This document shows positions 1-64,000 of a stretch of DNA of 64,000 nucleotides, one piece after another; position 1 is the stretch's first letter; each line of letters starts with the position of its first letter. Origin of the DNA: Vicinamibacterales bacterium (GTDB lineage: Bacteria > Acidobacteriota > Vicinamibacteria > Vicinamibacterales > 2-12-FULL-66-21); assembly GCA_035492775.1 (NCBI GenBank), contig DATJIW010000090.1, positions 6,737 to 70,736 on the forward strand, given 5' to 3'. A model generated the notes under the pieces. It ran no database searches. It had not been told where the DNA came from and saw only the letters and a program-made list of their open reading frames with translations. Both the position numbers and the translations under genes were made by a program.

Positions 1-1
1 C

Positions 2-1981
2 GCGCGCGATGCGTTCGACAAGGTCCGCGGCATGGTCACCGGACACCATACGCGTCCCAAAGGCGCGAGCACCATCACGCAGCAGCTGGCGCGCGGCCTC
101 TTCCCGCAGGAAGTGGGCTACGAGATCGGCGACGTGAGCCCGGAGCGGAAGGTGAAGGAAGCGCTCGTCGCCATCCAGATCGAGAAGCGCTACACGAAAC
201 ACGAGATCTTCGCGCTCTACGCCAACCAGATGTATCTCGGTGAAGGCGCATACGGGGTCGAGGCGGCGGCGCGCACCTATTTCGGCAAGTCGGCGAAGGA
301 CGTGAACCTGGACGAGGCCGCGATGATCGCCGGCCTGTTCCAGACATGGCGGAACGCGCCGACGGTCAACATGGAACGGGCAAAGGCGCGGCAGGCCTAC
401 GTGCTCCAGCAGATGGCGGACGACCGCTTCATCACGCAAAAGGAAGCCGACGCCGCCAAGGCGCGTCCCATCGTCCTCGCCGCCACCGCCAAACCAACCA
501 ACAGCATCGCGCCATACTTCCTGGAAGAGGTGCGGAAGGATCTCGAGTCGCGCTACGGCGCCAAATCCGTCTACGAGAACGGCTTGAGCGTGCAGACGTC
601 GCTCGACGTGAAACTGCAGGACGCCGCGAACCGCGCGTTGGACGAAGGCGTGCGGCGGATCGATCATCTGCATGGCTTCCGGAAGCCGCAGCGGAACGTC
701 ATCGCCGAGCACCACACGGTCGAGAATTTCAAGCACCCCCGGTGGGAGCATGCGTTCGAGATCAACGACATCGTCCCCGCCGTCGTGACGTCCGCCGATG
801 CGGCGAACATCCACCTTCGGGCGGGGGCGTACCGCGTCACGATCGACAAGAAAGGCTATGCGTGGACGCACAAGACGCCCGCACAGCTCGTCAAGGAGGG
901 CGACCTCGTCGACGCGAAACTCCTGACGCTCGACACGGCCGAGCACACCGCGACCGCGGCGCTCGATCAGCCGCCGCTCGTGGAGGGCGCCGTGCTTGCC
1001 GTCGACAATCACACAGGACAGATCAGGGCCATGATCGGCGGGTGGAACTTCGAGCGAAGCAAGTTCAACCGCTCGACCCAGGCGTTCCGGCAGGTCGGCT
1101 CGGCGTTCAAGCCGTTCGTGTACACGACGGCCATCGATCGAGGCTACACGCCGACGTCGATAATCGACGACGACCCGGTGAGCTTCCCGGCGGGACCCGG
1201 ACAGCCTCCGTACTCGCCGCAGAACTACGAGAAGGACTTCTGGGGACCGATTACGCTGCGTCGCGCGCTCGAGCACTCGCGCAACGTGCCGGCCGTGCGG
1301 CTGATGGACGCGCTCGGCCCCAAACAGGTCATCGCCTACGCGCGGCGCTTCGGTTTGTCGGCTCCGCTCCCGCCCTATCTCTCGGTGGCGATCGGATCCG
1401 CGGAGGAGACGCTCATCGAGATGACGAGCGCGTACTCGACGTTTCCGAACCAGGGCGTCCGGATGACGCCGTATTCGATCCTGAAGGTCACCGATCGGCA
1501 AGGGAACGTGCTGGAGGAAAACCGCCCGGAGCCGAAAGATGCGATTCGCGCGGACACCGCGTTCGTGATGGTGAACCTCCTGCGCGGCGTGGTCCAGCGC
1601 GGGACCGCCGCGCAGGCCGGATCGATTAACTGGCCGATCGCGGGCAAGACCGGCACGACCGACGACTACACGGATGCGTGGTTCATCGGGTTCGATCCGG
1701 ACATCACCGTAGGCGTCTGGGTGGGCTACGACCAGAAGAAAACGCTCGGCCGCGGGATGGAAGGATCGAGAGCGGCGCTCCCGATCTGGATCGACATCAT
1801 GAAGGCATACATCGATCACCGCACCGATGTGCCAAAATTCGAGCCGCCCAGCAACATCGTCTTCGTGTCGGTGGACAGGGATTCCGGCGCAGCGGTGGAC
1901 GCAGGCGCGCCAGGGTCGATCAGCGAGGCCTTCATCGCCGGCACACAGCCCGGGTCATTTGGGAGCATTAATCGTCATTGA
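2..1981 (+). CDS. mrcA: Class A penicillin-binding protein (PBP1A family; GT51 glycosyltransferase + transpeptidase), 5' end outside window
   Basis: Frame open from base 2. GT51 motifs GASTITQQLAR and EKRYTKHEIFALYANQMYLG. Transpeptidase SxxK (SAFK), SxN (HSRN) and KTG (AGKTGTT). Confidence 0.9.
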   Translation, partial: ARDAFDKVRGMVTGHHTRPKGASTITQQLARGLFPQEVGYEIGDVSPERKVKEALVAIQIEKRYTKHEIFALYANQMYLGEGAYGVEAAARTYFGKSAKDVNLDEAAMIAGLFQTWRNAPTVNMERAKARQAYVLQQMADDRFITQKEADAAKARPIVLAATAKPTNSIAPYFLEEVRKDLESRYGAKSVYENGLSVQTSLDVKLQDAANRALDEGVRRIDHLHGFRKPQRNVIAEHHTVENFKHPRWEHAFEINDIVPAVVTSADAANIHLRAGAYRVTIDKKGYAWTHKTPAQLVKEGDLVDAKLLTLDTAEHTATAALDQPPLVEGAVLAVDNHTGQIRAMIGGWNFERSKFNRSTQAFRQVGSAFKPFVYTTAIDRGYTPTSIIDDDPVSFPAGPGQPPYSPQNYEKDFWGPITLRRALEHSRNVPAVRLMDALGPKQVIAYARRFGLSAPLPPYLSVAIGSAEETLIEMTSAYSTFPNQGVRMTPYSILKVTDRQGNVLEENRPEPKDAIRADTAFVMVNLLRGVVQRGTAAQAGSINWPIAGKTGTTDDYTDAWFIGFDPDITVGVWVGYDQKKTLGRGMEGSRAALPIWIDIMKAYIDHRTDVPKFEPPSNIVFVSVDRDSGAAVDAGAPGSISEAFIAGTQPGSFGSINRH

Positions 1982-2215
1982 CGATTGGCGACTGAAGATT
2001 GGCGATTTTTAATTGGCGATTGGCGATTGGCGATTGGGAATCGACCATTGACGATTGGCGACTGAAGATTGGCGATTTTCAATTAGCGATTGGCAATTGG
2101 GAATCGACCATTGGCGATTGGCGACTGAAGATTGGCGATTTTCAATAAGCGATTGGCGATTGGCAGTGACAATTGGCGAATTCGATGATTGGCGAATCGA
2201 CGATTGGCGAGTGGT
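1976..2215. repeat. Tandem array of degenerate GATTGGC heptamers organised in three higher-order units (starts 1976, 2046, 2109)
   Basis: Direct reading: cattgacgattggcgactgaagattggcgatttt(t/c)aatt(g/a)gcgattggc...attgggaatcgac recurs at 70- and 63-nt spacing. The array starts on the PBP1A stop codon (TGA 1979-1981). Confidence 0.9.
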
Positions 2216-2391
2216 AAGGGACTGCCCCTGGGTTAACCCAGGTTGGTGAGTGTCAACCGCGGTTGTCGTTTATGCTCTCCGCCGGCGGGCCGACGATTGG
2301 CGGATTGGCGAGTGGTGAACCGCCTCCACCTGGGTTGACCGAAGTTGACGAGTGCAACCGCGGTTGTCGTTTATCCTCTCCGCCGGCGGGC
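2198..2391. repeat. Tandem duplication (93 nt + 101 nt) containing the 3' end of the four-helix-bundle ORF
   Basis: Cores 2248-2290 and 2350-2391 differ by one indel and one substitution (gagtg(t)caaccgcggttgtcgtttat(g/c)ctctccgccggcgggc). Both copies start cgacgattgg. Confidence 0.85.
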
Positions 2392-2784
2392 CGTGTTGAT
2401 CTGTTTGGCGAGATCCAGCCGCTGCGCCTGTCGTTCCTGGGCGGTTTTTCGCGACTTCACGAAGATCCGGGTTAGTTCGTCCGCCTCCTGGATGAGGTCC
2501 TGCGCCGAGTCGCGGGAGACCAGATTCGATCGAACCAGGAGTTCCAGCCACCCTTTCGATTCATCCGCCTCTTCGACGGCCACTCCGATTTTTGCGATGA
2601 ATTCCGCAGAACTTCGCGCGCGGCACGTCGCGCGGTAGTTGCTGTCCGTTGCGCCCGCGGCGTCCAGGAGCTGTTCGGCGACCTTCTGGGCTGCCAGAGT
2701 TCGAGGCAGGCTCTCACAGAACTTGATGACATCAGCGGCGAACTTCTGCGTCCGCTCCTGGAGTGCAACAGCCTTGGCATTCAT
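2371..2784 (-). CDS. Four-helix-bundle protein (23S rRNA intervening-sequence protein family, TIGR02436-like)
   Basis: 137-aa all-helical ORF from ATG 2784 (MNAKAVALQERTQKFAADVIKFCESLP...SNYRATCRARSSAEFIAKIGVAVEEADESKGWLELL). Codons upstream of 2784 in the listed ORF are repeat-encoded. Confidence 0.75.
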   Translation of the reverse strand: MNAKAVALQERTQKFAADVIKFCESLPRTLAAQKVAEQLLDAAGATDSNYRATCRARSSAEFIAKIGVAVEEADESKGWLELLVRSNLVSRDSAQDLIQEADELTRIFVKSRKTAQERQAQRLDLAKQINTARRRRG

Positions 2785-2810
2785 GACGACCGGCTTTGCA
2801 TCTGCCGCGC

Positions 2811-2936
2811 CAATCGTCAATCGCCAATGCCAATCGTCAATCGTCAATCGTCAATGCCAATCAGCAATCGTCAATGAGTAATCGCCAATCGCCAATCGTC
2901 AATCCCTAATCGGCAATCGCCAATCGCCAATCGTCA
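2811..2936. repeat. Tandem array of about 18 CAATCGY heptamers (reverse complement of the GATTGGC word)
   Basis: Direct reading: caatcgt caatcgc caatgc caatcgt ... caatccc taatcgg caatcgc caatcgc caatcgt. The array abuts the prfB stop codon (TAA, 2937-2939). Confidence 0.9.
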
Positions 2937-4077
2937 TTAGTCGATTTCCTCCTCCGTCGCCGCCGAGAGCGCCCCGGCGGCCTTCTTCATCAGGTACGTC
3001 TTGATGAAGAAATCGATGTCGCCGTCGAGTACGCGGTTGACGTCGCCCACCTGCTCCTTGGTCCGATGGTCCTTCACCATCTGGTACGGGTGCAGAACGT
3101 AGCTGCGGATCTGGCTGCCGAACGCGATGTCGCGCTTTTCCCCGCCGAGCTTTTCGAGCGTCGCCTGCTGCTCCTTCGTCCTCAGGTCGTACAGCCGCGC
3201 CTTCAGCACCTTCATCGCCTGCGCCCGGTTCTTGTGCTGCGACCGCTCGTTCTGGCACGAGACAACGATTCCGGTCGGCAGATGCGTGATGCGGACCGCC
3301 GAGTCCGTGACGTTCACGTGCTGGCCGCCGGCGCCGCTCGACCGGTAGGTGTCGATCCGCAGGTCCTTTTCCTCGATCGCCACATCGACGTCGTCGGGCA
3401 GTTCGGGCCAGACGTAGACCGACGCGAATGACGTGTGCCGCCGTGCGGCCTGGTCGAACGGCGAGATTCGCACCAGCCGGTGGACGCCGGCTTCGGCGAG
3501 CAGTAACCCGTATGCGTAGTCGCCGTAGACGGTAAAGGTCGCGCTCTTGATGCCCGCTTCGTCGCCCGGCTGCACTTCGATGACGTCCCGCTTGAAGCCG
3601 CGGCGTTCGGTCCATCGAAGGTACATGCGCAGCAGCATCTCGGCCCAGTCCTGCGACTCGGTGCCTCCGGCGCCCGGGTGAATCGTCACGATGGCGTTCT
3701 TGCGATCGTGCTCGCCGCCGAGCATTTTCTTCGTCTCGCCGGCGTCCACCTCGCGCGCGAGATCGGCAAGGCCGGCCGCGAGATCGTCGCCGACGGGCTC
3801 GCCGGCTTCCGCCCACTCCGTCAGAACGGCCAGGTCGTCGACGCGCCGTTTCAGCGATTCGCTCAACGCGCGGTCGTCTTCGAGCCGCCGCCGGCGCTGC
3901 AGCAGCTTCTGCGCCGCCGCCTGATCCTTCCAGAAGTCGGGTTCGCCTACACGCTCCTCGATCTTCCTCAGCTCGTCGGCCGGGCGTGTGGCGTCAAAGA
4001 TAGCTCCGCAGATCGGACGCGCGCTTTGCCAGGTCCTGATACTGCCGGAGCTGCTCCTCGAGATGCTGAACAGTCAT
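2937..4077 (-). CDS. prfB: Peptide chain release factor 2, expressed through a programmed +1 frameshift
   Basis: SPF-type body with GGQ motif (SGAGGQHVNVTDSAVRITH). A 27-codon leader from ATG 4077 ends at an in-frame TGA. A +1 shift reads on into ...LDATRPADELRKIEERVGEPDFWKDQ... and joins the listed ORF 2937..3866. Confidence 0.9.
3993..4007 (-). promoter_or_regulatory. prfB: RF2 autoregulatory +1 frameshift site (GGAG C TAT CTT TGA C)
   Basis: Minus-strand sequence tgcGGAGcTATCTTTGAC. CTT TGA C is the canonical RF2 shift heptamer, with an upstream SD-like GGAG. Confidence 0.85.
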
Positions 4078-4120
4078 AACGAATCCAATTCCCACCGCTG
4101 CAAGCTCAAGGCTCGCAGCG

Positions 4121-5485
4121 CTAATTGCGCCGGGTCAACAGAAGCATGATCGCCGTAATCGCCACGCCCGCCCAGCCGGCGACGTCTCCGATGTAACTGT
4201 AGATCGTGCGGTCCTCGATGAAACGCAGCTCGTCCACCATCACCGCGCTCTCGAACATGTTGGAGCGCTGCATGACGCGGCCGTACGGATCGACAAACCC
4301 GCTGATCCCCGTGTTCGCGGCGCGCGCCAGGTAGCGCCCCTCCTCGATTGCCCGCATCGATGCCTGCTCCCAGTGCTGGTACGCAGCGGACGTCCAGCCA
4401 TACCACGCGTCGTTCGTAATCGTCGTCAACAGCTCGCTCCCGTGGCGCACCGACGCGCGGATCAGGCTCGAGTAGATCACTTCGTAGCAAATCGCGGTGC
4501 TCGCGTCGTGCCCGGCGACCGGCAGCATGACGATGCTGGCGCCAGGCGTGAAGTCGGAAACCGCCTGGACGATCGGCCCGACGAAAAAGAGCAGCCGTTT
4601 CAGCGGCACGTATTCGCCGAACGGGACGAGGTGGATCTTGCGATAGACGGCGCCCGTTTTCCCGTCCGGTTCGACGAGGTATGCCGCGTTGTAATACCGC
4701 ACGTCGGGCGCCTGTCCGGCTATCGTCTGCACCGGTTCGACCTGGTCGCTGCCGATGAGGAGCGTGATGTGCGCCTGCTGCGCGAGCCGCCGGATCGCTG
4801 CACCGCCGGCGAGGTCCTGCTCGTACGGCAATGGTGTCGACGACTCGGGCCACAGGACGAACTGCGCGCCCCGCCCGATCGCTTCACGCGTCATGTTGAT
4901 GTAGCGGTCCATGATCGGACCGCGCGCCGCGCTGTCCCATTTCTGGTCCTGGGGGATGTTGCCCTGCAGAACGCCCACACGGATGGCCGTACCCGCCGAC
5001 GTCAAGCGGTGAGCGCGCACGCGAAATGCGCCCCAGACACCAATCGCGAGGACGATCCCGACCGCCGCCACGAGAGGCCGCCAGCGTTTGGACGTGGGCT
5101 CGAGGGCGAGATATGCGGCGCCCGCGCTGACGGACGCCACCAGGGCCGACAGACCATAGACCCCGGCGATGCTGGCGACCTGCGCCACGGGAATGACGGT
5201 GACCTGGCTATAACCGAGCAGCTCCCATGGAAAACCGTCCCAGATGTAGGTGCGCCCCATCTCGGTCGCAATCCACGACAGCGGGGCGAGCAGCAGCGCC
5301 GTCCGCCCGAAGGCTTTGGCGAAGCGCGCCTGGAATACCGCGAAAAGGCCCGGGAACAGCGAGAGATATGCCACGAGCATCAGCGCGGCAAACGCCGACG
5401 TCGGCGTCGACAGCCCGCCGAACGTCGTCATCGTCTGGACCAGCCAGTAGAGCGTCCCCCAGAAGTAGAACGCCCCGGTCGTCAC
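4121..5485 (-). CDS. lnt: Apolipoprotein N-acyltransferase; true N-terminus probably extends upstream to about 5638
   Basis: Multi-TM N-terminal half plus CN-hydrolase domain with E/K/C triad contexts (FVLWPESS, YRKIHLVPFGEY, STAICYEVIY). 5485 is the first canonical (GTG) start. Confidence 0.85.
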   Translation of the reverse strand: MTTGAFYFWGTLYWLVQTMTTFGGLSTPTSAFAALMLVAYLSLFPGLFAVFQARFAKAFGRTALLLAPLSWIATEMGRTYIWDGFPWELLGYSQVTVIPVAQVASIAGVYGLSALVASVSAGAAYLALEPTSKRWRPLVAAVGIVLAIGVWGAFRVRAHRLTSAGTAIRVGVLQGNIPQDQKWDSAARGPIMDRYINMTREAIGRGAQFVLWPESSTPLPYEQDLAGGAAIRRLAQQAHITLLIGSDQVEPVQTIAGQAPDVRYYNAAYLVEPDGKTGAVYRKIHLVPFGEYVPLKRLLFFVGPIVQAVSDFTPGASIVMLPVAGHDASTAICYEVIYSSLIRASVRHGSELLTTITNDAWYGWTSAAYQHWEQASMRAIEEGRYLARAANTGISGFVDPYGRVMQRSNMFESAVMVDELRFIEDRTIYSYIGDVAGWAGVAITAIMLLLTRRN

Positions 5486-5622
5486 ACCGAGTGCGAGCGA
5501 GCGGCGCGGCGACGGCGGCCGTGCGGTGACGGCGACCAGCAGCGGCGCGAGCGCGATCCAGGCAAACGCCGGGTAACCGAATTTCGGGAAGCTGGCGGCG
5601 AGAAGGACGCCCGACAGCGTGG

Positions 5623-6360
5623 CTAATGCGAAATCCAGGGCTTGAACTGCTCTTCTTTTTCGAGGCGGCGTGCGACCTGCTCTGCCTCGCGGCGGTCGTT
5701 GTAGCGCCCGACCTGCACGCGGTAGATCGACGGCGCGCCGGCTGAGGGGTTGACGACGAAAGCGGGATAACCCTTCGCCGAAAGGCGCTGCACCACTGCG
5801 GCCGCGGCGGCGCGGTCCTTCAGCGCCACGAGCTGAACGACCCAGACTCCGGGACGGCCGGACGGAGCCGCGGACTTGGAAGGCGCCGGATCAGCAGCGG
5901 CCGGCGCGGAAGCAGGCTTCGGCGTCTCTTTGGGCGCGGCTGCGGACATCGTGGATGCCGCCGGTGCTGCGGGCTGCGCAGGCGCGGCAGGATTCGAATC
6001 CGCGTTGGCCTTCAACTTCTCGGTCGGGGCCTTGTCGTCCTGGAGTTTGGGATAGCTGAAATGGTCGGCGCCCTCCTTCGGAGGCGGCGGCACTTCGCCA
6101 GCCGGCGCGCTCGTTGATGCGGGAGCCGTCTGCTGCGCCTGAGGGACCGGACTCGCTGCGGACGGCGCTGCCGCGGCGGACGTTTCGATCGGCTCGTCGG
6201 CGTGGGCCGATGTTCTTGCGTTGCGGCCCACCTGCACGCCGAGCAGAAAAATGAAGACGGCGGCAGCCGTCGTCAGCATGAACGCGAAAACAACCTGTTT
6301 TCCGCTCAGCTGAATTTCGTGAAAGCCGTCTTCGGCGTCGTGTTGCGTCAGTTCGGTCAC
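5623..6360 (-). CDS. SPOR domain-containing membrane protein
   Basis: N-terminal TM helix, Ala/Pro-rich linker and C-terminal SPOR-like domain (VWVVQLVALKDRAAAAAVVQRLSAKGYPAFV...YRVQVGRYNDRREAEQVARRL). Confidence 0.75.
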   Translation of the reverse strand: MTELTQHDAEDGFHEIQLSGKQVVFAFMLTTAAAVFIFLLGVQVGRNARTSAHADEPIETSAAAAPSAASPVPQAQQTAPASTSAPAGEVPPPPKEGADHFSYPKLQDDKAPTEKLKANADSNPAAPAQPAAPAASTMSAAAPKETPKPASAPAAADPAPSKSAAPSGRPGVWVVQLVALKDRAAAAAVVQRLSAKGYPAFVVNPSAGAPSIYRVQVGRYNDRREAEQVARRLEKEEQFKPWISH

Positions 6361-6363
6361 GGA

Positions 6364-7119
6364 TCAGGTCTTCTTGCGCCCGCCTATCAAGTCCGAAATG
6401 AACTCGATCGGCAGCGGGAACACAATCGTGGAATTCTTTTCGGACGCGATCTCGGTCAGCGTCTGCAGGTATCGAAGCGTGATGGTGACGGGCTCGGTGG
6501 CGATGACCGCGGCAGCCTGCGCCAGCTTCTCCGAAGCCTGCAACTCGCCCTCCGCGTGGATGATTTTAGCACGCTTCTCGCGCTCGGCCTCAGCTTGTCG
6601 CGCCATCGCGCGCTGCATATCCGCAGGCAGGTCGACGTGCTTGACCTCCACGGCCGAGACTTTCACGCCCCAGGGATCGGTATGGAGGTCCAGGATCTGC
6701 TGGAGCTGCTGATTGAGGCGCTCGCGTTCCGACAGCAGGTCGTCGAGCTCGACCTGCCCGAGCACGCTGCGGAGGGTCGTCTGCGCCAGCTGCGAAGTAG
6801 CGTAATGGAAGCTTTCGACTTCCACGATGGCCTTGCGGGGCTCCATCACGCGGAAGTAGACGACGGCGTTGACCTTGACGGAGACGTTGTCGCGCGTGAT
6901 CACGTCCTGCGGGGGGACGTCCATGACGATGGTGCGGAGGCTCACGCGGGCCATCCGATCGATCGGCGCGAACACCAGGATGACGCCGGGCCCCTTCGGC
7001 TGGGGCAGCAGCTTCCCCAGCCGGAAAATCACGGCGCGTTCGTATTCGTTCAGGACTTTGATCGAGCTGATCAACCAGAACGCCACGACAATCGCAACTA
7101 TCAGCACTGGTGAAATCAT
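6364..7119 (-). CDS. SPFH/band 7 (stomatin-like) protein
   Basis: [38 protein letters not shown]... is a typical stomatin/slipin N-terminus. ATG 7119 lies 7 nt after the NfeD stop. Confidence 0.85.
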
Positions 7120-7126
7120 GTCGTCG

Positions 7127-8428
7127 TCACATTCTCTTGACGGTGAGCAGCAGCCCCTTGACGGCGGTAATGATGACACGATCCCCGGCATGGACGGGCT
7201 CGTCGGCAGTGGCCGTCCAGATCTCGCCGTGCGCCGTCACGCGGCCGACCCCGCCGGGGGCGATCGAGGTCATGGCCTCGCCTGCCGTATTCAGCATGCC
7301 GCTCTCGCCGGTGACGGCGGGCTGCCGCTGCGCGCGGACGCCGAGGCGGACGAGAAACAGCAGAATCCCGGCGAGTCCAAGGGTGACGGGGACAATCACG
7401 CGAAGGCCGATCTGCATCTCCGGGAGCGGAGAATCGATCAACATCAGCGATCCAAAGAAGAGGCTCGCGATTCCTCCGGCGGCGAGCAGCCCGTGGCTGG
7501 TGACCTTCACTTCGAGCACGAGCAGCGCGAACCCGAGCAGAATCAGGAGCACGCCCGAATAGCTGACGGGCAGGACCTGCAGGGCGAAAAAGGCCAGCAG
7601 CAGACAAATGCCGCCTGCCACGCCGGGGAGGATCGCGCCCGGACTCCAGAGCTCGATGGTCAGGCCGAGCGTGCCGAGCGTCAGGAGCAGATACGCAATC
7701 TGCGGGTGTGCGATGGCGCTCAACACGCGCTCCGCACGCGTCATCTCGATGGTGCGGAGCACGGGGCTGGCCAACTGCAACGTCACGGTCTCGCCGTTGA
7801 AGCGGCGCACCGTGCGGCCATCGAGTTTGCGAATGAGGTCAGGGACGTCATTGGCAATGAGGTCGATGAGCGGCGGCGTTGCACCAATCGCTTCCTGCTC
7901 GGTGTACGAACGGCTTTCGGTGACCGCCTGTTCGACGAGCGGCACGTTGCGACGACGCTGTGTCGCGAGCGTGCGGGCGTATGCGGCCGCGTCAGACGCC
8001 ATCTTCTTCGCCATCACCGGATCGATGGTTTCGCCGTAGCCGCTCACGGGATGGGCCGCGCCGATGTGCGTGCCGGGCGCCATCGCGGCGACATCGGCCG
8101 CTATGGTGATGAGGAAGCCTGCAGAAGCGGCGCGATAACCCGCCGGGCCAACGAAGACCGCTACCGGTGTTCGTGCCGAGATGATGGCGTTGTTGATGTC
8201 CCGCGTGGCGTCCAGCAATCCGCCGGGTGTGTGCAGCGTAAAGACGATGAGCGCCGCCTTGTCGGCGTCGGCTCTGGCGATCGCGGACCGCATGAAGTCG
8301 GCGGTCACCGGCTGGATGATCGCGTCGACCGTCGCCGTTTCCACGATCGGCGCAGAAGGCTGCGCGAGCAGCCGGTGAACGGCCGCCACGAAAGCCATCG
8401 CAATCAGCGCGATACGTGCGACTCGCAT
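7127..8428 (-). CDS. NfeD family membrane-bound ClpP-class serine protease
   Basis: Signal peptide, ClpP-like N-terminal domain, central TM helices and C-terminal NfeD-type OB region. Classic nfeD-stomatin gene pair. Confidence 0.8.
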
Positions 8429-8478
8429 GCAATCCTGTTCCCGATCTTACGACCCCACGGCAGCGGCGGACGCCCGAA

Positions 8479-10080
8479 CTAGCCTCCGCGCCTGATTCGC
8501 TCCTCCAGTTGGCGCGCCGCCAGAGACGACGGGTCAAGGGCGAGGGCGCGCTGCGCCTGGCTCCGCGCCGCGGGCAGATCTTTCAGCTGCAGATACGCGT
8601 CCCCCAGCGCGACACGCGCGGGCACGGTGTCCTGGCTCCAGATCGAAATCTTGAACGCATCCACCGCATCGCGGGGCCGGCCCTGGCGGATGTAAATCCG
8701 GCCGATCAGCAGGTGCGCTTCCGCTTCATATGGCGACAGGAACACGGCGCGGCGAAGCTCCGACAGCGCCTCGCGATCGTGTTCCTGCTCGTACAGCCGG
8801 CGGCCGCGGTCGAGATGATACTGCGCGACATCGCGCTGATCGCGCTGAGCGCTCGTGACCAGCGCCTGATCGACGGCCGTAAACCGGCGGTTCTCGAGGT
8901 CGTACCGCGTGCGTTCGAGTCCTCGCGGAAGCGCGTCTGAGCGGCGCTCCGCGTAGCGGGCGGATAATTGCGCGGCAAGTTCGCGCTCGCGGCCGGCCTC
9001 TACGGTGTTGCCCGCGGCATCCAGTTCCGCCGCCAGCACGAAATGCGCGTCGGCATCGGTCGGATTCCGGCGCACCGCTTCGCGGAGCCAGTAAAAGGCG
9101 GCCTGGGGATCGCGATCGAGCGCGTAGGCGTAACCCAGGTTGAACAGCAGATCCGTATCGTCCGGCTCAGCCTCCGCGGCCTTCGTGAAATAGTAGACCG
9201 GCTTGCCGGTTTCCGGCGTGGCGCCGCGCCGGAGCTGCACGATCCCGATGTTATTGAGGATGGCGGCATCCGTCCGCTCGTTCAGCAGCGTCTTGAACGT
9301 CTCGAACGCCTCCTCGTATTTGTTCAACTCGAGCTGCGAGATGCCGGTCAAGAACCGCGCGCGCCGCGCGTACGGCGACGCCGGGTCGATGTCCTTCAGC
9401 GCAGCAAGCGCCGCCGCCGGGTTGCCCTGGCTCTCGCGCACGTCCCACAACGCGATTCTGGCCGCGTCGTATTCGGGATCGCTCTTCAGCGCCGACTCGA
9501 GAAAGGCGACCTGCGTGCCCGGTTGCTCCGCGATGAGCCCCTTGACGTACTGCTCGAACGCCTGAAGCGGCGGAGCGTGGACGGACGCAGGCACCACCCC
9601 GCCAGGAACGGCGCGCCGGGCGAGCTTGCGGCCGACTACGAAGAGGTCGGCGAGGGCCCCGCTTTCGGAAATCTCAGGGTCTGCGCGGCCCTCTTCGAGA
9701 TGGATCGCGCGCGCGTGCAGCGTCAGTGTCCCGTCTTTCACCTGCACACGTCCGACGATCACCTGCGACGCGCCCACGATCTGGCCGACCTTGATGACGG
9801 TAGCCTCGCTGAGGCGCGTATTCGGCGGCAGGTGCAGCTGGTCGTACGCCCGCGTCCGCGTGGTCCGCGAGATCGCGCCAAGACCCCGCGCGTTCAGGTC
9901 GTCCGCGATCAGGACGGCGGTCGCGTCCCCCAGCCAATAGCTTCCGCCGTCGTTCGCCGGCGTTTCGAAAGGAACCACGAGGATCCGCGCCGACGGCAGC
10001 GCAGGAACCGAGTGGATCGGCGCCGACGCCGTCGACTGACGCGCGGTCAGCGCCACGATCATCAGCCAGCCGATCATCAT
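8479..10080 (-). CDS. Tetratricopeptide (TPR) repeat protein with signal peptide
   Basis: MMIGWLMIVALTARQSTASA signal-like start at 10080 (ATGA overlap with the upstream stop). Multiple TPR-like helical pairs in the C-terminal two thirds. Confidence 0.7.
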   Translation of the reverse strand: MMIGWLMIVALTARQSTASAPIHSVPALPSARILVVPFETPANDGGSYWLGDATAVLIADDLNARGLGAISRTTRTRAYDQLHLPPNTRLSEATVIKVGQIVGASQVIVGRVQVKDGTLTLHARAIHLEEGRADPEISESGALADLFVVGRKLARRAVPGGVVPASVHAPPLQAFEQYVKGLIAEQPGTQVAFLESALKSDPEYDAARIALWDVRESQGNPAAALAALKDIDPASPYARRARFLTGISQLELNKYEEAFETFKTLLNERTDAAILNNIGIVQLRRGATPETGKPVYYFTKAAEAEPDDTDLLFNLGYAYALDRDPQAAFYWLREAVRRNPTDADAHFVLAAELDAAGNTVEAGRERELAAQLSARYAERRSDALPRGLERTRYDLENRRFTAVDQALVTSAQRDQRDVAQYHLDRGRRLYEQEHDREALSELRRAVFLSPYEAEAHLLIGRIYIRQGRPRDAVDAFKISIWSQDTVPARVALGDAYLQLKDLPAARSQAQRALALDPSSLAARQLEERIRRGG

Positions 10081-10679
10081 GCCGCCACCGCGTCTCCCGC
10101 CGCGCGGTCCGCGAACGACACCGACAGCAGGCAGCCGCGCTGCCCGGGCGCTTCGGCGCGGCACTGGCTCACACGCACGTCAGCAGGGACGTCGAACAGC
10201 TGCAGGACACGCTGAATCGCGGACGCATAGAACCCGCAAAGGGGCAGCGCCTGCGCCTCGCGGACCTCGCAGAAGAGCGAGCCGCGCAGATCGATCGTGA
10301 TGTTCCCCCGTTTGACCGACGTAATGGCGCGCGATCCCGGATACGTCGAACGGACGAGCGCCCGCGCCGTCCGCAGAGCCATCCGTGCGCGCAGCGCCAG
10401 CGGCAACGAGCGCGTCAGACGCCGTTCGAGCGCCGGAACGCTCTCGAATGTCCAGGCCGCCGCGTAGGCTCCGGCGCGTTCGGTGATGAGGTTGTATGCC
10501 TCACCCTCACCGCGGAGGAAGCTCAGTACGGCCGACAGCGGTGCGAGCCCGATGGTGCCTACGCGCAGGCCCGACGGGTTCAACCAGTTCTCGTAGAACT
10601 CGAGACGCGTGGGCAGCAGGTCCGCAATCGACTGATGCAGGCTCGCGATGAGGACGCGGCCGATTCGAGGTTCGCTCAT
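10077..10679 (-). CDS. Hypothetical protein with C-terminal V4R-like (4-vinyl reductase type) Cys motif
   Basis: SLFCEVREAQALPLCGFYASAIQRVLQLF...VSQCRAEAPGQRGCLLSV resembles the V4R small-molecule-binding domain pattern. No other recognisable motif. Confidence 0.4.
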   Translation of the reverse strand: MSEPRIGRVLIASLHQSIADLLPTRLEFYENWLNPSGLRVGTIGLAPLSAVLSFLRGEGEAYNLITERAGAYAAAWTFESVPALERRLTRSLPLALRARMALRTARALVRSTYPGSRAITSVKRGNITIDLRGSLFCEVREAQALPLCGFYASAIQRVLQLFDVPADVRVSQCRAEAPGQRGCLLSVSFADRAAGDAVAA

Positions 10680-10714
10680 GGCAGACGTGAGAGGAGAACT
10701 TTGCGCTTTGATCG

Positions 10715-11338
10715 TTGCTTGCCATAATGACGAGCGTGCGCGCGAACGCGGCGTCCCGTCCCGTCACAGCAGCGATCCTCGCCGGTGGCCGTGCCAGCCG
10801 CTTCGGCGGCGCGGACAAGTCGGCTCTGATGGTCAACGGCGCGCGGATCATCGACCATCAACTGGCCGCGCTGTCGCCGGTCGCGCAGCAGATCCTGATC
10901 GTCAGCAACGAGCGGGAGCGATTCGCCGCACTCGGCCTTCCCGTGGTGGCGGATGTGGTCCCGAACGCTGGACCAATGGGCGGCCTGTACACGGCGATCG
11001 TCGCGGCCAGCCATCACTGGGTGCTCGCACTCGCCTGCGACATGCCTTACGTCTCGACCGAGCTCTTCGAAGCGCTCATTTCGGCCGCCACCGACGACGT
11101 GGATGCCGTGCTGCCGCGATCCGTGCGAGGCATCGAGCCGCTGTGCGCGCTGTACGCGCGGACGGCCGCGCCGGTGCTGAGGCGCCGGATCGATGCCGGA
11201 GAATGGCGAGTCGGAGATGCTGTCGGCGACCTGCGGATTCGCGAGATCGCGGGCGACGCGATCGCAGGGCTCGCTGACGACAGTCGGCTGTTCGAGAACG
11301 TCAACACGCCGCATGACTACGCGCGCGCCAGGAAGTGA
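10715..11338 (+). CDS. mobA: Molybdenum cofactor guanylyltransferase
   Basis: AAILAGGRASRFGGADKSALMVNG nucleotide-binding N-terminus. Size and ...DMPYV... region are typical of MobA. Confidence 0.8.
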   Translation: MLAIMTSVRANAASRPVTAAILAGGRASRFGGADKSALMVNGARIIDHQLAALSPVAQQILIVSNERERFAALGLPVVADVVPNAGPMGGLYTAIVAASHHWVLALACDMPYVSTELFEALISAATDDVDAVLPRSVRGIEPLCALYARTAAPVLRRRIDAGEWRVGDAVGDLRIREIAGDAIAGLADDSRLFENVNTPHDYARARK

Positions 11339-11383
11339 TGCAGGTACGATGAAATCGTCCGACGATCGTATCACGGAACAATT

Positions 11384-13399
11384 GTGATTCTCCCGATTCA
11401 ACAGCAGCTCCGCGCACGAATTGCCGAGGCCGTCCGACAAGTTTACGCGCTCGAACCGGCTGACCCCGTACTGCTCGACATCCCGCTCGAGACGCCGCCG
11501 AACCGCGCGCTCGGCGACGTTGCCGTGCCGCTCGCGTTCGCGCTCGCGCGCCGTCTGCGGAAGGCGCCGCGCGTCATCGCGCAGGAGCTCGCCTCCGCGC
11601 TCTCGGACGTTCCGGGCATTCCGCGCGTCGAAGCCGCACCGAACGGCTATCTGAATTTCTTTCTCGATCGCGCCGCGTGGCTCCGCCACTGGTCATCGGA
11701 ACGGCCGGAGCTCGAGGCTCGCACGACCGGCGAAAAGGTCGTGGTCGAACACACCGCCATCAATCCGAACAAGGCGGCTCACATCGGCCACCTGCGCAAC
11801 GCGGCGCTCGGGGACGCGTTTGGCCGCCTGCTCCGGTTCCAGGGCAAACGGGTCGAAATCCAGAATTACATCGACGACACCGGCGTCCAGGTTGCCGACG
11901 TCGTCGTTGGCTTTCGTCAGCTCGAGAACCGCACGTTCGACGCGGTGCGGGCACTCGCCGAATCGACGCGCTTCGATTACTACTGCTGGGACCTGTACGC
12001 GCGGGTGACGGACTGGTACGAGGCCGACAAGGAGCGCCTGAGCATCCGCGCGGAGACACTGCACGCCATCGAGCACGGCGGCAACGACGCGGCCGCGATG
12101 GGAGCGTTCATCGCGGAGCGGATCGTCCGCTGCCACCTTGCGACGATGCGGCGCATGAACATCCGGTACGACCTCCTGACGTGGGAGGGCGATATCCTGC
12201 GCCTGCACTTCTGGGCGCACGCCTTCGAGTTCCTCAAACGCAGCGGCGAAGTGTTCCGGCAGACGGAAGGCAAGCTCGCCGGATGCTGGGTCATGCGCAT
12301 TGACGAGGATGCGGGCGCAGAGGGCACCATGCCCGCGTCCGAGGACACGCAGGAAGAACAGCGGGAGAAGGTCATCGTCCGGTCCGACGGAACAGTCACC
12401 TACGTCGGGAAGGACATGGCGAACCAGATGTGGAAGTTCGGCGTGCTCGGGAAGGACTTCTGTTATCGCGTGTTCGACGAGTACGCCGGCGAGCCGCCGC
12501 TGTGGTCCACGACGGCCGATCGGACGGCTGCCGCGGCCAGTCCGCCGGAATTCGGGCACGCCGCCACCGTCTGCAACGTGATCGACACGCGGCAGTCGTA
12601 CCTCCAGAAACTGCTGAAGCAGGCGCTCTCTGCACTCGGTTTCAAGGAGCAGGCACGCCACTCGATCCATTACTCGTACGAAATGGTCGCGCTGTCGCAT
12701 GCGACGGCGCACGAGTTTGGGTACGGCCAGAACGTCGACGAGTCCAGACCGTTCGTGGAGGTGTCCGGCCGGAGAGGCCTCGGCGTCAAGGCCGACGATT
12801 TGCTCGACCGGCTGACGGACAAAGCATCACAGGAAGTCGCGCGGCGGAACCCCGAGTTCGTACCCGAGGAAGTGCGGAGAACCGCGTCAGCAATTGCCAT
12901 CGCCGCCGTCCGGTACTTCATGGTCAAGTTCTCGCGCGGCAAGGTGATCGTGTTCGACGTGGACGAGGCGTTGAGCTTCGAGGGAGAGAGCGGCCCGTAC
13001 CTGCAGTACGCGGCCGTGCGCGCGGCGAACATCTTCGCGAAGCTGAAGGATCGCGAAGGGCTGACGGCCGAATCCGTGCTGGAATCGCTGTCCTCGGTGC
13101 CGGCCGACGCGATCGCCGACGGCTCGGAAGACGCGAACGAGCTGTGGGCGCTCGTGCTCGAGTCTGCGCGGCTCGACGAGATCGTGGATCAGGCCGTCCG
13201 GACGCTGGAGCTTTCAGTGCTGGCGAAATGGGCGTTCGCGCTCGCGCAGCAATTCAACGGGTTTTACCACCGGTTTCCCGTGCTGGCCGAAGAACGGAAG
13301 GACGTGCGGCTGTGGCGCGCGGCCGCCGTGGCTTACTATCGTCGGCAACTGACGGCAGCGCTCGAGTTGATGGGCTGCGCCGTGCCGGATCGGATGTGA
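11384..13399 (+). CDS. argS: Arginine--tRNA ligase
   Basis: Class I HIGH motif (NPNKAAHIGHLRNAALGD) and ArgRS-type anticodon-binding C-terminus ending ...DRM. Confidence 0.9.
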   Translation: MILPIQQQLRARIAEAVRQVYALEPADPVLLDIPLETPPNRALGDVAVPLAFALARRLRKAPRVIAQELASALSDVPGIPRVEAAPNGYLNFFLDRAAWLRHWSSERPELEARTTGEKVVVEHTAINPNKAAHIGHLRNAALGDAFGRLLRFQGKRVEIQNYIDDTGVQVADVVVGFRQLENRTFDAVRALAESTRFDYYCWDLYARVTDWYEADKERLSIRAETLHAIEHGGNDAAAMGAFIAERIVRCHLATMRRMNIRYDLLTWEGDILRLHFWAHAFEFLKRSGEVFRQTEGKLAGCWVMRIDEDAGAEGTMPASEDTQEEQREKVIVRSDGTVTYVGKDMANQMWKFGVLGKDFCYRVFDEYAGEPPLWSTTADRTAAAASPPEFGHAATVCNVIDTRQSYLQKLLKQALSALGFKEQARHSIHYSYEMVALSHATAHEFGYGQNVDESRPFVEVSGRRGLGVKADDLLDRLTDKASQEVARRNPEFVPEEVRRTASAIAIAAVRYFMVKFSRGKVIVFDVDEALSFEGESGPYLQYAAVRAANIFAKLKDREGLTAESVLESLSSVPADAIADGSEDANELWALVLESARLDEIVDQAVRTLELSVLAKWAFALAQQFNGFYHRFPVLAEERKDVRLWRAAAVAYYRRQLTAALELMGCAVPDRM

Positions 13400-13402
13400 A
13401 AG

Positions 13403-14161
13403 ATGAAACCGCGCATCGGCATCACTCCCTGTTCGCACGTTGACGACTACGTCGAATCGGTCCGCGCTGCCGGCGGCGAGCCGATCGTCCTGCGCAATGA
13501 CGACCGTCCGGATGAAGTGCTGCACCGCGTCGATGGCATTCTGCTCACGGGGGGACCGGACGTCGACCCCGCGCTCTACCGGCAGCCGAAGCACGATTCG
13601 ACGGAAATCGATCCCGCACGCGATGCGTTCGAGGTTCCGCTGTCGCGCGCGGCGCTCTCGGACAACGTGCCGCTCTTTGCGATCTGCCGCGGTGTGCAGG
13701 TGTTGAACGTGGCCGCCGGCGGGACGCTGGTGCAGGACATTCCGACGCAGTCCTCGACGACGATCGATCACGCCATCCACCGGGCTCGAGACGCGCATGC
13801 GCACGACGTGCAGCTCGTCGAGGGCACGCGCCTCGCGTCGATCCTCGACGGACAGACGGCTGACGCGTGTTCCGTCAACAGCCGCCATCACCAGGCGGTC
13901 GGCGAAGTAGCCCCTTCGTTCGTCGTGTCCGCCGTGTCGCCCGACGGAATCGTGGAAGCGATCGAACGCCCCGACGCCGCCTTTTGCGTCGGCGTGCAGT
14001 GGCATCCCGAGAACTTCTGGCGCACCGGAGAGTTCCTGCCCCTGTTCCGCGCATTCATCGCCGAAGCAGGCCGCCGGGGGCGGCGCGGCGAAGCGCACGG
14101 ACGCCCGGGCGAGGCCACGGAGATTCAACTAAGAGGCCACGGAGGCCACGGAGGGCTATAA
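13403..14161 (+). CDS. Gamma-glutamyl-gamma-aminobutyrate hydrolase family protein (class I glutamine amidotransferase, peptidase C26)
   Basis: Nucleophile elbow ICRGVQVLNVAAGG and HHQAV histidine region. The last roughly 10 codons (...LRGHGGHGGL) are encoded by the 14111-14195 repeat. Confidence 0.8.
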   Translation: MKPRIGITPCSHVDDYVESVRAAGGEPIVLRNDDRPDEVLHRVDGILLTGGPDVDPALYRQPKHDSTEIDPARDAFEVPLSRAALSDNVPLFAICRGVQVLNVAAGGTLVQDIPTQSSTTIDHAIHRARDAHAHDVQLVEGTRLASILDGQTADACSVNSRHHQAVGEVAPSFVVSAVSPDGIVEAIERPDAAFCVGVQWHPENFWRTGEFLPLFRAFIAEAGRRGRRGEAHGRPGEATEIQLRGHGGHGGL

Positions 14162-14195
14162 ACAAAGAGGGCCAGAGGGCCAGAGGGCCAGAGGC
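14111..14195. repeat. Short tandem repeats: GAGGCCACG x3 then AGAGGGCC x3.5
   Basis: Direct reading gaggccacgg...aagaggccacggaggccacggagggctataaacaaagagggccagagggccagagggccagaggc. It lies between convergent stops at 14159-14161 and 14207-14209. Confidence 0.85.
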
Positions 14196-14206
14196 AAGTT
14201 GACCCC

Positions 14207-15493
14207 TCACTCCGGCCGACCGAACACCGCAAACGACTCGACGTGTGCGGTATTTGGAAACAAATCGAACGCACGGATGGATTCGAGTGCGTAACCCGCA
14301 TCCAGCAGGCGTCGCGCGTCGCGCGCCAGTGTCGGCGGATCGCACGAGACGTAGACGATTCGCGGTGCCGGCCGGCGTAGCATCGCTTCCATCGCCGGTT
14401 TCGACACGCCGGTCCGCGGCGGATCGACGATGCAGGCGTCCGGCGTGTGTTTCGCGGTCGACAGAAATTCTTCGACGCTGACCGCCTTCGCGTGCAGGCG
14501 CGGCGCGAACGCGCGGGCGTTGTGACGGAGGTCACGCGCGCTCGAGCGATCGCCCTCCACCGCCGTCACCTCCGCGGCGCCCGCGGCGGCGATCGCCAGC
14601 GAGAACAGCCCCACGCCGGCATAGAGATCCACGACGTGCCCGGCGGCTGAAACGGCATCGAGCACCGCAGACACGAGCGACGGCAACAGGAATCGATTGC
14701 CCTGGAAGAACGACTCTGCGTGCCGTCGGACCTCTCCCGGGTGTTTGACGCGGTTCGAAATCGCCTCGAGCGAATCGGATACAGCGGGATCTCCAGCGGT
14801 CTGCAGACTGCCCGCAGCCGTCCGGAAGCTGAGTCCCGTCAGACCGGCATCCTCTGCCGCCGCGGCGAGCGCCGATTCGTCGAGTTCCCCCGCGTCCATC
14901 GACTCGAGATGCGCCGCACGCTGGTCGGCCGCCAGATTCTCGGCGATGGCGATGGACGCGATGGAATCGCGCGAGCGCGCCTGAAGCGACCCGACGAGCC
15001 GGACCGCCGCATCGATCGTCTCGGACCGCAGCTGACCGGTCGGCGCGGCGTCGCAGAGCTGGTGCGTGCCCTCGCGATAGAAGCCTACACGCCCGCCGCG
15101 AACGTGCAGCCTCGCGCGCATGCGGTAGCCGGTCTCCGGAGACCCTTCGACATCGGGCGACCGTTCGAGCGGATGATGAGCCAGGCGGGTGAAAGCGTCC
15201 TGAACGATCTCTCCCTTGAGCGCGAGCTGGCGGGCATATGCGACGTGCGCAAAGACGCCTCCGCCGCAGAGGGGATCGAAGGCCGGGGCTCGGCGATCGG
15301 GCGAAGCGTCGAGCACGTCCCGGACGGCGGCGTACGCCACGCGCCGGTCGGCGCGCTCGATCCAGGCGGTGACACGCTCGCCGGGGATGGCGCCACGCAC
15401 GAGCACGACCTGTCCGTGGTGACGGCCGATCGTCCAGCCGCCCGCAGCGACCTTCTCGATGTCGAGGGTGACTTGCTGTCCTTCAGCCAGCAA
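14207..15493 (-). CDS. Class I SAM-dependent RNA (uracil-5-)-methyltransferase, RumA/RlmD-like with N-terminal TRAM-like domain
   Basis: TRAM-like N-terminus (GQQVTLDIEKVAAGGWTIGRH), SAM motif VVDLYAGVGLFS and C-terminal catalytic region YVSCDPPTLARD. Confidence 0.8.
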   Translation of the reverse strand: MLAEGQQVTLDIEKVAAGGWTIGRHHGQVVLVRGAIPGERVTAWIERADRRVAYAAVRDVLDASPDRRAPAFDPLCGGGVFAHVAYARQLALKGEIVQDAFTRLAHHPLERSPDVEGSPETGYRMRARLHVRGGRVGFYREGTHQLCDAAPTGQLRSETIDAAVRLVGSLQARSRDSIASIAIAENLAADQRAAHLESMDAGELDESALAAAAEDAGLTGLSFRTAAGSLQTAGDPAVSDSLEAISNRVKHPGEVRRHAESFFQGNRFLLPSLVSAVLDAVSAAGHVVDLYAGVGLFSLAIAAAGAAEVTAVEGDRSSARDLRHNARAFAPRLHAKAVSVEEFLSTAKHTPDACIVDPPRTGVSKPAMEAMLRRPAPRIVYVSCDPPTLARDARRLLDAGYALESIRAFDLFPNTAHVESFAVFGRPE

Positions 15494-15509
15494 CTTCGAA
15501 CTCGTATCG

Positions 15510-16202
15510 TTATTCGAACGCCAGCACGGGCAGGCCGGCGGCGTCGCGCACGCGGCGCTCGAACGCTGCGGCGGCAGCGGATTCGCGATCCGCCGCGGTC
15601 ATCCGTGCGGCGAACGGCGCAATGTCTTCCTGCGCAGCGGCGCGCATCGCGCGCGCGGTTTCGCCATCGATCTCACCGATCGCAGCCGCCGTCAGTCGGG
15701 CGTCGAGTGCCGACAGGCGTTCGAGCACCCGCGTACGCTCGTGTCCGCGGGCATTACGCGCGGCGGTCCGCATCGTATCGAGCTCGCGGACGGCATCGGC
15801 GAGCGCTGCGTCGAAGCCTTCGGACCGCCAGGGCCCGCCGCGCCGGGACGTCAGCCGCGCGATGACGCGGTCGAGGTGCGCCGGTAGCGAGTCGCGCCGG
15901 TGCGAGCTTTCGTCGGTACTTCCGCCTTCCGCCCCAACGCCCACGGCGCGCCGCCAGTTGTCGAAGAGATCGAGGATGTCGGCCTCGCAGAACTCGATCC
16001 GCACCGGACGCCGTCGCGGACCCTTCGCGTAGTAGCGATCGCAATACTGATCAATCCCTCTCTTCGCGAGCGCCAGCGGTACTCCCTGCTCCGCCCAGCC
16101 GCAGACGCGCTCGAATGCCGGGCCGACGATGCGAATGAGGTGCCCCTCGTTCTTCTGACACAAATACCCTTCGAGCTCCCGGCAGTATTCCGAATTCTGC
16201 AT
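15510..16202 (-). CDS. Hypothetical protein (Cys-rich N-terminal 72 aa, Ala/Arg-rich helical C-terminus)
   Basis: Uninterrupted 230-aa ORF 16 nt upstream of the methyltransferase gene. Cys at residues 7, 15, 34, 54 and 72. No family recognised. Confidence 0.55.
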   Translation of the reverse strand: MQNSEYCRELEGYLCQKNEGHLIRIVGPAFERVCGWAEQGVPLALAKRGIDQYCDRYYAKGPRRRPVRIEFCEADILDLFDNWRRAVGVGAEGGSTDESSHRRDSLPAHLDRVIARLTSRRGGPWRSEGFDAALADAVRELDTMRTAARNARGHERTRVLERLSALDARLTAAAIGEIDGETARAMRAAAQEDIAPFAARMTAADRESAAAAAFERRVRDAAGLPVLAFE

Positions 16203-16236
16203 CGCTGGTTCGAGACCTGGAATTGCTGGACGATTT

Positions 16237-16325
16237 CAATCTTCAATGCGCAATCTTCAATGCGCAATCTTCAATCGGCAATCTTCAATCCCTAATCTTC
16301 AATCGGCAGTCTTCAATCGCCAATG
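16237..16325. repeat. Tandem array with 14-nt period (CAATCTTCAATSSS, about 6 copies)
   Basis: caatcttcaatgcg x2, caatcttcaatcgg, caatcttcaatccc, taatcttcaatcgg, cagtcttcaatcgc. The array spans the coaX stop codon (16299-16301). Confidence 0.9.
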
Positions 16326-17117
16326 TTCGGTTCTTTGCCAGATCAACCGGAGCCCGTCGAGCGTGAGATTCTCGTCCACGCGCTCGATGGCGCGGCTTTC
16401 GCCGGAGAGCACATCTGCGAGTCCTCCGGTGCCGATGACGAGCGCGCGGTCGCCTCCGTCCAGTTCCGCACGGATGCGGCGTACCAGTCCATCGACGAGG
16501 TCAACGTAGCCGAAGAACAAACCCGCCTGCATCGCGGCCACGGTGTTCTGCCCGATCACGCCGGCCGGCTTCCGCACGTCCACGCGGGGAAGCCGCGCGG
16601 CGCGCTGAAAGAGCGCCTCCGCCGAGATGTTGATGCCCGGACAGATGACCCCTCCGATGTACTCGCCCGCCGACGACACCACGTCGAACGTCGTGCCGGT
16701 GCCGAAGTCGACGATGATGAGCGGGACCGCGGATTGACGGCCGTATTTCTCCCACGCCCCGGCCGCGTTCACGATCCGGTCGGCGCCCACGTCCGTGATC
16801 GGGTTGTAGCGGACGGGCATGCCGGCGTTCGTCGCATCGACGACGAACGCGGCGTGATGGAAGTAGCGCTGGCACATCTCCTCAATCGGCCGTGTCAGCG
16901 GCGGCACCACCGACGCGACGGCGATGCCGGCGAGTTCGGGAATCGGCACGTGCGCGGTCTCGAAGAGGCGCGTCACGAAAATGCCCAGCTCGTCCGCCGT
17001 GCGTTCGCGCAGGGCTGCCAGCCTCCAGCTGTGCGCGAGCCGGTCGCCTTCGAAGACGCCGATGGTGACGTTCGTGTTGCCGACGTCGAGCGCCAGCAGC
17101 CGCGGAGCTACTTCCAT
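16299..17117 (-). CDS. coaX: Type III pantothenate kinase
   Basis: MEVAPRLLALDVGNTNVTIGVF N-terminus at ATG 17117, plus DFGTGTTFD and GGLA motifs. The listed ORF's upstream extension overlaps birA. Confidence 0.85.
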   Translation of the reverse strand: MEVAPRLLALDVGNTNVTIGVFEGDRLAHSWRLAALRERTADELGIFVTRLFETAHVPIPELAGIAVASVVPPLTRPIEEMCQRYFHHAAFVVDATNAGMPVRYNPITDVGADRIVNAAGAWEKYGRQSAVPLIIVDFGTGTTFDVVSSAGEYIGGVICPGINISAEALFQRAARLPRVDVRKPAGVIGQNTVAAMQAGLFFGYVDLVDGLVRRIRAELDGGDRALVIGTGGLADVLSGESRAIERVDENLTLDGLRLIWQRTEHWRLKTAD

Positions 17118-17911
17118 CGCACCTCTCCTGCGACAATCCGTTCGACTCCCTGGTCCGTGGATACGCGCAACGCTCCGTCGGCGTCGAGGCCCGCGCTCAG
17201 GCCGGTCCGCACCTGGTCCGGGCCGTCCCACTCGACCGCCGCCCCGTGTGCGGCCGGCGACAGCGCGAGCCACGATTCGAGCAGCCTCGCCGGCCCGTTC
17301 GCCGCGACGTCGGCCGTGACGCGGTGAAGGGCAGCAAGAACTGCGGCGAGGACGGCGCCGCCGTCGACTTCGCGGCCGAGTTCCCCTTCGAGCGATCCAG
17401 CGCGTCCCTCCAGTTCGGGGGGAAACGCCGATCGGCGAAGGTTGATCCCGAATCCAAGCACGATGTAATGAATCGAGGCGGCACCGCTCGACGCCTCTGC
17501 GAGAATGCCGGCGAGTTTACGGCGCGAGCGAAACGCCTGTCCTGTGACGGCGACCACGTCGTTCGGCCATTTGAGCTGCACGGGCAGTCCCGTCGACTCG
17601 CGGATGCCGTGCGCGACCGCCACGCCCCCTGCGAGCGTGATCCACCGCGCGAGCGCCGGACGGCGGAGGATGGTCGAGACATAGAGTCCCGACTCTGGCG
17701 GTGAGTGCCACGATCGTCCGAGACGTCCGCGGCCGGCGGTCTGCGCACCCGCGATGAATACGCAGCCTTCGTCGGCGCCCCGGTCCGCCGCGCGCAACGC
17801 GACGTCGTTCGTCGATCCGATTTCGTCGAAGTATTCCCACGACCTACCGAACACGCCGCGCTGCTCCGCGTTGGCAGACAAGGCGCGGCTGATTTCGGAG
17901 CGGAGCGTCAA
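17108..17911 (-). CDS. birA: Biotin--[acetyl-CoA-carboxylase] ligase
   Basis: GRGRLGRSWHSP biotin-binding motif and KWPNDV motif. TTG start overlaps the nadC stop. Confidence 0.85.
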   Translation of the reverse strand: MTLRSEISRALSANAEQRGVFGRSWEYFDEIGSTNDVALRAADRGADEGCVFIAGAQTAGRGRLGRSWHSPPESGLYVSTILRRPALARWITLAGGVAVAHGIRESTGLPVQLKWPNDVVAVTGQAFRSRRKLAGILAEASSGAASIHYIVLGFGINLRRSAFPPELEGRAGSLEGELGREVDGGAVLAAVLAALHRVTADVAANGPARLLESWLALSPAAHGAAVEWDGPDQVRTGLSAGLDADGALRVSTDQGVERIVAGEVRWK

Positions 17912-18762
17912 AGCGGTTCCACGTCGAGACGGAGGTCGGCGGCCGGCGCGGCCTGCGTCACCTCGCCGACGGACAGGTAATCGGCGCCGGTCGCCGCAAG
18001 CGCGTCGACGGCGTCGAGGTCGAACGGTCCCGCGACGGCCACCTGCGCACGCCCTCTTGACCGTCGTACGAGCTCGCGCAGATCGTCGACGCTCAGGCGA
18101 TCGGCGACGATCACCGACGCGCCCGCGGACACTGCCGCATCAGCCTCCGTCAGGGAGTGCACCTCCACCTCGATGGGCATGTCGGGGTTGGCCGCAGCCA
18201 TGCGACGGACCGCCTCCGCCACGCTGCCGGCCAGGCCGAGATGGTTCCTCTTGACCGTCACGCCGACGTCCAGCGAACCGCGATGATTCGCGCCGCCGCC
18301 GGCGCGGACGGCGTACTGCTCCAGCGCGCGCAACGTCGGTGTCGTCTTGCGCGTATCCAGCACGACCACGCGTCCGGCGGTCTGGTCAACGAACCGCCGC
18401 GTCAGTGTCGCGATTCCGGAGAGCCGCTCGAGGAAGTTCAGAGCCGTCCGCTCTGCGGTCAGCATGGAACCAGCGAGGCCCTCGACCTCGGCCACGCAGA
18501 CGCCGGCGCTGCACGGCTGCCCGTCGGCCACATGCGCGTGAAAGACGCACGCGGGATCGAGTTGACGGAAGGCCTCCGCCGCGACGGCCAGCCCCGCGAT
18601 CACACACGCGGAGCGCGCCACGATGGAGCCCCGCGCGCGCAGATCCGGCGGCACGATCGCTTCCGTCGTCACGTCGCCCCACCCGAGATCCTCGGCGAGC
18701 GCGCGGCGGACGACCTCTCGATACAGCGCCGGATCGAGCGCCTCGAACGGAACGGACTTCAC
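17908..18762 (-). CDS. nadC: Nicotinate-nucleotide diphosphorylase (carboxylating)
   Basis: QPRTase pattern (ALAEDLGWGDVTT..., LDTRKTTPTLR, ...MLDN-like C-terminal TIM region). GTG 18762 overlaps the valS stop (GTGA). Confidence 0.85.
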   Translation of the reverse strand: MKSVPFEALDPALYREVVRRALAEDLGWGDVTTEAIVPPDLRARGSIVARSACVIAGLAVAAEAFRQLDPACVFHAHVADGQPCSAGVCVAEVEGLAGSMLTAERTALNFLERLSGIATLTRRFVDQTAGRVVVLDTRKTTPTLRALEQYAVRAGGGANHRGSLDVGVTVKRNHLGLAGSVAEAVRRMAAANPDMPIEVEVHSLTEADAAVSAGASVIVADRLSVDDLRELVRRSRGRAQVAVAGPFDLDAVDALAATGADYLSVGEVTQAAPAADLRLDVEPL

Positions 18763-21329
18763 GCGCCGCGCTCCTGAGGCGACGAATCCGGTGCAGCGAA
18801 CCGGACATCGACGCTGAACGTGTCCGATGTCTCGATCGAGAGCTCCCGGACGAGGGCCACGGCGCACAAGTCTGCGCGGGCGGAATCGAGCAGCGGGCGG
18901 TCGCGTTCGGTGAGGCGCAGCACCGCCAGTTCGACCGGCGTTTTCATCGGCCGCTGCTCCTCTGATTTTTTCTTCCGGATCTCACCGAGCACGTTTGCTG
19001 CGAGTTCGAGCGTCCGCACGTCGTCTTCACGCTCGCCGCCTGCGGCCTCGAACAATTCATCGAAAGAAGGCCAGGCTGCGGTGTGAATGGAGCCTGGACG
19101 CCACCAGGACCAGACCTCTTCCGTCACGAATGGAAGAAACGGCGCGAACAGCCGGAGCAGCGACGACAGCGCGGTGAGAAGTGCCGCGTTCGCAGAACCG
19201 GCGCCCGCCGGACCCTGGTCGCCGTAGCGGCGCGATTTCACGAGCTCCAGATAGTTATCGCAGAAGAACCAGAACAGCGACTCCGCCCGTTCCAGCACGC
19301 GCGAGTAGTTGTAGTCCTCCAGATCCGCCGTCGCGTCGCGCACCAGGCGCCCGAGCAGCGTGAGCAGGCCGCGATCGATCGGTTCCACGATTTCGCCCCG
19401 AGGTTCCGGGCTGGCGAGCACGAACTTCGATGCGTTCAGCAGCTTGATCGCGAGCCGTCGGCCGACCTTCATCTGGCCAACGTCGAACGCCGTGTCGGCG
19501 CCGGGCCGGCCGCTCGCCGCCCAGTAGCGCACACCGTCCGACCCGTGCTCCTCGAGGAGCGCCATCGGCGTGACGACGTTGCCCTTGGACTTCGACATCT
19601 TCTTGCGGTCGGGATCGAGAATCCAGCCCGAGATCGCCGCGTGCTTCCACGGCAGCGTGTCGAATTCCAGATGCGAGCGCAGCACCGTGGAAAACAGCCA
19701 CGTGCGGATGATGTCGTGCGCCTGCGGACGGACGTCCATCGGAAAGACGCGGGCGAACAGGTCCTCGTCCGCGATCCAGCCTCCAGCGATCTGCGGGGAA
19801 AGCGACGACGTGGCCCAGGTGTCCATGACGTCAGGATCCCCACTGAAACCGCCGGGCTGGTCGCGCTGCTCCGCGCGGTACCCCTCCGGCACATCGGTCG
19901 ATGGATCGACGGGGAGACGCTCCTCCGGCGGAACGATCGGATGCGCGTAATCCCGGCTGCCATCCGGCAGTACGGGGTACCACAGCGGGAAGGGGACGCC
20001 GAAGAACCGCTGGCGGCTGATGCACCAGTCTCCGTTCAGACCGTTGATCCAGTTCTCCAGCCGCGCCTGCATGTAGGGGGGATGCCAGCAGAGTTCCTTC
20101 GCACGCGCCAGCAACGCATCGCGGAACGTCATGGTCTTGATGAACCACTGTCGGCTGGTCACGATTTCGAGCGGCCGGTCCCCTTTTTCGTAGAACTTGA
20201 CCGCATGCGTGATGGGGCGCGGGTCGCCTATCAGATCGCCGCTTTCGCGCAGCAGCTCGGCGATCTTCGATCTCGCCTTCGCCGCGGAGAGGTTCGCGAG
20301 CTGGTCGTACGCCTGCTGGGCGCGCGAGGGCTCGCGCGATTCCCAACCGTCATTTCCCCATTGCACGGGCCGCAGGGCGCCGTTCGCCTGGATGATCGCG
20401 CGCACCGGAAGCGACAGCGCCCGCCACCAGACCACGTCGGTGACGTCACCGAACGTGCAGATCATCGCGATCCCGGATCCTTTCTCGGGATCGGCCAGTT
20501 CGTGCGGCCTGATCGGCACGCGCACGCCGAAGAGCGGCGTGATGACATCGGTGCCGAAGAGCGGTTTGTACCGCTCGTCGTCTGGATGCGCCACGAGCGC
20601 GACGCACGCCGGGATCAACTCAGGGCGGGTGGTTTCAATCTCCACGGAACCCTGGTCGGCCCTCTGGAAGCGGATGCGATGATAGGCGCCAGGCTGCTCT
20701 CGATCCTCGAGCTCCGCCTGGGCCACGGCCGTGCGGAAGTCGACGTCCCACAGGGTGGGGGCCTCGAGCTGATAAGCGAGGCCTTTGCTGAGCAGGCGCA
20801 GAAACGAGAGCTGCGACACCTTCTGCGCGTCACGGCCGATCGTCGCGTACGTCATGCCCCAGTCGACCGACAGGCCGAGATATTTCCACAGCGCTTCGAA
20901 TGCCTTTTCGTCCTCGGCGGTGAGCCGCGCGCACAACTCGATGAAGTTCGGACGCGACACCGAGAGGGGATGCTTCTCCGGTTTCGCCGGCGGCTGGAAG
21001 TCCGGGACGTACGCCAGAGACGGATCACACCGGACGCCGTAGTAGTTCTGCACGCGCCGCTCCGTCGGCAGCCCGTTGTCGTCCCATCCCATCGGATAAA
21101 ACACTGCCTTGCCGCGCATCCGCTGAAAGCGCGCGATGACGTCCGTGTGCGTGTACGAGAAGACGTGGCCGACGTGCAGCGATCCGCTGACAGTCGGCGG
21201 CGGCGTGTCGATCGAATAGACTCCTTCGCGCGGACGCGACCGATCGAACCTGTAAACGCCGTCAGCGGCCCATCGCTCCATCCATTTTTTTTCGAGTCCT
21301 TCGAGGGCAGGCTTTTCTGGAACAGTCAA
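18759..21329 (-). CDS. valS: Valine--tRNA ligase
   Basis: HIGH-type motif [19 protein letters not shown] and KMSKS. Proposed TTG start at 21329 ([20 protein letters not shown]). Farther-upstream codons of the listed ORF are repeat-encoded ([11 protein letters not shown]). Confidence 0.9.
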
Positions 21330-21333
21330 AGAG

Positions 21334-21429
21334 AACTCCCAACTCCCAATTCCCAACTCCCAATTCCCAACTCCCAAACCCCAACTCCCCAATTCCCAAC
21401 TCGCACTTCCCAGTTGCCGATTGGGAGTT
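21334..21429. repeat. Tandem array of AACTCCC/AATTCCC heptamers ending in one inverted unit (GATTGGGAGTT)
   Basis: Direct reading. 21334-21361 is the 28-mer AACTCCCAACTCCCAATTCCCAACTCCC, also found at 54404-54431 and inverted at 53772-53799. Confidence 0.95.
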
Positions 21430-21430
21430 A

Positions 21431-22360
21431 TCAACCTCTTTTAAGTCGTTCGATTTCTTCACGCACGAGACGTTCGGCGGCTTCGAGGACTACGCCGCGC
21501 AGGGTCGAGTCCTGGAGCCGGGCAAGAACGCGATCGGCAATCGCGTCGATCAGGGCCTCGGGATCGGGGGGCGCGGGTCCCGTCCGCTCTCCGGCCGGCG
21601 CCGAGTGGGCGACCCGGCCCTCGGCGGTCAGCAGCGCCGCAAAGGCGTCGGCCAGCGACGGCGGTATTGCTCCGGCCGACGCAGGTGCCGCGGCGCGGTC
21701 AGCCGGTGGTGGCATCGCGTCAGGTTCCGCCGTGCGGGGCGCCGCCGCACGCGCCGTGACGGCGGCGTCGAGCCGGTCGAAGTACGCCTCGAGCGGATCG
21801 TCGGATCGGGCGCGGCCTGGCTGGTCCGGCGGAGCGGGCGGCGGCTCCTGGATCGGTTCGTATCGCGCGAGCTCGGCCCCCGGTGCCACGCCAGCGTGAT
21901 TCGCCGGCGGCGGCTCCCGCCGTACCGGCGGGACGGGCGGCCGCACGGGTCCCTGAGCCGTCGGCCCGGCGGCCCACAGGTCGGCGGGGCGATTGCCCAG
22001 CAGCAGATCCTTGACGCGATTGATGACCAGCTGCGGCTCGAACGGCTTCACGAGCACGCCGTCGCAGCCCGCGGCACGCGCGCGCGATTCGTCGATCGGC
22101 TCGAAGGCGCCGGTGAGCAGAAGCACCGGCACGTGCGACAGCTGCGGATGCGATTTGACGAACGCGGCGACTTCGTAGCCGTCGCGTTCGGGCATGCCGA
22201 CGTCCGCCAGCACGATGTCCGGACGCACACGCTCGGCCTGCTCGATCGCGGCCTGGCCGTTGCCGACGGTGATGACCTCTATGTTCTCGTCGGCGAACGT
22301 CAGCTCGATGACGCGCTGGATCGTGATGCTGTCGTCGGCAAGCAGCAGCTTGTGGGGCAT
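21431..22360 (-). CDS. Response regulator (CheY-like receiver domain with Pro/Ala-rich C-terminal extension)
   Basis: [17 protein letters not shown]...[17 protein letters not shown]...LLTGAFEP...VLVKPF receiver signature. No DNA-binding output domain recognised. Confidence 0.8.
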
Positions 22361-22383
22361 CGCTCAGGAATCGACGGTTGACC

Positions 22384-22790
22384 TCAGATCGCTTCCGCGC
22401 GGCGCCGGACGTTTGCGTTGATGTACTCGATGATCTCCTGCATCGGGCTCCCCGGCAGGAAAATGCCCTTGATGCCCATCGCCTGCAGCTTCGGAATGTC
22501 GACATCCGGGATGATGCCGCCGATGACGACGAGCACGTCCTCGAGCCCCTTCTCCTTCAAAAGCTCCATCACCCGCGGACAGATATGCATGTGCGCGCCC
22601 GAGAGGATCGACAGGCCGATGACGTCCGCGTCTTCCTGCAGCGCCGCCCCGACGATCTGCTCAGGCGTCTGGCGGAGCCCCGTATAGATCACCTCCATGC
22701 CGGAGTCGCGCAGCGCGCGCGCGATCACCTTGGCACCACGGTCGTGGCCGTCCAGGCCCGGCTTGGCTATGACGACGCGAATCTTTTGAC

Positions 22791-22794
<4 letters not shown>
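22384..22794 (-). CDS. Methylmalonyl-CoA mutase, cobalamin-binding small subunit
   Basis: [25 protein letters not shown] carries the DxHxxG B12-binding motif. TTG 22794 overlaps the large-subunit stop (TTGA). Confidence 0.85.
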
Positions 22795-24455
<1,661 letters not shown>

Positions 24456-24463
24456 ACTCCGAG

Positions 24464-24469
24464 ATTATA
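24464..24469 (-). promoter_or_regulatory. Perfect TATAAT -10 box 8 nt upstream of the mutase ATG (candidate leaderless promoter)
   Basis: Minus strand reads ...ccagaTATAATctcggagtATG. No convincing -35 seen. Confidence 0.35.
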
Positions 24470-24653
24470 TCTGGTTGCGGCCTTGACACTTCTCGGTCCG
24501 GCACAGTAGCTTGGACTGTTTGGTCATCGAATAGATCGGTGCGAACGGAGCGGAGCGAGCGGCGGCACGCTCGCGGAGCGAAGTGAGCTTAAGCGACGGG
24601 CCGGAGGGCACCGGGCGCGCGGCGCCGGCCCCGAGCGCCTATTGAGGACGTTC

Positions 24654-25904
24654 ATGGAATCAGGCGGCAGCATTTTCAGCGCGATGCTCCAGGAGTTCGA
24701 CGGGGCAGCGCGTCTGCTCGGGCTCGATCAGGGACTCTGGAAGGTCCTGACCCACCCCAAGCGCCAGATCGTCGTGTCCTGTCCGATCCAGATGGACAAC
24801 GGCGAGATTGAAGTCTTCACCGGCTATCGCGTCCAGTACAACATCACGCTCGGCCCCGCGAAGGGCGGCATCCGCTATCACCCCAATGTCACGCTGGATG
24901 AAGTCACCGCGCTGGCCGCCTGGATGACGTGGAAATGCGCGGTCGCGCACGTGCCCTTCGGCGGAGGCAAGGGCGGAATCGTCGTCGACCCGAACCGGCT
25001 GTCGCGCCGCGAGCTGGAGGCGCTGACGCGCCGCTACATCGCGGAAATCGTCGACGCGATCGGCCCCGAGAAGGACGTTCCGGCGCCAGACGTCAACACC
25101 AACGACCAGATCATGGCGTGGGTGATGGACACCTACAGTATGCACGTCGGTCACACCGCGACCGCCGTCGTCACCGGCAAGCCGATCGAGATGGGCGGGT
25201 CGCTCGGCCGGCGCGAAGCGACGGGCCGCGGCGTGATGATCGTGACGCGCGAGGCCGCGAAGCACCTCGGCTTCGACATCAAGGGCGCAACGGTGGCCGT
25301 GCAGGGCTTCGGCAACGTCGGTTCGGTGTCGGCAGACCTTCTCTCGAAGATCGGCGCAAAAATCGTCGCGGTCACCGACTGGAAGGGCGGAGTCTACAAC
25401 GAGCAGGGCCTCGACATCACGAAGATGCTCGACTACGCGAAGCAGCACAAGAGCATCGAGGGTTTTTCCGGGGGCGAGCCGATCGACAACGCGAAACTGT
25501 TCGCCCTCGACGTCGACGTTCTCGTGCCGGCAGCGCTCGAGAACCAGATCACGGGGCAGAACGCCGGCTCGATCAAGGCCAAGGTCATCGCCGAAGGCGC
25601 GAACGGACCGACCACGCCCGAAGCGCACAAGACGCTGCACGAGCGCGGCGTATTCGTGATCCCGGACATTCTCGCCAATGCCGGCGGCGTGACGACCTCG
25701 TACTTCGAGTGGGTGCAGGACCGCCACGGATATTTCTGGGAGGAAGACGAGGTGAACCGCCGCCTCGAGGCGAAGATGGTCGAGGCGTTCAAAGACGTCC
25801 TCGACACCTCGATCCGCTACAAGACCGACCTGCGGACGGCCGCCTACATCGTCGCGATCAATCGCGTCGCGACGGTGACGAAGATGCGCGGGATGTACGC
25901 GTAA
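24654..25904 (+). CDS. gdhA: Glutamate dehydrogenase (Glu/Leu/Phe/Val dehydrogenase family)
   Basis: Catalytic region [14 protein letters not shown] and Rossmann motif [13 protein letters not shown] 24654 is preceded by SD GAGGA (24644-24648). Confidence 0.9.
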
Positions 25905-25930
25905 AGGGCGTCAGTCGTCAGTGACCAGTT

Positions 25931-25966
25931 CAAAAGGATCGGCCGCGCGGCCGATCCTTTTTCTTT
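25931..25966. terminator. Bidirectional Rho-independent terminator between gdh and the VWFA gene
   Basis: aaaaGGATCGGCcgcgGCCGATCCtttttctttt: GC-rich 8-bp stem (extendable by A:T pairs), 4-nt loop, T-run on the + strand and A-run giving U-run on the - strand. Confidence 0.8.
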
Positions 25967-25989
25967 TCCGGACGAGCCCGGTCCGGCGG

Positions 25990-28098
25990 TTACGACCCGA
26001 CGCGGAACGCGATCAGCTGTTGCGCGGAGCCTGACGGCGTCTTCGCGTCCAGCTCCAGCAGGTACTGTCCCGCCGCGAGGGAGGCGAGCGGCAGATCGAT
26101 CTGAAGCGGCTTCCCCGCGGCGGCCTGGACGGGTACGTCCGCCATCGACTGGCCGGCGCGGTTCAGGAGCTTCGCGGTGACGGCCGGAACGGAATTGTCC
26201 GCGGCATACGCGTCGAATCGGACGAGGAGACGCTCTGTCCGACTGAACTGGCGGTCGACGGTCGGGACGACGTTCGGGTTGTTGCGGACCTGCGTCATCT
26301 CGTACGCATTTCGCGCTCGATACACGCGCGCGGTCCCGAGCGACACCTGTGTGTGCGTGTAATCCGGGATCGTGATTTGCTGAACGGACGAATCGATCAC
26401 TTGTCCGTGCGCGCCCATCACGGTCATTCGCAGCTGCACCGGACCAGGCGGGGCCGTGAACGACGCCGCCGCTCCCGATGACGCCTGGGGTGCGGAGCCA
26501 GCGGGACCCGTTGCCGGAGCAGTCGCGGCCGGCGCCGCAGCGCTCTCGTCGGGAACCGACCCGCGAAACAGCGGACGTCCGTCGGGTGCCGTGGCCGTGA
26601 GCATCACCTTCGTCGCCACGGAATCGGGGTCGCGGCTGCCTGCGGCCTGCGTGACCGGCTGCCAGGCGAACGTCACGCGCCCGGTGTTGGCGTCGGCGCG
26701 ATCGGTGCCGACCCAGAAGTTCGCGGCATGTCCCGCCGCGGGCGCCGACAGGTCGCTCAACGCCTTGGAGATTTCGGGCGGCGGTCCCGCCGCCGCAGGC
26801 CCGGTGGCTCTTGCGACATCCTCGGTCGTATACGCCCAGTAGCCTTTGCGTGCACGCACTTCGACGCCGGGGCGCTTCACGTGCACGTCGATCGTGTGGA
26901 ACTTGCCGTCGGTCGGCGCGGCAGACGATGTGTAACCGAGCAGGTAATACCCGCTCGAGTCGCGCATGATCTGCTTCATCCCGTTCGCGAGATCGTTGCG
27001 GCTGACGATCGCGCGGCCATCGGTATTATCCGCGAGCACCTTGAGTGCATCGAGCGACTCGTTCAGTGACTTGCGATCGGACGTGGTGCTGACGCCATCC
27101 TTGATGTCGTAATCGAACACCGCCAGCCCGCGGGGGTCTACCGCATAGATAGAAGCGTTGTTCCGGTTGGCCGTATCGAACACTTCCTTCAGGCGCGACG
27201 TCAGGTCGACCGAATTGAAGAACTCGACCGACTGCTGCCGCGGCGAGTTGACGTCCGTACCGGGCGCATCCCGCGCCGGGTTGTTATAACCGGGCAGCGC
27301 GGCCACGGGATCCTGGAGCTGCGCCGGGAGCGTGCTCGTGAAACCCTCGCTGACGAAGATGATCGATTTCCTGCCGTCGCGCATGCCTCCGAGCTTTACC
27401 GCCGCGCCTTTGAGCGCCCCCATGGTCACGTCGTTCCTGATGTTTTCGACGGTCTGCGCCGACGAGTACGCATAGCGCTCCTCGAACTCGTTCCTCGGCT
27501 CGTAATTGCCGCGGCGTCCTTCGAAGTGGCTGATCGCGCTGATGAGGGCGTCGTGGTCGCGCGTGAAGCTCAGCGCGGTGACCGGCGTCAGCGGATACAT
27601 GATCGCGACCATGTCCTGCGGCCCGAGCTGGTTCTGGACGAAATCAATCAGCGGCTGGCGGATCACGAGATCGTCGCCGCGCCGGACGTGGTAATCGTCG
27701 AGCAGCAGGATGAACAGCCGGACGTCCGGCTTCTGCGCCTCGCGCTCCTCGTCGTCGTCGTTGCGGATCGGCCGCGGCGGAGCCGCCGTCGCCTGTTCGA
27801 ACGGATCGATTTTGATCGTCTGGAACGTTTCTATCGACTGCGGCTTCTTGTCTTCGCGAACATCGAAATCGTCCTTCGTGAGATCCAGCACGACGTCGCC
27901 GGTCTTCTTATCGGAGACGATGACGTCGACGGAGACGAAATTGATGCCACGGCGGATGACCGGCGGCCGCTGACCTTGAGGCGGCTGAACGGGAGGCTGC
28001 TGGGCCGGCGGTTGTTGCGCCGGCTGCTGCGCCGGCAGAACACTACCCAACAGGAAGACGATGACGGCGATGAGTGAAACGCGTGCAGAATGTCGCAT
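25990..28098 (-). CDS. VWA domain-containing secreted protein (VWFA-related acidobacterial domain, TIGR03436-like)
   Basis: ATG 28098 gives MRHSARVSLIAVIVFLLGSVLPAQQP signal peptide, then ...INFVSVDVIVSDKKTGDVVLDLTKDDFDVREDKKPQ... and ...VRLFILLLDDYH... typical of this family. The in-frame upstream part of the listed 1185-aa ORF is antisense to the acyl-CoA dehydrogenase gene. Confidence 0.8.
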   Translation of the reverse strand: MRHSARVSLIAVIVFLLGSVLPAQQPAQQPPAQQPPVQPPQGQRPPVIRRGINFVSVDVIVSDKKTGDVVLDLTKDDFDVREDKKPQSIETFQTIKIDPFEQATAAPPRPIRNDDDEEREAQKPDVRLFILLLDDYHVRRGDDLVIRQPLIDFVQNQLGPQDMVAIMYPLTPVTALSFTRDHDALISAISHFEGRRGNYEPRNEFEERYAYSSAQTVENIRNDVTMGALKGAAVKLGGMRDGRKSIIFVSEGFTSTLPAQLQDPVAALPGYNNPARDAPGTDVNSPRQQSVEFFNSVDLTSRLKEVFDTANRNNASIYAVDPRGLAVFDYDIKDGVSTTSDRKSLNESLDALKVLADNTDGRAIVSRNDLANGMKQIMRDSSGYYLLGYTSSAAPTDGKFHTIDVHVKRPGVEVRARKGYWAYTTEDVARATGPAAAGPPPEISKALSDLSAPAAGHAANFWVGTDRADANTGRVTFAWQPVTQAAGSRDPDSVATKVMLTATAPDGRPLFRGSVPDESAAAPAATAPATGPAGSAPQASSGAAASFTAPPGPVQLRMTVMGAHGQVIDSSVQQITIPDYTHTQVSLGTARVYRARNAYEMTQVRNNPNVVPTVDRQFSRTERLLVRFDAYAADNSVPAVTAKLLNRAGQSMADVPVQAAAGKPLQIDLPLASLAAGQYLLELDAKTPSGSAQQLIAFRVGS

Positions 28099-28224
28099 AA
28101 CGTCGATCCAGCGGCCCAGGCAGACCTCCTTCAAGAATAGATCGTTTGCGGCCGCAGTTGCGGCCGCGGACCGTTCCCGCACGATCTCTGCCGTAAGCCC
28201 TTTGCTGCTAAGATCTTCACTGTA

Positions 28225-29388
28225 ATGGAACAGACGATCGACCGCCCGCAGCCGCTCACCCTGTTGAGCGAAGACGAAGTCCTTTTCCGCGACAGCGTGC
28301 GTGAGTTCGCCGACGCGCAGGTCCGCCCGCTGGTCCGCGAGATGGACGAGCACGCGAAGATCCCTCGGCCCCTCGTGGACAAGCTGTTCGACCTCGGGGT
28401 GATGGCAATCGAGATCCCCGAAGCTTTCGGCGGTGCGGGCGCGAGCTTTTTCCACTCCGTGCTGGCCGTGGAAGAGCTTTCGCGCGTGGACCCGTCCGTC
28501 GGCGTGCTCGTCGACGTCCAGAACACGCTTGTCGTCAACGCCGTGATGCGGTGGGGCAACGACGACATCCAGCGGCGGTGTCTGACGAAGCTCGCAACGA
28601 ACACCGTCGGTGCATACGCGCTCTCCGAGGCGGGCTCCGGCAGCGACGCCTTCGCGCTGAGCACTCGAGCGCGCGAAGACGGCGACGATTACGTCATCAC
28701 CGGACGGAAGCTCTGGATCACGAACGGGAACGAAGCGGATATCTTTCTCGTGTTCGCGACCGTCAACCCCGAGGCGGGTTACCGCGGAATCACGGCCTTC
28801 GTCGTTGAGCGCGGCTTCCAGGGATTCACCGTCGGCAAGAAAGAAGACAAGCTCGGCATCCGCGCGAGCAGCACGTGCGAGCTGATACTCGAAGACTGCC
28901 GGGTGCCGAAAAGCAACGTGCTTGGTGAAGTCGGAAAGGGATACAAGGCCGCGATCGAAACGCTGAACGAAGGCCGCATCGGGATCGGCGCGCAGATGCT
29001 CGGCCTCGCCGAGGGAGCGCTGCAGCACGCCATCAGCTACACGAAGGAGCGGAAACAGTTCGGAAAGCCCATCGCGGAATTCCAGGCAGTCCAGCATCAG
29101 CTGGCCCGCGCCGCCGCGGATGTCGAGGCTGCGAGGCTGACCGTCTACAACGCGGCGCGCCTGCGCGACGCCCGCAAGCCGTTCCTCACCGAGGCGGCAA
29201 TCTGCAAGATCTTCTCGTCTGAGGTGGCCGAGCGCGTCGCATCGCTCGCGGTGAACTTGTTCGGCGGCAACGGCTTCGTGAAGGAATATCCCGTCGAGAA
29301 GCTGTATCGCGACGCCAAGATCGGCCAGATCTACGAAGGCACCTCGAACCTTCAGCTGCAGACGATCGCCAAGCAGATCATCGGATAG
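28225..29388 (+). CDS. Acyl-CoA dehydrogenase (short/branched-chain type)
   Basis: Full-length ACAD pattern (...GAYALSEAGSGSDAF..., ...ITNG..., QFGKPIAEFQAVQHQLA, C-terminal YEGTSNLQLQTIAKQI). Confidence 0.9.
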   Translation: MEQTIDRPQPLTLLSEDEVLFRDSVREFADAQVRPLVREMDEHAKIPRPLVDKLFDLGVMAIEIPEAFGGAGASFFHSVLAVEELSRVDPSVGVLVDVQNTLVVNAVMRWGNDDIQRRCLTKLATNTVGAYALSEAGSGSDAFALSTRAREDGDDYVITGRKLWITNGNEADIFLVFATVNPEAGYRGITAFVVERGFQGFTVGKKEDKLGIRASSTCELILEDCRVPKSNVLGEVGKGYKAAIETLNEGRIGIGAQMLGLAEGALQHAISYTKERKQFGKPIAEFQAVQHQLARAAADVEAARLTVYNAARLRDARKPFLTEAAICKIFSSEVAERVASLAVNLFGGNGFVKEYPVEKLYRDAKIGQIYEGTSNLQLQTIAKQIIG

Positions 29389-29938
29389 ACGGTCCTTCCG
29401 CCATCGCGCCGCGCTCACGGCGGCGGCGTTCGCGGCCGTCCCATTCGTCGAGATCCTGGTAAAGATCCGGACGCCGGTATTCGTCCCGCCACCAATCCGG
29501 CTGTGCGTAATGGCGCAGCGTTTCGTACTGAACGGCGCCCGACACATCGGTCGGGTCGTCCGGACAGCAGACGATCGACGTCCGCTGCTCGAACGCCCGC
29601 ATTTCGCCGTCTGAAAAGCGGCGCAGCTTCTTCGGGTCGAAATCGGGGAATTCCTGCGCGGCGTCGCGCGTGACGTTCACGTTGAGCCGCCGCCGCCCGG
29701 TGTCGAGTTGAGCGTGGCCGATCGGCACCGCGAAGTGGCGCGAACGAAACCACCCTCCTGAGTCCACCACCGCATAGACGACGCGCCCCGAGTCGGTGTC
29801 GACGATGAAGCCGTCGAGATCGCCCAGGTTGGAATCGTCCGATCCGTGGACATCAACGGTAGAAAAGTCGATCGTCGAATCGTCGAGATCCTCCGGGTCG
29901 AGGAATCGCAGCCGGGAACTGAACGGTGTCTCTGCCAT
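29378..29938 (-). CDS. PRC-barrel domain-containing protein (putative)
   Basis: DLGDLDGFIVDTDSGRVVYAVVDSGGWFRSRHFAVPIGHAQLD resembles the PRC-barrel core. Acidic/basic C-terminal tail. Confidence 0.45.
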   Translation of the reverse strand: MAETPFSSRLRFLDPEDLDDSTIDFSTVDVHGSDDSNLGDLDGFIVDTDSGRVVYAVVDSGGWFRSRHFAVPIGHAQLDTGRRRLNVNVTRDAAQEFPDFDPKKLRRFSDGEMRAFEQRTSIVCCPDDPTDVSGAVQYETLRHYAQPDWWRDEYRRPDLYQDLDEWDGRERRRRERGAMAEGPSIR

Positions 29939-29971
29939 GGCTCCTCCTGCCGCCTCCTGATGTGCAAGAAG

Positions 29972-31456
29972 TCATCCAGCGCGCCACGCGACGCGCGCGG
30001 CGACCACGGCGACAGCCCACAGGGTCAGGGCCATTGCAACGGCAGCCAGCGGGCGGATCGCTCGCAGGTAAACGAGGTACAGCCACCAGAAATCGAGGCT
30101 GAACGACAGCTGCTGGGCGAAATCCCGATCGTCTGCGGTTGAGGTTGGGGCGACATGCGGAGGCTGCCGGAGACCTGTCAGATATGCGGTATTGGCCGGA
30201 ACCGCTCGCATAACGGCTGACGCGCCGAGCGCGAACGGCGACGAGGAGATACGCCAGTCGCGCGCGGACACGTCCTCGTGGGTATGCGTGCGTGCCCATT
30301 CGGTGCTCACTTTTGCGTAGTCCACGAGCACGCCTGGCAACTGCAACACCGCGGCGATGGCGCACGCGATCACGACGATCCTTCGACGATGACGTCCCGC
30401 GCCCCAGAGCGCGGCCGCGCCGGGCGCGAGGAGCACGAGCGCGGGCACGAGGTAGCGCGGTCCGTAGCCGCGGCCTCCGGGCCAGTCGGCAAGCGCGCCA
30501 TAAAAGGCATAAAAGATGACCAGTGGACCGGCGAGCAGCATCCCGGTCGATCGATTGAAGCGCCCGATCGCGAGTCCCATCACCCACACGATCGCGATCG
30601 GGGCGAAGAGCAGCAGCGATCCCGCCGGGGAGATCAGAAACGCCGCGTATCCGGCGCCGTCGAACTCCGGCGTATAACCAACCGCAAATGGAGACCCGAA
30701 CCGCACGAAGTTGTACCACCCCCAGAGGAGACCCCCGGCACACGTGATGCCGACGAGCGCTGCAATCTGCTGCGACGGTATTCGCGACCGTGACTCACGA
30801 GCGGACATGATGAGGAAGGCCGAAAGTGGCACGAGCGCGAGCGCCATCTCGTGTCGCGTCAACCATCCAAACGCGAGCACCGCACCGGCCGCGGCGGCAT
30901 ACCGGGGACGGTCGCGCACCTGACTCTCGACGACCAGCCGTGCGGCGGCAGCCAGAATCGCCGCCGTCAAGGCCGTAGAGAATCCGAACTTCGAATACGG
31001 CCACAGCGGCGATGAGATCGCGGCAGACAGCGCGGAGATCAACGCGCCGTGAGGACTCGCACCGAGCCGACGCGTCAGGCTCGCGATCAATACGACCGTG
31101 ATGGCCGCCGCGACGGCGCTCCCCATCGCGACGGCGGCCTTCAGCAGCGTATCCGGCTTGCCGATCGGATGAGGAAGAAGACGTGCGACCGTCCGTCCCG
31201 CGACGTAAAACGGAATGTTGTACAGCGACTGCCCGATGCCGTACTGCGAATAGAAGCGCCCGTCCACGCCCCGGTTCGCGTCGAGCCCGAGTACGTTTCC
31301 CGGCAGCGCGATCGAGTGGTGTTCGACGATGCTCGACGTCAGCGCGAACGTGGCGACCGCATCGGTCGACGTGAGGCTGCCCCCGGCTGTCAGGACGTAC
31401 AGCGCCAGGGCACTGCAGAATACCGGGAAGAGGGGTAGCGGCCGCGCTGACTGCAC
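29972..31456 (-). CDS. Polytopic membrane glycosyltransferase, ArnT/PMT-like (GT39/GT83-type)
   Basis: About 12 predicted TM helices. The N-terminal loop GSLTSTDAVATFALTSSIVE...FYSQYGIGQSL resembles lipid-carrier-dependent glycosyltransferases. Confidence 0.55.
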   Translation of the reverse strand: MQSARPLPLFPVFCSALALYVLTAGGSLTSTDAVATFALTSSIVEHHSIALPGNVLGLDANRGVDGRFYSQYGIGQSLYNIPFYVAGRTVARLLPHPIGKPDTLLKAAVAMGSAVAAAITVVLIASLTRRLGASPHGALISALSAAISSPLWPYSKFGFSTALTAAILAAAARLVVESQVRDRPRYAAAAGAVLAFGWLTRHEMALALVPLSAFLIMSARESRSRIPSQQIAALVGITCAGGLLWGWYNFVRFGSPFAVGYTPEFDGAGYAAFLISPAGSLLLFAPIAIVWVMGLAIGRFNRSTGMLLAGPLVIFYAFYGALADWPGGRGYGPRYLVPALVLLAPGAAALWGAGRHRRRIVVIACAIAAVLQLPGVLVDYAKVSTEWARTHTHEDVSARDWRISSSPFALGASAVMRAVPANTAYLTGLRQPPHVAPTSTADDRDFAQQLSFSLDFWWLYLVYLRAIRPLAAVAMALTLWAVAVVAARVAWRAG

Positions 31457-31468
31457 GCCAGACGCGTC

Positions 31469-32629
31469 CTATCGGCTCAGCCCGATGTGTTCCGCGATCA
31501 CCATCCGCTGCACTTCGGACGTGCCCTGATAGATTTCAGCGGCGCGTGCGTCCCTGAAGAGGCGTTCGACGACCGAGCCGCGCTGATAGCCGTGGGAGGC
31601 ATGGATCTGCATCGCGCGATCCGCGGCACGGTGCGCGGCTTCCGAGGCGCTGAGTTTCGCCATGGCGGCTTCGAGCGTCGGGCGTTCGCGCCGGCTGCGC
31701 GCGTCGGCTGCCTTGAGCGTGAGCATGCGCGCGGCGTCCAGTTCCGTCGCACTGTCGGCGAGCATCCACTGAATCGCCTGGAAGTTCGCGATGGGCTGCC
31801 CGAAGGCTTCGTGCTGCTTCGCGTGCGCGAGCGCCGCGTCCAGCGCCGCCTGTCCGACGCCGAGTGCCTGGGCCGCGATCGCGATCCGTCCACCGTCGAG
31901 GGCCCACATCGCGACATGGAAGCCGTCGCACGGCCCGCCGAGCAGGGAGTCCGCCGTCACCGACACGTTCGCGAGCTCGAGGTCGACGCAGCCCAGTCCT
32001 CGGACGCCGAGCGAATCGCCCGAACGCGCGCGAGTGATGCCGGGCGTGTCCATCGGCACGAGGAACGCGCCGATGCTGCGGCCCGCGTGCGAAGATGGGC
32101 GGCTCGCCGGCTGCGTCGCGGCGAAGACGATCACGACGTCGGCCGCTTCGCCGTTGGCGACCCAGATTTTCCGGCCGTTGAGCGTATAGCCGCGCTCGTC
32201 CAGCCGCGCGATCGTCTGCTGGTTGGCGGCGTCCGACCCGGCGTGCTCTTCTGAAAGCGCGAAGGCGCCAATCGACGCGCCCGTCGCGAGACGGCGAAGC
32301 CACGTCTGTTTCTGGGCGTCGCTGCCGAATTTTTCGATCGGCTCCGCGACGAGCGATGTGTTCACCGATGCGATCACCGCCATGACGGCGCTCGCGCGCG
32401 CGAGCGCTTCGAGGGCGAGCGCGTAGCTCACGTAGTCGCGTCCGCCGCCGCCCCACTCACGGGCGATCGTGACGCCCAACAGTCCGCGAGCTGCCAGCTC
32501 CTGCACGAGCGCGTGGGGAAAGGTGCCCGCCTCGTCGATACCCTTTGCGGCGGCCGCGACCTGCCCCGCCGCGAACCGCGCGATGTCTTCCTGGTACGCC
32601 GCCTGATCGTCCGTCAGCTCGAGCCGCAT
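31469..32629 (-). CDS. Acyl-CoA dehydrogenase
   Basis: ACAD pattern (GAFALSEEHAGSDA, ...WVANG..., AFGQPIANFQAIQWMLA, YQGTSEVQRMVIAEHI). Confidence 0.9.
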   Translation of the reverse strand: MRLELTDDQAAYQEDIARFAAGQVAAAAKGIDEAGTFPHALVQELAARGLLGVTIAREWGGGGRDYVSYALALEALARASAVMAVIASVNTSLVAEPIEKFGSDAQKQTWLRRLATGASIGAFALSEEHAGSDAANQQTIARLDERGYTLNGRKIWVANGEAADVVIVFAATQPASRPSSHAGRSIGAFLVPMDTPGITRARSGDSLGVRGLGCVDLELANVSVTADSLLGGPCDGFHVAMWALDGGRIAIAAQALGVGQAALDAALAHAKQHEAFGQPIANFQAIQWMLADSATELDAARMLTLKAADARSRRERPTLEAAMAKLSASEAAHRAADRAMQIHASHGYQRGSVVERLFRDARAAEIYQGTSEVQRMVIAEHIGLSR

Positions 32630-32711
32630 GTCGCGTCCAGCGTACCTCAGGTCCGGCCGGTCTCGATTGCCCCTGCCGGCGCCGTGGAACCGGACGGCCG
32701 CCGAACGCGTA

Positions 32712-32740
32712 TTGGCAATAATTACTAGTTTGTATATATT
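32712..32740 (+). promoter_or_regulatory. Sigma-70-like promoter of the PadR-ADOP operon (TTGGCA-17 nt-TATATT), -10 box 8 nt from ATG
   Basis: ttggca ataattactagtttgta tatatt ctgagacc ATG. This is the only AT-rich island in a GC-rich neighbourhood. Confidence 0.5.
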
Positions 32741-32748
32741 CTGAGACC

Positions 32749-33084
32749 ATGGCCAAGGGCGACTTCGTCGGCGACTTCGAACTGCTCGTGCTCCTCGCGA
32801 TTGCGCATGCAGGCGACGAAGCGTACGGGCTGGCGATCCAGCAGCAAATCGAACAGCGCACCGGCCGAATCGTCGCGATCGGCGCGGTCCACGCGACGCT
32901 CGGGCGCCTCGCCGACAAAGGGCTCGTCCGGTACCGCGTTTCGGAGCCGCAGCCCATCCCCGGCGGCAAGCGGCGCAAATTCTATCGGCTGTGTCCCGCC
33001 GGCGTGCGCGCGATCCGGCACTCGACCGGCATGCTCGCCCGCATGCTGAATGGACTCTCCCCGGATTTGACGGAGCCGCAATGA
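32749..33084 (+). CDS. PadR family transcriptional regulator
   Basis: FELLVLLAIAHAGDEAYGLAIQQQIEQRTGRIVAIGAVHATLGRLADKGLV winged-helix PadR signature. Confidence 0.85.
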   Translation: MAKGDFVGDFELLVLLAIAHAGDEAYGLAIQQQIEQRTGRIVAIGAVHATLGRLADKGLVRYRVSEPQPIPGGKRRKFYRLCPAGVRAIRHSTGMLARMLNGLSPDLTEPQ

Positions 33085-35726
33085 GCCCCGCGCCCGTGCT
33101 CCCGCGAATCGCGGCGGCGCTGCTGTGGCTCGCCTCACCGCCCGACGACCGGCCGTCGGTGCTCGCAGACTTCGAAGACGCGTACGCCGAACAGCGTCAC
33201 GCGGGACGAGGGGCGGCACTCTGCTGGTGTGCGATTCAAGTCGCGCTGTCGATCCCGCCGTTGCTCGTCCGGCGCCTCCGCGTTACGCGGACGCCGCGCA
33301 CGCAAGGAGCCAGTATGGCCGCCACGTTTCTGACCGATGTCCGGTATGCTGCGCGTCTCGCGCGTCGCGCGCCGCTCGTTGCGCTCTCCACCATTGCCGC
33401 GATCGCCGGAGGCATAGCCGCCGCAACTGCGGTCGTCAGCGTAATGGAGAGCGTGTTTCTCCGGCCGCTGCCGTTCGCGCGGCCGGACGAACTCGTTCAG
33501 CTCAGCACCATCATCGAGCGGTTCGGAAGCGCGGCGGAACTGAACTACCTCGACGCAGACGACATCCGAAGCCAGGCCGCGACGCTCGACGGTGTGGCGC
33601 AGTACGACGCCGGCGCGGGAACCCTGCGGGTGCACGCCGGCGAGCCGGCGCAATCGGTCACGGTGCTCTCCGTCGATCGGCACCTCGCCAGCGTCCTCCG
33701 CGTAGCACCCGCACTCGGCCGCAGCTTCGAATCCGCCGAGTTCGTGGATGGCGGACCCGATGTCGTGATGCTGACGAACCGCTTCTGGCGCGAGCGCTTC
33801 GGCGGCGATCCCGCCATCGTCGGAGCGTCGCTCGAAATGGGCTCCGGCCCCGCGATGATCGTCGGCGTCCTTCCGCCGGCGGCGGACTGGTTTCCATCAG
33901 GCGGCAGCGATCTCTGGACTCCCCTGACGTTCCCCGCGACTTCCTTTCTCAACCAGCGCGGCTCGATCGCGCTGAGCGCGATCGGACGGCTGCATCAGGG
34001 GGCGACCCTGGACTCGGCGCAGGCGGAGCTGGGCACGATCGCGCGGCGTCTCGCCACCGCGTACCCGGAGACGAACGCCGCGCGGCGCTTCGGCGTGTCC
34101 AACCTGCAGCGCGCGATGGTGGGTCCGGTTCGTCCCATGATGCTGCTCCTCGCGGGCGCGATTGCGGCGCTGCTGGCGATCGCGTGCGCCAACATTGCGA
34201 GCCTGCTCCTCGCGCACGCCCACGAGCGCGCCGGGGAGTTCGCGCTGCGCGCGGCGATCGGCGCGAGCCACGGGCGTCTGGCGCGCCAGCTCTGGACGGA
34301 AACACTGCTGCTCTTCAGCGCCGCCGGCGGACTGGGCGCGATCCTGGCAGGTCCGCTTGCGCGAATCCTCGTCGCGCGCTATCCGGGAACGCTGCCGCTC
34401 TCGAGCGACGTAAGCCTTGACGTGCGAGTGATGACGGCCTCGCTGCTGCTGACGCTCGCGGCGGCCTTTACTGCCGGACTGCCGACGATTCGTCGCAGCC
34501 GCCAATGGCGGATTGGCGCAGCGCTGGCCCGTACGGCGCGGGGGTCGTCAGGACGATCGACGCGCCGCGGGACTGGCCTGTTCGTGTCTGCGCAGGTCGC
34601 ACTCTCGATCGTCCTGCTCTTCGGGGGGTTCGTGCTCCTGCGCACGTTCACCAGCATGGCATCCGTGGCGCCTGGATTCGATCCGGACGGAGTCGTCACC
34701 ATCCGCGCGACAATTCCCGCGCGGCAGCGCGAGGATGCGCAGCGGATGGTTGCCGTCCAGGACCAGCTCCGTGACGCGGCGGCCTCTTTGCCCGGCGTCG
34801 CGGGCGCGGCGCACGCGATGTTCATCCCCTTCGCGCCAGGCTCCTGGGGAGACGGCTACCGCCGCGCCGGCTCGTCGGACGCGATCGGCCCGAACGGTCC
34901 CTTCGCCCACTTCTTCATGGTCAGCCCCGAATACTTCCGGGTCATGCATGTTCCGATCGTTCGCGGCCGTCCGCTCACAGCTGCGGACGACGAGGGTGGC
35001 CGGCGCGTAGTGGTCGTGAACCAGAGCTTCGCTCTGCGCACGTTTCCCGACCGAGACGCGATCGGCGGCCGGATCGACTGGAACGACGACGTGTGGGAGA
35101 TCGTCGGGATCGCGGGCAACGCGCGGCACGAGAGCCTCTGGGACGATTTCGATCCTGATGTGTACGTGCCGCGGCACCAGGTACCGCGCGGCAACACGTG
35201 GCTGCTGATTGCCAGCGCGAGGCCGGCATCGGCGCTCGTGGCCGAACTGCAGCAGCGGGCGCGCGCGATCGACCCGGCGATACTGCTGTCGGACGCGGAA
35301 CCGATGCGGCAGCGGCTCGCGGACAGCGCCGCACCCGAGCGCTTCCGTGCGGCGATCACCTCGACGCTGGCGCTGATCGCGCTGGGTCTTGCACTGGTCG
35401 GGCTGAACGGTGTCGTTGCCTACAGTGTCGTGACGCGGACGAAAGAGATCGGCATCCGGCTGGCGCTCGGCGAGCGGCCCGCCGCCGTGCGCCGCGGGGT
35501 TGTGGGTGACGCGCTACGCGCGCTGGCCGGGGGACTCATCCCCGGCACGATCGCATCATGGATCGTCGGCCGATGGCTCGTGTCCGCGTCGCTTGTGCGG
35601 ACGGACCTGCGGCTCGCGCTGGCGGCGGTAGCGTGCGCGTTCGTAGTTGCGGGAGCGGCGGTAGCCGCCGGTCCCGCGTGGCGCGCAAGCCGGGTCGATC
35701 CGGTGGACGCCTTGCGCCACGATTAG
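33081..35726 (+). CDS. ADOP family duplicated MacB/FtsX-like permease (TIGR03434-like)
   Basis: ATG 33081 overlaps the PadR stop (ATGA). N-terminal PadR-associated segment, then two MacB_PCD + FtsX-type 4-TM modules (...VGLNGVVAYSVVTRTKEIGIRLALGE...). Confidence 0.85.
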   Translation: MSPAPVLPRIAAALLWLASPPDDRPSVLADFEDAYAEQRHAGRGAALCWCAIQVALSIPPLLVRRLRVTRTPRTQGASMAATFLTDVRYAARLARRAPLVALSTIAAIAGGIAAATAVVSVMESVFLRPLPFARPDELVQLSTIIERFGSAAELNYLDADDIRSQAATLDGVAQYDAGAGTLRVHAGEPAQSVTVLSVDRHLASVLRVAPALGRSFESAEFVDGGPDVVMLTNRFWRERFGGDPAIVGASLEMGSGPAMIVGVLPPAADWFPSGGSDLWTPLTFPATSFLNQRGSIALSAIGRLHQGATLDSAQAELGTIARRLATAYPETNAARRFGVSNLQRAMVGPVRPMMLLLAGAIAALLAIACANIASLLLAHAHERAGEFALRAAIGASHGRLARQLWTETLLLFSAAGGLGAILAGPLARILVARYPGTLPLSSDVSLDVRVMTASLLLTLAAAFTAGLPTIRRSRQWRIGAALARTARGSSGRSTRRGTGLFVSAQVALSIVLLFGGFVLLRTFTSMASVAPGFDPDGVVTIRATIPARQREDAQRMVAVQDQLRDAAASLPGVAGAAHAMFIPFAPGSWGDGYRRAGSSDAIGPNGPFAHFFMVSPEYFRVMHVPIVRGRPLTAADDEGGRRVVVVNQSFALRTFPDRDAIGGRIDWNDDVWEIVGIAGNARHESLWDDFDPDVYVPRHQVPRGNTWLLIASARPASALVAELQQRARAIDPAILLSDAEPMRQRLADSAAPERFRAAITSTLALIALGLALVGLNGVVAYSVVTRTKEIGIRLALGERPAAVRRGVVGDALRALAGGLIPGTIASWIVGRWLVSASLVRTDLRLALAAVACAFVVAGAAVAAGPAWRASRVDPVDALRHD

Positions 35727-35767
35727 CGCCGCCGCTTTCGACGAAAGTGATCCCGGTGGCGCGGCAA

Positions 35768-36259
35768 TCAGCTGCGCGCCAGCCGTTCAAAAATCGGTCG
35801 CAGACGATCGGCCGTCGCGGGCAGTTCCTCGGCGAGGACGCGCGTGCGGCCGACGACCGTCATGAAGTTGGTGTCGCCGTTCCAGCGCGGCACGACGTGC
35901 ATGTGCACGTGATCGAGGATCCCCGCACCAGCGGGCTTTCCCACATTGATCCCCATATTCAACCCGTGCGGATGATAGGCCTCGGCGAGCGCGATCTCGC
36001 TTCGGCGCGCGAGCTCGATCATCTCCGACAGCTCCTGCGGCGTGGCTGCCGCCAGCGAGGCGATGTGCCGGCTGGGGATCACCATGAGGTGACCGTTGTT
36101 GTACGGGAACAGATTCAGGATGATGAAGCAGGTGTCGCCGCGAAAGACGATGAGGGGTGCGGCGTCCGGATCGGTCAACGCCTGACAGAAGACGCAGCTC
36201 GCGTCAGCACGTTCGCCCGTGATGTACGCGAGCCGCCACGGACTCCAGAGATGATCCAT
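35768..36259 (-). CDS. HIT family (histidine triad) protein
   Basis: HVHMHVVPR histidine-triad motif and conserved CVFC region. Confidence 0.85.
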   Translation of the reverse strand: MDHLWSPWRLAYITGERADASCVFCQALTDPDAAPLIVFRGDTCFIILNLFPYNNGHLMVIPSRHIASLAAATPQELSEMIELARRSEIALAEAYHPHGLNMGINVGKPAGAGILDHVHMHVVPRWNGDTNFMTVVGRTRVLAEELPATADRLRPIFERLARS

Positions 36260-36266
36260 TCACTGT

Positions 36267-36296
36267 GCTGAATGCCGAATGCCGGAGGCATTCAGC
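36267..36296 (-). terminator. Hairpin after the IHF/HU gene (10-bp stem GCTGAATGCC/GGCATTCAGC, 10-nt loop), no U-tract
   Basis: gctgaatgcc gaatgccgga ggcattcagc. The loop repeats the heptamer GAATGCC. Confidence 0.35.
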
Positions 36297-36303
36297 ATGT
36301 CGA

Positions 36304-36663
36304 TCAGACGCCGGCGATGTCCGACCCGCTCAGCGCCGCGGGCGGGGTTTGAGGCGCCTGCGGCGTCTCTTCCTCCCGGTTGATCAGCTCCTTCAGCTCC
36401 TTGCCGGGTTTGAAGTACGGCACCTTCTTCGGCGGGACGTCCACCTTGTCCCCCGTTTTCGGATTGCGCCCCTTTCGCGGCTCCCGCCGGCGCAGGCGGA
36501 AGCTCCCGAATCCACGCAGCTCGATCTTCTCGCCGCGATGAAGCGCATCGATGATGCTCTTGAAAACCGTATCGACGATGACCTCGGAGTGCTTCTTGGT
36601 CAGATCGGAAACGCGCGAGACTTCCTCGACGAGTTCCGCCTTCGTCATGCTGCCGGTGTTCAT
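36304..36663 (-). CDS. Integration host factor / HU family DNA-binding protein
   Basis: MTKAELVEEVSRVSDLTKKHSEVIVDTVFKSIIDALHRGEKIELRGFGSFRLRRREPRKGRNPKTGDKVDVPPKKVPYFKPGKELK is a complete IHF/HU fold signature. ATG 36663; upstream listed codons are repeat-encoded. Confidence 0.85.
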   Translation of the reverse strand: MNTGSMTKAELVEEVSRVSDLTKKHSEVIVDTVFKSIIDALHRGEKIELRGFGSFRLRRREPRKGRNPKTGDKVDVPPKKVPYFKPGKELKELINREEETPQAPQTPPAALSGSDIAGV

Positions 36664-36698
36664 AGTCGCTCCCGTTGGAGGCTCGGGTGGTCGTTGCT

Positions 36699-36925
36699 TG
36701 GTGCGCCGTGCTCCGTGCTCCGTGCTCTGTGCTAGTGCGCCGTGCTCGGTGCCAGTGCTCCGGTGCCAGTGCTCCGTGCTCGTGCACCGGGACTCAGCAC
36801 TCCGGACGGAGCACCGAGCACCAAGCACCGAGCACCCGGATCGGGCACCCCGGACGGAGCACCGAGCACCAAGCACCCGGATTGGCACCCCGGACGGAGC
36901 ACCGAGCACCGCGCACCGAGCACCG
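36699..36925. repeat. Large imperfect palindrome built from heptamers: (GTGCTCN)n left arm, (GAGCACC)n right arm with about 47-nt higher-order repeats
   Basis: Left arm 36699-36788 gtgctcc gtgctcc gtgctct.... Right arm 36802-36925 has ccggacggagcaccgagcaccaagcacc...cggat(c/t)gg(g)cacc repeated 2.7 times. Confidence 0.9.
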
Positions 36926-36958
36926 CATCAGCAGTGGCGCGAAGCGCTACTGCTGATG
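36926..36958 (-). terminator. 15-bp stem / 3-nt loop hairpin that contains the rpsA stop codon; no U-tract
   Basis: catcagcagtGGCGCgaaGCGCtactgctgatg. The rpsA TAG is at 36947-36949, inside the descending arm. Confidence 0.4.
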
Positions 36959-38716
36959 TTTGAAGTGGTCGCCCAGCGTCACTTCGGGACGGCCCGCCGT
37001 TTCCGTGTAGGCCTCCCAGTCCGCGCGGAACTCATCGTTCTTCAGCGCACGGATGCTCAAGCCGATCTTCCGCTCTCCCGGGATCAGCTTGATGATCTTC
37101 ATCTGGTACGTCTCGCCGACCTGCAGATCGAGCTTGTCTTCCTTGCCCTTCTGGTGCGAGTCGTCGAACTCCGAGACGTGAATCAGCCCTTCGATCCCCT
37201 CGGCCAGCTCGACAAACGCGCCGAAGCTGGTCATCCGAACGACCTTGCCTTCCACGAGGTCGCCGACGTGGTGCTGGGTGAAGAACTCATCCCAGATATC
37301 GGTCTGCAGCTGCTTCAGGCCCAGTGACAGGCGCTGATTCTCAGCGTCGATGTTGAGCACCATCGCCTGGACGGCATCGCCCTTCTTCAACACCTCCGAC
37401 GGGTGCTTCAGGCGCTTGCTCCACGACATGTCCGAAATGTGGATCAGTCCGTCGATGCCTTCTTCCACCTCGACGAACGCGCCGAACTCGGTGAGGTTGC
37501 GCACCTTGCCCGTGATCGTGGTGCCGATCGGATACTTCTCCGACAGCTCATGCCACGGGTTGCTCTCGACCTGCTTGAGACCGAGCGAGATGCGGCGCGC
37601 ACCCGGATCCACGCCGAGGACCATCGTCTCGACGGTGTCGCCGACGTTGAGGATCTTGGACGGGTGCTTGACGCGCTTGCTCCACGACATCTCGCTGACG
37701 TGGATCAATCCCTCGACGCCGGGCTCCAGCTCGACGAACGCGCCGTAGTCGGTCAGGCTGACGACCTTGCCGGTGAGACGCGCGCCGACCGGGTACCGCT
37801 CGATGACGTTCGACCACGGGTCGTTCATCAGCTGCTTGTGACCGAGCGAGACGCGTTCGGTCGCGGCGTCGTACTTCAGCACGATGACGTCAATTTCCTG
37901 GTTGACCTGGAACAGCTCCGACGGATGCGTCACGCGGCCCCACGACATGTCCGTGATGTGCAGCAGACCGTCGATGCCGCCGAGATCGATGAAGGCCCCG
38001 TAGTCGGTGATGTTCTTGACGACGCCGCGGAGGACCTTCCCCTCGGCGAGTGTGTCGAGCGTGTGCTTCTTCTTCTCGGCGTTCTCCTCTTCGAGGAGCA
38101 CCTTGCGGGACAGCACGATGTTGCCGCGCTTCTTGTTGACCTTGATGACGCGCATGCGCAGTTCCTGCCCGCGCAGGGCATCCAGGTTCCTGACGGGACG
38201 CACGTCGATCTGCGAGCCGGGGAGAAACGCGCGAACGCCGATGTCGACCGCGAGTCCGCCCTTGATGCGCTCGATGACGCGACCGATGACGACCTTCCGC
38301 TCGGCGTAGGCCTTCTCGACCTCGTCCCAGATCTTCATCTTTTCCGCTTTTTCGCGGGAGAGAACGACGTAGCCTTCGCGGTCCTCGGTACGCTCGAGCA
38401 GCACATCGACCGTGTCGCCCGGCTGAACGGTGACCTGCCCGTTCTCGTCCACGAACTCGTCGATGGCAATGAGCCCTTCGGACTTGTAGCCGACGTCGAC
38501 GATGACTTCGGACGGCGTAACCTTCAGCACCGTCCCCTTCACGACCTCGCCTTCCGCGATGTTGCGGAAGCTGTTATCGTAAAGGTCCAGAAGGCGCGCG
38601 TATTCCTGCGGATCGACCTGATCGTCCAGCGGGGAGAAGCCCGTTGAAGTACCGGCGGCTCCAGTCGTCGCACCTCCTTGTGTTGTGATGTTCTTTGTAT
38701 CTTCTGCTTGCGCCAT
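36947..38716 (-). CDS. rpsA: 30S ribosomal protein S1
   Basis: Six S1 (OB-fold) repeats (e.g. GxVxxVxxxGAFVEL/DLG motifs). ATG 38716 (MAQAEDTK) is preceded by SD GGAGGA. Confidence 0.9.
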   Translation of the reverse strand: MAQAEDTKNITTQGGATTGAAGTSTGFSPLDDQVDPQEYARLLDLYDNSFRNIAEGEVVKGTVLKVTPSEVIVDVGYKSEGLIAIDEFVDENGQVTVQPGDTVDVLLERTEDREGYVVLSREKAEKMKIWDEVEKAYAERKVVIGRVIERIKGGLAVDIGVRAFLPGSQIDVRPVRNLDALRGQELRMRVIKVNKKRGNIVLSRKVLLEEENAEKKKHTLDTLAEGKVLRGVVKNITDYGAFIDLGGIDGLLHITDMSWGRVTHPSELFQVNQEIDVIVLKYDAATERVSLGHKQLMNDPWSNVIERYPVGARLTGKVVSLTDYGAFVELEPGVEGLIHVSEMSWSKRVKHPSKILNVGDTVETMVLGVDPGARRISLGLKQVESNPWHELSEKYPIGTTITGKVRNLTEFGAFVEVEEGIDGLIHISDMSWSKRLKHPSEVLKKGDAVQAMVLNIDAENQRLSLGLKQLQTDIWDEFFTQHHVGDLVEGKVVRMTSFGAFVELAEGIEGLIHVSEFDDSHQKGKEDKLDLQVGETYQMKIIKLIPGERKIGLSIRALKNDEFRADWEAYTETAGRPEVTLGDHFKHQQ

Positions 38717-38805
38717 GCTCAGCGGGTCCTCCTGCACGTACTTGCCGGGATCTCAGCTCCGGCGGGCTGTAGTGTGTTCATCGCTCGAGTTGCGATAAGC
38801 AATAG

Positions 38806-38834
38806 ATTATCTATCACTTACGGGCACGCGTCAA
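38806..38834 (-). promoter_or_regulatory. Candidate rpsA promoter TTGACG-17 nt-GATAAT
   Basis: Minus strand reads TTGACGcgtgcccgtaagtgataGATAAT, about 90 nt upstream of the rpsA start. Confidence 0.4.
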
Positions 38835-38852
38835 GTCGAAAGGACGAGCGAC

Positions 38853-39668
38853 ATGGCCAAGGCAAAGGGCGCGAAGCGGGCACAGCGGTCGAAGAGCCCG
38901 TCGGCGAAGCGGGCGGGCGGAGGCCGTCGGGCGGCAGCGTCAGGGAGCCGGGGCCGGGCCCGAAAAGGCGCGAAAAAGGGGGCCCGCCGCAGCGCGGCAA
39001 AAAGCCTCAAGAAAAAGGCCGGCCGTAAGTCCGCCGGCCGTCCCGCGGCGAAGCAGGCGCGCAAGCCCAGCCGCCGTTCGGCGACGAAGAGGTCCACCAC
39101 CAGGGCCGCGTCGGCCAAGCCGCGTCGGACGGTACGAAAAGGCGGCACCGGACGCGAACGCGAACTCGCACAGACGCCGGAAACCGGCCGCACCGTAAAG
39201 GGACGAACGAACCCGATGCGGACGATTCGCTCGACCGGCACGCCGGCAGGCGCCGGCGACAGCCGCCATGTGCCGGCGCTGGAGCGGCAGCGTCGTCAAC
39301 TTCGCGACATCGAGGAAATGGTCCCCGAGCCGCCGTCGAGCCTCAACATGGATCGGCGCGCGTCGGCCGCGCGAACCGGCCGGGCCGAAATGCGCGAGGC
39401 GCGGCGCCAGCACACCGAGACCAGCCCTGCGATGACAGGCGGGGATGTCGACGCCGACTGGGAAGACGCCTACGCGGTGGGCGACGAAGCCCCCGGAGGC
39501 GACAATCCGACACCCGACCAGGATGTGGTGGACGACATCGGCCGCGCTCTCGGCATCGAGTATCAAGATAATGAAGAGCTGAAGGCGTCAGACAAGATCG
39601 CCAAGCGCGACAAGCATCGCTGGGAACTCGATCCGGCATCCTCGGAGGATTATCGCGATCGGGATTGA
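38853..39668 (+). CDS. Hypothetical protein: histone H1-like Lys/Arg/Ala-rich N-terminal half, acidic conserved-looking C-terminal domain
   Basis: MAKAKGAKRAQRSKSPSAKRAGGGRRAA...KKKAGRKSAGRPAAKQARKP, then ...GGDVDADWEDAYAVGDEAPGGDNPTPDQDVVDDIGRALGIEYQDNEEL.... AGGA about 10 nt upstream of the ATG. Confidence 0.6.
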   Translation: MAKAKGAKRAQRSKSPSAKRAGGGRRAAASGSRGRARKGAKKGARRSAAKSLKKKAGRKSAGRPAAKQARKPSRRSATKRSTTRAASAKPRRTVRKGGTGRERELAQTPETGRTVKGRTNPMRTIRSTGTPAGAGDSRHVPALERQRRQLRDIEEMVPEPPSSLNMDRRASAARTGRAEMREARRQHTETSPAMTGGDVDADWEDAYAVGDEAPGGDNPTPDQDVVDDIGRALGIEYQDNEELKASDKIAKRDKHRWELDPASSEDYRDRD

Positions 39669-39710
39669 CGCGTTTAGCGTTACGATGAGCGCGCATCGGG
39701 AGGTGCACGG

Positions 39711-41996
39711 ATGCGCGCTCTTCTTCGGTCGGCGGCGGTCCTCGCGTTTCTGAGCGCGGCATCCGTCACGCTCCTCTCTCGACAGGCTCCTTCCACTCCT
39801 GCGAACGACTCGCGCGTCGACTTCGCGCGCGACGTGCGTCCGATCTTCCAGCAGCACTGTATCGAGTGCCACGGCGACGACAAGCAGATGAACAGCTTCA
39901 GGCTCGATCGCCGGAGCGCTGCGTTGCGGGGCGGGACGATGACCGTGATCGGCCGCGGCAGCGCGCAATCGAGCCGGTTGTATTTGAGGCTGATCGGCAC
40001 CCGCTACGGTGCGCGGATGCCCTTCAAGCGCGATCCGCTCGCGCCCGAACAAATCGACATCATCAAGCGGTGGATCGATCAAGGCGCGCCGTGGCCGGAC
40101 GATCTCTCGGGCGACACGCCCGCCGTGCCGCCGGACCCTGCGGCCGTCACGGCGTTCGACGCGCTCAGAGCCGGCGACCGGCGCGGGTTTGTCGCTGCGA
40201 TTGAGGGCAATCCAAACGTCTCGACGTTGCGCGGTCCCGGCGGCGACACCCCGCTGATGATGGCGTCGCAGTATGGAGACGCCGCGCTCGTTCGCGTGCT
40301 GCTCGAGGCAGGGGCCAGGCCGAACGTCACAAACGATGCGGGCGCCACGCCGCTGATGCGCGCGGTCGATGATCTCGAGAAAACGCGGCTCCTCGTCGAG
40401 CACGGCGCAAACGTCACCGCCCGATCGGACAACCATCGGACCGCAGTCATCATCGCATCCGGTATTCGCGGCAACCATGAGGCCGTCGCCTATCTCCTCG
40501 ACCACGGTGCGAACCCCTCAGACCATGCGCCCGGACTGCAGGCCGAGACGACGCCCCTTGCAGAGGCGGCCAAGCAGGGAGATGCCGCGATGATTTCTCT
40601 GCTGATCGAGCGCGGGGCGGACGTGGCCGCCGCCGGTCCAGGGCCGCTGGCGTTCTCGTTGCGAGCGCACTGCGACGCGTGCATCGAAGCCCTCCTGCCC
40701 AGAACGCCGGCGCCGTTCGTGACGGCGGCGATGATCATCGCCGGGCCGCCGCTCGGGCCGGCGCTGGCGACGCCGTTCCTCCTGTCGCATGGGGCGGACC
40801 CGAACGCCACGAGTCCAACCGGGTACCCGATGCTCGTGCTCGCGGCCGCTTCCGACGCGCAGTCGATCGACGTCGTGCAGGCGCTCATCGACCGCGGCGC
40901 GAACGTGAGGGCTCGCGGCCCGAATGGCGAGACCGCACTCGACGTCGCGCGCCAGCATGGGCGCTCGCCGCTCATCCCGATACTGACGAATGCGGGCGTC
41001 ACGGAAACGCCTGTTCCGGCGGCGGCGACGATCCCCGCGTTTGCGCCGGCGCATTCCGCGGCGGAAGCGGTCCGCAGGAGCCTTCCGCTCCTCCAGCAGT
41101 CGGACGTTCGGTTCCTCGACCGCGCCGGCTGCGTGTCGTGCCACAACAATGCGATGACGGCCACGACGGTTGCGACGGCTCGCAGCGGCGGCGTCGGCGT
41201 GAACGAGACCGTCGCCACGCAGCAGCGCGCCCGCATCAGTGCCTATCTCGACGACTGGCGCGAACGTGTGCTGCAGATACAGGGGATCCCAGGCGATCAC
41301 GACACCATCAGCGAGATCCTGATTGGGCTGGCGGACGAGCACCAGCCTGGAAACGCGGCGACGGACGCCATGGTCGGCTTCGTTCTGCGTCAGCAGCAGG
41401 CCGACGGCCGCTGGCCGATTTTTGGGCACCGACCGCCGATCGCGTCCGGCGACATCCAATCGACCGCTGTCTCGTTGCGCGCCGTTCAAGCGTTTGCTCC
41501 GCCGGCCCAGCGTTCCAAAGCCGACGCGGCGCTGGCAAAAGCAGCCGCGTGGCTCGCACAGGCCACGCCGAACTCCACCCACGACCGCGCGTATCAGATA
41601 CTCGGTCTGCACTGGGCCGGGGGCCACGATGCGCTCATCGCGGCTGCTGCGCGGGATCTCGTCGCCACACAGCGGGCCGATGGCGGCTGGGCGCAACTGT
41701 CGACGACGGAAAGCGACGCGTATGCGACGGGCCAGGCGCTCGTGGCGCTGCTGAGCAGCGGCGCCATGACACCGAAAGCCCCCGTCATCCGACGCGGCAT
41801 GCAGTTCCTGCTCAGGACCCAGTTCGGGGACGGCTCATGGCACGTCGCGACACGCGCGGTCCCGATCCAGCCGTACTTCGACGCCGGCTTCCCCTACGGG
41901 AAAGATCAATTCATTTCCGCCGCCGCGACGAACTGGGCGACGCAGGCGCTGATACTGGCAAGCACGCCGGCAGCCAGGACGGCGCCCACGCGGTGA
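39711..41996 (+). CDS. Secreted multidomain protein: PSCyt1-type cytochrome c domain + ankyrin repeats + second CxxCH + prenyltransferase/terpene-cyclase-like repeats
   Basis: Signal peptide. FQQHCIECHGDDKQMNSFRLD (CxxCH). Ankyrin units (GDTPLMMASQYGDAALVRVLLEAGARPN, GATPLMRAV...). CVSCHNN. QQADGRWP / QRADGGWAQ / QFGDGSWH repeats. Confidence 0.65.
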   Translation: MRALLRSAAVLAFLSAASVTLLSRQAPSTPANDSRVDFARDVRPIFQQHCIECHGDDKQMNSFRLDRRSAALRGGTMTVIGRGSAQSSRLYLRLIGTRYGARMPFKRDPLAPEQIDIIKRWIDQGAPWPDDLSGDTPAVPPDPAAVTAFDALRAGDRRGFVAAIEGNPNVSTLRGPGGDTPLMMASQYGDAALVRVLLEAGARPNVTNDAGATPLMRAVDDLEKTRLLVEHGANVTARSDNHRTAVIIASGIRGNHEAVAYLLDHGANPSDHAPGLQAETTPLAEAAKQGDAAMISLLIERGADVAAAGPGPLAFSLRAHCDACIEALLPRTPAPFVTAAMIIAGPPLGPALATPFLLSHGADPNATSPTGYPMLVLAAASDAQSIDVVQALIDRGANVRARGPNGETALDVARQHGRSPLIPILTNAGVTETPVPAAATIPAFAPAHSAAEAVRRSLPLLQQSDVRFLDRAGCVSCHNNAMTATTVATARSGGVGVNETVATQQRARISAYLDDWRERVLQIQGIPGDHDTISEILIGLADEHQPGNAATDAMVGFVLRQQQADGRWPIFGHRPPIASGDIQSTAVSLRAVQAFAPPAQRSKADAALAKAAAWLAQATPNSTHDRAYQILGLHWAGGHDALIAAAARDLVATQRADGGWAQLSTTESDAYATGQALVALLSSGAMTPKAPVIRRGMQFLLRTQFGDGSWHVATRAVPIQPYFDAGFPYGKDQFISAAATNWATQALILASTPAARTAPTR

Positions 41997-42039
41997 GTTC
42001 GATCTGACGAGCAACTGAATCGCGCAACCGAAGTGCGCG

Positions 42040-42696
42040 CTACGCGGACGCGACGATCTCGAGCACGCGCTGGATGACGACGTCGAGCGGCATGCCGGTG
42101 GTGTCGAGCAGGACCGCGTCCGGCGCGATGGCCAGCGGTGAGGCCGCGCGAGTGCTGTCGCTGCGATCGCGTTCGGCCAGCGCCGTCGCGACATCGGCAA
42201 TGCGCACGCTGTGCGCGCCGTGCGCCGGGTCCGCGGCGCGGCGCCGCGCGCGCTCCTCTGGCGAGGCGTCGAGATAGATCTTCACGTCGGCATCGGGGAA
42301 CACCACCGTGCCGATGTCCCGGCCTTCCATGACAATGCCGCCCTCTGTTCCGTACTCGCGCTGACGTGCGACGAGCACGCGGCGGACGCCGGGATGCCGC
42401 GCCACGGCGGCCGCGGCTGCATCCATGTCCGGCGTGCGAATCGCTGCCGCGACATCGTGCCCGTCGATCACGACCCTGCCATCTTCGAGATCGAAACGGG
42501 CGCGCTCGCCAACTGCCGCGACGGCCTGCTCGTCCTCGAGATCGATCCCATCCGCTCGTGCTTTCCACGCCACCGCCCGATACATCGCACCCGTGTCGAT
42601 GTGGCGGTAGCCGAGCCTCGACGCGACGGCGCGAGCCACCGTTCCCTTGCCCGCGCCGGACGGCCCGTCGATCGCGACGATCAGGCGTTTCTGCAC
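42040..42696 (-). CDS. cmk: Cytidylate kinase
   Basis: GTG 42696 gives (M)QKRLIVAIDGPSGAGKGTVARAVASRLGYRHIDTGAMYRAV, with P-loop and CMP-binding motif. Confidence 0.9.
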   Translation of the reverse strand: MQKRLIVAIDGPSGAGKGTVARAVASRLGYRHIDTGAMYRAVAWKARADGIDLEDEQAVAAVGERARFDLEDGRVVIDGHDVAAAIRTPDMDAAAAAVARHPGVRRVLVARQREYGTEGGIVMEGRDIGTVVFPDADVKIYLDASPEERARRRAADPAHGAHSVRIADVATALAERDRSDSTRAASPLAIAPDAVLLDTTGMPLDVVIQRVLEIVASA

Positions 42697-42703
42697 AGTT
42701 GGT

Positions 42704-42709
42704 ATTATC
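42704..42709 (-). promoter_or_regulatory. GATAAT -10 box 7 nt upstream of the cmk GTG start (candidate leaderless promoter)
   Basis: Minus strand reads gcggGATAATaccaactGTGcag. Confidence 0.3.
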
Positions 42710-42720
42710 CCGCAACAGGC

Positions 42721-43881
42721 ATGCGCACACTGCTGAAGCGCGCGGCCGCCGCGGCCGTAATCCTGGCCGCAATCGTGGCGTTCGCGGTCGCGCATTACCG
42801 GCACGGCGCCGCGTTCATCATCGAAGCGACCGACGCGCAAGGACTTCTCCGTCGGGCGGCGGCATTCGAGTCGCAGAGCGTCACGCGTGTGCCCGGAGAA
42901 GCCGCGGTGCCCTGGCGCGGCGGCACGCTGCGCGCCTATGTCTATCGTCCTGCGCAGGTACTCGGCCGGACGATCCTGCTCGTGCCCGGCGTCCACGCGA
43001 GCGGCATCGACGAGCCGCGCCTCGTGGGATTCGCCAACGATCTCGCCGCGCAGGGCCGCATCGTCATCAGCGTCGAACTTCCGGATCTGAAGGCCTACGC
43101 GATCACGCCGCGGACGACCGACATGATCGAAGACGCGGCCACGTGGAGCCTCAGCCGCCCGGAATACCGCGCGGGCGACGGACGCATCGGGTTGATGGGC
43201 ATCAGTTTCGGCGGCGGCCTGGCGATCGCAGCGGCGGGACGGCCGGGCATCCGCGACCGGCTCGCGTTCGTGCTGTCGCTCGGCGGCCACGGCGATCTTC
43301 CGCGCACGCTGAAGTATCTCTGCACCGGAATCCAGCCCGACGGCGCGTCGCGACCGCCACACGACTACGGACTTGCGGTGGTACTGCTCGGCGCCGCGCC
43401 GCGCGTCGTGCCGGCGCGACAGGTGCAGCCGCTGCGCGCAGCCATTCTGGCCTTCCTCGAAGCCTCGCGCCTCGACATGATCGACAAGACGGCCGCCGCG
43501 CAGGAATTCGCACACGCGAAGGATCTCGAGGCCGCACTTCCCGAGCCGGCGAGAACGTACATGGACTACGTCAACAAGCGCGACGTCGCGATGCTCGGCC
43601 CCGTGCTCCTGCCATACGTCCCGGACCTCGGCGGTGATCCCGCGCTGTCGCCCGACCGCTCGACACCGCCGGCGTGCCCCGTCTTTCTCCTGCACGGTAC
43701 GACCGACAACGTGGTGCCCGCCGTCGAATCGACCCTGCTTGCGTCGACGCTCCGCGGCGAGGGACGCACGGTGCGGGTCCTTCTGTCGCCGCTCATCACG
43801 CACGCGGAGGTCGACCGCCACTCGACGGCGGTCGCGCTCTGGCGACTGGTAGATTTCTGGAACGCTGTCCTGGTGGAGTGA
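42721..43881 (+). CDS. Alpha/beta hydrolase family protein with N-terminal membrane anchor
   Basis: ATG 42721 gives MRTLLKRAAAAAVILAAIVAFAV. Nucleophile elbow GISFGG, late LLHGTTDNVVP and ITHAE His region. Confidence 0.7.
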   Translation: MRTLLKRAAAAAVILAAIVAFAVAHYRHGAAFIIEATDAQGLLRRAAAFESQSVTRVPGEAAVPWRGGTLRAYVYRPAQVLGRTILLVPGVHASGIDEPRLVGFANDLAAQGRIVISVELPDLKAYAITPRTTDMIEDAATWSLSRPEYRAGDGRIGLMGISFGGGLAIAAAGRPGIRDRLAFVLSLGGHGDLPRTLKYLCTGIQPDGASRPPHDYGLAVVLLGAAPRVVPARQVQPLRAAILAFLEASRLDMIDKTAAAQEFAHAKDLEAALPEPARTYMDYVNKRDVAMLGPVLLPYVPDLGGDPALSPDRSTPPACPVFLLHGTTDNVVPAVESTLLASTLRGEGRTVRVLLSPLITHAEVDRHSTAVALWRLVDFWNAVLVE

Positions 43882-43886
43882 AGACG

Positions 43887-46286
43887 TCAGTCGCGCGTCA
43901 GCGTGGCGATGGGATCCACACGGGTCGCGCGTCTCGCGGGCACATAGCTCGCCAGAACGGCGACGCCGACGAGGAGCGCGGCGGCAGGAAGGAACGCGCG
44001 GGGATCGCGCGCAGGCGTCTCGAAGAGCAGCGCGCGCAGAATGCCGGCGGCGCCCCACGCAATCGCAAGACCGGCAGCGGTTCCTGCGACGGCCAGCGCT
44101 GCCCCGTCACGAAAGAACAAACGGACGATCTGCGCGGGCGGCGCGCCAAGCGCCACACGAATCGCAATCTCGCGCGAGCGCTGTGCGACCGTGAACGCCA
44201 CCGTTCCATACAATCCGAGCGCTGCAAGTGCGAGCGCCACGGCACCGAACGTGCCGAGCATGACGACGCGGAAGCGCGGCGCCGACACGGCACGCTGGCG
44301 GTTCGCGTCGAGCGACTCGATCTCGTCAGCCGGAAGGGAAGGATCGAGCGTCCGAACGGCCTGGCGAATCGCTTCCGAAAGGCCGGGCGTCCCGGCGCGA
44401 GCGCGAACGAGCAGGGTCATTCCCTCCATCGGGACCTGCGCGTATGGCAGGTACACCAGCGGCGTTGGCGGCGAATCAAGCCGCGTATCACGTACGTCGC
44501 CAACCACGCCGACGACCGTTCTCGGCGATCCGTCGAGTCCGCCCCAGTAAAACCGGCGGCCGACGGCGGTTTCGCGCGGCCACAATCGGTCAGCCAGACC
44601 GCGGGAGATCACCGCCACGGGCTCGCGGCCATCGCGGTCGGCCGGCGTGAACGTCCGGCCGGCGATCACCGGAATCTCGAGCGCATCGAAGAACCCGGGC
44701 GTCACGCTGCGCCATCCGGCCTGCATCAATCCGCTTGGAGGAGCGTCGGCTTTGCGCTCCTCGGGTGTGACGTCGTTTGCAAATCCCCATTCGCGAAACG
44801 GATTCGTGGCCGTTGCACCGACCGCCTCGACCCCAGGGGTCGCCGCCAGGCGGTCTCCGAGAGCATCGAAGAATACGATCCGCCGTTCATCCGAGTAGCG
44901 CGGCGCCGCGAGCGAGAGCGGCACGGTCAACACTCCGCGCGCGTGAAAGCCGGGATCTACCAGCGACAATCGCGCGAGGCTGCCAATCAAGAGGAACGAG
45001 CCGGCGAGCAGCACCATCGCCAGCGCAACCTGCACCGTCACGAGCCCGTTCGACCACCGCCGGCTGCGGCGCGTCGTTCCCCGGCCGCCGGATCGGAGTG
45101 TCGAGGCGACTTCAGCCGGCGCTGCGTGAAACGCGGGCACCGTGCCGAACAGCAGCGTCGCCACGCACACGATCAGCGCGGTGACGCCGACGACGCGCCC
45201 GTCGATCTGCGCCACGCGTCCGAGCGGAAGCACGCCCGAGAGGAGCGCCGACAGGCCCGTCACCGTCCACTCCGCTCCGAGAAGTCCGATCGCGCCGCCC
45301 ACGACGGCGAGCAGCAGATGTTCCGTCAGCAGTTGACGAATCAACCGCGCCCGGCCGGCGCCCAGGGCGCCACGGATGCCCATTTCGAACCGGCGCACCG
45401 GCATGCGGCTCATGAGCAGACCGGCGATATTCGCGCACGCGAGCGCGAGCAGCGCCACGACCGCGCCGGCGAGCACCCACATCGTGCGGCGGACGCCGGG
45501 CCCGATCAGCCAGTCGTCGATCGTCTCCGCCTGCGCGCTCCACATGCGCAGCTCGGGATGCTCGGCGGCCAGCTCGCCGATCACCGTCGCCGCATCTTCG
45601 GTGACGGCAGCGGCGCTGTATCCCGGTTTCACCCGCGCAACGACATCCAGCCACTTGTCGGTGCGATCGCGCGCCATCGACGGCGCCAGCGGTACCCAGA
45701 CGTCGACCGCCGGCACGACGCCGCGGTTCGGCAGAATGCCCACGATCGCCACCGGCGAACCGTCGAGGACGATCGTCCGCCCTACCGCTCCGGGATCGCC
45801 GTGCAGACGACGCCGCCACAGCGCTTCGCTGACGATGGCAACGCTCGCGCTCCCTGGGTGTTCGTCATCGTTCGTGAACAGCCGGCCGCCGACGGGGCTC
45901 ACGCCGAGCATCGGAAACAGTGTGGCCGTCACCGCCGCCGCTTCAACGCGGGTGGCGTCGCCGGCGCCGGTGAGCGTCGCCTGCAACGGCTTCATCGCGG
46001 CAATGGACGAAATCGTGTGCAACCGCTGCGCGAGATCGAGGTAGTCCGGTTCGGACACGCTGAAAGGCTGCCCTTCCGGCGTGACTTCGCGCACTCTCAC
46101 GACCGACGCCGGATCGGCGAACGGGAGCGGACGAAGGATTGCGGCGTCGACCACGCTGAAAGTCGCAGCGGTGCCGCAAATCCCGATAGCAAGTGTGAAC
46201 GAAACGGCGAGGGTCAACCCGGGTGACGCCCACAACCGGCGGACCGCGTAACGCAGATCCTGCAGCACGGAATCCACGGGATTCAT
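43887..46286 (-). CDS. ADOP family duplicated MacB/FtsX-like permease (second copy, no adjacent PadR)
   Basis: ATG 46286 gives MNPVDSVLQDLRYAVRRLWASPGLTLAVSFTLAIGI, the canonical ADOP N-terminus. Two FtsX-type modules (...TVAQRSREIAIRVALGA...). Confidence 0.85.
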   Translation of the reverse strand: MNPVDSVLQDLRYAVRRLWASPGLTLAVSFTLAIGICGTAATFSVVDAAILRPLPFADPASVVRVREVTPEGQPFSVSEPDYLDLAQRLHTISSIAAMKPLQATLTGAGDATRVEAAAVTATLFPMLGVSPVGGRLFTNDDEHPGSASVAIVSEALWRRRLHGDPGAVGRTIVLDGSPVAIVGILPNRGVVPAVDVWVPLAPSMARDRTDKWLDVVARVKPGYSAAAVTEDAATVIGELAAEHPELRMWSAQAETIDDWLIGPGVRRTMWVLAGAVVALLALACANIAGLLMSRMPVRRFEMGIRGALGAGRARLIRQLLTEHLLLAVVGGAIGLLGAEWTVTGLSALLSGVLPLGRVAQIDGRVVGVTALIVCVATLLFGTVPAFHAAPAEVASTLRSGGRGTTRRSRRWSNGLVTVQVALAMVLLAGSFLLIGSLARLSLVDPGFHARGVLTVPLSLAAPRYSDERRIVFFDALGDRLAATPGVEAVGATATNPFREWGFANDVTPEERKADAPPSGLMQAGWRSVTPGFFDALEIPVIAGRTFTPADRDGREPVAVISRGLADRLWPRETAVGRRFYWGGLDGSPRTVVGVVGDVRDTRLDSPPTPLVYLPYAQVPMEGMTLLVRARAGTPGLSEAIRQAVRTLDPSLPADEIESLDANRQRAVSAPRFRVVMLGTFGAVALALAALGLYGTVAFTVAQRSREIAIRVALGAPPAQIVRLFFRDGAALAVAGTAAGLAIAWGAAGILRALLFETPARDPRAFLPAAALLVGVAVLASYVPARRATRVDPIATLTRD

Positions 46287-46416
46287 TCGAGCAGTAACCA
46301 TACCATCGTGAATCTGTGGACTTTCCTTCTGTTTCCCGTGCAGCACTCGCCCCGAAATGTCCGGAACCGGACAAAAACGCGGCCGGAACCGGCCAGCGGG
46401 GTTGTAGACTTTTTTC

Positions 46417-47232
46417 GTGACCAAAGAAAGGTACAGGAAGGAAGACAAAAGGCCGGAAAGAGGCGGAGGAACAGCTGCGCAGTTGAAGTCGGACAGCAGG
46501 AGTGCCGAGCGGCTGCAGAAGCTGCTCTCGATGGCCGGCATAGCATCGCGCCGGCTATCCGAGGACCTCATTCGCGAGGGCAGGGTGAGCGTCAACGGGG
46601 TCGTCATCACGGAACTCGGAACGAAAGCCGATCTCGAGCGCGACGACGTGCGGGTAGACGGCCGTCGCGTCCATGCACAGCGCCGGCTGCGCTACATTCT
46701 GCTCAACAAGCCGCGCGGATACGTGACAACGCGCCGCGATCCGCAGGGGCGCCCGACGGTGATGGACCTCCTGAAGGGCGTTCGCGAGTACGTCTACCCA
46801 GTCGGCCGCCTCGATTACGATTCGGAGGGTCTGCTGCTCCTGACGAACGACGGCGAGCTGGCGGCACGGCTCACACATCCCCGACACGAGGTCGAGCGCG
46901 TGTACGAAGCCCGCGTGCGCGGCCTGCCGGATCGGCACGCGCTGGATCGGCTCGCCCGCGGAGTCGTCGTCGATGACCGGCGGACGGCGCCCGCGCGCCT
47001 CGAACTGATGGAAGCGCGCGAGGATCAGGCGATCATCCGGATCGCGCTGCACGAAGGACGGCAGCGCCAGGTGCGCAACATGTTCGAGACCGTCGGCCAT
47101 CCCGTGATCCGCCTGCGGCGGATCCGCATCGGTCCGATTGCCGACGAACGGCTGACGACCGGGTACTGGCGCGAGCTGACGCCGGGGGAAGTCGCGCGCC
47201 TGCGGCGCGCCTGCAAATTACCGAATCCGTGA
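46417..47232 (+). CDS. rluB: Pseudouridine synthase, RsuA/RluB family with S4 domain
   Basis: S4 domain RLQKLLSMAGIASRRLSEDLIREGRVSVNG. Catalytic GRLDYDSEGLLLLTNDG. Confidence 0.85.
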   Translation: MTKERYRKEDKRPERGGGTAAQLKSDSRSAERLQKLLSMAGIASRRLSEDLIREGRVSVNGVVITELGTKADLERDDVRVDGRRVHAQRRLRYILLNKPRGYVTTRRDPQGRPTVMDLLKGVREYVYPVGRLDYDSEGLLLLTNDGELAARLTHPRHEVERVYEARVRGLPDRHALDRLARGVVVDDRRTAPARLELMEAREDQAIIRIALHEGRQRQVRNMFETVGHPVIRLRRIRIGPIADERLTTGYWRELTPGEVARLRRACKLPNP

Positions 47233-47290
47233 GGTGAAATGGTGACGATGGTCTCAATGCACTGGATTCACCAACTCACCCGGTCACCAA
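47233..47290. repeat. Inverted word arrays with 8-nt period: (GGTGA-N3)x2-3 then (TCACC-N3)x3 between convergent stops
   Basis: ggtgaaat ggtgacga tggtctca atgcactgga ttcaccaa ctcacccg gtcaccaa. It starts right after the rluB TGA and ends 4 nt before the scpB stop. Confidence 0.7.
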
Positions 47291-47294
47291 TTCG

Positions 47295-47897
47295 CTAATT
47301 CTCGCGGCTCACCTCGAACGGCAGCGGCGAGGCGAGCTCGGGAGGCTGTCCCAGCGCGGCGGGCAGCTCGAATCCGAGCGCGTCGGCTAGCTCGTCGACC
47401 TTGGGCAGGTCGGAGATCTCGTTGAGGCCGAACCGCTCGAGGAACTCGCGCGTGGTGCCGTACATGAACGGACGACCCACGACCGGTTTGCGGCCGACGG
47501 TCTTCACGAGTTTACGCTCGATCAACGTGGAGAGCACGCCGGTACTGCTGCTGACGCCGCGGATCTCCGCGATCTCGGGCGCGGTCACCGGCTGGCGGTA
47601 GGCGATCACGGCCAGCGTTTCGAGCGCCTGCACCGAGAGCTTCTGCGTGGTGCGCTCGTGGAACAGCTTGCGCACCCATTCGTGCAGCTCCGGCCGGGTG
47701 GTGAGCTGGAATCCGCCCGCGACCTCCACGATCTGCAGGCCGCCGGGGCGATCGTAGTCGGCGCGCACCGATGCGAGCGCCCCATCCACGTCATCACGAG
47801 GCTCCTCCGGAAGCAGCTTGTACAGCTGCTTTGGCGTCAGCGGTTCAGGCGATGCGAAGATCAAGGCTTCGATGATTGGCTTCAGGTGGTCTGACAT
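47295..47897 (-). CDS. scpB: Segregation and condensation protein B
   Basis: IIEALIFASPEPLTPKQL... and ...IRGVSSSTGVLSTLIERKLV winged-helix pattern of ScpB. Confidence 0.85.
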   Translation of the reverse strand: MSDHLKPIIEALIFASPEPLTPKQLYKLLPEEPRDDVDGALASVRADYDRPGGLQIVEVAGGFQLTTRPELHEWVRKLFHERTTQKLSVQALETLAVIAYRQPVTAPEIAEIRGVSSSTGVLSTLIERKLVKTVGRKPVVGRPFMYGTTREFLERFGLNEISDLPKVDELADALGFELPAALGQPPELASPLPFEVSREN

Positions 47898-47909
47898 GCT
47901 CGTGACTTT

Positions 47910-48743
47910 CTATTCGTCCCGTTCGGCGAGAAGCTCGGTCTTCGCCGTGCGCTCGGCGTGCACCTGCTCCGGATCGTGCAGGGGTCGCGGCGCATCGGCG
48001 GGCCGCGCCCGCTTGTAAACGCGGATGGGCGCGAGATTGCCGCCCTGGAATACGCGGATCAATTTCAGCCGGATCATCTCGAGAATTGCGAGAAACGTCA
48101 CCACCAGTCCGGCTCTGGTCTGGATGTCGGCGAACAGATCCTCGAACCCGCAAGCCTCCGTTTCCGACAAGCGTGAGAGCAGCTGCTCGATGCGCTCCTC
48201 GATCGGGATCTGCTCGGTCGGCAGATACATCTTCGGCCTTGCCTTCGCGCGTTCGACCACGGCGCGGAATGCCGAGATGAGGCTGAACAGATCGACTTCG
48301 ACCTCCGGCTCCGGCGGTTCACCGGCGATCCGCGCGATCGGGCCGTCCGGGCGTGTCCACTGCGCGCTCCGGAGCGTCTCGCGTTCGTGCAGCAGTTCGG
48401 CGGCCGCCTTGAATTTCTGGTGTTCCAGCAGGCGCCGCACGAGCGCTTCGCGCGGATCCTCTTCCGGATCGTCCTGCGTCGGGTCGGGCCGCGGCAGCAG
48501 CATCCGCGACTTGATGTGAATCAGGGTCGCCGCCATCACCAGGAACTCGCCGGCGACATCCAGGTTCAATTCCTGCATCACGTCGATGTACTCCATGTAC
48601 TGCGACGTGATGAGGACGATGGGAATGTCGTAGATGCTGACCTCGTTCGTCTTGATGAGGTGCAGCAGCAGATCGAGCGGACCCTCGAAATTCTGCAGGC
48701 GGACCGGATACGCCTCGAGGATCGACTCAAATTCCTGTTCCAT
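47910..48743 (-). CDS. scpA: Segregation and condensation protein A
   Basis: FEGPLDLLLHLIKTNEVSIYDIPI ScpA N-terminal signature. Immediately upstream of scpB. Confidence 0.85.
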   Translation of the reverse strand: MEQEFESILEAYPVRLQNFEGPLDLLLHLIKTNEVSIYDIPIVLITSQYMEYIDVMQELNLDVAGEFLVMAATLIHIKSRMLLPRPDPTQDDPEEDPREALVRRLLEHQKFKAAAELLHERETLRSAQWTRPDGPIARIAGEPPEPEVEVDLFSLISAFRAVVERAKARPKMYLPTEQIPIEERIEQLLSRLSETEACGFEDLFADIQTRAGLVVTFLAILEMIRLKLIRVFQGGNLAPIRVYKRARPADAPRPLHDPEQVHAERTAKTELLAERDE

Positions 48744-48751
48744 GGTCAGAC

Positions 48752-49750
48752 CTACTCGTAGCGGAGGTTGACGGCCGACCGTGCACGTTCGATCGTCTCG
48801 CAGGCGATGCGGCGCGCCTTCCGCGATCCGTCGTGCAGCACGTCCTTGACGTAATCGGGGCGGGCCAGGAGGTCCGCGCGGCGGGCGCGGATCGGATCGA
48901 GGTGCGCGTTCAGCGCCTTCGCGAGTTTCATTTTCACTTCGACGTCGCCGACACGTCCCTCACGATAACGGGTCTTGAGGTCGTCGACTTCAGCGGTATC
49001 CGGATTGAAAGTGTCGTGATAGGTGAAGACAGGATTGCCCTCCACCGTGCCCGGTATATCCGCCCGGATGCGTTTGGGATCCGTATACATCGACCGCACC
49101 CGTCTGGTCACCATCTCGGCGTCGTCGGAGAGCAGGATCGTGTTGCCGAGGCTCTTGCTCATCTTCCGATCGCCATCGAGGCCTGGCAGCCGCGACATCT
49201 TCGTGAGCAGCGGCTGAGGCTCGACGAGCGTGTCGGCCTTGAAGAAGTTGTTGAACCGGCGCACCGCCTCGCGGGCCAGTTCGAGATGCGCCACCTGGTC
49301 CTCGCCGACAGGGACGAAGCGCGCGTCGTACATGGCGACGTCCGCTGTCTGGAGCAGCGGATATCCGAGAAAGCCGAACGTCGAGAGATCCTTTTCCTTC
49401 AGGTTCTCCTGCTGTTCCTTGTACGTCGGGACTCGTTCGAGCCACGGCACGGGCACGACCATCGACAGCAGCACGAACAGCTCGGCGTGTTCCGGAACGA
49501 GCGACTGAACGAAGAACGTGCTCTTCTCCGGATCCAGTCCGGCGGCGATCCAATCGACCACCATGTCGTACGCGTAATCGACGAGCGGACCCGTGTTCTC
49601 GTACTCGCTCGTCAGCGCGTGCCAGTCGGCAACGAAGTAAAAGCAGTCGTACTTGTCCTGGAGAGCAACCCAGTTGCTCAGCGCGCCGACGAGATGTCCC
49701 AGGTGGAGCTTGCCGGTCGGGCGCATACCGGAGACAACGCGCGGCTTCAC
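48752..49750 (-). CDS. trpS: Tryptophan--tRNA ligase
   Basis: GTG 49750 (GTGA overlap with the upstream stop) gives KPRVVSGMRPTGKLHLGHLVG (HIGH-type). KMSKSLGN. Confidence 0.9.
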   Translation of the reverse strand: MKPRVVSGMRPTGKLHLGHLVGALSNWVALQDKYDCFYFVADWHALTSEYENTGPLVDYAYDMVVDWIAAGLDPEKSTFFVQSLVPEHAELFVLLSMVVPVPWLERVPTYKEQQENLKEKDLSTFGFLGYPLLQTADVAMYDARFVPVGEDQVAHLELAREAVRRFNNFFKADTLVEPQPLLTKMSRLPGLDGDRKMSKSLGNTILLSDDAEMVTRRVRSMYTDPKRIRADIPGTVEGNPVFTYHDTFNPDTAEVDDLKTRYREGRVGDVEVKMKLAKALNAHLDPIRARRADLLARPDYVKDVLHDGSRKARRIACETIERARSAVNLRYE

Positions 49751-50376
49751 GGAAGGAGGATCCTCATAAACAGATTCGTCGGCGGCATGATCATCGCCGA
49801 GGCGATCCCGCTCAGGAGCAGCGCATAGAGCACCACGAACCCGTACTGGCGAAGCTGCGCGAAGGCGGCGGCTGCGCGCGGCGGGAGCAGACCCAGCAGC
49901 ACGTTGCCGCCGTCGAGGGGCGGCACGGGGATCAGGTTGAAGAACGCCAGCAGGAGATTGATTTCCACGGCCGTCAGCAGCGCATTGAGCAGCAGGCCGC
50001 CGACGTCGCCATGGGCCAGCGCGACCATGACGCGAAGCACGATGGCGGCGGCCAGCGCCTGCAGGAGGTTGCTCACGGGACCCGCCGCCGCGACCAGCAT
50101 GAAATCGCGGCGCGGATGTCTCAGGTTGCGCGAGTTCACCGGCACCGGCTTGGCCCACCCGATGATTGGAATGTGACTGAGTGCCGCGACGAGCGGCAGG
50201 ATGATCGTGCCGATCAAATCGATATGCGCGAGCGGATTCAGGGACACGCGCCCCAGCAGGCGAGCAGTGGGATCGCCGAGTGCATCCGCCGTCCACGCGT
50301 GGGCGGCTTCATGAATCGTCAGCGACAGCAGGAGCACGCCGAAGCCGATGGCCACGGCAAGAAAATCGATAGTCAA
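49747..50376 (-). CDS. Site-2 protease family (peptidase M50) membrane protein
   Basis: HEAAHA zinc motif in TM1, polytopic, and PLDGG motif in the C-terminal half. Confidence 0.8.
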   Translation of the reverse strand: MTIDFLAVAIGFGVLLLSLTIHEAAHAWTADALGDPTARLLGRVSLNPLAHIDLIGTIILPLVAALSHIPIIGWAKPVPVNSRNLRHPRRDFMLVAAAGPVSNLLQALAAAIVLRVMVALAHGDVGGLLLNALLTAVEINLLLAFFNLIPVPPLDGGNVLLGLLPPRAAAAFAQLRQYGFVVLYALLLSGIASAMIMPPTNLFMRILLP

Positions 50377-50420
50377 GGGGCGAACAGGACGGTTAAGGAT
50401 ACGCGGAAACTACTGATTGT

Positions 50421-52256
50421 TCAAGAATTTGCGAAATGCGCAAGGACGGCGTCCGCGCATTTCGCGCCGACGACCGCCGTGAGTTCCTCGCGGTTCGCGC
50501 GCCGGACGCCGGCCAGGCTCCCGAACGCGCGCAGCAGCGCGTTGCGGCGGCGGGGGCCGATGCCCCCAATCCGATCCAGGTCCGATCGCAGATCGCGCTT
50601 TGCGCGCGACGCGCGGTGGAACGTGACCGCAAACCGGTGCGCCTCGTCCCGTATCCGGCGAATCAACAACAGCGCAGGGCCGTCCTCCGCGAGCGCGATG
50701 GGCTCGTCACGTTCGCGGGTGAACAGCAGCTCTTCTTTCTTCGCGATGCCGACCGCCATCAGACGCGAGAGCCCGAGCTCCTCCAGCGCGGCGTAAGCCG
50801 CCCCGAGCTGCCCTTTTCCGCCGTCGATGAGAATCAGGTCGGGAAACGGCCCGCCGGTCTCCATGACTTTCCGATACCGCCGCAGCACGACCTCCCGCAT
50901 GGAGGCGAAGTCGTCGTGGAAGGCGGATGCCGGGTCGGATTTCTGTCCTCGAATCCGAAACTTCCGATACTCGCTCCGCTTCATGCGGCCGTCCTCGCAG
51001 ACCACCATCGAAGCGACGGTTTCGCTGCCCTGAATCGTCGAAATGTCGAAGCACTCGATCCGGCGCGGGATCGCGGGCAGGGACAGCACCACGCGCAGCG
51101 TTTCCAGCGCGTCGTAATGCGCCGCGACGTTCTCGTTGAACCGCGTCTGGTAGGCGACGTTCGCGTTGCGTGCCGCGAGTTCCAGCAGGCCACGCTTTTC
51201 GCCGCGGCGGGGCACCAGCAGCCGCACACGGTGCGCGGATCGATCCGTCAGCCAGGCCTCCAGCATCTCGGTGTCCTGAGCACTCAGCTGGATCGGCAGG
51301 TGGATCTCGGGCGGCGCCTCGCGGTCGTCGTAGAACTGCTCGATCGCAGCTTGCAGGACATCCTGCTCGGACGACATCGCATCGCCCGACGGCGCGTCCG
51401 TGACCAGCTCGGAACGCTCGAGGACCTTTCCGCCACGGACCTGAAACACCTGGACGACGGCGCCGGCAGGCCCCACTTTGAGACCGAAGGCATCTCGGTC
51501 GCCCAGCTCGGTCCCGGTCATCTTCTGCTGCCGATGACGCAGCGTCTCGATCACTCTGATCGCGTCGCGCAGCTGCGCCGCCCGCTCGAAGCGCTCCTCG
51601 CCGGATGCCTCCGTCATGTCGCGCGTCAGGCGTTCCACGAGTTCGTCGTTGCGGCCTTCGAGAAACAGTCGTGTGTGCTGGACGGCCACGGCATACTCCT
51701 CGGCTGCGCAGATTTCGCGCACGCACGGCGCGATGCATCGCTTGATGTCGTATTCGAGGCACGGCCGCCCGCGTTCACCCGTGATGATCTCGTTGCACGA
51801 GCGAATGCCGAACAGGCGGTGCGTCAACTCCATCGTCCGGCGGCCAAGCTTGGCGGGCATGAACGGACCCGCGTAGTAATGGTCGTCTTTTTCGACCCGC
51901 CGTGCGACGAGCACGCGGGGAAATGATTCTCCGGTCGTGAGCTGCAGGTAGGGATAGTTCTTGTCGTCGCGGAGGAGGATGTTGTACTTTGGCGCCCGCT
52001 GCTTGATCAGGTGGTTTTCGAGGGCGAGCGCCTCGACGACGGAGTCGGTGACGATCGTCTCGAGGCGGGCCGCTTCACGCAGCAGCGCGTCGTGACGCGG
52101 ACTCATCCCCTGCGCCCCGAGATAGCTCCGCACGCGATCGCGCAGCACCCGCGCCTTCCCGACGTACAGAGTCTCCCCCGAGTCGTTGTAATAGAGATAG
52201 ACCCCGGGCTGCTCCGGCAGGCGGGCGATCTGGGCCTTGAGGTCCTGGATCGGCAT
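50421..52256 (-). CDS. uvrC: Excinuclease ABC subunit C
   Basis: GIY-YIG N-terminus (PGVYLYYNDSGETLYVGKA), UvrBC domain, and C-terminal RNase H-like + (HhH)2 region. Confidence 0.9.
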   Translation of the reverse strand: MPIQDLKAQIARLPEQPGVYLYYNDSGETLYVGKARVLRDRVRSYLGAQGMSPRHDALLREAARLETIVTDSVVEALALENHLIKQRAPKYNILLRDDKNYPYLQLTTGESFPRVLVARRVEKDDHYYAGPFMPAKLGRRTMELTHRLFGIRSCNEIITGERGRPCLEYDIKRCIAPCVREICAAEEYAVAVQHTRLFLEGRNDELVERLTRDMTEASGEERFERAAQLRDAIRVIETLRHRQQKMTGTELGDRDAFGLKVGPAGAVVQVFQVRGGKVLERSELVTDAPSGDAMSSEQDVLQAAIEQFYDDREAPPEIHLPIQLSAQDTEMLEAWLTDRSAHRVRLLVPRRGEKRGLLELAARNANVAYQTRFNENVAAHYDALETLRVVLSLPAIPRRIECFDISTIQGSETVASMVVCEDGRMKRSEYRKFRIRGQKSDPASAFHDDFASMREVVLRRYRKVMETGGPFPDLILIDGGKGQLGAAYAALEELGLSRLMAVGIAKKEELLFTRERDEPIALAEDGPALLLIRRIRDEAHRFAVTFHRASRAKRDLRSDLDRIGGIGPRRRNALLRAFGSLAGVRRANREELTAVVGAKCADAVLAHFANS

Positions 52257-52297
52257 AGACTACACTGTGACGTTTTCGTCGAACGTCTGAACCCTTC

Positions 52298-52306
52298 ATT
52301 ATACCA
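52298..52306 (-). promoter_or_regulatory. Extended -10 promoter element TGGTATAAT upstream of uvrC
   Basis: Minus strand reads gcTGgTATAATgaagg..., about 40 nt upstream of the uvrC ATG (52256). Confidence 0.45.
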
Positions 52307-52311
52307 GCGGC

Positions 52312-52914
52312 ATGACCTTCACCGGGCTCATCGGGCGGATCTGCATGTTTCCGCTGCGCGCGATCATCAATGCGTGCGTCGCGCTCCGGATCCACCCGAA
52401 CATTCTTACCTTCGTCGGCGTGCTCATCAACGTGGCGGCGGCCGCCGAACTCGCGTCGGGCCATTTCGTGGTCGCGGGGATCATCATGGTGGTCGCCAAC
52501 ATCTTCGACTTCATCGACGGCAAGGTCGCAGTCGAGCTCTCCGCCGTCAGCAAGTTCGGGGGGTTCTGGGATTCGGTCATCGACCGCTTCTCGGACATCG
52601 CGCTCTTCATCGGCCTCATTTATTTGTACTCGCACATGGGCCGTACCGATTACGTGATGGTCGCGTCGCTCGCGATGATGTTCGCGATCATGACCAGTTA
52701 TACCCGCGCACGCGCGGAGTCGCTCATCGCAAAGTGCAAGGTCGGTTTCATGGAGCGCCCCGAGCGGATCGTGCTCTTCATGATCGGCGCGTTCACGAAC
52801 CGGATGGCGGGCGTGCTGTGGGTGATTCTGGTGCTGTCGATTTTCACCGTCGCCGACCGCGTGATCCACACCTACCGCGAGCTGCGGCACGACAGCCGCG
52901 AGGCGCTCGCATGA
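52312..52914 (+). CDS. CDP-alcohol phosphatidyltransferase family protein
   Basis: DFIDGKVAVELSAVSKFGGFWDSVIDRFSD fits the D-x2-DG-x..G-x3-D-x3-D signature. Polytopic membrane protein. Confidence 0.8.
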   Translation: MTFTGLIGRICMFPLRAIINACVALRIHPNILTFVGVLINVAAAAELASGHFVVAGIIMVVANIFDFIDGKVAVELSAVSKFGGFWDSVIDRFSDIALFIGLIYLYSHMGRTDYVMVASLAMMFAIMTSYTRARAESLIAKCKVGFMERPERIVLFMIGAFTNRMAGVLWVILVLSIFTVADRVIHTYRELRHDSREALA

Positions 52915-53108
52915 AGAACCCGGCCGCTCTGCCCGCCCGGATTCTGTGGAACGCATTCTTCTGGACCTACGAGCGCGCGAGCTGGCAGTACGACGTGATG
53001 GTCATCGCCATCCTGGCGTTCGTCTGGCTCGTACCGCCGGACTGGCTCAAGGATCCGACGGCGCACGGCACCGGGCCCATTGGCTGGATCCTGGAGCGGA
53101 TGCGATGA
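52911..53108 (+). CDS. Small hypothetical membrane protein (65 aa)
   Basis: ATG 52911 overlaps the upstream stop (ATGA). One TM helix (YDVMVIAILAFVWLV). Reading frame taken from the tail of listed ORF 52011..53108. Confidence 0.4.
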   Translation: MKNPAALPARILWNAFFWTYERASWQYDVMVIAILAFVWLVPPDWLKDPTAHGTGPIGWILERMR

Positions 53109-53111
53109 CGC

Positions 53112-53678
53112 TCACACATCGTCGCGTTCGTCGTGCGCTCCGAGGTCGAGCGTCTTGCCGGTGAAATGAATGTCGTGCGCGGCGATCTTGTCGCGCAACA
53201 CGCGTCGGGCCTCGCCATAGAGGCGATGTGGAACGGTCAGCCGGCGCGCGAAATTCTTCCAGCGATACATCAACACGAGCGTGACGGGCGGTCCCTCGCG
53301 CCACGTCAGGCCCCCGATGCGTGAATACGGCAGGAACCCACCGTCCGTCCACACGCCGTCCTCGTAGAATCCGCGCCTGATCTCCAGGCTCATCGGCATC
53401 GCATACACGTAATACACGAGCATCATCGTTTCGCCGAATACCTGCGTGGGATAGACACGCAGCACGGCAAGCTTGTAGACGATGAGGATGCCGAGCAGGG
53501 CTCCGACGCCGAGGAACAGCCGGTAGAACGGAGGACGCACGGCGGGCCATGTCAGCAGCGACGTGCGACGGAGGCGCCGATAGCGGATGACCTGCGCGAA
53601 GAGGCGGACGTTCAGGACGAGAAACCCGGCACCGAGGAAGATCAGCAGCCGCGGCAGCAGCCTGTCATCGATGACCAC
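53112..53678 (-). CDS. Hypothetical membrane protein (three N-terminal TM helices plus soluble C-terminal domain)
   Basis: 188-aa ORF with hydrophobic segments LLIFLGAGFLVLNV, FYRLFLGVGALLGILIVY and MMLVYYVYAMPM. No family recognised. Confidence 0.55.
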   Translation of the reverse strand: MVIDDRLLPRLLIFLGAGFLVLNVRLFAQVIRYRRLRRTSLLTWPAVRPPFYRLFLGVGALLGILIVYKLAVLRVYPTQVFGETMMLVYYVYAMPMSLEIRRGFYEDGVWTDGGFLPYSRIGGLTWREGPPVTLVLMYRWKNFARRLTVPHRLYGEARRVLRDKIAAHDIHFTGKTLDLGAHDERDDV

Positions 53679-53698
53679 GGGCGCCTGTCGAGAACCGG

Positions 53699-53799
53699 AA
53701 GTTGGACCTGGATTGGGAGTTTGGGAGTTGGGATCGGGGGTTAGACCTGAACTGCGCGTTGGACCTGAATTGGGAGTTGGGAATTGGGAGTTGGGAGTT
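53699..53799. repeat. TTGGGAG-word array with internal 21-nt duplication; last 28 nt are the exact inverse of 54404-54431
   Basis: gttggacctg(g/a)attgggagtt occurs at 53701 and 53758. 53772-53799 is GGGAGTTGGGAATTGGGAGTTGGGAGTT. Confidence 0.95.
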
Positions 53800-53814
53800 A
53801 ATCACCACGATACC

Positions 53815-54384
53815 CTACTGCCCGAGCCGTGGATCGAAGCAATGCCGGCATCTCGCTTCGTAAGTGCCCTGCGCCCCGACGAGCACCCGCTCGCTGCTCG
53901 CGACGAGCCGCTGCGTGTGGTTGGCGGGCGCACCGCAGACCATGCAGATCGCCAGCGTCTTCGAGATGTATTCAGCGATCGCGAGCAGCTGCGGCATCGG
54001 CTCGAACGGCTTGCCCAGATAGTCCTGATCGAGCCCGGCGACGATGACGCGTTTGCCCTGATCGGCGAGCGTCGTGCACACGGCGGGCAGCTCGACATCG
54101 AAGAACTGCCCCTCGTCGATCCCGACGACGTCGGTCTCCGGGCGCACTTTCTCCAGCAGCTCGCGCGAGCTCGACACGTTCTCGGCTTCGATCCGCATGG
54201 CGCTGTGCGAGGTGACGTGGTCCTCGCCGTAACGGTCGTCGATCCGCGGCTTGAAGATCTGGACTCGCTGGCGGGCAATCTGGGCGCGGCGGAGACGGCG
54301 GATCAACTCCTCACTCTTGCCGCTGAACATGCTGCCGGCGATGACTTCAATCCAGCCGCCGGTGGGCCTGTGGGTGATCTCCAT
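53815..54384 (-). CDS. tdk: Thymidine kinase
   Basis: ATG 54384 gives [30 protein letters not shown] (P-loop). C-terminal zinc motif CMVCG...CRHC. Upstream listed codons are repeat-encoded. Confidence 0.9.
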
Positions 54385-54400
54385 ATGTGGACGGGCAATG

Positions 54401-54497
54401 CTCAACTCCCAACTCCCAATTCCCAACTCCCGATTGTTCAGGGCCGACGCCGAATTCGAGGTCGAATTGGGAATTGGGAGTTGGGAATTGGGAGTTG
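54401..54497. repeat. Inverted word arrays (CTCCCAA arm, 44-nt spacer, TTGGGAG arm) able to form a 22-bp perfect stem
   Basis: 54410-54431 (caactcccaattcccaactccc) is the exact reverse complement of 54476-54497 (gggagttgggaattgggagttg). Confidence 0.95.
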
Positions 54498-54516
54498 AAA
54501 AAATGCCCGCAAAGAT

Positions 54517-55080
54517 TCAAATCTTCCGAAGATACTCTCCCGTTTCGGTATTCACGCGCACCGCGTCGCCGATGTTGATGAACGGCGGCACTTGCACGAC
54601 GAGACCGGTCTCGAGCGTGGCTGGCTTGACCTGGGCGCTCGCCGTCGCACCCTTGATGCCGGGTACCGTCTCGACGACTTTCAGATCGACGGCCTGCGGC
54701 AGTTCGATGCCGACCGGCTCGGCGCCGTAGAACTCGACGGTGATGGTCGCGTCGGGCACGAGGTAGTTCGCGGCGTCGCCGAGCACTTCCGCGTCGATGT
54801 GCAGCTGCTCGTACGTCGACGTGTCCATGAAGTGATACGAGTCGCCGTCCTTGTACAGGTACTGCATCTCGCGCTCGTCGAGGACGGCGCGTTCGAGAGA
54901 GTCTTCCGACCGCAGCTTCTGGTCCGAGAGCGAGCCGTTCCGGATGTTCCGGAACTTGGCACGCACGAATCCACGCAGGTTGCCGGGGGTGACGTGCTGC
55001 AGGTCGAGAACCCGGTAGAGGTCGTTCTCGAGCTTGACGAGCATGCCCTTCTTCAGTCGTGTCGCTTGAATCGAAGCCAT
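54517..55080 (-). CDS. efp: Elongation factor P
   Basis: MASIQATRLKKGMLVKLENDLYRVLDLQHVTPGNLRGFVRAKFRNI is the EF-P N-terminal KOW-like domain. 187 aa. Confidence 0.9.
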   Translation of the reverse strand: MASIQATRLKKGMLVKLENDLYRVLDLQHVTPGNLRGFVRAKFRNIRNGSLSDQKLRSEDSLERAVLDEREMQYLYKDGDSYHFMDTSTYEQLHIDAEVLGDAANYLVPDATITVEFYGAEPVGIELPQAVDLKVVETVPGIKGATASAQVKPATLETGLVVQVPPFINIGDAVRVNTETGEYLRKI

Positions 55081-55168
55081 GATCCCTGCCGCGCACCGGT
55101 CGTGCGCCCAAACCTCACGATGTTAGCATGCCTCGCCCGGCCGCGGCTCGTAGTGCTACGATCGACGC

Positions 55169-55561
55169 ATGCCGTGCGACCCCTTGCGGGACCTGCGGGC
55201 GTGGCAGGACCGGATGGAGCGGCTCGCGGCCCAGCACGGGTCGGCCGCGTGGGCCCCTCCCACAGACGTTTACGAAACCCACGACCGCTACGTCGTGACG
55301 GTCGAACTTCCCGGGCTCAAACGCGAAGAGGTCGATCTGTCGGTCGAGAACGGCCGTCTGACCCTGCGGGGCGCGCGGCACGAGGCCGTTGATTCGCGCC
55401 GGTATCATCAGGTCGAGCGCGGCCACGGACAGTTCCACCGTACGTTCGAGTTCGGTGACACGATTTCGGCCGACACCGTCAACGCGGATCTGCGCGATGG
55501 CGTGCTCACGATTACGCTGCCGAAGATCGCGCCCGCCGTCCGCAGGATCGAAGTCAAGTAA
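55169..55561 (+). CDS. Hsp20/alpha-crystallin family small heat-shock protein
   Basis: WAPPTDVYETHDRYVVTVELPGLKREEVDLSVENGRLTLRG...GVLTITLPK alpha-crystallin domain. Confidence 0.85.
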   Translation: MPCDPLRDLRAWQDRMERLAAQHGSAAWAPPTDVYETHDRYVVTVELPGLKREEVDLSVENGRLTLRGARHEAVDSRRYHQVERGHGQFHRTFEFGDTISADTVNADLRDGVLTITLPKIAPAVRRIEVK

Positions 55562-55574
55562 CGGGGATTCCGAC

Positions 55575-56753
55575 ATGATTCGACGTGCGCTGCTGGCATG
55601 CGTCTTCATCGCGTCCGGCTTCTTTGCCGGCATGGTCCTCACCGGCAAGATGCGCAGCGCGGATGAATCGATCGCCGCGCCAGCTCCCGTCCCCGCAACA
55701 GCCGTGCAGCCGTCGAGCGCGGCCGCGGGCACGATTGGCGGGCTCCCCGACCTGTCGGGGGTCGCCGCCAGGGCAATACCCAGCGTCATGAACATCTCGT
55801 CGCTGCGCGTCGAGCGGCAGTCCGCCTCGCCGTTCGCGGGCGATCCGCTCTTCCGGTACTTCTTCGGCGATCCGGACGAAATCCCCGGCTACAGCAACCG
55901 TATCAGCCAGAGCCTCGGGTCCGGCGTGATCGTGTCGAGCGACGGCTACGTCCTGACGAACAATCACGTCGTTGGCGACGCGAGCGCGCAGGTGTCGATC
56001 GTCCTTCCCGACAAGCGCGAGCTGAAGGCCAAGGTCGTCGGCGTCGATCCGATGACGGACATCGCGCTGTTGAAGATCGACGCGCGCGGGCTGCCCGTGC
56101 TGGCATGGGGAGACTCTTCGAGGCTGAAAGTCGCGGAGTGGGTACTCGCCATCGGCAATCCTTTCCAGCTCAATCAGACGGTCACGCTCGGGATCGTCAG
56201 CGCAACCGGACGGACGCTCGAGGGGCGCCTCGCGACGTACGAAGACTTCATCCAGACTGACGCGGCGATCAATCCCGGCAACTCGGGTGGTGCGCTCGTG
56301 AACGCGCGCGGGGAACTGGTCGGGATCAATACGGCCATCTTCAGCGAGACCGGCGGGTATCAGGGAATCGGGTTCGCCGTGCCGAGCAATCTCGCGAAGC
56401 ACGTGATGGACGACCTCATTCGCTTCGGCGAAGTCCAGCGCGGGTCGATTCCGGGCATCCAGCTGATGGCGCTCACCACACAGGATGCCGAGTATCTCGG
56501 CGCCCCGAACACACGCGGCGCGCTCGTCGCGCAGATGGCCCGCCGCTCCGATGCCTGGGACGCCGGCCTCCGCCCCGGCGACATCGTCGTTTCCTTCAAT
56601 GGCCACCAGATCGACGACGTCTCGCAGCTCCAGCGCATGATCGCGGATGCCAAGGTCGGCACGACCGCGCGCGTCGAAGTGCTTCGACAGAGCCGCCACA
56701 TGATGGTGGATGTGCCCATCACTCGGCCGACGCCCCAGCGCCGCAACCGGTAG
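55575..56753 (+). CDS. Do/HtrA family serine endopeptidase with one PDZ domain
   Basis: ATG 55575 gives an MIRRALLACVFIASGFFAGMVL anchor. Triad contexts TNNHVV, DIALLKI and GNSGGALVN. C-terminal PDZ. Confidence 0.85.
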   Translation: MIRRALLACVFIASGFFAGMVLTGKMRSADESIAAPAPVPATAVQPSSAAAGTIGGLPDLSGVAARAIPSVMNISSLRVERQSASPFAGDPLFRYFFGDPDEIPGYSNRISQSLGSGVIVSSDGYVLTNNHVVGDASAQVSIVLPDKRELKAKVVGVDPMTDIALLKIDARGLPVLAWGDSSRLKVAEWVLAIGNPFQLNQTVTLGIVSATGRTLEGRLATYEDFIQTDAAINPGNSGGALVNARGELVGINTAIFSETGGYQGIGFAVPSNLAKHVMDDLIRFGEVQRGSIPGIQLMALTTQDAEYLGAPNTRGALVAQMARRSDAWDAGLRPGDIVVSFNGHQIDDVSQLQRMIADAKVGTTARVEVLRQSRHMMVDVPITRPTPQRRNR

Positions 56754-56792
56754 CCGTCAACCGCGAATCCTGCCCCGTCCCATTCGAGGCAG

Positions 56793-57419
56793 TCAACCGC
56801 GAAGGACCGCGGCAGCGGCTCCGCCGCTGACGGATTTGCTGTCGGTCGCGTACACCCGCCATTCGTGATCGACCCCGACGTTGATCCCGATCCGGCGCGT
56901 CCATTCGACGGTTCGCCGTCGGCCTCCCCGGCTCTCGATCCTGAGTGCAGACGAAGTGAGATCGAACTGGTTCTGCCGGAGGTCGATCCCAAGCGCCCTC
57001 GTCAAATTACCGGGGCCACGACACAGATCCGCGAGCGGGATGTCGGCACCTTTGCGGTGCGGCGTCGAGCGCCGCCGCCGCATCAACGCGACGCCGTCTT
57101 TCGGTTCGAGCGCGCGGATCAGCACGGCTGCAGGATGGCCGTCACCTTCGGTCACGGCGTTCACGAGGTAGTGGATGCCGTAATTCAGATACACATAGGC
57201 GATGCCCGGGGGGCCGTAGAGCGGCGCGTTGCGGCGGGTCCGTCCCGGCGCGGCGTGACAGGCGGGATCGCTTTCGCCGATGTAGGCTTCGGCTTCGACG
57301 ATGATGCCTGACGCGACGCCCTCTGGCGTGTCGTGTACGAGGACCTTGCCGATGAGAGCCCGCGCGACGTCGATAGTGTCGCGGTCGTAGAACGATCGCC
57401 GGAGGATCACTCGTCGAGC
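56793..57419 (-). CDS. DNA-3-methyladenine glycosylase (Mpg/AAG family)
   Basis: GTG 57419 gives ILRRSFYDRDTIDVARALIGKVLVH...GIIVEAEAYIGESDPACHA...YVYLNYGIHYLVN. Confidence 0.8.
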   Translation of the reverse strand, partial: ARRVILRRSFYDRDTIDVARALIGKVLVHDTPEGVASGIIVEAEAYIGESDPACHAAPGRTRRNAPLYGPPGIAYVYLNYGIHYLVNAVTEGDGHPAAVLIRALEPKDGVALMRRRRSTPHRKGADIPLADLCRGPGNLTRALGIDLRQNQFDLTSSALRIESRGGRRRTVEWTRRIGINVGVDHEWRVYATDSKSVSGGAAAAVLRG

Positions 57420-57436
57420 CTGCCTCGTCTTGCGCG

Positions 57437-58651
57437 CTATTGAGGTCCGCGGATGCGGGCCATCGCGCGTTTCGCGGCCGCGGCGACGTCCGGATCCTTG
57501 TCCGCCGCGACGGTCTGCAAGGCAGGAAGCGCGCCGGCGCCGCCGATCATGCCGAGAACGTCCGCAATCGCCTCGCGCGTCTGGGGCTGCGGCTCCTGAA
57601 GCCGCGCATAGAGCTGCGGCGCAATGGGCGGGCCGAGTTCGACGAGCGATTCGACTCCCTGCTGAGCGAGCTTGTCGTTCGTCAGCAGGTCGACGAGGCG
57701 CGTGACGTAGTTCTGCCCGAGCTTCTGAAGCGCGAAGCACGCCGCCAGACGGACCATCGGCGATTCGTCCGTCGTCGCCATCCGTCCGAGTGCGTCGACC
57801 TGTGACGTATCGCCCGCGCGGCCCAGCCCTTCGGCCGCCGAGCGTCTCAGATACGGATCCTTATCCGTCAGGTATGGCTTCAAGACCGGCGCCGTGGATG
57901 ACGAGCCCATCCGGGCAAGTCCGTCGAGCGCCGACCAGGCGCCCTCGCCCTTCTTGTAGAACGCCAGCTGCTGCTGGAGCGTCGGGATCGCGCGCGCCTC
58001 GTGGATGTATCCCAGTGCGCGCATCGCAGCATAGCGAACCTCCGCCTGCGAGTCGTTGACGGCCTTGATCAGTTCGTCGCCGGCGGCGGTCACGTTCAGG
58101 CGTCCGATCACGAGGGCCGCGGCCGCGCGAATCGCGGGATCGTAGTGGTCGAGCGCTTTTACGAGCTGTTGTGCAGCCGCGGCGTCGAGCGGCGGGCGGG
58201 CAATGACGCCAAGCGCATAGGTCGCTTCGGAACGGACGCGCGGCGTCTCGTCGTCGATTGCAGTCAGCAGCGATGAGACGAGCGTCCGCGGGACGGGCTG
58301 CGGCCACACCGCAGCCGGCCCGAGCTGGAATGCCGCTTCCGCGACCGCCGACTGCCGTTTCTCGATCACGAACGCCACCATGCGCCGGGACCGCACGTCC
58401 TGGCCGAGATAGAACGAGAGCTCGGCCGCGATCGTCTCGAGCTGGATCTCGTCCACCGGATCGTTCACCAGCGGCGCGAGCGGCTCGATCGCTTCCGGAT
58501 ATTTCGCGTCGCGCAACAGTTTCACCGAGGCAAGACGCGTCTTGGCGTCCGGATTTCTGAGGTTGCGCACGACATCGTCGAAGCGCAGGGTTTGCGCCCC
58601 GACGATTGGCGCTGCGGCGAGCAGACACAACACTGCACAGATTTTCCGCAT
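57437..58651 (-). CDS. HEAT repeat domain-containing secreted protein
   Basis: Signal peptide MRKICAVLCLLAAAPIVGAQ. Repeated ...D(P/S)xxxVRxxAAxALG... HEAT/PBS-lyase-like units. Confidence 0.7.
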   Translation of the reverse strand: MRKICAVLCLLAAAPIVGAQTLRFDDVVRNLRNPDAKTRLASVKLLRDAKYPEAIEPLAPLVNDPVDEIQLETIAAELSFYLGQDVRSRRMVAFVIEKRQSAVAEAAFQLGPAAVWPQPVPRTLVSSLLTAIDDETPRVRSEATYALGVIARPPLDAAAAQQLVKALDHYDPAIRAAAALVIGRLNVTAAGDELIKAVNDSQAEVRYAAMRALGYIHEARAIPTLQQQLAFYKKGEGAWSALDGLARMGSSSTAPVLKPYLTDKDPYLRRSAAEGLGRAGDTSQVDALGRMATTDESPMVRLAACFALQKLGQNYVTRLVDLLTNDKLAQQGVESLVELGPPIAPQLYARLQEPQPQTREAIADVLGMIGGAGALPALQTVAADKDPDVAAAAKRAMARIRGPQ

Positions 58652-58745
58652 GGCTGATATTGGAGGGAGCGGTCCTTATTTTAGCAGCCGGAAGGATAGA
58701 ACGGCTGAATCAGTCCCTGGTCCACCGTCTGTGTTCAATTGCCGA

Positions 58746-61700
58746 CTATGCGTATGCGTTCGAGCGGCCGGTCGCGAGCGCTTCCCTCAGGTACCGACCG
58801 GTGTGTGATTCAGAGTGCTGGGCGATCTGCTCCGGCGTCCCCGTCACGATGACCGCGCCCCCGGCCTCGCCGCCTTCGGGCCCGAGATCAATGACCCAGT
58901 CAGCCGTCTTGATGACGTCGAGGTTGTGCTCGATCACGAGCAGGCTGTGGCCCGCCTGCAGCAGTTTCCTGAATGCCGCGAGCAGCTTCGCGATGTCGTC
59001 GAAGTGCAGGCCCGTCGTGGGCTCGTCCAGGATGTACAGAACGCGATCGCCGGTCTGCGTCGACAGGTGCGCCGCGATCTTGATGCGCTGCGCCTCCCCT
59101 CCCGACAGCGTCGTGGCAGGCTGCCCCAGCCGCAGATATCCCAGGCCGATTTCGTCGAGCACCTGCAGACGCCGCAGCACTTTCGGCGACGTGCTGAAGA
59201 ACGTCAGCGCCTCACGGACCGTCATGTCGAGCACCTGATCGATGCTCCGACCGCGGTACTTCACGTCGAGCACCTGAGGTTTGAAGCGTTTGCCTTCGCA
59301 GACCTCGCAGGGCACGAAGACGTCGGCCAGGAACTGCATCTCGACCTTGACTTCCCCTTCGCCTTCGCACGCCTCGCAGCGTCCGCCGGGCACGTTGAAC
59401 GAGAAATGGCTCGCGCTCAGGCCGCGGGTTCTCGCATCCTTCGTCGCGGCGAACAGCTCGCGGATCGGATCGAACGCCTTGAGATACGTCACAGGGTTGG
59501 ATCGCGGCGTCCGACCGATCGGCGCCTGATCGACAAGGACGACGTCGGAGATGAACTCCGCTCCTTCGAGCTTCCGGTGCGTTCCCACCCGGCGGTCCCA
59601 GTCTCCCTTCGCGCGCTTCAACGCGGCATACAGCACGTCGTGCACGAAGGTGCTCTTTCCAGACCCGCTGACGCCGGTCACGCACGTGAGCAGGCCAAGC
59701 GGAATCTCAACGTCGATGTTCTTCAGATTGTGCTCGGATGCCGCCAGCACGCGGATGCGCTGGTTCGACGGACGACGGCGGGTTGCCGGCACCGGAATCG
59801 CCAGCTCGTCGCGCATGTATTTCGCCGTGAGCGACCGCGGTTCCTTGAGCAGATTCGACAGCGTCCCGGAGAAAATGACGCGTCCGCCCTGCTCGCCCGC
59901 TCCGAGTCCCATGTCGACGACCTGGTCGGCGACCTTGATCATGTCGGCGTCGTGCTCGACGACGAGGACGGTGTTGCCTTGATCGCGCAGCTGCCGGAGG
60001 ATCGCGATCAACCGCTCGTTGTCCCGCGAATGCAGGCCAATCGACGGCTCGTCGAGCACGTACAGCGTATCTACCAGCGCGGATCCGAGCGACGTCGCCA
60101 GGTTGATCCGCTGCGACTCGCCGCCCGAAAGCGTCGACGAGAGCCTGTCGAGCGTCAGGTAATCGAGCCCGACATCGCGCAGGAATCCCAGCCGCTTGCG
60201 GATCTCGGCCAGCACTTTTTCGGCAACGGCGGCATCCTTCTCGGACAACCGGAGCTCGGCGAAGAAGCGATCCGCCTCTCGGACGGTGAGCGCGCAGACG
60301 ACATCGATCGTCCGATCTCCGACGCGAACGTCGCGCGCTTCCCGGCGCAGCCGCGCGCCGTTGCATTCCGGACAGGTCAGGTATCCCCGATAACGGCTCA
60401 GGAACACCCGGACGTGCACCTTGTACTTCTTGCGTTCGAGCCAGCGGAAGAAGCCCTTCACGCCTTCCCACTCGGTGGTCCGCTGTCCGGAGACCGCCGG
60501 TGCGTCGCCTTCGATGACGAACTGTTTTTCGTCCGGAGTGAGATCGGACCAGGGAACGTCGAGCCGCACGCGTTTCTTCGCGACGCGCTTCAGCTCGGCG
60601 AGCTGCGCGCGATAGTGCGGCTTGCTCCAGGGCTCGATCGCCCCCTGCTGGATCGACTTGGACGGGTCGGGCACGACGAGGTCCATGTCGAGCTCGATGA
60701 TGTTGCCGAATCCGTGGCACAGCGGACACGCGCCGAACGGGTTATTGAACGAAAAAAGCCGGGGCTGCGGGACTTCGTATGGGATGTTGCAGCTGCGGCA
60801 CTCGAAACGCTCCGAAAACCGGTGGACGACGGGCGCTTCCGACGCTGACGCCGACTCGATCGCGAACGCGGCGCCGCCGCCTTCCTGATAGGCAATCTCG
60901 ATCGAATCGGTCAGGCGTGCGCGGACGTCCGGGTCGATCTTCACTCGATCGACGATCACCTGGAGCGTCGCGCGATCGCGAAGCGAGGCCGTGTCGACGT
61001 CTTCGACGTTTACGGTTTGTCCGTCGACGTACAATCGGCCGAAGCCCTTGCGGCGCAGTGCAGCCAGAGTCTCTGCGACGGGATCGATGAGGTCCGGCAG
61101 ATCCGGCTGCGGTACGTCGGGCTGATCGTCGATGGCATCGCCTGAGATCTCGTCTTCGTCCGCGTCCGGTTCGGGAGCGACCACGGCCAGCGGCGTGGCC
61201 GTGACGACGGGCATTTCGAATCCGATCAATAGTCGGGTGCCTGGGGGAAGCTCCCCCAGGCGCGCCGCGACGACTTCCGCGGTCTCCCGGATGACCTCCC
61301 GGCCGCAGGAACGGCAGAAGGTCCGTCCGACGCGCGCGTAGAGCAGCCGCAGATAGTCGTGAATCTCCGTCGTCGTTCCGACGGTGGAACGCGGGTTGCG
61401 AATGCTGTTCTTCTGGCGGATCGCGATCGCCGGGCAGATCCCTTCGATGGCATCTATGTCCGGCTTTTCCATCCGCTCGAGGAACTGGCGCGCGTATGCC
61501 GACAAGGACTCGACATACCGGCGCTGACCTTCGGCGTAAATCGTGTCGAATGCGAGGGATGACTTACCGGACCCGCTCACGCCTGTCATCACGATGAGCG
61601 ACCGGGGCGGGAGGGTCAGATCGACGTTCTTCAGATTGTGCGTCCGGGCGCCGCGCACGACGATCTGGCCGCGAGCGGGCCCGGTTGTGGGTAGTGCCAT
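58746..61700 (-). CDS. uvrA: Excinuclease ABC subunit A
   Basis: Two ABC ATPase modules (GVSGSGKSSLAFDTIYAEGQRRY; GVSGSGKSTFVHDVLY), zinc-finger Cys pairs and LSGGE signatures. Confidence 0.9.
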   Translation of the reverse strand: MALPTTGPARGQIVVRGARTHNLKNVDLTLPPRSLIVMTGVSGSGKSSLAFDTIYAEGQRRYVESLSAYARQFLERMEKPDIDAIEGICPAIAIRQKNSIRNPRSTVGTTTEIHDYLRLLYARVGRTFCRSCGREVIRETAEVVAARLGELPPGTRLLIGFEMPVVTATPLAVVAPEPDADEDEISGDAIDDQPDVPQPDLPDLIDPVAETLAALRRKGFGRLYVDGQTVNVEDVDTASLRDRATLQVIVDRVKIDPDVRARLTDSIEIAYQEGGGAAFAIESASASEAPVVHRFSERFECRSCNIPYEVPQPRLFSFNNPFGACPLCHGFGNIIELDMDLVVPDPSKSIQQGAIEPWSKPHYRAQLAELKRVAKKRVRLDVPWSDLTPDEKQFVIEGDAPAVSGQRTTEWEGVKGFFRWLERKKYKVHVRVFLSRYRGYLTCPECNGARLRREARDVRVGDRTIDVVCALTVREADRFFAELRLSEKDAAVAEKVLAEIRKRLGFLRDVGLDYLTLDRLSSTLSGGESQRINLATSLGSALVDTLYVLDEPSIGLHSRDNERLIAILRQLRDQGNTVLVVEHDADMIKVADQVVDMGLGAGEQGGRVIFSGTLSNLLKEPRSLTAKYMRDELAIPVPATRRRPSNQRIRVLAASEHNLKNIDVEIPLGLLTCVTGVSGSGKSTFVHDVLYAALKRAKGDWDRRVGTHRKLEGAEFISDVVLVDQAPIGRTPRSNPVTYLKAFDPIRELFAATKDARTRGLSASHFSFNVPGGRCEACEGEGEVKVEMQFLADVFVPCEVCEGKRFKPQVLDVKYRGRSIDQVLDMTVREALTFFSTSPKVLRRLQVLDEIGLGYLRLGQPATTLSGGEAQRIKIAAHLSTQTGDRVLYILDEPTTGLHFDDIAKLLAAFRKLLQAGHSLLVIEHNLDVIKTADWVIDLGPEGGEAGGAVIVTGTPEQIAQHSESHTGRYLREALATGRSNAYA

Positions 61701-61862
61701 GTATATGGAGAATTCCGGCATGGCCGGAACAGTCCATCGTAGCGCGGCCGTGGCCCGGCAGCAACCTCGGCGGTCAAACCGTGTTATTTTGTGGGGCCGC
61801 GCGCACGATGGGCGCGGACGGCGGCCGGCGATTGCCTGACGCCCGTTTACAACGAGGGAGCT

Positions 61863-62516
61863 GTGTCAGTCCGTCTGTTCATCGGGAACCTGCCGTATTC
61901 CGCAACCGAAGCGGACCTACGCGAGCACCTGTCCGGCGTCGGCGCACCAACATCGGTCGTACTGCCTGTCGATCGCGAGACCGGCCGTCCACGCGGCTTC
62001 GCATTCGTGGACTACGCGGACCGGGCGGTCGCGGAGCAGGCGATCCAGCGATTCGATCAGCAGCCGTTCCGCGGACGGCCGCTGGCTGTCAGCGAAGCGC
62101 GGCCGCGGGAAGAGCGCGGCCCCGGAGGACCCCGGCCCGGCGGCTTCGGTGGTCCGCGCCCGGGCGGCGGCCCTGGCGGCCCGCGGCCGGGAGGCTTCAG
62201 CGGCGCTCGTCCCGCAGGACCGGGCGGAACCGCGAGTCCCGGCGGCTTCAGCGGCCCTCGGCCGGGCGGATTCGCACCCCGCACGGGTGACGTTCCCACG
62301 TCGCGCAGCAAGAATTTCGGGCCGGACGCTCCACCGAAACACAAGCGCAAACAGAAAGAGCGGAACGATCGCGGCCCTCGCGGCCCGATCAAGGAACGGC
62401 CCGTCGGCCGGTTGTACGACGCGGACGAGGACTGGCGCGCGATTGATCAGGCCGACGAGGACCCCGAGATCGACAACATCGCGACGCACAAGGACGAGGA
62501 CGAAGGCGAAGAATAA
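61863..62516 (+). CDS. RRM-type RNA-binding protein with Gly/Pro/Arg-rich and acidic C-terminal tails
   Basis: GTG 61863 is preceded by SD GAGGGAG. RNP2 LFIGNL and RNP1 RGFAFVDY. Confidence 0.75.
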   Translation: MSVRLFIGNLPYSATEADLREHLSGVGAPTSVVLPVDRETGRPRGFAFVDYADRAVAEQAIQRFDQQPFRGRPLAVSEARPREERGPGGPRPGGFGGPRPGGGPGGPRPGGFSGARPAGPGGTASPGGFSGPRPGGFAPRTGDVPTSRSKNFGPDAPPKHKRKQKERNDRGPRGPIKERPVGRLYDADEDWRAIDQADEDPEIDNIATHKDEDEGEE

Positions 62517-62579
62517 CCGTCACTGGTCTTCTGCCGCCCGGATCCGTTCCCGGAATCGGGCCCGAACGACGAGCTGAGC

Positions 62580-62978
62580 ATGCAAACGCACGTCAAGGTT
62601 CTCGGTGTGCTCTTCATCGCGCTGAGCGCAATCTGCATCTGCGCCGCGATTTTTTTCTTTATCGCGTTCGCGATCGGCGCGTCTGCCACGGCGGCGAATG
62701 CGGACCCGCACGATACGGCTATCGCGCTGCCCATCATCGGCGCCGTCGGCACGGCCTTCGTCGCATTCCTCGTTGTCCTGTCGATCCCCGGAATCGTGGT
62801 CGGCATCGGTCTGCTGAACTTCCGCCCATGGGCGCGCATCGTCGGGATCGCGCTGTCCGCTCTGAACCTGATAAACATCCCGTTCGGGACGCTGCTCGGC
62901 ATCTACGGGCTGTGGGTGCTCCTCAACAGTGAGACCGAACCTCTCTTCCTGCCAAGATCGAAGAACCTGACAGTCTGA
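62580..62978 (+). CDS. Hypothetical polytopic small membrane protein
   Basis: 132-aa ORF with four hydrophobic helices (VLGVLFIALSAICICAAIFFFIAFAI etc.). No family recognised. Confidence 0.55.
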   Translation: MQTHVKVLGVLFIALSAICICAAIFFFIAFAIGASATAANADPHDTAIALPIIGAVGTAFVAFLVVLSIPGIVVGIGLLNFRPWARIVGIALSALNLINIPFGTLLGIYGLWVLLNSETEPLFLPRSKNLTV

Positions 62979-63056
62979 TCGTCCTGCAACGATTGTTGAT
63001 TTGAACCTGGCCAGCAAGACCTCTGCTGGTGTGCATCTTGCACTCCGCGCCGAGCG

Positions 63057-64000
63057 ATGGCGTCGCATATCGCCACCGAAGAGTGGCAGAGCTTCGAGCT
63101 CCGGATGCGACGACGCCGCGCGGAGCGGATGATGGCTCGCGCGGAAGCGGCGCTCGATGCCGGATCGTGTGACGAGGCCCGCGCAGCGCTCGACGAGGCG
63201 CGCCGCCTCTGTCCGACACTGACGGCGATCGACGATCTCGAAGCGAAGGTCGCGCAAGCGGCGGAGCAGGCTGTGCGCGCGCCGGTGATGGCGCGCGCGC
63301 GTCGCGCCATTGCCATCGCCGCGGGTCTGCTCGTGTGCGCCGCCGCCGGAACGTACGGTTGGCGCGTCGCCGCTGTGCCGACGCATTCCACAACCTTGAA
63401 TTCCATGACACCGGCGGCTTCGACCGCTGTCGTGCCGCCCGCGCAGCCTGCTCCCGGCCCGCCTCCCTCACCCGCGATCAGAATTGAGACCGAACAAGTT
63501 CCGCCTGTGGTGATCTCCGGCGCGGATTCAGACGCAGCCGTGCCTTCGGCGCCGGCTCCAATCCAGCAGAAGCCGTTTGAGAGCGCGGCGATGACCTCTC
63601 CATCGCCCGCGCGAGGTGATACGAACGCTGTCCCGCAACCCGCAGGCACCGCTGGACCGGTTCCTGCGCAATCGCCGGAACCGCCGGAGCCCGCGCCGGC
63701 CGACGTCGGCGCCATCGCCGCTCTCGGCAAGGAGACGCCGCTTGCCGCTCCGACAGCGGCCGTCGATCGCAGCGACCGGCCTGCGGAGCCGACCACGGGC
63801 GGGGTGGGGCCGCACGCAGCGCCGCTGATTGCTCGCGCGGCCGATCCCGCGCCCCCCATGCCGTCGCTCCCGACGCCGAAGCGGGCGGACGATGCGGCGC
63901 TCGTGCGGAGCACGCTCGACAGGTATGCGGAGGCGTACACACGCCTGGATGCCGATGCGGCAAAGGCGGTCTGGCCGAGCGTGAATCGCACGGCGCTGTC
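63057..64000 (+). CDS. Hypothetical membrane-anchored protein, 3' end outside window (not in the supplied ORF track)
   Basis: ATG 63057, frame open to the window edge. Charged N-terminus, TM helix AIAIAAGLLVCAAAGTYGW, Pro/Ala-rich linker, then LVRSTLDRYAEAYTRLDADAAKAVWP resembling the start of an NTF2/SnoaL-like domain. Confidence 0.5.
   Translation, partial: MASHIATEEWQSFELRMRRRRAERMMARAEAALDAGSCDEARAALDEARRLCPTLTAIDDLEAKVAQAAEQAVRAPVMARARRAIAIAAGLLVCAAAGTYGWRVAAVPTHSTTLNSMTPAASTAVVPPAQPAPGPPPSPAIRIETEQVPPVVISGADSDAAVPSAPAPIQQKPFESAAMTSPSPARGDTNAVPQPAGTAGPVPAQSPEPPEPAPADVGAIAALGKETPLAAPTAAVDRSDRPAEPTTGGVGPHAAPLIARAADPAPPMPSLPTPKRADDAALVRSTLDRYAEAYTRLDADAAKAVWPSVNRTAL

Follow-up and report, generated by a model that had tools for sequence, protein, structure and literature searches.

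Heptanucleotide satellite arrays at gene 3' ends of Vicinamibacterales and their association with a four-helix-bundle protein gene

Results and discussion

The intergenic repeats analyzed here belong to the heptanucleotide satellites called STRRs or heptameric long simple-sequence repeats, and they fill the spacers at gene 3' ends throughout the order Vicinamibacterales. Most of them combine an array with its own reverse complement, i.e. they are long imperfect palindromes with an internal period of 7 nt. Two of them are the arms of one composite element, the cassette, around a gene of the TIGR02436/PF05635 family. We propose, with moderate confidence, that the arrays evolve by slippage and act as RNA hairpins at 3' ends, and that the cassette is an intervening-sequence-like element. 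The nearest known kinds are the STRR heptamers of cyanobacteria and the GGGAATC repeats of Xanthomonas. Such repeats were thus already known in these groups; to them is added here a family of array-flanked four-helix-bundle genes across several phyla.

The window, i.e. the whole stretch of 64,000 nt that was analyzed, belongs to the genome of a soil acidobacterium of the Vicinamibacterales (Acidobacteriota gp6). Its relatives are Vicinamibacterales MAGs with rpsA 80–94% identical. The comparison set comprised 80 related species, represented by 1.58 Mb of partial genome sequence. Tandem arrays were detected with Tandem Repeats Finder (TRF), and first-order Markov simulated windows (n = 20) served as chance control. 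Gene calls are our own, based on codon bias, so start positions are approximate.

Ten arrays in the window

The arrays and the other parts of the cassette are:

1976–2215, minus strand: cassette 3' arm, (CGNCAAT)n when read along the enclosed gene; TRF period 7, 33.7 copies
2202–2393, no strand: tandem duplication, 101-nt unit, 1.9 copies, 85% identical (TRF)
2371–2784, minus strand: gene of a 137-aa four-helix-bundle protein, in the loop between the inverted arrays (Pfam, NCBIfam)
2811–2936, minus strand: cassette 5' arm, (ATTGNCG)n when read in the direction of prfB and the enclosed gene; TRF period 7, 18.3 copies
14111–14195, plus strand: atypical member, 9-mer GAGGCCACG x2.4 plus one separate copy (TRF)
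16237–16325, minus strand: array without inverted partner; TRF periods 7/14/28
21334–21429, minus strand: (GGGAGTT/GGGAATT)n in gene sense; TRF and exact 28-mer
36267–36296, minus strand: small hairpin in which two heptamers (GCTGAAT/GCCGAAT) are followed by their inverse (... ATTCAGC), from folding
36699–36925, minus strand: long palindrome with heptamer period, (GGTGCTC)n followed by (GAGCACN)n in gene sense (TRF)
47233–47290, no strand: heptamer palindrome, GGTGAAA TGGTGAC ... TTCACCA ... GGTCACC, from the sequence
53699–53799, minus strand: array without partner, (AACTCCC)n in gene sense; TRF and inverted 28-mer
54401–54497, minus strand: heptamer-periodic hairpin, (AAYTCCC)4 ... (GGGARTT)4; fold dG -74.1, z = -9.6

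All ten arrays reported in the initial annotation are real and far above chance expectation: the window holds nine period-7 rows with a score of at least 50, and the 20 simulated windows none. TRF recovered nine of the ten loci at the positions first given; 47233–47290 has no TRF row and is a weak heptamer palindrome recognized by eye. Periods of 7 or 14 were found at 1977–2214, 2808–2933, 16235–16328, 21334–21412, 36266–36284, 36701–36925, 53713–53799 and 54403–54497, periods of 9 and 8 at 14133–14194, and second-level periods of 63 nt (2019–2179), 40 nt (36816–36917) and 28/42 nt (16237–16328). The single grammar proposed for all ten loci is not uniform, since 14111–14195 is made of 9- and 8-mers and 47233–47290 is the weak palindrome. 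Exact sharing between loci held good: the 28-mer occurs in identical form at 21334 and 54404 and in inverted form at 53772, with none expected by chance, and the 12-mer CAATCCCTAATC is common to 2900–2911 and 16237–16325 (from 16286). The words have a G+C content of 55%, against 66% for the genome.

Pfam bore out the flanking genes as named (PBP1A, prfB, GATase, coaX, response regulator, HU/IHF, rpsA, rluB, scpB, tdk and efp), and every array lies 0–22 nt from a stop codon, as had been claimed. At three loci the stop is within the array: PBP1A (TGA, 1979–1981), GATase (14159–14161) and coaX (16299–16301). Of the spacers in the window, 3 of the 5 convergent and 7 of the 17 tandem ones hold an array, and none of the 8 divergent ones does.

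Folded alone, only 36267–36296 (dG -18.9, z = -3.4), 36699–36925 (dG -171.5, z = -5.9), 54401–54497 and, weakly, 21334–21429 (z = -3.0, due to a short terminal stem) are significant. The first separates the HU/IHF stop (36304) from the HIT gene start (36259), and its word family is found at the orthologous spacer of about 15 related species (18 of 78 spacers by a loose pattern, some of them spurious). The second fills the spacer from rpsA (stop 36947) to HU/ihfB (start 36663). The third follows the efp stop (54517) and precedes the tdk start (ATG 54384 or TTG 54405); it is closed by an outer stem GCGGGCA/UGCCCGU, and 8 metagenome contigs from the same population carry it unchanged. The fourth has the response-regulator stop (21431–21433) on one side and a class-I aminoacyl-tRNA synthetase gene on the other.

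The other four gene-less loci fold no better than shuffles, which speaks against our preferred reading. At 14111–14195 (z = -1.3) the 9-mers code for the C-terminal tail of the amidotransferase (Pfam), and an 8-mer, AGAGGGCC x3.6, fills the 45-nt convergent spacer up to the tRNA methyltransferase stop (14207). The array 16237–16325 (z = -0.8), upstream of the gene 15510–16202, reads GATTGAA/GATTGCC/GATTGCG on the minus (gene) strand, i.e. the GATTGNN word family of the cassette arms 13 kb away. The palindrome 47233–47290 (z = -1.3) fills the convergent rluB/scpB spacer and is identical in the near-identical strain L001. The array 53699–53799 follows the tdk stop (53815), has a second-level repeat of ~55 nt, and is C-rich and predicted to be unstructured (z = +2.0); it differs by a ~57-nt indel from L001, which is elsewhere 99.6–99.9% identical.

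Position, pairing and turnover of arrays in related species

In the 1.58 Mb from the 80 related species, period-7 arrays are the dominant tandem repeat. They are almost restricted to spacers, which make up just 14% of the DNA but contain 259 arrays, against 50 in coding DNA. Their link with gene 3' ends is genuine and holds generally. When spacers of 60 nt or more are counted, arrays are present in 42.6% of the convergent, 30.8% of the tandem and 12.3% of the divergent ones; they begin at a median of 5 nt behind the stop codon and leave a median of 22 nt to the next start. An inverted partner lies within 250 nt of 168 of 241 arrays (about 70%), against 21 in the control. Thus most arrays are hairpin-forming palindromes; the remaining 30% or so, partnerless, count against our preferred reading.

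The arrays use 125 distinct words, far too many for the REP-like family suggested in the initial annotation, whose interpretation stands for 3'-end association, dispersal and polymorphism. Two sites share an identical word 6.7 times more often within one genome than in different genomes, the 28-mer recurs in a non-orthologous spacer of another species, and both presence/absence and length polymorphism exist among related genomes. In species pairs ~95% identical, both arms are altered in concert (e.g. all CCAGCTT units turned into CCCGCTT, and the opposite arm was changed to its complement) or the array is replaced wholesale. These patterns partly establish that arrays evolve by gain and loss of 7-nt and higher-order units, both arms together. 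The likeliest causes would be replication slippage and arm-to-arm copying by intrastrand template switching; words would therefore drift or be replaced fast, while hairpin and position persist.

The orthologous rpsA-ihfB spacer illustrates this persistence. A hairpin at z <= -3 is found in 55 of 79 species and the best autocorrelation lag is 7 in about 60 of the 79, with words that vary by species (GGTGCTC, GGGTTCG, GGTTCAC, CCAGCTT, ACGTGCN, CCAGTTT, GGGATTT, GGCTAAG and others). The spacer is nearly absent in 8 of the 79, so the hairpin is dispensable, a point against our reading. Species without a heptamer array at this site often have an unrelated G+C-rich palindrome instead (L009, L010, L015, L017 and L018).

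It is possible, though we lean the other way, that the arrays lack any RNA or cellular function and are selfish or neutral satellite DNA, i.e. slippage-prone palindromes that expand wherever they are tolerated. Purifying selection would purge promoters, 5' UTRs and coding DNA of such arrays, and they would therefore accumulate in 3' spacers. The arbitrary and diverse words, their G+C content below that of the genome, the fast turnover between close genomes with length polymorphism within a population, and the species lacking any spacer at an orthologous site all agree with this. However, orthologous spacers remain occupied over an order-level radiation, an unrelated palindrome often stands where the array is missing, arrays start at a median of 5 nt behind the stop codon, and the frequent inverted pairs require a mechanism of, or selection for, pairing.

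Arrays as putative 3'-end RNA hairpins

On the reading that we prefer, arrays would be transcribed together with the upstream gene and their RNA arms would pair into stems of 15 to >100 bp, starting a few nt behind the stop codon. Such stems may serve as a mark or an insulator at the 3' end of the message upstream, as a barrier to 3'-exonucleases or as a double-stranded substrate of RNase III. For the cyanobacterial STRR hairpins of hupS-hupL, transcript stabilization, translation coupling or transcription termination has been proposed (PMC2670836). Abutment to stop codons may mean that arrays are tolerated only in the non-essential part of the 3' spacer. When both strands are considered, a stop triplet is present in about half of the words; the 7-nt period would put it in all three frames within 21 nt, so that an ORF entering an array would soon end.

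Neither strand asymmetry nor any other RNA-level signature was found to back this suggested RNA role. In 105 array-bearing tandem spacers, sense and antisense folding are equal (difference -1.2 kcal/mol, p = 0.13), which counts against it, as are G-U pairs (398 vs 404); partnerless arrays have no orientation bias (G-rich vs C-rich in the sense strand, 21 vs 18). Both absences favor neutral satellite DNA.

That the arrays are factor-independent terminators without U-tract, replacing canonical ones in a high-G+C lineage, seems unlikely to us. They have strong stems and are most frequent between convergent genes, and terminator-like matches in the first 20 kb of the window are at chance level (14 vs 12.2 expected), a result that also counts for our preferred reading. 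But many arrays lie within apparent operons, 20 nt before the next start (rpsA-ihfB, efp-tdk), their stems are much longer than those of terminators, and neither a U-tract after the hairpins nor strand asymmetry was found. Moreover, 25931–25966 is, as first described, a textbook bidirectional terminator, so the polymerase appears to use U-tracts.

A sequence-specific role, as translation signals (Shine-Dalgarno-like GGGAG repeats with TTG starts) or as G-quadruplexes, is very improbable. GGGAGTT arrays do end at candidate TTG starts with GGGAG 6–7 nt upstream (21329, where the final unit of 21334–21429 places it at 6 nt; 54405; cmk of L014), and the word resembles G4-forming repeats of Xanthomonas and Nostoc, G4 folding having been proposed for the Xanthomonas GGGAATC repeats (PMC4692102). 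This fits only one of at least six word families, GGGAGTT has the opposite orientation after tdk (53699–53799), and orientation bias is absent overall.

The four-helix-bundle cassette

The initial annotation, which found no mobilizing gene in the window, missed the PF05635 gene between its first two arrays. This gene, 2371–2784, matches Pfam PF05635 (E = 9.6e-13) and NCBIfam TIGR02436 (E = 3.4e-20), the family named "23S rRNA-intervening sequence protein" (S23p, Avd-like). Its product matches PDB 2rld (E = 7.9e-12), deposited with 5 chains, and has 2340 homologues; PADLOC gave no match for the gene. The 5' arm begins right behind the prfB stop (2937–2939) and ends 26 nt short of the ATG (2784). 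The 3' arm, with a higher-order period of 63 nt (2.6 copies, TRF), starts on the plus strand within the PBP1A stop. The 2202–2393 duplication, which spans the gene's final ~20 nt together with two CGCCAAT-type units, is a local rearrangement within the cassette. Folding of the whole 965-nt transcript predicts 111 pairs between the arms, enclosing the gene, and cofolding of the arms gains -99 kcal/mol, against -20 +/- 5 with shuffled arms.

This architecture is that of a 23S rRNA intervening sequence with its S23p ORF, except for its place between prfB and the PBP1A gene, and this link is the most informative one. The intervening sequence of Coxiella has 3–4 tandem heptamers ahead of the S23p ORF and a 28-bp stem cut by RNase III at the first repeat (PMC4990558). 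By analogy with such excision, RNase III may free the four-helix-bundle mRNA from the prfB transcript.

The cassette might instead be an autonomous mobile element (array, gene, inverted array) whose protein recognizes the arrays, gene-less arrays being non-autonomous derivatives or remnants with words that drift after gene loss. We find this doubtful. We counted only 2 four-helix-bundle genes against 185 array sites in 1.5 Mb, and most words of a genome are unlike its resident cassette (6 of 19 distal arrays within 1 mismatch, against an 18% same-locus background). The protein has no recognizable catalytic domain, and no target-site duplication was seen at 54401–54497. In favor of mobility, on the other hand, the exact 28-mer stands at array ends of three window loci and in another species, the array 16237–16325 bears the cassette word, and four-helix-bundle genes lie inside unrelated operons (DISARM, cas, DUF1156-HEPN). 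GACGAAN arrays flank a distant paralogue in L009, and their word recurs in two gene-less arrays elsewhere on that 15-kb contig; likewise, a Planktothrix plasmid carries a gene-less array of 28 copies with the word of the four-helix-bundle gene 10 kb away.

The frequent flanking of the gene family by arrays speaks for our preferred reading as well as for mobility: heptamer arrays flank 58 of 60 homologous genes on both sides in metagenome contigs (baseline 2.3% of 1288 genes), with the same word inverted around 38 of the 60 (baseline 0.7%). Mobility is further favored by the GATT(G) core, which is kept around homologues down to 44–56% identity and across phyla, including Nostoc sp. C057. All ten plasmid "four helix bundle protein" genes inspected, from four other phyla (Nostoc, Planktothrix, Pseudanabaena, Gloeocapsa, Dolichospermum, Chlorohelix, Bernardetia and Treponema), are likewise flanked by such arrays to the left and right, which again agrees with both readings.

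The heptamer arrays of the window and of its relatives

The arrays are heptamer satellites of the STRR type, mostly palindromic, in a lineage for which they had no earlier description. The initial annotation had read ten of them from the sequence and all ten are real: Tandem Repeats Finder (TRF) returned rows at nine loci, and the tenth (47233-47290), a weak heptamer palindrome only, was seen by reading the sequence. Eight of the ten loci have a basic period of 7 (or 14); at 14111-14195 the periods are 9 and 8. The second level of periodicity claimed for some arrays was found too, with periods of 63, 40 and 28/42 nt. At a TRF score of at least 50 the window gives nine period-7 rows, whereas 20 first-order Markov simulations of it give none.

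Long exact matches between loci, none of them expected by chance, were also recovered as annotated. The 28-mer AACTCCCAACTCCCAATTCCCAACTCCC has exact copies at 21334 and 54404 and an inverted copy at 53772, and the 12-mer CAATCCCTAATC has exact copies at 2900 and 16286. The 28-mer lies at outer array ends, where it resembles a terminal repeat, and it occurs exactly in a non-orthologous spacer of L014, a locus from a species only ~81% identical. At least six word families are present in the 64-kb window. The array 16237-16325 shares a GATTGNN word with the cassette lying between prfB and the PBP1A gene (arms 1976-2215 and 2811-2936). A Rfam search of the window returned no rRNA and no other RNA family.

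An exact look-up of EF-P identified eight soil-metagenome contigs near-identical to the window. For more distant relatives, rpsA was scanned in species-representative genomes, which gave 80 loci with an rpsA 80-94% identical, 1.58 Mb in total. Nearly all are labelled Acidobacteriota, Acidobacteria gp6 or Vicinamibacterales MAGs; one bears a Bifidobacterium breve title and is evidently a mislabelled record. Genes were called by a codon-bias model trained on the same data and repeats by TRF. Period-7 arrays number 259 in spacers, i.e. in 14% of the DNA, versus 50 in coding DNA, and the next most frequent spacer periods are 9 (38 arrays), 8 (33) and 14 (32). In all, 185 array sites were counted in 1.5 Mb.

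An inverted partner, defined as at least two reverse-complement copies of the word within 250 nt, accompanies 168 of 241 period-7 arrays, versus 21 in the complement-only control. Typically, then, an element is a palindrome with tandem heptamers for arms. The 241 arrays use 125 distinct canonical words, with 55% G+C against 66% for the genome. Identical words are 6.7 times as frequent between sites of one locus (10.6%) as across loci of different species (1.6%), which agrees with the proposal that word families are dispersed rather than produced by local slippage.

Position of the arrays relative to genes

All the flanking genes named in the initial annotation were confirmed by Pfam, and every array of the window lies 0-22 nt from a stop codon, three of them containing it. 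Among spacers of at least 40 nt, delimited by our own gene calls, arrays are held by 3 of 5 convergent, 7 of 17 tandem and none of 8 divergent spacers. The association with gene 3' ends is thus borne out in the window, and it is also borne out in the 1.58 Mb from related species: for spacers of at least 60 nt, an array is found in 42.6% of the convergent, 30.8% of the tandem and 12.3% of the divergent ones, divergent spacers having double the mean length of the others. In tandem spacers the array begins at a median of 5 nt past the upstream stop and leaves a median of 22 nt to the next start; the stop is the nearer border in 83 cases and the start in 33. This position, just past stops, speaks for a function at the 3' ends of messages.

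Some details of the gene borders deserve mention. GGGAGTT arrays terminate exactly at candidate TTG starts, with GGGAG 6-7 nt upstream, at 21329 (a class-I aminoacyl-tRNA synthetase gene) and 54405 (an alternative start of tdk) in the window, and at ~8285 in L014 (cmk). The last GGGAGTT units may serve as ribosome-binding site for these candidate starts. An exact-protein look-up gave no match for tdk read from the TTG start, nor for the gene 4121-5485. tdk (53815-54384) is bracketed by one word in opposite orientations (53770-53799 and 54403-54431). Four-helix-bundle genes excepted, only 9 of 1288 genes, tdk among them, have such same-word inverted flanks. prfB (2937-4073, minus strand) is divided between two reading frames and has, at 3993-3999 of the minus strand, the CTTTGAC motif canonical for +1 programmed frameshifting; the apparent 254-nt "spacer" 3867-4120 is therefore coding.

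RNA folding and termination

In transcript orientation, four arrays are predicted to fold significantly better than their shuffles: 54401-97 (dG -74, z = -9.6), 36699-36925 (dG -171.5, z = -5.9), 36267-96 (z = -3.4) and 21334-21429 (z = -3.0). The folds of 14111-14195, 16237-16325 and 47233-47290 are not significantly better than shuffles, and no structure is predicted for 53699-53799 (z = +2.0). This last array, unpartnered and C-rich, prompted us to consider a Rho loading site, which was rejected as a general rule: unpartnered arrays are G-rich and C-rich equally often in the sense strand.

In 105 array-bearing tandem spacers the difference in stability between sense and antisense is -1.2 kcal/mol (p = 0.13, not significant) and G-U pairs are equal on the two strands. 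With no asymmetry in folding or in G-U pairs, selection at the RNA level could not be claimed. The initial annotation had suggested terminators or message stabilisers; the strand-asymmetry tests gave this function no support and it stays a suggestion. The sequence-level tests that we ran do not separate a role at 3' ends from tolerated selfish DNA.

The arrays lack the U-tract of intrinsic terminators: no T-run follows any array of the window; at 54401-97 a T-run precedes the stem. Terminator-like sites in the first 20 kb of the window occur at chance frequency, and the scan listed none of the heptamer hairpins. The bidirectional intrinsic terminator annotated at 25931-25966 (AAAAGGATCGGCCGCGCGGCCGATCCTTTTTCTTTT) is a textbook one, located between convergent genes and including its U-tract. 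A short heptamer run, CGTCAGT CGTCAGT GACCAGT, stands before it at ~25910-25930. Stop triplets in all frames were also considered as a selected function and rejected, 48.5% of the words containing a stop versus 48.9% expected; the one use retained for stop triplets is to explain ORFs that terminate within arrays.

Turnover at orthologous spacers

The spacer between rpsA and ihfB/HU, which holds the longest array of the window (36699-36925), was compared across 79 species. Its fold has z <= -3 in 55 of them, lag 7 is the top autocorrelation lag in ~60, and the spacer is nearly absent in 8. The words themselves vary: GGTGCTC in the window and, elsewhere, GGGTTCG, GGTTCAC, CCAGCTT, ACGTGCN, CCAGTTT, GGGATTT, GGGATTA, GGCTAAG, GGTGRCT, GGAGGCC and others. 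At the HU-HIT spacer (36267-96 in the window), GCTGAAT/ATTCAGC is found in roughly 15 species, the remainder having other words or no spacer. The hairpin is kept in place while its sequence turns over, which offers a useful natural experiment in the evolution of intergenic structure.

The turnover is visible between species ~95% identical, whose arrays change in unit copy number, some being wholly swapped for another word or another palindrome. Word change can be concerted: CCAGCTT in L028 corresponds to CCCGCTT in L025 (loci of two related species) in all units and both arms, with the complementary change in the opposite arm. At two spacers L028 has a different dispersed palindrome (CACCACAGAGTTAACGGAG ... 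CTCCGTTAACTCTGTGGTG) where the 95%-identical L025 holds heptamer arrays (4385-4504 and 8906-8939). An unrelated G+C-rich palindrome like GTAGCGCGGGACTGAAGTCCCGCGCTAC replaces the heptamer hairpin in the rpsA-ihfB spacer of five other loci (L009, L010, L015, L017 and L018) and in the HU-HIT spacer of L027; these palindromes may form a REP-like family. In a further related species (L086, ~1550-1870) the loop of the rpsA-ihfB hairpin holds an insert of ~130 nt with no recognisable gene or ORF.

The comparison of orthologous spacers called for in the initial annotation therefore yields polymorphism in length and presence. It includes an indel of ~57 nt between second-level repeats of 53699-53799 within the window's own population, where the flanks are 99.6-99.9% identical. 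Hypervariability between strains was rejected: 54401-97 is identical in nine population contigs and only 53699-53799 differs.

Comparison with described repeats

That heptamer arrays are over-represented in the genomes of bacteria has been on record since 2007; according to the summary of Mrazek et al. 2007 given in PMC4679880, no other long simple repeat is as over-represented in bacteria as the heptamer, and slippage of the polymerase is the proposed cause. The arrays described here share with STRR-type or heptameric simple repeats a 7-nt tandem structure beyond chance, enrichment in spacers, dispersed loci, proximity to the upstream ORF and rarity in divergent spacers; they depart from them in lacking one or few fixed words per genome.

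The nearest published parallel is GGGAATC of Xanthomonas, reported with GGGGA(C/T)T of Nostoc (Rehm et al. 2015, PMC4692102) as tandem 7-mers with degenerate positions, as here; the GGGARTT of the window is nearly the same word. The Xanthomonas repeats are 89-93% intergenic, 28 nt from the upstream ORF end versus 160 nt to the next ORF, with only 7-8% in divergent spacers and ~70 inverted pairs per genome that could form stem-loops; as here, their length and sequence vary among close species (PMC4692102). Disparities nevertheless appear. Xanthomonas and Nostoc genomes have one dominant word each, whereas this lineage has many, 125 among 241 arrays; paired palindromes have a higher share here (70%); G-quadruplexes have been proposed for the Xanthomonas and Nostoc repeats, but most words here cannot form them; and that study does not report a link to four-helix-bundle genes (PMC4692102).

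The STRR of cyanobacteria are likewise hairpin-forming 7-bp units in intergenic or intercistronic spacers, e.g. hupS-hupL, with roles in transcript stability, translational coupling or termination that are proposed only (PMC2670836). They have few fixed words and belong to heterocystous cyanobacteria, whereas the words change rapidly in these Acidobacteriota. The TAACTGA repeats of marine Beggiatoaceae, cyanobacteria and Bacteroidetes (MacGregor 2015, PMC4679880) resemble ours as intergenic tandem heptamers with a patchy cross-phylum spread, but they stand immediately 5' of start codons as 2-6 copies in a single orientation and are hardly ever inverted, whereas the present arrays abut stops and are mostly palindromic. 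A major soil phylum is thereby added to the few lineages known for abundant heptamer satellites, its arrays being mostly palindromes placed right after stops.

The initial annotation had also considered a REP- or MITE-like family. REP/BIME elements (PMC3333891, PMC2817692) are, as here, extragenic palindromes concentrated where genes end, between tandem or convergent genes, with many copies per genome, and are possibly selfish with secondary RNA roles. However, REPs are units of 20-40 nt with a conserved family sequence and no internal 7-nt period, against tandem 7-mers of many unrelated words here; they are tied to a Y1 (RAYT) transposase, and a Pfam scan of the array-flanking genes showed none. 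The diversity of words does not fit the REP/MITE label. At the one locus examined for it (54401-54497) no flanking direct duplication was seen; the flanks are mutually inverted (GCGGGCA/TGCCCGT).

A four-helix-bundle gene between inverted arrays

The most interesting lead, beyond the original finding, is a cross-phylum module in which a four-helix-bundle gene lies between inverted heptamer arrays. In the window, the arms 1976-2215 and 2811-2936 carry one word in opposite orientations and flank the following gene:

2371-2784, minus strand: four-helix-bundle gene of 137 aa, TIGR02436/PF05635 "23S rRNA-intervening sequence" protein, related to PDB 2rld (five chains)

The protein has no match among known defence-system models. 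In the predicted minimum-energy fold of the 965-nt minus-strand transcript, from the prfB stop to the PBP1A stop, 111 pairs join arm to arm; cofolding the two arms gains -99 kcal/mol versus -20 +/- 5 for shuffled arms.

This element is an intervening-sequence-like cassette, with the architecture of that of Coxiella in a non-rRNA setting. The 23S intervening sequences of Coxiella and Leptospira also carry a PF05635 gene (S23p) in the loop of a long stem with complementary termini (PMC4990558). In Coxiella the S23p ORF lies inside a 28-bp stem cut by RNase III and is preceded, just 5', by 3-4 tandem heptamers whose copy number varies between strains; such elements are regarded as selfish (PMC4990558). 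The cassette of the window differs in standing between the protein genes prfB and PBP1A instead of a 23S rRNA helix, and in having arms of 125 and 240 nt of heptamers in place of the 28-bp stem. RNase III excision is established for the rRNA elements and is only presumed for the cassette. The cassette also differs from the accessory gene Avd of DGRs, which accompanies a reverse transcriptase with template and variable repeats; its own neighbours are prfB and the PBP1A gene, with no reverse transcriptase, and none is annotated beside the plasmid homologues either.

Homologues detectable for this family number 2340, and most of them lie on very short contigs. A metagenome scan gave 80 loci with homologous genes, and 60 genes have both flanks present. 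Heptamer arrays stand on both sides in 58 of these 60, with the same word inverted in 38; the baseline in 1288 Vicinamibacterales genes, obtained with a slightly stricter TRF threshold, is 2.3% and 0.7% respectively. In close homologues the upstream word is (G)ATTGNCG and the downstream one its complement; in those 47-56% identical the words are GATTTNC or GATTAAT. The upstream neighbour is co-directional at 49 of 59 loci and the downstream one convergent at 41 of 62; cassettes therefore share their 3'-end location with the gene-less arrays.

The ten "four helix bundle protein" genes inspected on plasmids from cultured hosts all have heptamer arrays on both sides, mostly inverted. These plasmids come from Planktothrix, Pseudanabaena, Gloeocapsa, Nostoc (three strains), Dolichospermum, Chlorohelix, Bernardetia and Treponema, and the genes are located within DISARM, DUF1156-HEPN and cas operons. 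The module is seen in five bacterial phyla. IVP genes have been reported inside cas loci with no mention of repeats, and in the literature, which we covered incompletely, the remark on the Coxiella intervening sequence was the only link found between S23p/four-helix-bundle genes and heptamer repeats; no paper on a general link of the family to inverted heptamer arrays came up. The protein is annotated in thousands of genomes, within cas, DISARM and other operons, and the module gives a testable handle on two old questions, the job of this protein and the preference for 7 as long-repeat period in bacteria.

It is conceivable, if rather unlikely, that heptamer arrays are the footprint of a widespread selfish cassette built on the TIGR02436/PF05635 four-helix-bundle protein (S23p, Avd-like). 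The unit would be a heptamer array, the gene and an inverted array; it would insert past stop codons, within operons and, in some lineages, into 23S rRNA as the intervening sequence. The protein would recognise or propagate the repeats, and gene-less heptamer hairpins would be non-autonomous descendants. Words are indeed common to cassettes and gene-less arrays in places: L009, a related species, has a distant paralogue flanked by GACGAAN arrays and, elsewhere on the contig, two gene-less arrays of the same word, and a Planktothrix plasmid has a 28-copy gene-less array 7 nt past the drmA stop with the word of a cassette 10 kb off. A local link of every array to a four-helix-bundle gene was however rejected, tblastn and the family HMM finding only two such genes in 1.5 Mb, and distal arrays near homologues share the cassette word within one mismatch in 6 of 19 cases, not clearly above the same-locus background. 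Two genes among 185 array sites and 6/19 word matches speak against a simple picture of parent and satellites.

Most contigs with a four-helix-bundle gene are only 0.5-3 kb long and end in arrays (P0001-P0120 and L179); apparently the heptamer repeats break short-read assemblies. On the practical side, besides apparently fragmenting such assemblies, the arrays seed spurious ORFs, as the 28-copy array of the Planktothrix plasmid probably does. On this plasmid (L183, Planktothrix agardhii p1) the "hypothetical protein" annotated at 23479-23673 lies almost wholly inside the 28.6-copy AATCGTA array (23470-23669) and is probably a spurious ORF. The same plasmid has, at 18543-19393 in the DISARM operon, a small GIY-YIG nuclease gene with arrays of 23-32-nt repeats (TGTCATTCTGAGT...) on its two sides, inverted relative to each other; it adds another type of small gene to those framed by repeat hairpins between cistrons.

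Follow-up and report, generated by a model that had tools for sequence, protein, structure and literature searches.

The PF05635/S23p protein family was originally discovered inside intervening sequences (IVS) of 23S rRNA; IVS lie in 23S (or 16S) rRNA genes, typically in helix 9, 25 or 45. More than 30 years after such IVS and the S23p ORFs in them became known, there is, to our knowledge, no agreement on their origin or function. Genes for "four helix bundle proteins", including BT_0352 and XCC0516, are annotated by the thousands, and we know of no role for them; nor are we aware of an explanation of why some bacteria have heptamer repeats in excess.

In the IVS of Coxiella burnetii, the stem is made of 28-bp terminal inverted repeats, two or three tandem heptamers lie just upstream of the S23p ORF, RNase III cleaves at the first of these repeats, and the ORF is regarded as decaying and not translated (PMC4990558). 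Ralph and McClelland, as cited in the same paper (PMC4990558), proposed IVS ORFs as mobility factors. PF05635 is also the commonest accessory family beside DGR reverse transcriptases, and Avd belongs to an RNA-protein complex (PMC10053308). Intergenic heptamers have been described as GGGAATC in Xanthomonas, GGGGAYT in Nostoc, TAACTGA in Beggiatoaceae, cyanobacteria and Bacteroidetes, and as the cyanobacterial STRR; Cyanobacteria, Bacteroidetes and Xanthomonas are reported to be rich in heptamer repeats (PMC4692102, PMC4679880), the excess of which in bacteria is already documented (PMC4692102).

The cassette between mrcA and prfB

The locus considered here belongs to a 64-kb stretch of DNA (the window). 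The genes mrcA and prfB are convergent, and the entire spacer between them is occupied by one cassette, in which a gene for a four-helix-bundle (4HB) protein stands between two heptamer arrays. Its features and flanks are as follows.

32-1981, plus strand: 3' part of mrcA, encoding the class A penicillin-binding protein PBP1A (Pfam Transgly and Transpeptidase); left flank
1977-2214, no strand assigned: left heptamer array, (GATTGGC)n on the plus strand (TRF: (ATTGGCG)n, period 7, 33.7 copies; repeat families D1/D2)
1979-1991, plus strand: 13-mer TGACGATTGGCGA, left member of an inverted match, overlapping the PBP1A stop codon
2202-2393, no strand assigned: 101-bp tandem duplication (TRF: period 101, 1.9 copies, 85% match)
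2371-2784, minus strand: 4HB gene, 137 aa, PF05635/TIGR02436 ("23S rRNA intervening-sequence protein", S23p; Pfam, NCBIfam)
2785-2807, minus strand: leader between the 5' arm and the ATG (comparison of upstream regions)
2808-2936, no strand assigned: right heptamer array, (GCCAATC)n on the plus strand (TRF: (CGCCAAT)n at 2808-2933, period 7, 18.3 copies)
2924-2936, minus strand: 13-mer, right member of the inverted match, directly after the prfB TAA on the minus strand
2937-4079, minus strand: prfB, encoding peptide chain release factor 2 (RF2; Pfam PCRF and RF-1); right flank

An earlier note on this DNA described a unit running from the PBP1A stop codon (TGA, 1979-1981) to the base preceding the RF2 stop codon (TAA, 2937-2939) and containing a (GATTGGC)n array, a duplicated 3' segment, the 137-aa ORF and a second array; this extent was confirmed, as were the contents by TRF and profile searches. 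The description of the unit as inserted between two stop codons is correct as to position, but insertion is an interpretation. The last ~5 codons of PBP1A (about 1964-1978) and its stop codon themselves lie within array-like sequence. The protein ends in ..SINRH* here and in ..SAR* or ..SSR* in the closest relatives, and divergence from L001 and L002 starts exactly at the array-like sequence. On the other side, prfB (main frame 2937-3866, whose upstream, N-terminal frame stops near 3995-4001 at the +1 frameshift site CTT TGA C) is co-oriented with the 4HB gene and lies directly upstream of it.

In sense (minus-strand) RNA, the right array, which ends one base before the prfB stop codon, gives the 5' arm, (GAUUGGC)n, and the left array gives the 3' arm, (GCCAAUC)n. 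The two arrays are linked by inverted-repeat pairs I1-I25, which are 71-82% complementary over 41-93 nt, and the left one contains a higher-order repeat with a period of 63 bp (2019-2179, 2.6 copies, 90% match by TRF). The 13-mer TGACGATTGGCGA, whose chance expectation in the window is 0.01, does have its exact reverse complement at 2924-2936, as had been claimed; what does not stand is the reading of this match as a perfect 13-bp terminal inverted repeat (TIR) marking a distinct terminus. It is one of 27 inverted 13-mer matches, exact partners in the right array existing for 27 positions of the left array, and internal inverted matches reach 16 nt. The 13-mer occurs twice in each arm, starting at 1979 and 2049 on the plus strand and at 2889 (2889-2901) and 2924 on the minus strand; since it recurs at 2049-2061, it is an array unit rather than a unique terminus, and the apparent perfection of the TIR arises because both arrays are built from the same heptamer. 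No target-site duplication was found at the cassette ends, where the flanks GTCAT and TTAGT are not duplicated.

The 101-bp duplication takes in the last ~22 nt of the 4HB ORF, ~60 nt of 3' UTR with the short palindromes CCTGGGTTAACCCAGG, CAACCGCGGTTG and CCGCCGGCGG, and the first array units; the D6 copies within it are 39 nt long and 97% identical. In most related cassettes the distance from stop codon to array is only 2-40 nt. The leader retains only the last ~35 nt (..TGGCGCGGCAGATGCAAAGCCGGTCGTC-ATG) of a conserved leader of 100-135 nt found in related cassettes, and RNAalifold revealed no conserved structure in this leader among the related acidobacterial cassettes. Natural 7-nt indels occur in metagenome contigs at 2012 and 2831. 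The arrays evolve by 7-nt steps plus larger duplications.

The 4HB protein matches PF05635 (E = 6e-13, 49.3 bits against a cut-off of 33.8) and TIGR02436 (E = 3e-20, 72.3 bits against a cut-off of 24, with 107 of 109 profile positions covered), and 2342 homologues were found. No other family matched, and no catalytic, nuclease or transposase domain was recognised in the protein; phage homologues were not found at the search sensitivity used. The AF2 model (pLDDT 95.2) has helices at 3-24, 30-54, 59-85 and 91-136, and the C-terminal tail is basic (..ARRRRG). Foldseek ranked 2RLD (BT_0352) first, followed by 2GSC (XCC0516) and then by Avd (4DWL, 8UB7). In sequence and fold, the protein is like the free-standing 2RLD and 2GSC (TM 0.8-0.87 on the target; phmmer against 2RLD, E = 8e-12, 26% identity), from which it differs by an extra long basic C-terminal helix predicted in the model. 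Its fold is also homologous to that of DGR Avd (Bordetella phage BPP-1; TM about 0.65-0.83, 13-14% identity), which is likewise small and basic and works with nucleic acid. The 2RLD, 2GSC and Avd proteins were all crystallised with five chains. Unlike the ORF of the Coxiella IVS, the 4HB gene is under purifying selection, as indicated by dN/dS values of 0.09-0.33 (median 0.24).

Association of gene and arrays and pairing of the arms

The association was measured in 66 4HB homologues from metagenomes and genomes, with 197 other genes as a control. Period-7 arrays flank 54 of the 66 on both sides (82%), compared with three of the 197 other genes (1.5%; Fisher p = 2e-40, although the loci are not independent), and in the remaining 12 4HB genes at least one side is array-free. 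Twenty-three of the doubly flanked genes are at the prfB/mrcA junction and 31 elsewhere. Among plasmid-borne homologues (Cyanobacteriota, Chloroflexota, Bacteroidota and Spirochaetota), 10 out of 10 are flanked on both sides by period-7 arrays; at least seven of these ten cassettes have a downstream heptamer that is reverse-complementary to the upstream one, and in one (L127) the arrays are direct, not inverted. Inverted period-7 arrays bracket the 4HB gene family across at least five phyla, i.e., Acidobacteriota and the four plasmid phyla, and no description of 4HB genes packaged in this way was found in the searchable literature. The gene is almost always located just 3' of a co-oriented gene (co-orientation with the upstream gene in 26 of 31 loci and in all ten plasmid loci).

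Folded to minimum free energy, RNA of either strand is predicted to pair over ~130 nt of the outer arrays (z = -7.3 for sense RNA, -10.7 for its complement), in agreement with the earlier suggestion that the arms would pair into a stem around the ORF. Among 18 diverse cassettes, the duplex energy of an arm with its own partner averages -68.5 kcal/mol vs -44.1 kcal/mol for cross pairs (permutation p < 1e-4); within the Acidobacteriota set, the values are -57 for own partners, -50 for cross pairs and -24 for shuffled sequences. The heptamer varies by lineage, yet, by these predicted energies, both arms of one cassette stay complementary. In at least five phyla, gene and repeats make up a single conserved module whose arms co-vary. 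The test of G-U bias, i.e., of RNA-level selection on the sense strand, was not significant (32 vs 20 cassettes, p = 0.059), and arm pairing could equally matter in DNA.

The arrangement resembles that of 23S IVS, such as those of Coxiella burnetii (helix 45) and Leptospira, in several respects. First, an S23p/PF05635 protein is encoded in the loop, and complementary ends form the stem. Second, tandem heptamers adjoin the ORF, with a strain-variable copy number (PMC4990558). Third, IVS have no promoter of their own, and their expression depends on read-through from the host; in the present cassette, no sigma-70-like promoter was found on the minus strand in 1800-3100. Finally, the distribution is sporadic, with loss and gain, gene-less relatives being interleaved with carriers in the present case. 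Unlike 23S IVS, the cassette has protein genes on both sides rather than an rRNA gene around it, and its arms are heptamer arrays of 126-238 nt instead of the 28-bp unique inverted repeat of Coxiella. Rfam families all score below their gathering cut-offs in the window, blastn with the E. coli 23S rRNA detected nothing in any of 126 loci, and none of the 86 sampled 4HB genes has 23S sequence nearby. A 23S rRNA IVS sensu stricto was rejected on the basis of this location. The architecture of the IVS-like cassette proposed earlier is retained, given the ORF in the predicted loop and the two-sided arrays in genomes and plasmids; a recent insertion is not supported.

There is, in our estimate, about an even chance that the region is a resident "4HB-heptamer cassette", a free-standing counterpart of the S23p-encoding rRNA IVS with RNase III-type processing. 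The cassette would be transcribed mainly via prfB read-through; no canonical promoter was found. Its 5' (GAUUGSC)n and 3' (GSCAAUC)n arms would pair along a long, imperfect double-stranded stem that leaves the ORF in its loop, and this stem, by analogy with rRNA intervening sequences, would be a substrate of a double-strand-specific RNase (RNase III). Cleavage would free the 4HB message; for prfB and mrcA, it would terminate the transcripts or insulate them. As the arms consist of tandem 7-mers, pairing is proposed to persist whatever the 7-nt register into which they slip; such register-tolerant pairing would let the arms expand, contract and homogenise without loss of the stem, and arm-arm recombination may produce flips, deletions leaving "solo" hairpins, and the 101-bp duplication. 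If the 100-135-nt leader of related cassettes holds a promoter, the 5' arm would be outside the 4HB mRNA. The sequencing runs that matched yielded soil and root metagenome or metatranscriptome contigs, and transcript coverage consists of one weak 261-nt metatranscriptome contig from a relative, spanning 2288-2539.

Alternatively, the arrays could be candidate binding sites (in RNA, ssDNA or dsDNA) of their own 4HB protein, used for autoregulation or for a nucleoprotein complex, so that the repeats would be kept, and perhaps generated, by interaction with the protein and not by the need for an RNase III stem. We regard this as unlikely. PF05635 genes are probably abundant in the heptamer-rich Cyanobacteria, Bacteroidetes and Xanthomonas, and the gene-array link is family-wide despite the changing heptamer. 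The heptamers of many lineages also share a CGA-containing core (CGATTGG, CGATTTT, CGATTTA, CGAATTA, CGACTTC), and the pentameric state of the solved relatives, the RNA-protein complex of Avd and the basic tail of the present protein point in the same direction. However, a simple binding-site model does not require the complementarity of the arms, which is conserved; the heptamers are very diverse, the arm that carries CGATT differs between Acidobacteriota and cyanobacteria, and most arrays in these genomes consist of heptamers other than those around the 4HB gene and lie far from 4HB genes.

On a broader scale, it is possible, and we suggest it tentatively, that PF05635 genes in heptamer arrays constitute a widespread undescribed class of IVS-like cassettes, the pentameric protein of which recognises 7-nt repeats and is functionally tied to them. 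The settling sites of such cassettes would be spacers, operons and, classically, rRNA helices, and the tie could operate via processing, autoregulation, or even generation or spread of the repeats. If true, this would join three puzzles, namely the heptamer excess, where rRNA IVS come from and what S23p does, and from what DGR Avd descends. With the present locus and its comparison, a hypothetical protein beside simple repeats turns into testable hypotheses: an RNase III-processed stem, or a protein binding 7-nt repeats.

Heptamers elsewhere and the history of the junction

Tandem repeats in 763 kb of related sequence include 239 with period 7, whereas no period other than multiples of 7 accounts for more than 45. 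An unbiased 507-kb sample contains 86 heptamer arrays, often as adjacent inverted pairs, and one-sided arrays adjoin ~27% of genes; 80 of the 86 do not adjoin a 4HB gene, and therefore arrays do not need the gene. The window holds heptamer arrays at five further places (e.g., rpsA/HU, tdk/efp, coaX and an aminoacyl-tRNA synthetase gene), and heptamer hairpins are present at the same junction in the gene-less L001 and L009. Like STRR-type heptamers, these are tandem 7-nt repeats, mostly intergenic, near gene ends, length-variable between close relatives and sometimes in inverted pairs. Together with the documented heptamer excess (PMC4692102), these observations would agree with ordinary, slippage-made heptamers of the clade with the 4HB gene merely between them, their function, if any, being that of REP-like 3'-end stabilisers or of bidirectional terminators or insulators for mrcA and prfB. 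This explanation appears quite unlikely in view of the 82% vs 1.5% rate of two-sided arrays and of the same packaging in four other phyla with unrelated heptamers. Moreover, the prfB/mrcA gap is just 20-35 bp and array-free in many relatives; therefore, the convergent pair needs no array. The STRR-type reports link no gene family to the repeats, whereas here one specific gene is enclosed by complementary arrays in 82% of cases.

A single-copy gene between inverted short repeats that also form intergenic hairpin doublets genome-wide is reminiscent of REP/REPIN with RAYT. This system was rejected, as the flanked gene is not an HUH (IS200/IS605-like) transposase: unlike RAYT, the 4HB protein has no HUH or other nuclease domain, and, unlike REP with its one palindrome of ~25-35 nt, the repeats here are heptamers in tandem whose sequence varies widely.

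The cassette is found at the same prfB/mrcA junction in at least 37 related loci, and 4HB identity follows RF2 identity (rho = 0.61) and is never above it. The 4HB gene is absent from L001 and L002, the closest relatives (90% PBP identity), whose spacer is unrelated in sequence to the cassette, and also from L004, L006, L008 and L009, which are interleaved with carriers. The closest 4HB homologue (80%) is in flipped orientation and is more similar than its flanks would predict. Judged from these comparisons, the cassette here is old and for the most part vertically inherited, with repeated losses and occasional inversions. Empty sites, which the earlier note proposed to look for, were found in the closest relatives; a second copy was not seen in the 64-kb window, nor a 23S context in any sampled locus.

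A recent mobile insertion was not borne out by the syntenic loci or by the way in which 4HB identity tracks RF2. An active mobile element of this kind, the arrays being its ends (transposon-like or hairpin-recombination cassette) and the 4HB protein its mobility factor, would be consistent with the patchy presence among relatives at 87-90% PBP identity, the unrelated spacer of the closest relatives, the flipped homologue, the occurrence of 4HB homologues at other loci (P0037), in plasmid operons and, according to the literature, in 23S rRNA, and with the mobility-factor proposal of Ralph and McClelland as cited in PMC4990558. It is nevertheless improbable: besides the conserved junction, there is no target-site duplication, discrete terminus or recognisable catalytic domain, and no near-identical copies were seen at different loci. 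A transposon or MITE was rejected, with no discrete TIR, no target-site duplication and one copy in the window. A DGR remnant with the 4HB gene as an orphaned Avd, suggested by the structural similarity and by the frequency of PF05635 beside DGR reverse transcriptases (PMC10053308), has a negligible probability and is effectively refuted at this locus, where no reverse transcriptase, template repeat or variable repeat is adjacent, the ORFs within 6 kb of the 4HB gene encode PBP1A, RF2, Lnt and a SPOR protein, with related contigs alike, and the protein is much closer to the non-DGR 2RLD and 2GSC.

The hosts of the cassettes are intergenic spacers and operons, including those of DISARM, CRISPR-Cas and restriction-modification systems. 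The cassettes split operons, defence operons among them, break metagenome assemblies at the arrays, and can alter the 3' termini of adjacent genes, as with the last codons of PBP1A here.

Layout of the cassette and its predicted RNA

As the earlier note had claimed, a gene for a four-helix-bundle (4HB) protein and two inverted heptamer arrays, which form the 3' (left) and 5' (right) arms on the sense strand of the gene, completely fill the interval from the stop codon of PBP1A (1979-1981) to that of RF2 (2937-2939). The features of this cassette are:

1977-2214: left array (ATTGGCG)n, 33.7 copies, with a 63-bp higher-order unit at 2019-2179 (TRF)
2202-2393: 101-bp tandem duplication, including the 3' end of the 4HB ORF (TRF)
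2371-2784, minus strand: 4HB ORF, 137 aa; PF05635 (E=6e-13) and TIGR02436, "four helix bundle protein" (E=3e-20)
2808-2933: right array (CGCCAAT)n, 18.3 copies (TRF)

The sequence TGACGATTGGCGA, previously described as a 13-bp terminal inverted repeat, is present at 1979-1991 with its exact reverse complement at 2924-2936, but it does not mark a discrete terminus: it occurs twice per arm, 27 left-array positions have exact inverted 13-mer partners in the right array, and inverted matches of up to 16 nt are internal to the arrays. No target-site duplication is present at the flanks. The last PBP1A codons (..G S I N R H *, 1964-1981) are coded by array-like ATTAATCGTCATTGA, which has taken the place of the ..SAR* or ..SSR* ending of the closest relatives; the 3' end of this essential gene has been reshaped by the repeat array. 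At the other side, prfB contains, about 25 codons from its start, the CTT TGA C site of classical programmed +1 frameshifting (approximately 3995-4001, minus strand), because of which the RF2 ORF is listed at 309 aa with the start at 3866.

In RNA folding of 1970-2945, on either strand, the outer arrays formed a predicted stem of approximately 130 nt around the 4HB ORF (z = -7.3 for the sense strand and -10.7 for the other), in agreement with the earlier proposal that the arms pair in minus-strand RNA. G-U asymmetry, compared for RNA- versus DNA-level pairing of the arms, was not significant (p = 0.059). Scanning of 1800-3100 found no sigma-70-like promoter on the 4HB strand, and two terminator-like matches on the plus strand inside the ORF were within chance expectation. 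The gene preceding 4HB has the same orientation as it in 26 of 31 loci and in all ten from plasmids. A leader of 100-135 nt is conserved in relatives; it is mostly missing from the window, where the last ~35 nt are retained. In the related loci L041-L087, the leader contains conserved blocks GCAGRAACTGCGA, GAAAAC.GGCCTGATTTC, and TTGGCGCGCCGGATGCAATGTCCGGCGGCC-ATG, and inspection by eye suggested two small hairpins in which changes look compensatory, the loop of the second containing an in-frame upstream ATG; no consensus structure was predicted by RNAalifold for 18 leaders. Transcript evidence is limited to one 261-nt contig, from a relative in a root metatranscriptome, that spans 2288-2539.

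Comparison with rRNA intervening sequences

[quoted passage not shown] The cassette resembles S23p-type rRNA IVSs in the family of its ORF, in the complementary ends that could form a stem, and in the heptamers upstream of the ORF; however, it is located between protein genes, and a blastn search with E. coli 23S rRNA gave no match in any sampled locus. The whole-window scan for Rfam families was also negative. Among open-access papers, that on the Coxiella IVS was the only one found to tie the 4HB family to heptamer repeats, and none was found linking free-standing 4HB genes to heptamer arrays, though an earlier description may exist elsewhere.

The best-supported interpretation is that the cassette is a free-standing counterpart of S23p-type intervening sequences. 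The module and its properties are established, and from them we infer a mechanism acting at the RNA level: the promoter-poor 4HB gene would be carried along on RNA transcribed from the host gene upstream of it, and the inverted heptamer arms would form a long stem around it. By analogy with rRNA, this stem would be processed by RNase III, and it would also set the RNA of the cassette apart from the messages of prfB and mrcA. Alternatively, the arrays could be binding sites for the 4HB protein itself.

Association of 4HB genes with heptamer arrays

In total, 86 4HB genes were located in 121 sources, and 66 of them, having at least 150 nt of sequence on each side, were usable for a census in which a period-7 array was counted if it lay within 350 nt of the gene. 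Arrays were found on both sides of 54 genes, on one side of seven, and on neither side of five; the respective numbers were 23, 2, and 2 at the prfB/mrcA junction, and 31, 5, and 3 elsewhere. In the unbiased sample (507 kb: the window and 40 loci picked via PBP1A), two-sided arrays enclosed only three of 197 other genes, as called crudely by the contrast between GC3 and GC2 (Fisher p = 2e-40, the loci not being independent). Many of the loci are orthologs of one another, and the raw counts therefore overstate the effective sample size; contig ends frequently fall inside arrays.

Heptamer arrays as such are abundant in the clade, with or without 4HB genes, and could be generic intergenic repeats or terminators, to which the 4HB gene is incidental. 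Period 7 was the commonest among tandem repeats of at least 28 nt in 763 kb of related sequence (239 arrays), with 86 arrays of period 14, 43 of period 21, and at most 45 for any period not a multiple of seven. The unbiased sample contained 86 period-7 arrays built of many different heptamers, frequently as adjacent inverted pairs, and a 4HB gene adjoined only six of them. An excess of intergenic heptamer repeats with no known function has been described in Xanthomonas, Nostoc, Beggiatoaceae, and Bacteroidetes (PMC4692102, PMC4679880). An incidental 4HB gene is, however, argued against by the frequency of two-sided arrays, 82% for 4HB genes versus 1.5% for other genes.

Several further arrays, some sharing the CAAT/CAAC core with the cassette heptamer, were observed in the window. 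The thymidine kinase gene tdk (53815-54426, minus strand), one of the three non-4HB genes with two-sided arrays, is enclosed by inverted (TTGGGAG)n (53713-53799) and (CAACTCC)n (54403-54435); the latter pairs as a hairpin with (GAATTGG)n (54464-54497), just downstream of efp (54517-55080). The inverted pair (GTGCTCC)n (36701-36790) and (GGAGCAC)n (36809-36925) gives a hairpin of ~225 nt between the 3' end of the ribosomal protein S1 gene rpsA (36947-38737, minus) and the start of an HU-family gene (36304-36663, minus). A (CAATCTT/CAATSSS)n array (16235-16328) lies between coaX (16299-17273, minus) and an ORF at 15510-16202, and an (AACTCCC/AATTCCC)n array (21334-21412) directly 5' of a large aminoacyl-tRNA synthetase-like ORF (18759-21434, minus).

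The arms of 4HB cassettes differ between lineages. In the Acidobacteriota set, on the sense strand, the upstream arm is (CGATTGS)n, usually 100-135 nt 5' of the ATG, and the downstream arm is (SCAATCG)n, 2-40 nt past the stop codon, while more distant homologs (47-58% identity) have (CGATTTT)n and (AAAATCG)n. Metagenome loci of the latter group (L088-L106), where the upstream gene encodes a histidine kinase, contain three arrays per cassette: a hairpin made of (GATTTTC)n and its complement ends right at the 4HB Shine-Dalgarno sequence (GGAGG), and an additional (AAAATCG)n array follows the stop codon; therefore, the first arm could pair with either of two partners.

Searching plasmids by tblastn yielded 22 records with a 4HB homolog, chiefly cyanobacterial, of which ten, from Cyanobacteriota, Chloroflexota, Bacteroidota, and Spirochaetota, were analyzed. 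In all ten, the 4HB gene is co-oriented with both neighbours and has period-7 arrays within ~100 nt of both ends; the heptamers differ by lineage (TAATTCG, GAAGTCG, ATTTTAG, AATCGTA, and others), and in at least seven the upstream and downstream arrays are reverse complements of each other. Several plasmid 4HB genes reside in defence operons: drmD-4HB-MmeI (DISARM), csx2-4HB-cas1, DUF1156-4HB-HEPN (twice, in one cyanobacterium and one Chloroflexota plasmid), and helicase-4HB-methylase (twice). These cassettes (L128-L132, L135) are from plasmids of Planktothrix, Pseudanabaena, Gloeocapsa, Chlorohelix, and Dolichospermum.

Across 18 diverse cassettes, the pairing energy of the upstream flank was -68.5 kcal/mol with its own downstream flank vs. 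-44.1 kcal/mol with those of other cassettes (permutation p < 1e-4), and the own partner ranked 0-2 of 18 in 12 cases. The covariation is at the level of whole arms, which argues that arm complementarity is either selected or mechanically enforced.

History of the junction and the encoded protein

Judged by its PBP1A orthologs, the window belongs to Vicinamibacterales (Acidobacteriota). The convergent genes mrcA and prfB are kept together throughout the clade, with a spacer of ~20 bp to 3.5 kb, and at least 37 loci have a 4HB gene at this junction, mostly arranged as in the window (prfB and 4HB in one direction, mrcA in the opposite one); several cassettes are flipped, including that of the closest homolog (P0002 in locus L137, 80% identity). 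Pairwise 4HB identity follows RF2 identity and never exceeds it (Spearman 0.61, 153 pairs); therefore, inheritance has been mainly vertical. The earlier note's mobile cassette is accordingly not a recent insertion, being old and syntenic. Sites without the gene, which the note proposed to look for, do exist: carriers are interleaved with non-carriers at 87-90% PBP identity (the window vs. L001/L002, L077 vs. L008, and L041 vs. L006). The gene-less L009 and L008 retain GATTGG.../...CAATCG remnants, and L001 has a hairpin of a different heptamer.

Public reads covered the locus as Logan contigs assembled from soil metagenomes, which break up across the arrays. Contigs X5 and X3, of soil and rhizosphere origin, match the window except for a difference of exactly 7 nt within each array, at 2012 and 2831; this is single-heptamer copy-number polymorphism in natural populations. 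Low-depth joints 1953->2988 and 1998->2885, each with only 20-22 nt of support on one side, could represent gene-less variants. The 101-bp duplication, the 63-bp higher-order repeat, and the array-like PBP1A end fit slipping, recombining arrays. Thus, the cassette is an old, dispensable resident of the junction with fast turnover. An active transposon-like element is argued against by the synteny, the single copy in the window, and the lack of a target-site duplication; a classical transposon or MITE was rejected given the single copy and the lack of a target-site duplication and of a discrete end.

The closest genome relative of the window, L001 (JAICTV010000211.1; PBP1A 91% and RF2 95% identical), is labelled "Phycisphaerae bacterium", all other relatives being Vicinamibacterales or Acidobacteriota. 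This contig is probably mis-binned, and likewise L016 and L031 (labelled Bifidobacterium), L021 (Mycobacteriales), and L035 (delta proteobacterium).

The AlphaFold model of the 4HB protein has four helices (pLDDT 95), and its best structural matches are BT_0352 (2RLD, also matched at the sequence level), XCC0516 (2GSC), and Avd (4DWL, 8UB7), the accessory protein of diversity-generating retroelements (DGRs). A DGR remnant is excluded, as the neighbours of the gene in the window (PBP1A, RF2, Lnt, and a SPOR protein) include no reverse transcriptase. PADLOC matched the protein to no defence-system model, and phage and viral searches found no homologs. In total, 2342 homologs were obtained at E<=1e-3, mainly from soil metagenomes, and an alignment of 27 contained 47 invariant columns. 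For pairs of related 4HB genes, dN/dS (Nei-Gojobori) was 0.09-0.33 (median 0.24); therefore, the gene encodes a protein under purifying selection.

Follow-up and report, generated by a model that had tools for sequence, protein, structure and literature searches.

Inverted repeats around tdk in a Vicinamibacterales bacterium are heptamer arrays, probably part of a lineage-wide population of intergenic repeats

Organization of the efp–tdk locus

[quoted passage not shown] It is preceded by efp (elongation factor P; 54517–55080, minus strand), the upstream gene of a co-directional cluster, and followed by a predicted membrane ORF of 188 aa (53112–53678, minus strand), which is syntenic in relatives and has no family match. 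The genes near tdk are HSP20, a protease, efp, tdk, a CDP-alcohol phosphatidyltransferase, and uvrC. Gene calls are from a caller that assigns 87% of the window as coding; it replaced a strict first caller, which assigned 55%.

The tdk gene is framed by two 28-mers, at 53772–53799 (plus strand) and 54404–54431, which, as originally predicted, are exact reverse complements of each other, and the identical 28-mer is also present at 21334–21361 (minus strand). The number of such matches expected by chance is zero (100 shuffles). The predicted spacing is likewise confirmed: the downstream copy lies 15 nt past the tdk stop codon (53815–53817), 19 nt separate the upstream copy from the tdk ATG (54384), and 4 nt separate the copy at 21334 from the TTG start of valS (21329). 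A further 22-nt copy at 54476–54497 is present and belongs to a fourth four-unit array, at 54469–54496.

The 28-mers are exact to the base as repeats but are not long unique sequences. Each is composed of four head-to-tail units of GGGA(G/A)TT, i.e., GGGAGTT or GGGAATT, and is a (GGGARTT)4 tandem heptamer array. TRF reports a period of 7 with 4.1–4.9 copies and 88–91% matches at 53770–53799, 54403–54431, and 54464–54497, and a 14-mer of the array unit gives 15 overlapping matches.

The 132-nt efp–tdk spacer (54385–54516, minus strand) holds two of these arrays. Array C1 (54464–54497, plus strand) consists of four GGGAATT/GGGAGTT units and a partial unit, G-rich on the plus strand; in the sense of the efp–tdk mRNA it is a C-rich arm (AACTCCC/AATTCCC) that starts 20 nt past the efp stop codon. 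Array G (54403–54435, minus strand), with the units GGGAGTT, GGGAATT, GGGAGTT, and GGGAGTT, is G-rich in the mRNA sense and contains the upstream 28-mer. In the next spacer, array C2 (53767–53799, plus strand) contains the downstream 28-mer, is C-rich in the mRNA sense, and complements array G perfectly over 30 nt, while array C3 (53708–53735, plus strand) is a degenerate second copy of the C2 unit. Together, C2 and C3 form a 57-nt tandem duplication that comprises the array plus AATYCAGGTCCAAC. The arrays occupy the spacers of an otherwise tightly packed efp–tdk–membrane cluster. Their presence in five independent soil assemblies that encode an identical Tdk shows them to be genuine rather than products of misassembly. 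The unit order GAGG is common to three arrays in the window, each time starting from the array boundary, and is otherwise found at one of 200 other loci.

Heptamer arrays elsewhere in the window

The valS leader harbors a longer array of 9–10 GGGARTT-type units in the mRNA sense (21334–21412, minus strand; TRF: 9.7 copies at period 7 over 21334–21402). Its last GGGAG is located 6 nt before the TTG start, a Shine-Dalgarno-like spacing, and is probably the valS ribosome-binding site. A short complementary arm at 21420–21429 (plus strand; AACTCCCAAT in the mRNA sense), directly past the stop codon of a response-regulator gene, pairs with part of this array.

Three further regions employ other units. 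A four-helix-bundle gene of family PF05635 (2374–2787, minus strand) has ATTGGCG-type arrays on one side (1977–2310, plus strand) and, on the other, CGCCAAT-type arrays in the inverted sense (2808–2933, plus strand). The parallel that had been drawn between tdk and this cassette (1979–2936) holds at the level of anatomy, and both cases are explained by heptamer arrays having colonised neighbouring spacers. When searched with tblastn against 1.24 Mb of fetched loci, the four-helix-bundle protein matches the window itself alone; in contigs that encode an identical protein, the gene is downstream of a release-factor gene every time, and the contigs end soon after. GTGCTCC arrays followed by GAGCACC arrays (36701–36925), beginning 21 nt past the rpsA stop codon, form a hairpin with arms of ~100 nt, for which folding of a 261-nt stretch gives −167 kcal/mol. 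Finally, an intergenic spacer at 16235–16328 (plus strand) is made up of alternating CAATCTT and CAATCGG heptamers with a super-period of 14 nt.

Period-7 arrays across the lineage

Seven regions of the window repeat at period 7 and none at periods 5, 6, 8, or 9. The preference extends to 374 kb of the lineage, where 41 arrays have a period of 7 and 10 a period of 8, with zero or one at each other period from 4 to 12. Some 30 distinct heptamer units are represented among the 41 arrays; the units are locus-specific, and most are devoid of G tracts (e.g., ATTGGCG, CAATCTT, AAGTTCG, and CAGGTTT). Nearly all 41 arrays are intergenic, overlapping called genes marginally or not at all, and the apparent overlap with valS and tdk results from over-extended start codons in the gene calls. 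An inverted partner is found no more than 200 nt away for 25 of the 41. Hairpins are the norm for the heptamer arrays of this lineage, the usual form being an array, a short loop, and an inverted array; the efp–tdk spacer has this form (C1, loop, G), and the next spacer has two direct C-type copies (C2 and C3).

The GGGARTT unit itself was detected in a genome scan in cyanobacteria, mainly filamentous ones, and in Acidobacteriota. Perfect runs at other acidobacterial loci comprise 3, 4, or 6 units in a sample preselected for at least three. In soil metagenome X1, the contig depth at arrays is ~170–270 times that of the flanks, which are heterogeneous. The order C-arm, loop, G-arm, gene, C-arm recurs at an unrelated gene of ~690 aa in the Vicinamibacterales genome L029.

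Same-unit arrays in adjacent spacers recur, namely at tdk, at the four-helix-bundle gene, and in L029, so the bracketing of genes might not be solely a by-product.

Variation among relatives and strains

The order and orientation of the efp–tdk–membrane cluster are kept in ~35 relatives, with or without arrays. The spacers are near-empty in L121, L128, and L133, and the same spacers contain unrelated heptamer units in L124, L125, L127, L132, L135, L137, L138, L144, L150, L153, L184, and L198. None of the examined relatives (65–91% Tdk identity) has same-unit arrays on both sides of tdk. The location of arrays right after stop codons was considered as a functional clue and rejected: the ancestral spacers are only ~0–10 nt long, so an array that fills such a spacer necessarily adjoins both stop and start codons.

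Variation is also apparent between close strains. L201, which is 99.6–99.9% identical to the window and encodes an identical Tdk, has the C2/C3 duplication collapsed to one copy and carries a C>T change within the 28-mer. L204, also with an identical Tdk, has a remodelled C1 arm, yet its fold still reaches −70 kcal/mol. In the valS leader, the array numbers 9 units in the window and 6 in L209. The valS array and the 57-nt indel between direct sub-arrays are thus unit-number polymorphisms of the slippage type between close strains. On time scales from strains to species, arrays appear and disappear, change in length, and are remodelled.

Predicted RNA folding and possible pairing across tdk

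C1 and G are predicted to pair with each other within the spacer RNA, giving a local hairpin of ~30 bp (−74.1 kcal/mol, z = −9.6). No intrinsic terminator (a GC-rich hairpin with a U tract) is apparent, with zero terminator-like sites in a scan of 52900–55900, and the hairpin is followed by GAGCAUUGCCC. A promoter and terminator scan of the locus found nothing, and Rfam 15 gave no match at the gathering threshold across the whole window. One RNA-derived contig from a relative, in a metatranscriptome that yielded only fragments of relatives, runs from efp into C1 and stops there; it is weak evidence of co-transcription, and DNA carry-over may account for it.

The original prediction also envisaged co-folding of the two UTRs of tdk. 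Such pairing is physically possible: as isolated duplexes, G with C2 gives a perfect 30 bp at −60.8 kcal/mol versus −55.0 kcal/mol for G with C1, and the minimum-energy fold of 838 nt uses the G–C2 duplex. On this basis, array G in the 5′ UTR could pair with C2 in the 3′ UTR and enclose tdk in a 30-bp stem, which might be cut by RNase III in the manner of rRNA and intervening-sequence processing stems or might toggle with the C1/G hairpin to control translation or stability of tdk. The three-arm layout repeated at a different gene in L029 and the inverted arrays that flank the four-helix-bundle gene are in line with such a function, PF05635 being named for proteins encoded in 23S rRNA intervening sequences. 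However, the duplex competes with the local hairpin (−74 kcal/mol), which is very stable and is transcribed earlier, and a stem spanning an ORF would be opened by translating ribosomes. Nor is the pairing conserved: it is missing from the relatives examined, several of which have almost no spacer, and the C2/C3 indel separates strains that are 99.6–99.9% identical. The C>T change in L201 places a mismatch within the duplex, although it would leave a G–U pair. A functional stem around tdk is therefore considered unlikely.

Possible G-quadruplex formation

An equally doubtful explanation is that the four-unit arrays exist as G-quadruplex (G4) regulatory elements, in which (GGGNNNN)4, as DNA or RNA, would adopt a G4 structure and modulate transcription or translation of the adjacent gene. 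Tracts of at least three guanines occur as (GGGARTT)4 at three sites, three arrays at the locus number exactly four perfect G3 units, the fewest from which a G4 can form, and ViennaRNA folds the G arm on its own into a quadruplex when G4 energies are included. Analogous repeats of Xanthomonas and Nostoc have been shown to form G4 in vitro and to prefer four units (Rehm et al. 2015, PMC4692102). Against this, the complementary arm is only 32 nt away, and the hairpin at −74 kcal/mol far outcompetes the predicted G4 at −11.7 kcal/mol. The strand preference is also unlike the published one, with the C-rich strand coming after the stop codon in the present case. An explanation by G4 alone was set aside because most heptamer units of the lineage are without G tracts, leaving the phenomenon as a whole uncovered.

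Possible pairing between messages

In a broader version of RNA pairing, the arrays may not be neutral but may constitute an evolvable system of RNA pairing, with same-unit arms in 5′ and 3′ UTRs pairing both in cis and in trans. In cis, the tdk G arm would toggle between C1 and C2, circularising the message or marking it for RNase III; in trans, pairing could involve the C-rich tdk 3′ UTR, which is a perfect 28–33-nt antisense to the valS ribosome-binding region. If true, expression of otherwise unrelated housekeeping genes would be linked, but this proposal is given little credence.

Proposed mobility and inversion

A composite or MITE-like unit, as had been suggested, would have the arrays as termini of an element that carries tdk; alternatively, each hairpin could be a small mobile palindrome akin to REP/RAYT or to cyanobacterial small dispersed repeats. 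The occurrence of both occupied and empty spacers among relatives, the identical 28-mer at three sites in 64 kb, and the very high copy number in soil metagenomes are compatible with mobility. In contrast, the syntenic position and orientation of tdk are constant in ~35 relatives, such that the arrays come and go while the gene does not, and the neighbouring genes include no transposase, RAYT, or integrase. Dozens of unrelated units speak against a single sequence-specific transposition system, and the variation is in whole units, as is typical of slippage. No target-site duplications or conserved termini are visible at the array boundaries in the window, the relatives, or the strain contigs. 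A mobile origin is thus very improbable.

The least credible of the proposals is an invertible segment, in which recombination between the perfect 28-bp inverted repeats, 604 bp apart, would turn tdk around and detach it from the efp promoter: repeats of 28 bp are about as short as RecA-dependent exchange allows, no invertase or site-specific recombinase is found among the neighbouring genes, and every contig that spans the segment shows a single orientation, which is shared by the window, five independent strain-level assemblies (L201–L205, with both repeats covered in three), as well as by every syntenic relative. Short-read contigs from soil metagenomes break at the arrays and could miss minority orientations; the putative joints derive from other loci.

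Relation to known repeats

Heptameric repeats have precedents in several bacterial groups. The short tandemly repeated repetitive (STRR) heptamers of cyanobacteria were reportedly described by Mazel et al. in 1990. As in the lineage studied here, STRRs and the heptameric LSSRs of Mrazek consist of tandem 7-nt units with a strong excess of period 7, are intergenic, and comprise several unit families per genome (LSSR: PMC4679880).

The closest resemblance in sequence is to the repeats described by Rehm et al. (2015, PLoS One; PMC4692102) in Xanthomonas (GGGAATC) and Nostoc (GGGGAYT), which are also heptamers with G3 tracts; four-unit arrays are typical of them and occur three times at the tdk locus. 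They share with the present arrays an overwhelmingly intergenic location, mostly between co-oriented ORFs and near the stop codon of the upstream gene, as well as frequent inverted pairs and differences in length and sequence between close relatives (PMC4692102). Closely spaced inverted pairs able to form stem-loops number 70–75 in Xanthomonas, and, like the arrays here, neither the Xanthomonas nor the Nostoc repeats are tied to a functional gene class or to mobile elements (PMC4692102). The unit GGGAGTT/GGGAATT and its acidobacterial host are distinct; the unit is related in form to the consensus GGGAATC or GGGGA(C/T)T but does not match it (PMC4692102). In the published repeats, the G-rich sequence preferentially lies on the coding strand when it closely follows a stop codon and on the non-coding strand when it closely precedes an ORF (PMC4692102). 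The reverse is observed here, where the coding strand is C-rich past the efp and tdk stop codons and G-rich before tdk and valS. Further differences are that the G-rich unit is one of ~30 in the lineage, most of which are unable to form G4, and that inverted pairs predominate more strongly (25 of 41) than in Nostoc, in which few paired repeats were found (PMC4692102).

[quoted passage not shown] Those arrays are made up of a single unit, mostly in one orientation and without a complementary partner, whereas here the units are diverse and inverted pairs dominate.

The enterobacterial REP/BIME elements, abundant imperfect palindromes in or after operons whose RNA stem-loops affect mRNA 3′-end stability, are a functional analogy only. 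Within a genome, REPs follow one conserved consensus and owe their mobility to RAYT transposases, while the elements described here have no common consensus, possess arms of tandem heptamers, and are accompanied by no visible RAYT gene. No description of heptamer repeats in Acidobacteriota or Vicinamibacterales was found in the searched literature.

Probable origin and significance of the arrays

On the evidence assembled above, the four-unit GGGA(G/A)TT arrays that make up the 28-mers probably belong to a lineage-wide population of intergenic period-7 simple sequence repeats, of the kind represented by STRRs, LSSRs, and the G-rich repeats of Xanthomonas and Nostoc, rather than forming parts of a mobile or invertible cassette. 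The bracketing of tdk by inverted arrays is most likely a by-product. Because the efp–tdk spacer holds both orientations, a same-unit array in the spacer next door is automatically inverted relative to one of the arms, and tdk appears bracketed.

With regard to how this population arises, the arrays probably grow and shrink by replication slippage. Independent slippage alone does not predict the shared GAGG order, which calls for selection or some form of copying. Units may reach the opposing arm and adjacent spacers through template switching or gene conversion, which would account for the unit order being identical in the three copies in this genome. Within the polycistronic transcript, the first structure to fold would be the C1/G hairpin, which, by analogy with REPs, is probably a generic intercistronic stem-loop that shields efp mRNA at its 3′ end and gives tdk partial insulation. 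No tdk-specific function of the arrays is implied.

The findings have practical consequences, as heptamer arrays break short-read assemblies, yield spurious “perfect inverted repeats” around genes, and are run through by ORF calls, as at valS and tdk. They also extend heptameric intergenic repeats, with prior hosts in cyanobacteria, Xanthomonas, Beggiatoaceae, and a few Bacteroidetes, to the Vicinamibacterales of the Acidobacteriota, a major and mostly uncultured soil lineage. In the Vicinamibacterales, the repeats are mostly hairpin-forming inverted pairs, with dozens of unit sequences and turnover at the strain level. With its many units and the gains seen within a conserved operon, the lineage would be a good comparative system for the period-7 preference and for the role of the hairpins.

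Heptamer Arrays at the tdk Locus

The 28-nt sequence flanking tdk, GGGAGTTGGGAATTGGGAGTTGGGAGTT, lies at 53772-53799 on the forward strand and its reverse complement at 54404-54431 and 21334-21361, exactly as originally predicted; shuffled sequence would be expected to contain no match to it. The 28-mer belongs to a known class of repeats and consists of four tandem 7-nt units, GGGAGTT or GGGAATT (TRF; 14-mer scan), together written GGGARTT. Four arrays of this unit occur at the tdk locus, where efp (54517-55080) and tdk (53815-54384) are both on the minus strand (NCBIfam). In the efp-tdk mRNA sense, the C-rich array C1 (54497-54464) lies 20 nt past the efp stop and is separated by a 32-nt loop from the G-rich array G (54431-54404), 19 nt ahead of tdk. 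The C-rich array C2 (53799-53767) follows 15 nt past tdk, and 3′ of it lie the degenerate, C-rich array C3 (53735-53708) and then a 188-aa membrane ORF starting at 53678. The gaps of 15 and 19 nt at tdk and of 4 nt at valS are likewise confirmed. Between uvrC and the membrane ORF is a CDP-alcohol phosphatidyltransferase gene (52312-52914), for whose product the top models are archaetidylinositol and phosphatidylinositol phosphate synthase, with scores under their curated cut-offs.

Other Arrays of the Window

Arrays of period 7 occur in the window (66% GC), with nothing comparable at periods 5, 6, 8, or 9. Their units differ from locus to locus, the GGGARTT family occurring at valS and tdk. 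ATTGGCG arrays at 1977-2310 stand opposite CGCCAAT arrays at 2808-2933, with a four-helix-bundle gene between them (2374-2787, minus strand; TIGR02436/PF05635, the 23S rRNA intervening-sequence protein family). Higher-order repeats of 63 and about 101 nt are also present on its left side; in all contigs with the identical protein, the gene is downstream of a release-factor gene and the contig ends soon after it. An alternating CAATCTT/CAATCGG array with 14- and 28-nt super-periods (16235-16328) occupies the spacer preceding the ORF at 16323-17327 and has no obvious inverted partner. GTGCTCC and then GAGCACC arrays at 36701-36925, beginning 21 nt past the rpsA stop, pair as the two arms, each about 100 nt long, of a hairpin (the 261-nt stretch that was folded has -167 kcal/mol); the right arm also carries a 40-nt super-repeat.

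The valS gene (minus strand; NCBIfam) has a TTG start at 21329, and the final GGGAG of its leader array is located 6 nt ahead of this codon (21327-21340). On the basis of this spacing, the array probably supplies the valS ribosome-binding site. The leader has nine units in the window and six in L209, a strain-level contig spanning it; the four start-proximal units are the same, while the upstream units vary. Read in the G-rich sense, GGGARTT arrays are free of stop codons and include TTG, and mechanical ORF calls therefore run through them in frame, for tdk from a TTG at 54426 (region 54385-54426) and for valS from a TTG at 21434 (21330-21434). Such read-through ORFs could mislead automatic start-codon annotation.

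Arrays across the Lineage

The lineage sample comprised the window and 80 metagenome loci, selected solely for encoding a Tdk relative (65-91% identity), for a total of 374 kb. It contains 41 arrays of period 7, 10 of period 8, and none or one of any other period from 4 to 12; these counts are underestimates, as the 85% self-match threshold missed the degenerate array of L127, and the period-8 arrays may be true octamers or heptamer arrays with one-base insertions (e.g., GGGGAGTT, in the valS leader). The heptamer arrays represent about 30 different canonical units, and nearly all lie outside called genes. An inverted partner lies within 200 nt of 25 of the 41 arrays (at least 15 of 18 matches) and a direct partner near 11, so that array, loop, and inverted array is the usual form. 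Array sites are mostly flanked by co-directional genes (13), with five between convergent and two between divergent genes.

In several relatives, the efp-tdk-membrane ORF cluster is nearly devoid of spacers. In L121, tdk begins directly at the efp stop and overlaps the gene after it, and L128 and L133 have spacers of <10 nt. Other relatives fill the same spacers with arrays of unrelated units, mainly hairpins: ATTGTTG/CAATCAG (L125), AAATCCC/GGGATTT (L132), ATTTCAG type (L135), AAGTTCG/AACTTCG (L138), TCAGCCT/AGCTGAT (L153), and CAGGTTT/ACACCTG (L184). L130 and L137 have AACTCCC...GGGAGTT 3′ of tdk. The unit of the nearest relative, L127 (91% Tdk identity), is GCGGNNC; its degenerate array (GCGGGAC GCGGGGC GCGGTGC GCGGAAC GCGGTCA, 524-568) fills the tdk-membrane ORF spacer. 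Near-empty spacers and unrelated units at the same positions show independent, lineage-specific gains in an ancestrally compact gene cluster.

Why tdk Appears Bracketed

The efp-tdk spacer harbors both orientations of the unit; therefore, if the next spacer contains an array of that unit, this array is bound to be the inverted repeat of one of the two arms. The sole non-trivial point of the bracketing is that one unit fills two adjacent spacers. This recurs around the four-helix-bundle gene, to which the original prediction had drawn a parallel, at L150 as a direct pair, and at L029, from another Vicinamibacterales genome, where the order is C-arm, loop, G-arm, gene (about 690 aa), C-arm, as at tdk. 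L132, L137, L144, L175, and L184 have two array sites with differing units. The sharing of a unit by adjacent spacers despite the many in circulation suggests local copying, in which template switching or gene conversion would carry arrays across 1-2 kb. Such copying would also fit the unit order GAGG, which is identical at the boundary of three window arrays and found in one of 200 other loci.

The 132-nt efp-tdk spacer is predicted to form a roughly 30-bp hairpin (-74.1 kcal/mol; shuffles -37 ± 4, z = -9.6), far more stable than the G-quadruplex predicted for the G arm alone (-11.7 kcal/mol). Computed as separate duplexes, G x C1 comes to -55.0, G x C2 (a perfect 30-bp match) to -60.8, and G x C3 to -39.6 kcal/mol. 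The strength of G x C2 and its use in the minimum-energy fold of 838 nt make the originally proposed pairing of the tdk 5′ and 3′ UTRs thermodynamically possible, but conservation does not back it. In kinetic terms, this pairing would be disfavored: transcription would complete both C1 and G 600 nt ahead of C2, and a stem spanning the ORF would probably be opposed by ribosomes translating tdk. No Rfam family matches the window, and a scan of 52900-55900 found no sigma-70 promoter or intrinsic terminator motif at the tdk locus. The role of the efp-tdk hairpin, if any, is most likely that of a generic intercistronic stem-loop.

The suggestion that tdk is a mobile cassette is rejected: about 35 of the Tdk-relative loci share the order and orientation of efp, tdk, and the membrane ORF, tdk having neither moved nor flipped, while the arrays vary. 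Inversion of the tdk segment was not seen, every assembly spanning it, among five encoding an identical Tdk, having the window orientation.

These five strain-level assemblies (L201-L205) come from different soil samples. L201 is 99.6-99.9% identical to the window over 6.5 kb and lacks 57 nt, such that C2 and C3, each with AATYCAGGTCCAAC after it, are fused into a single array. The window, L202, and L203 carry the 57-nt tandem duplication (array plus AATYCAGGTCCAAC, window 53708-53799), and L201 a single copy (3570-3650). L201 also has C>T in the first unit, and its 28-mer complement is therefore imperfect. In L204, the C1 arm differs (AACTCCC AACTCCC AACGCCC AACTCCC), and the hairpin is still at -70 kcal/mol. 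The variation, that of the valS leader included, is of the kind shown by a slippage-prone simple-sequence repeat.

Relation to Known Heptamer Repeats

A search for (GGGARTT)3 in one genome per species yielded at least 120 loci. Among the matches listed, filamentous cyanobacteria are in the majority (e.g., Nostoc, Microcoleus, Symploca, Rivularia, and Calothrix), followed by about 15 Vicinamibacterales or other Acidobacteriota MAGs, a few Bacteroidota and Verrucomicrobiota, and one Xanthomonas. Cyanobacterial STRRs are heptamers. The closest nucleotide match to the window among the genome loci listed is a Vicinamibacterales MAG (82% identity). The tdk-array locus was found in soil metagenomes, in which arrays have about 170-270 times the depth of their flanks, the sequence past them is heterogeneous, and contigs end at them; thus, the GGGARTT unit occupies very many loci in soil communities.

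According to the summary of Mrazek (2007) in PMC4679880, no class of long simple-sequence repeat is more abundant in bacteria than heptamers. Rehm et al. (2015; PMC4692102) described two sets of repeats: GGGAATC in Xanthomonas, where 89-93% are intergenic and inverted pairs at close spacing number 70-75, and GGGGAYT in Nostoc. These repeats favor exactly four units. Most lie between aligned ORFs and near the gene upstream, and they are under-represented where ORFs diverge. They are mostly transcribed, vary in length among close relatives, and are tied to neither mobile elements nor gene classes; their function is unknown (PMC4692102). Heptamer arrays immediately 5′ of start codons, with proposed translational effects, have been reported by MacGregor (2015; PMC4679880) and in a Nostoc preprint (bioRxiv 10.1101/2022.06.06.494920). 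The present arrays resemble this class in each structural trait examined, save the exact unit and strand preference. No earlier account of heptamer repeats in Vicinamibacterales or Acidobacteriota was found in the literature searched. Why period 7 is favored and what such hairpins do are questions of the whole class and not of the tdk locus.
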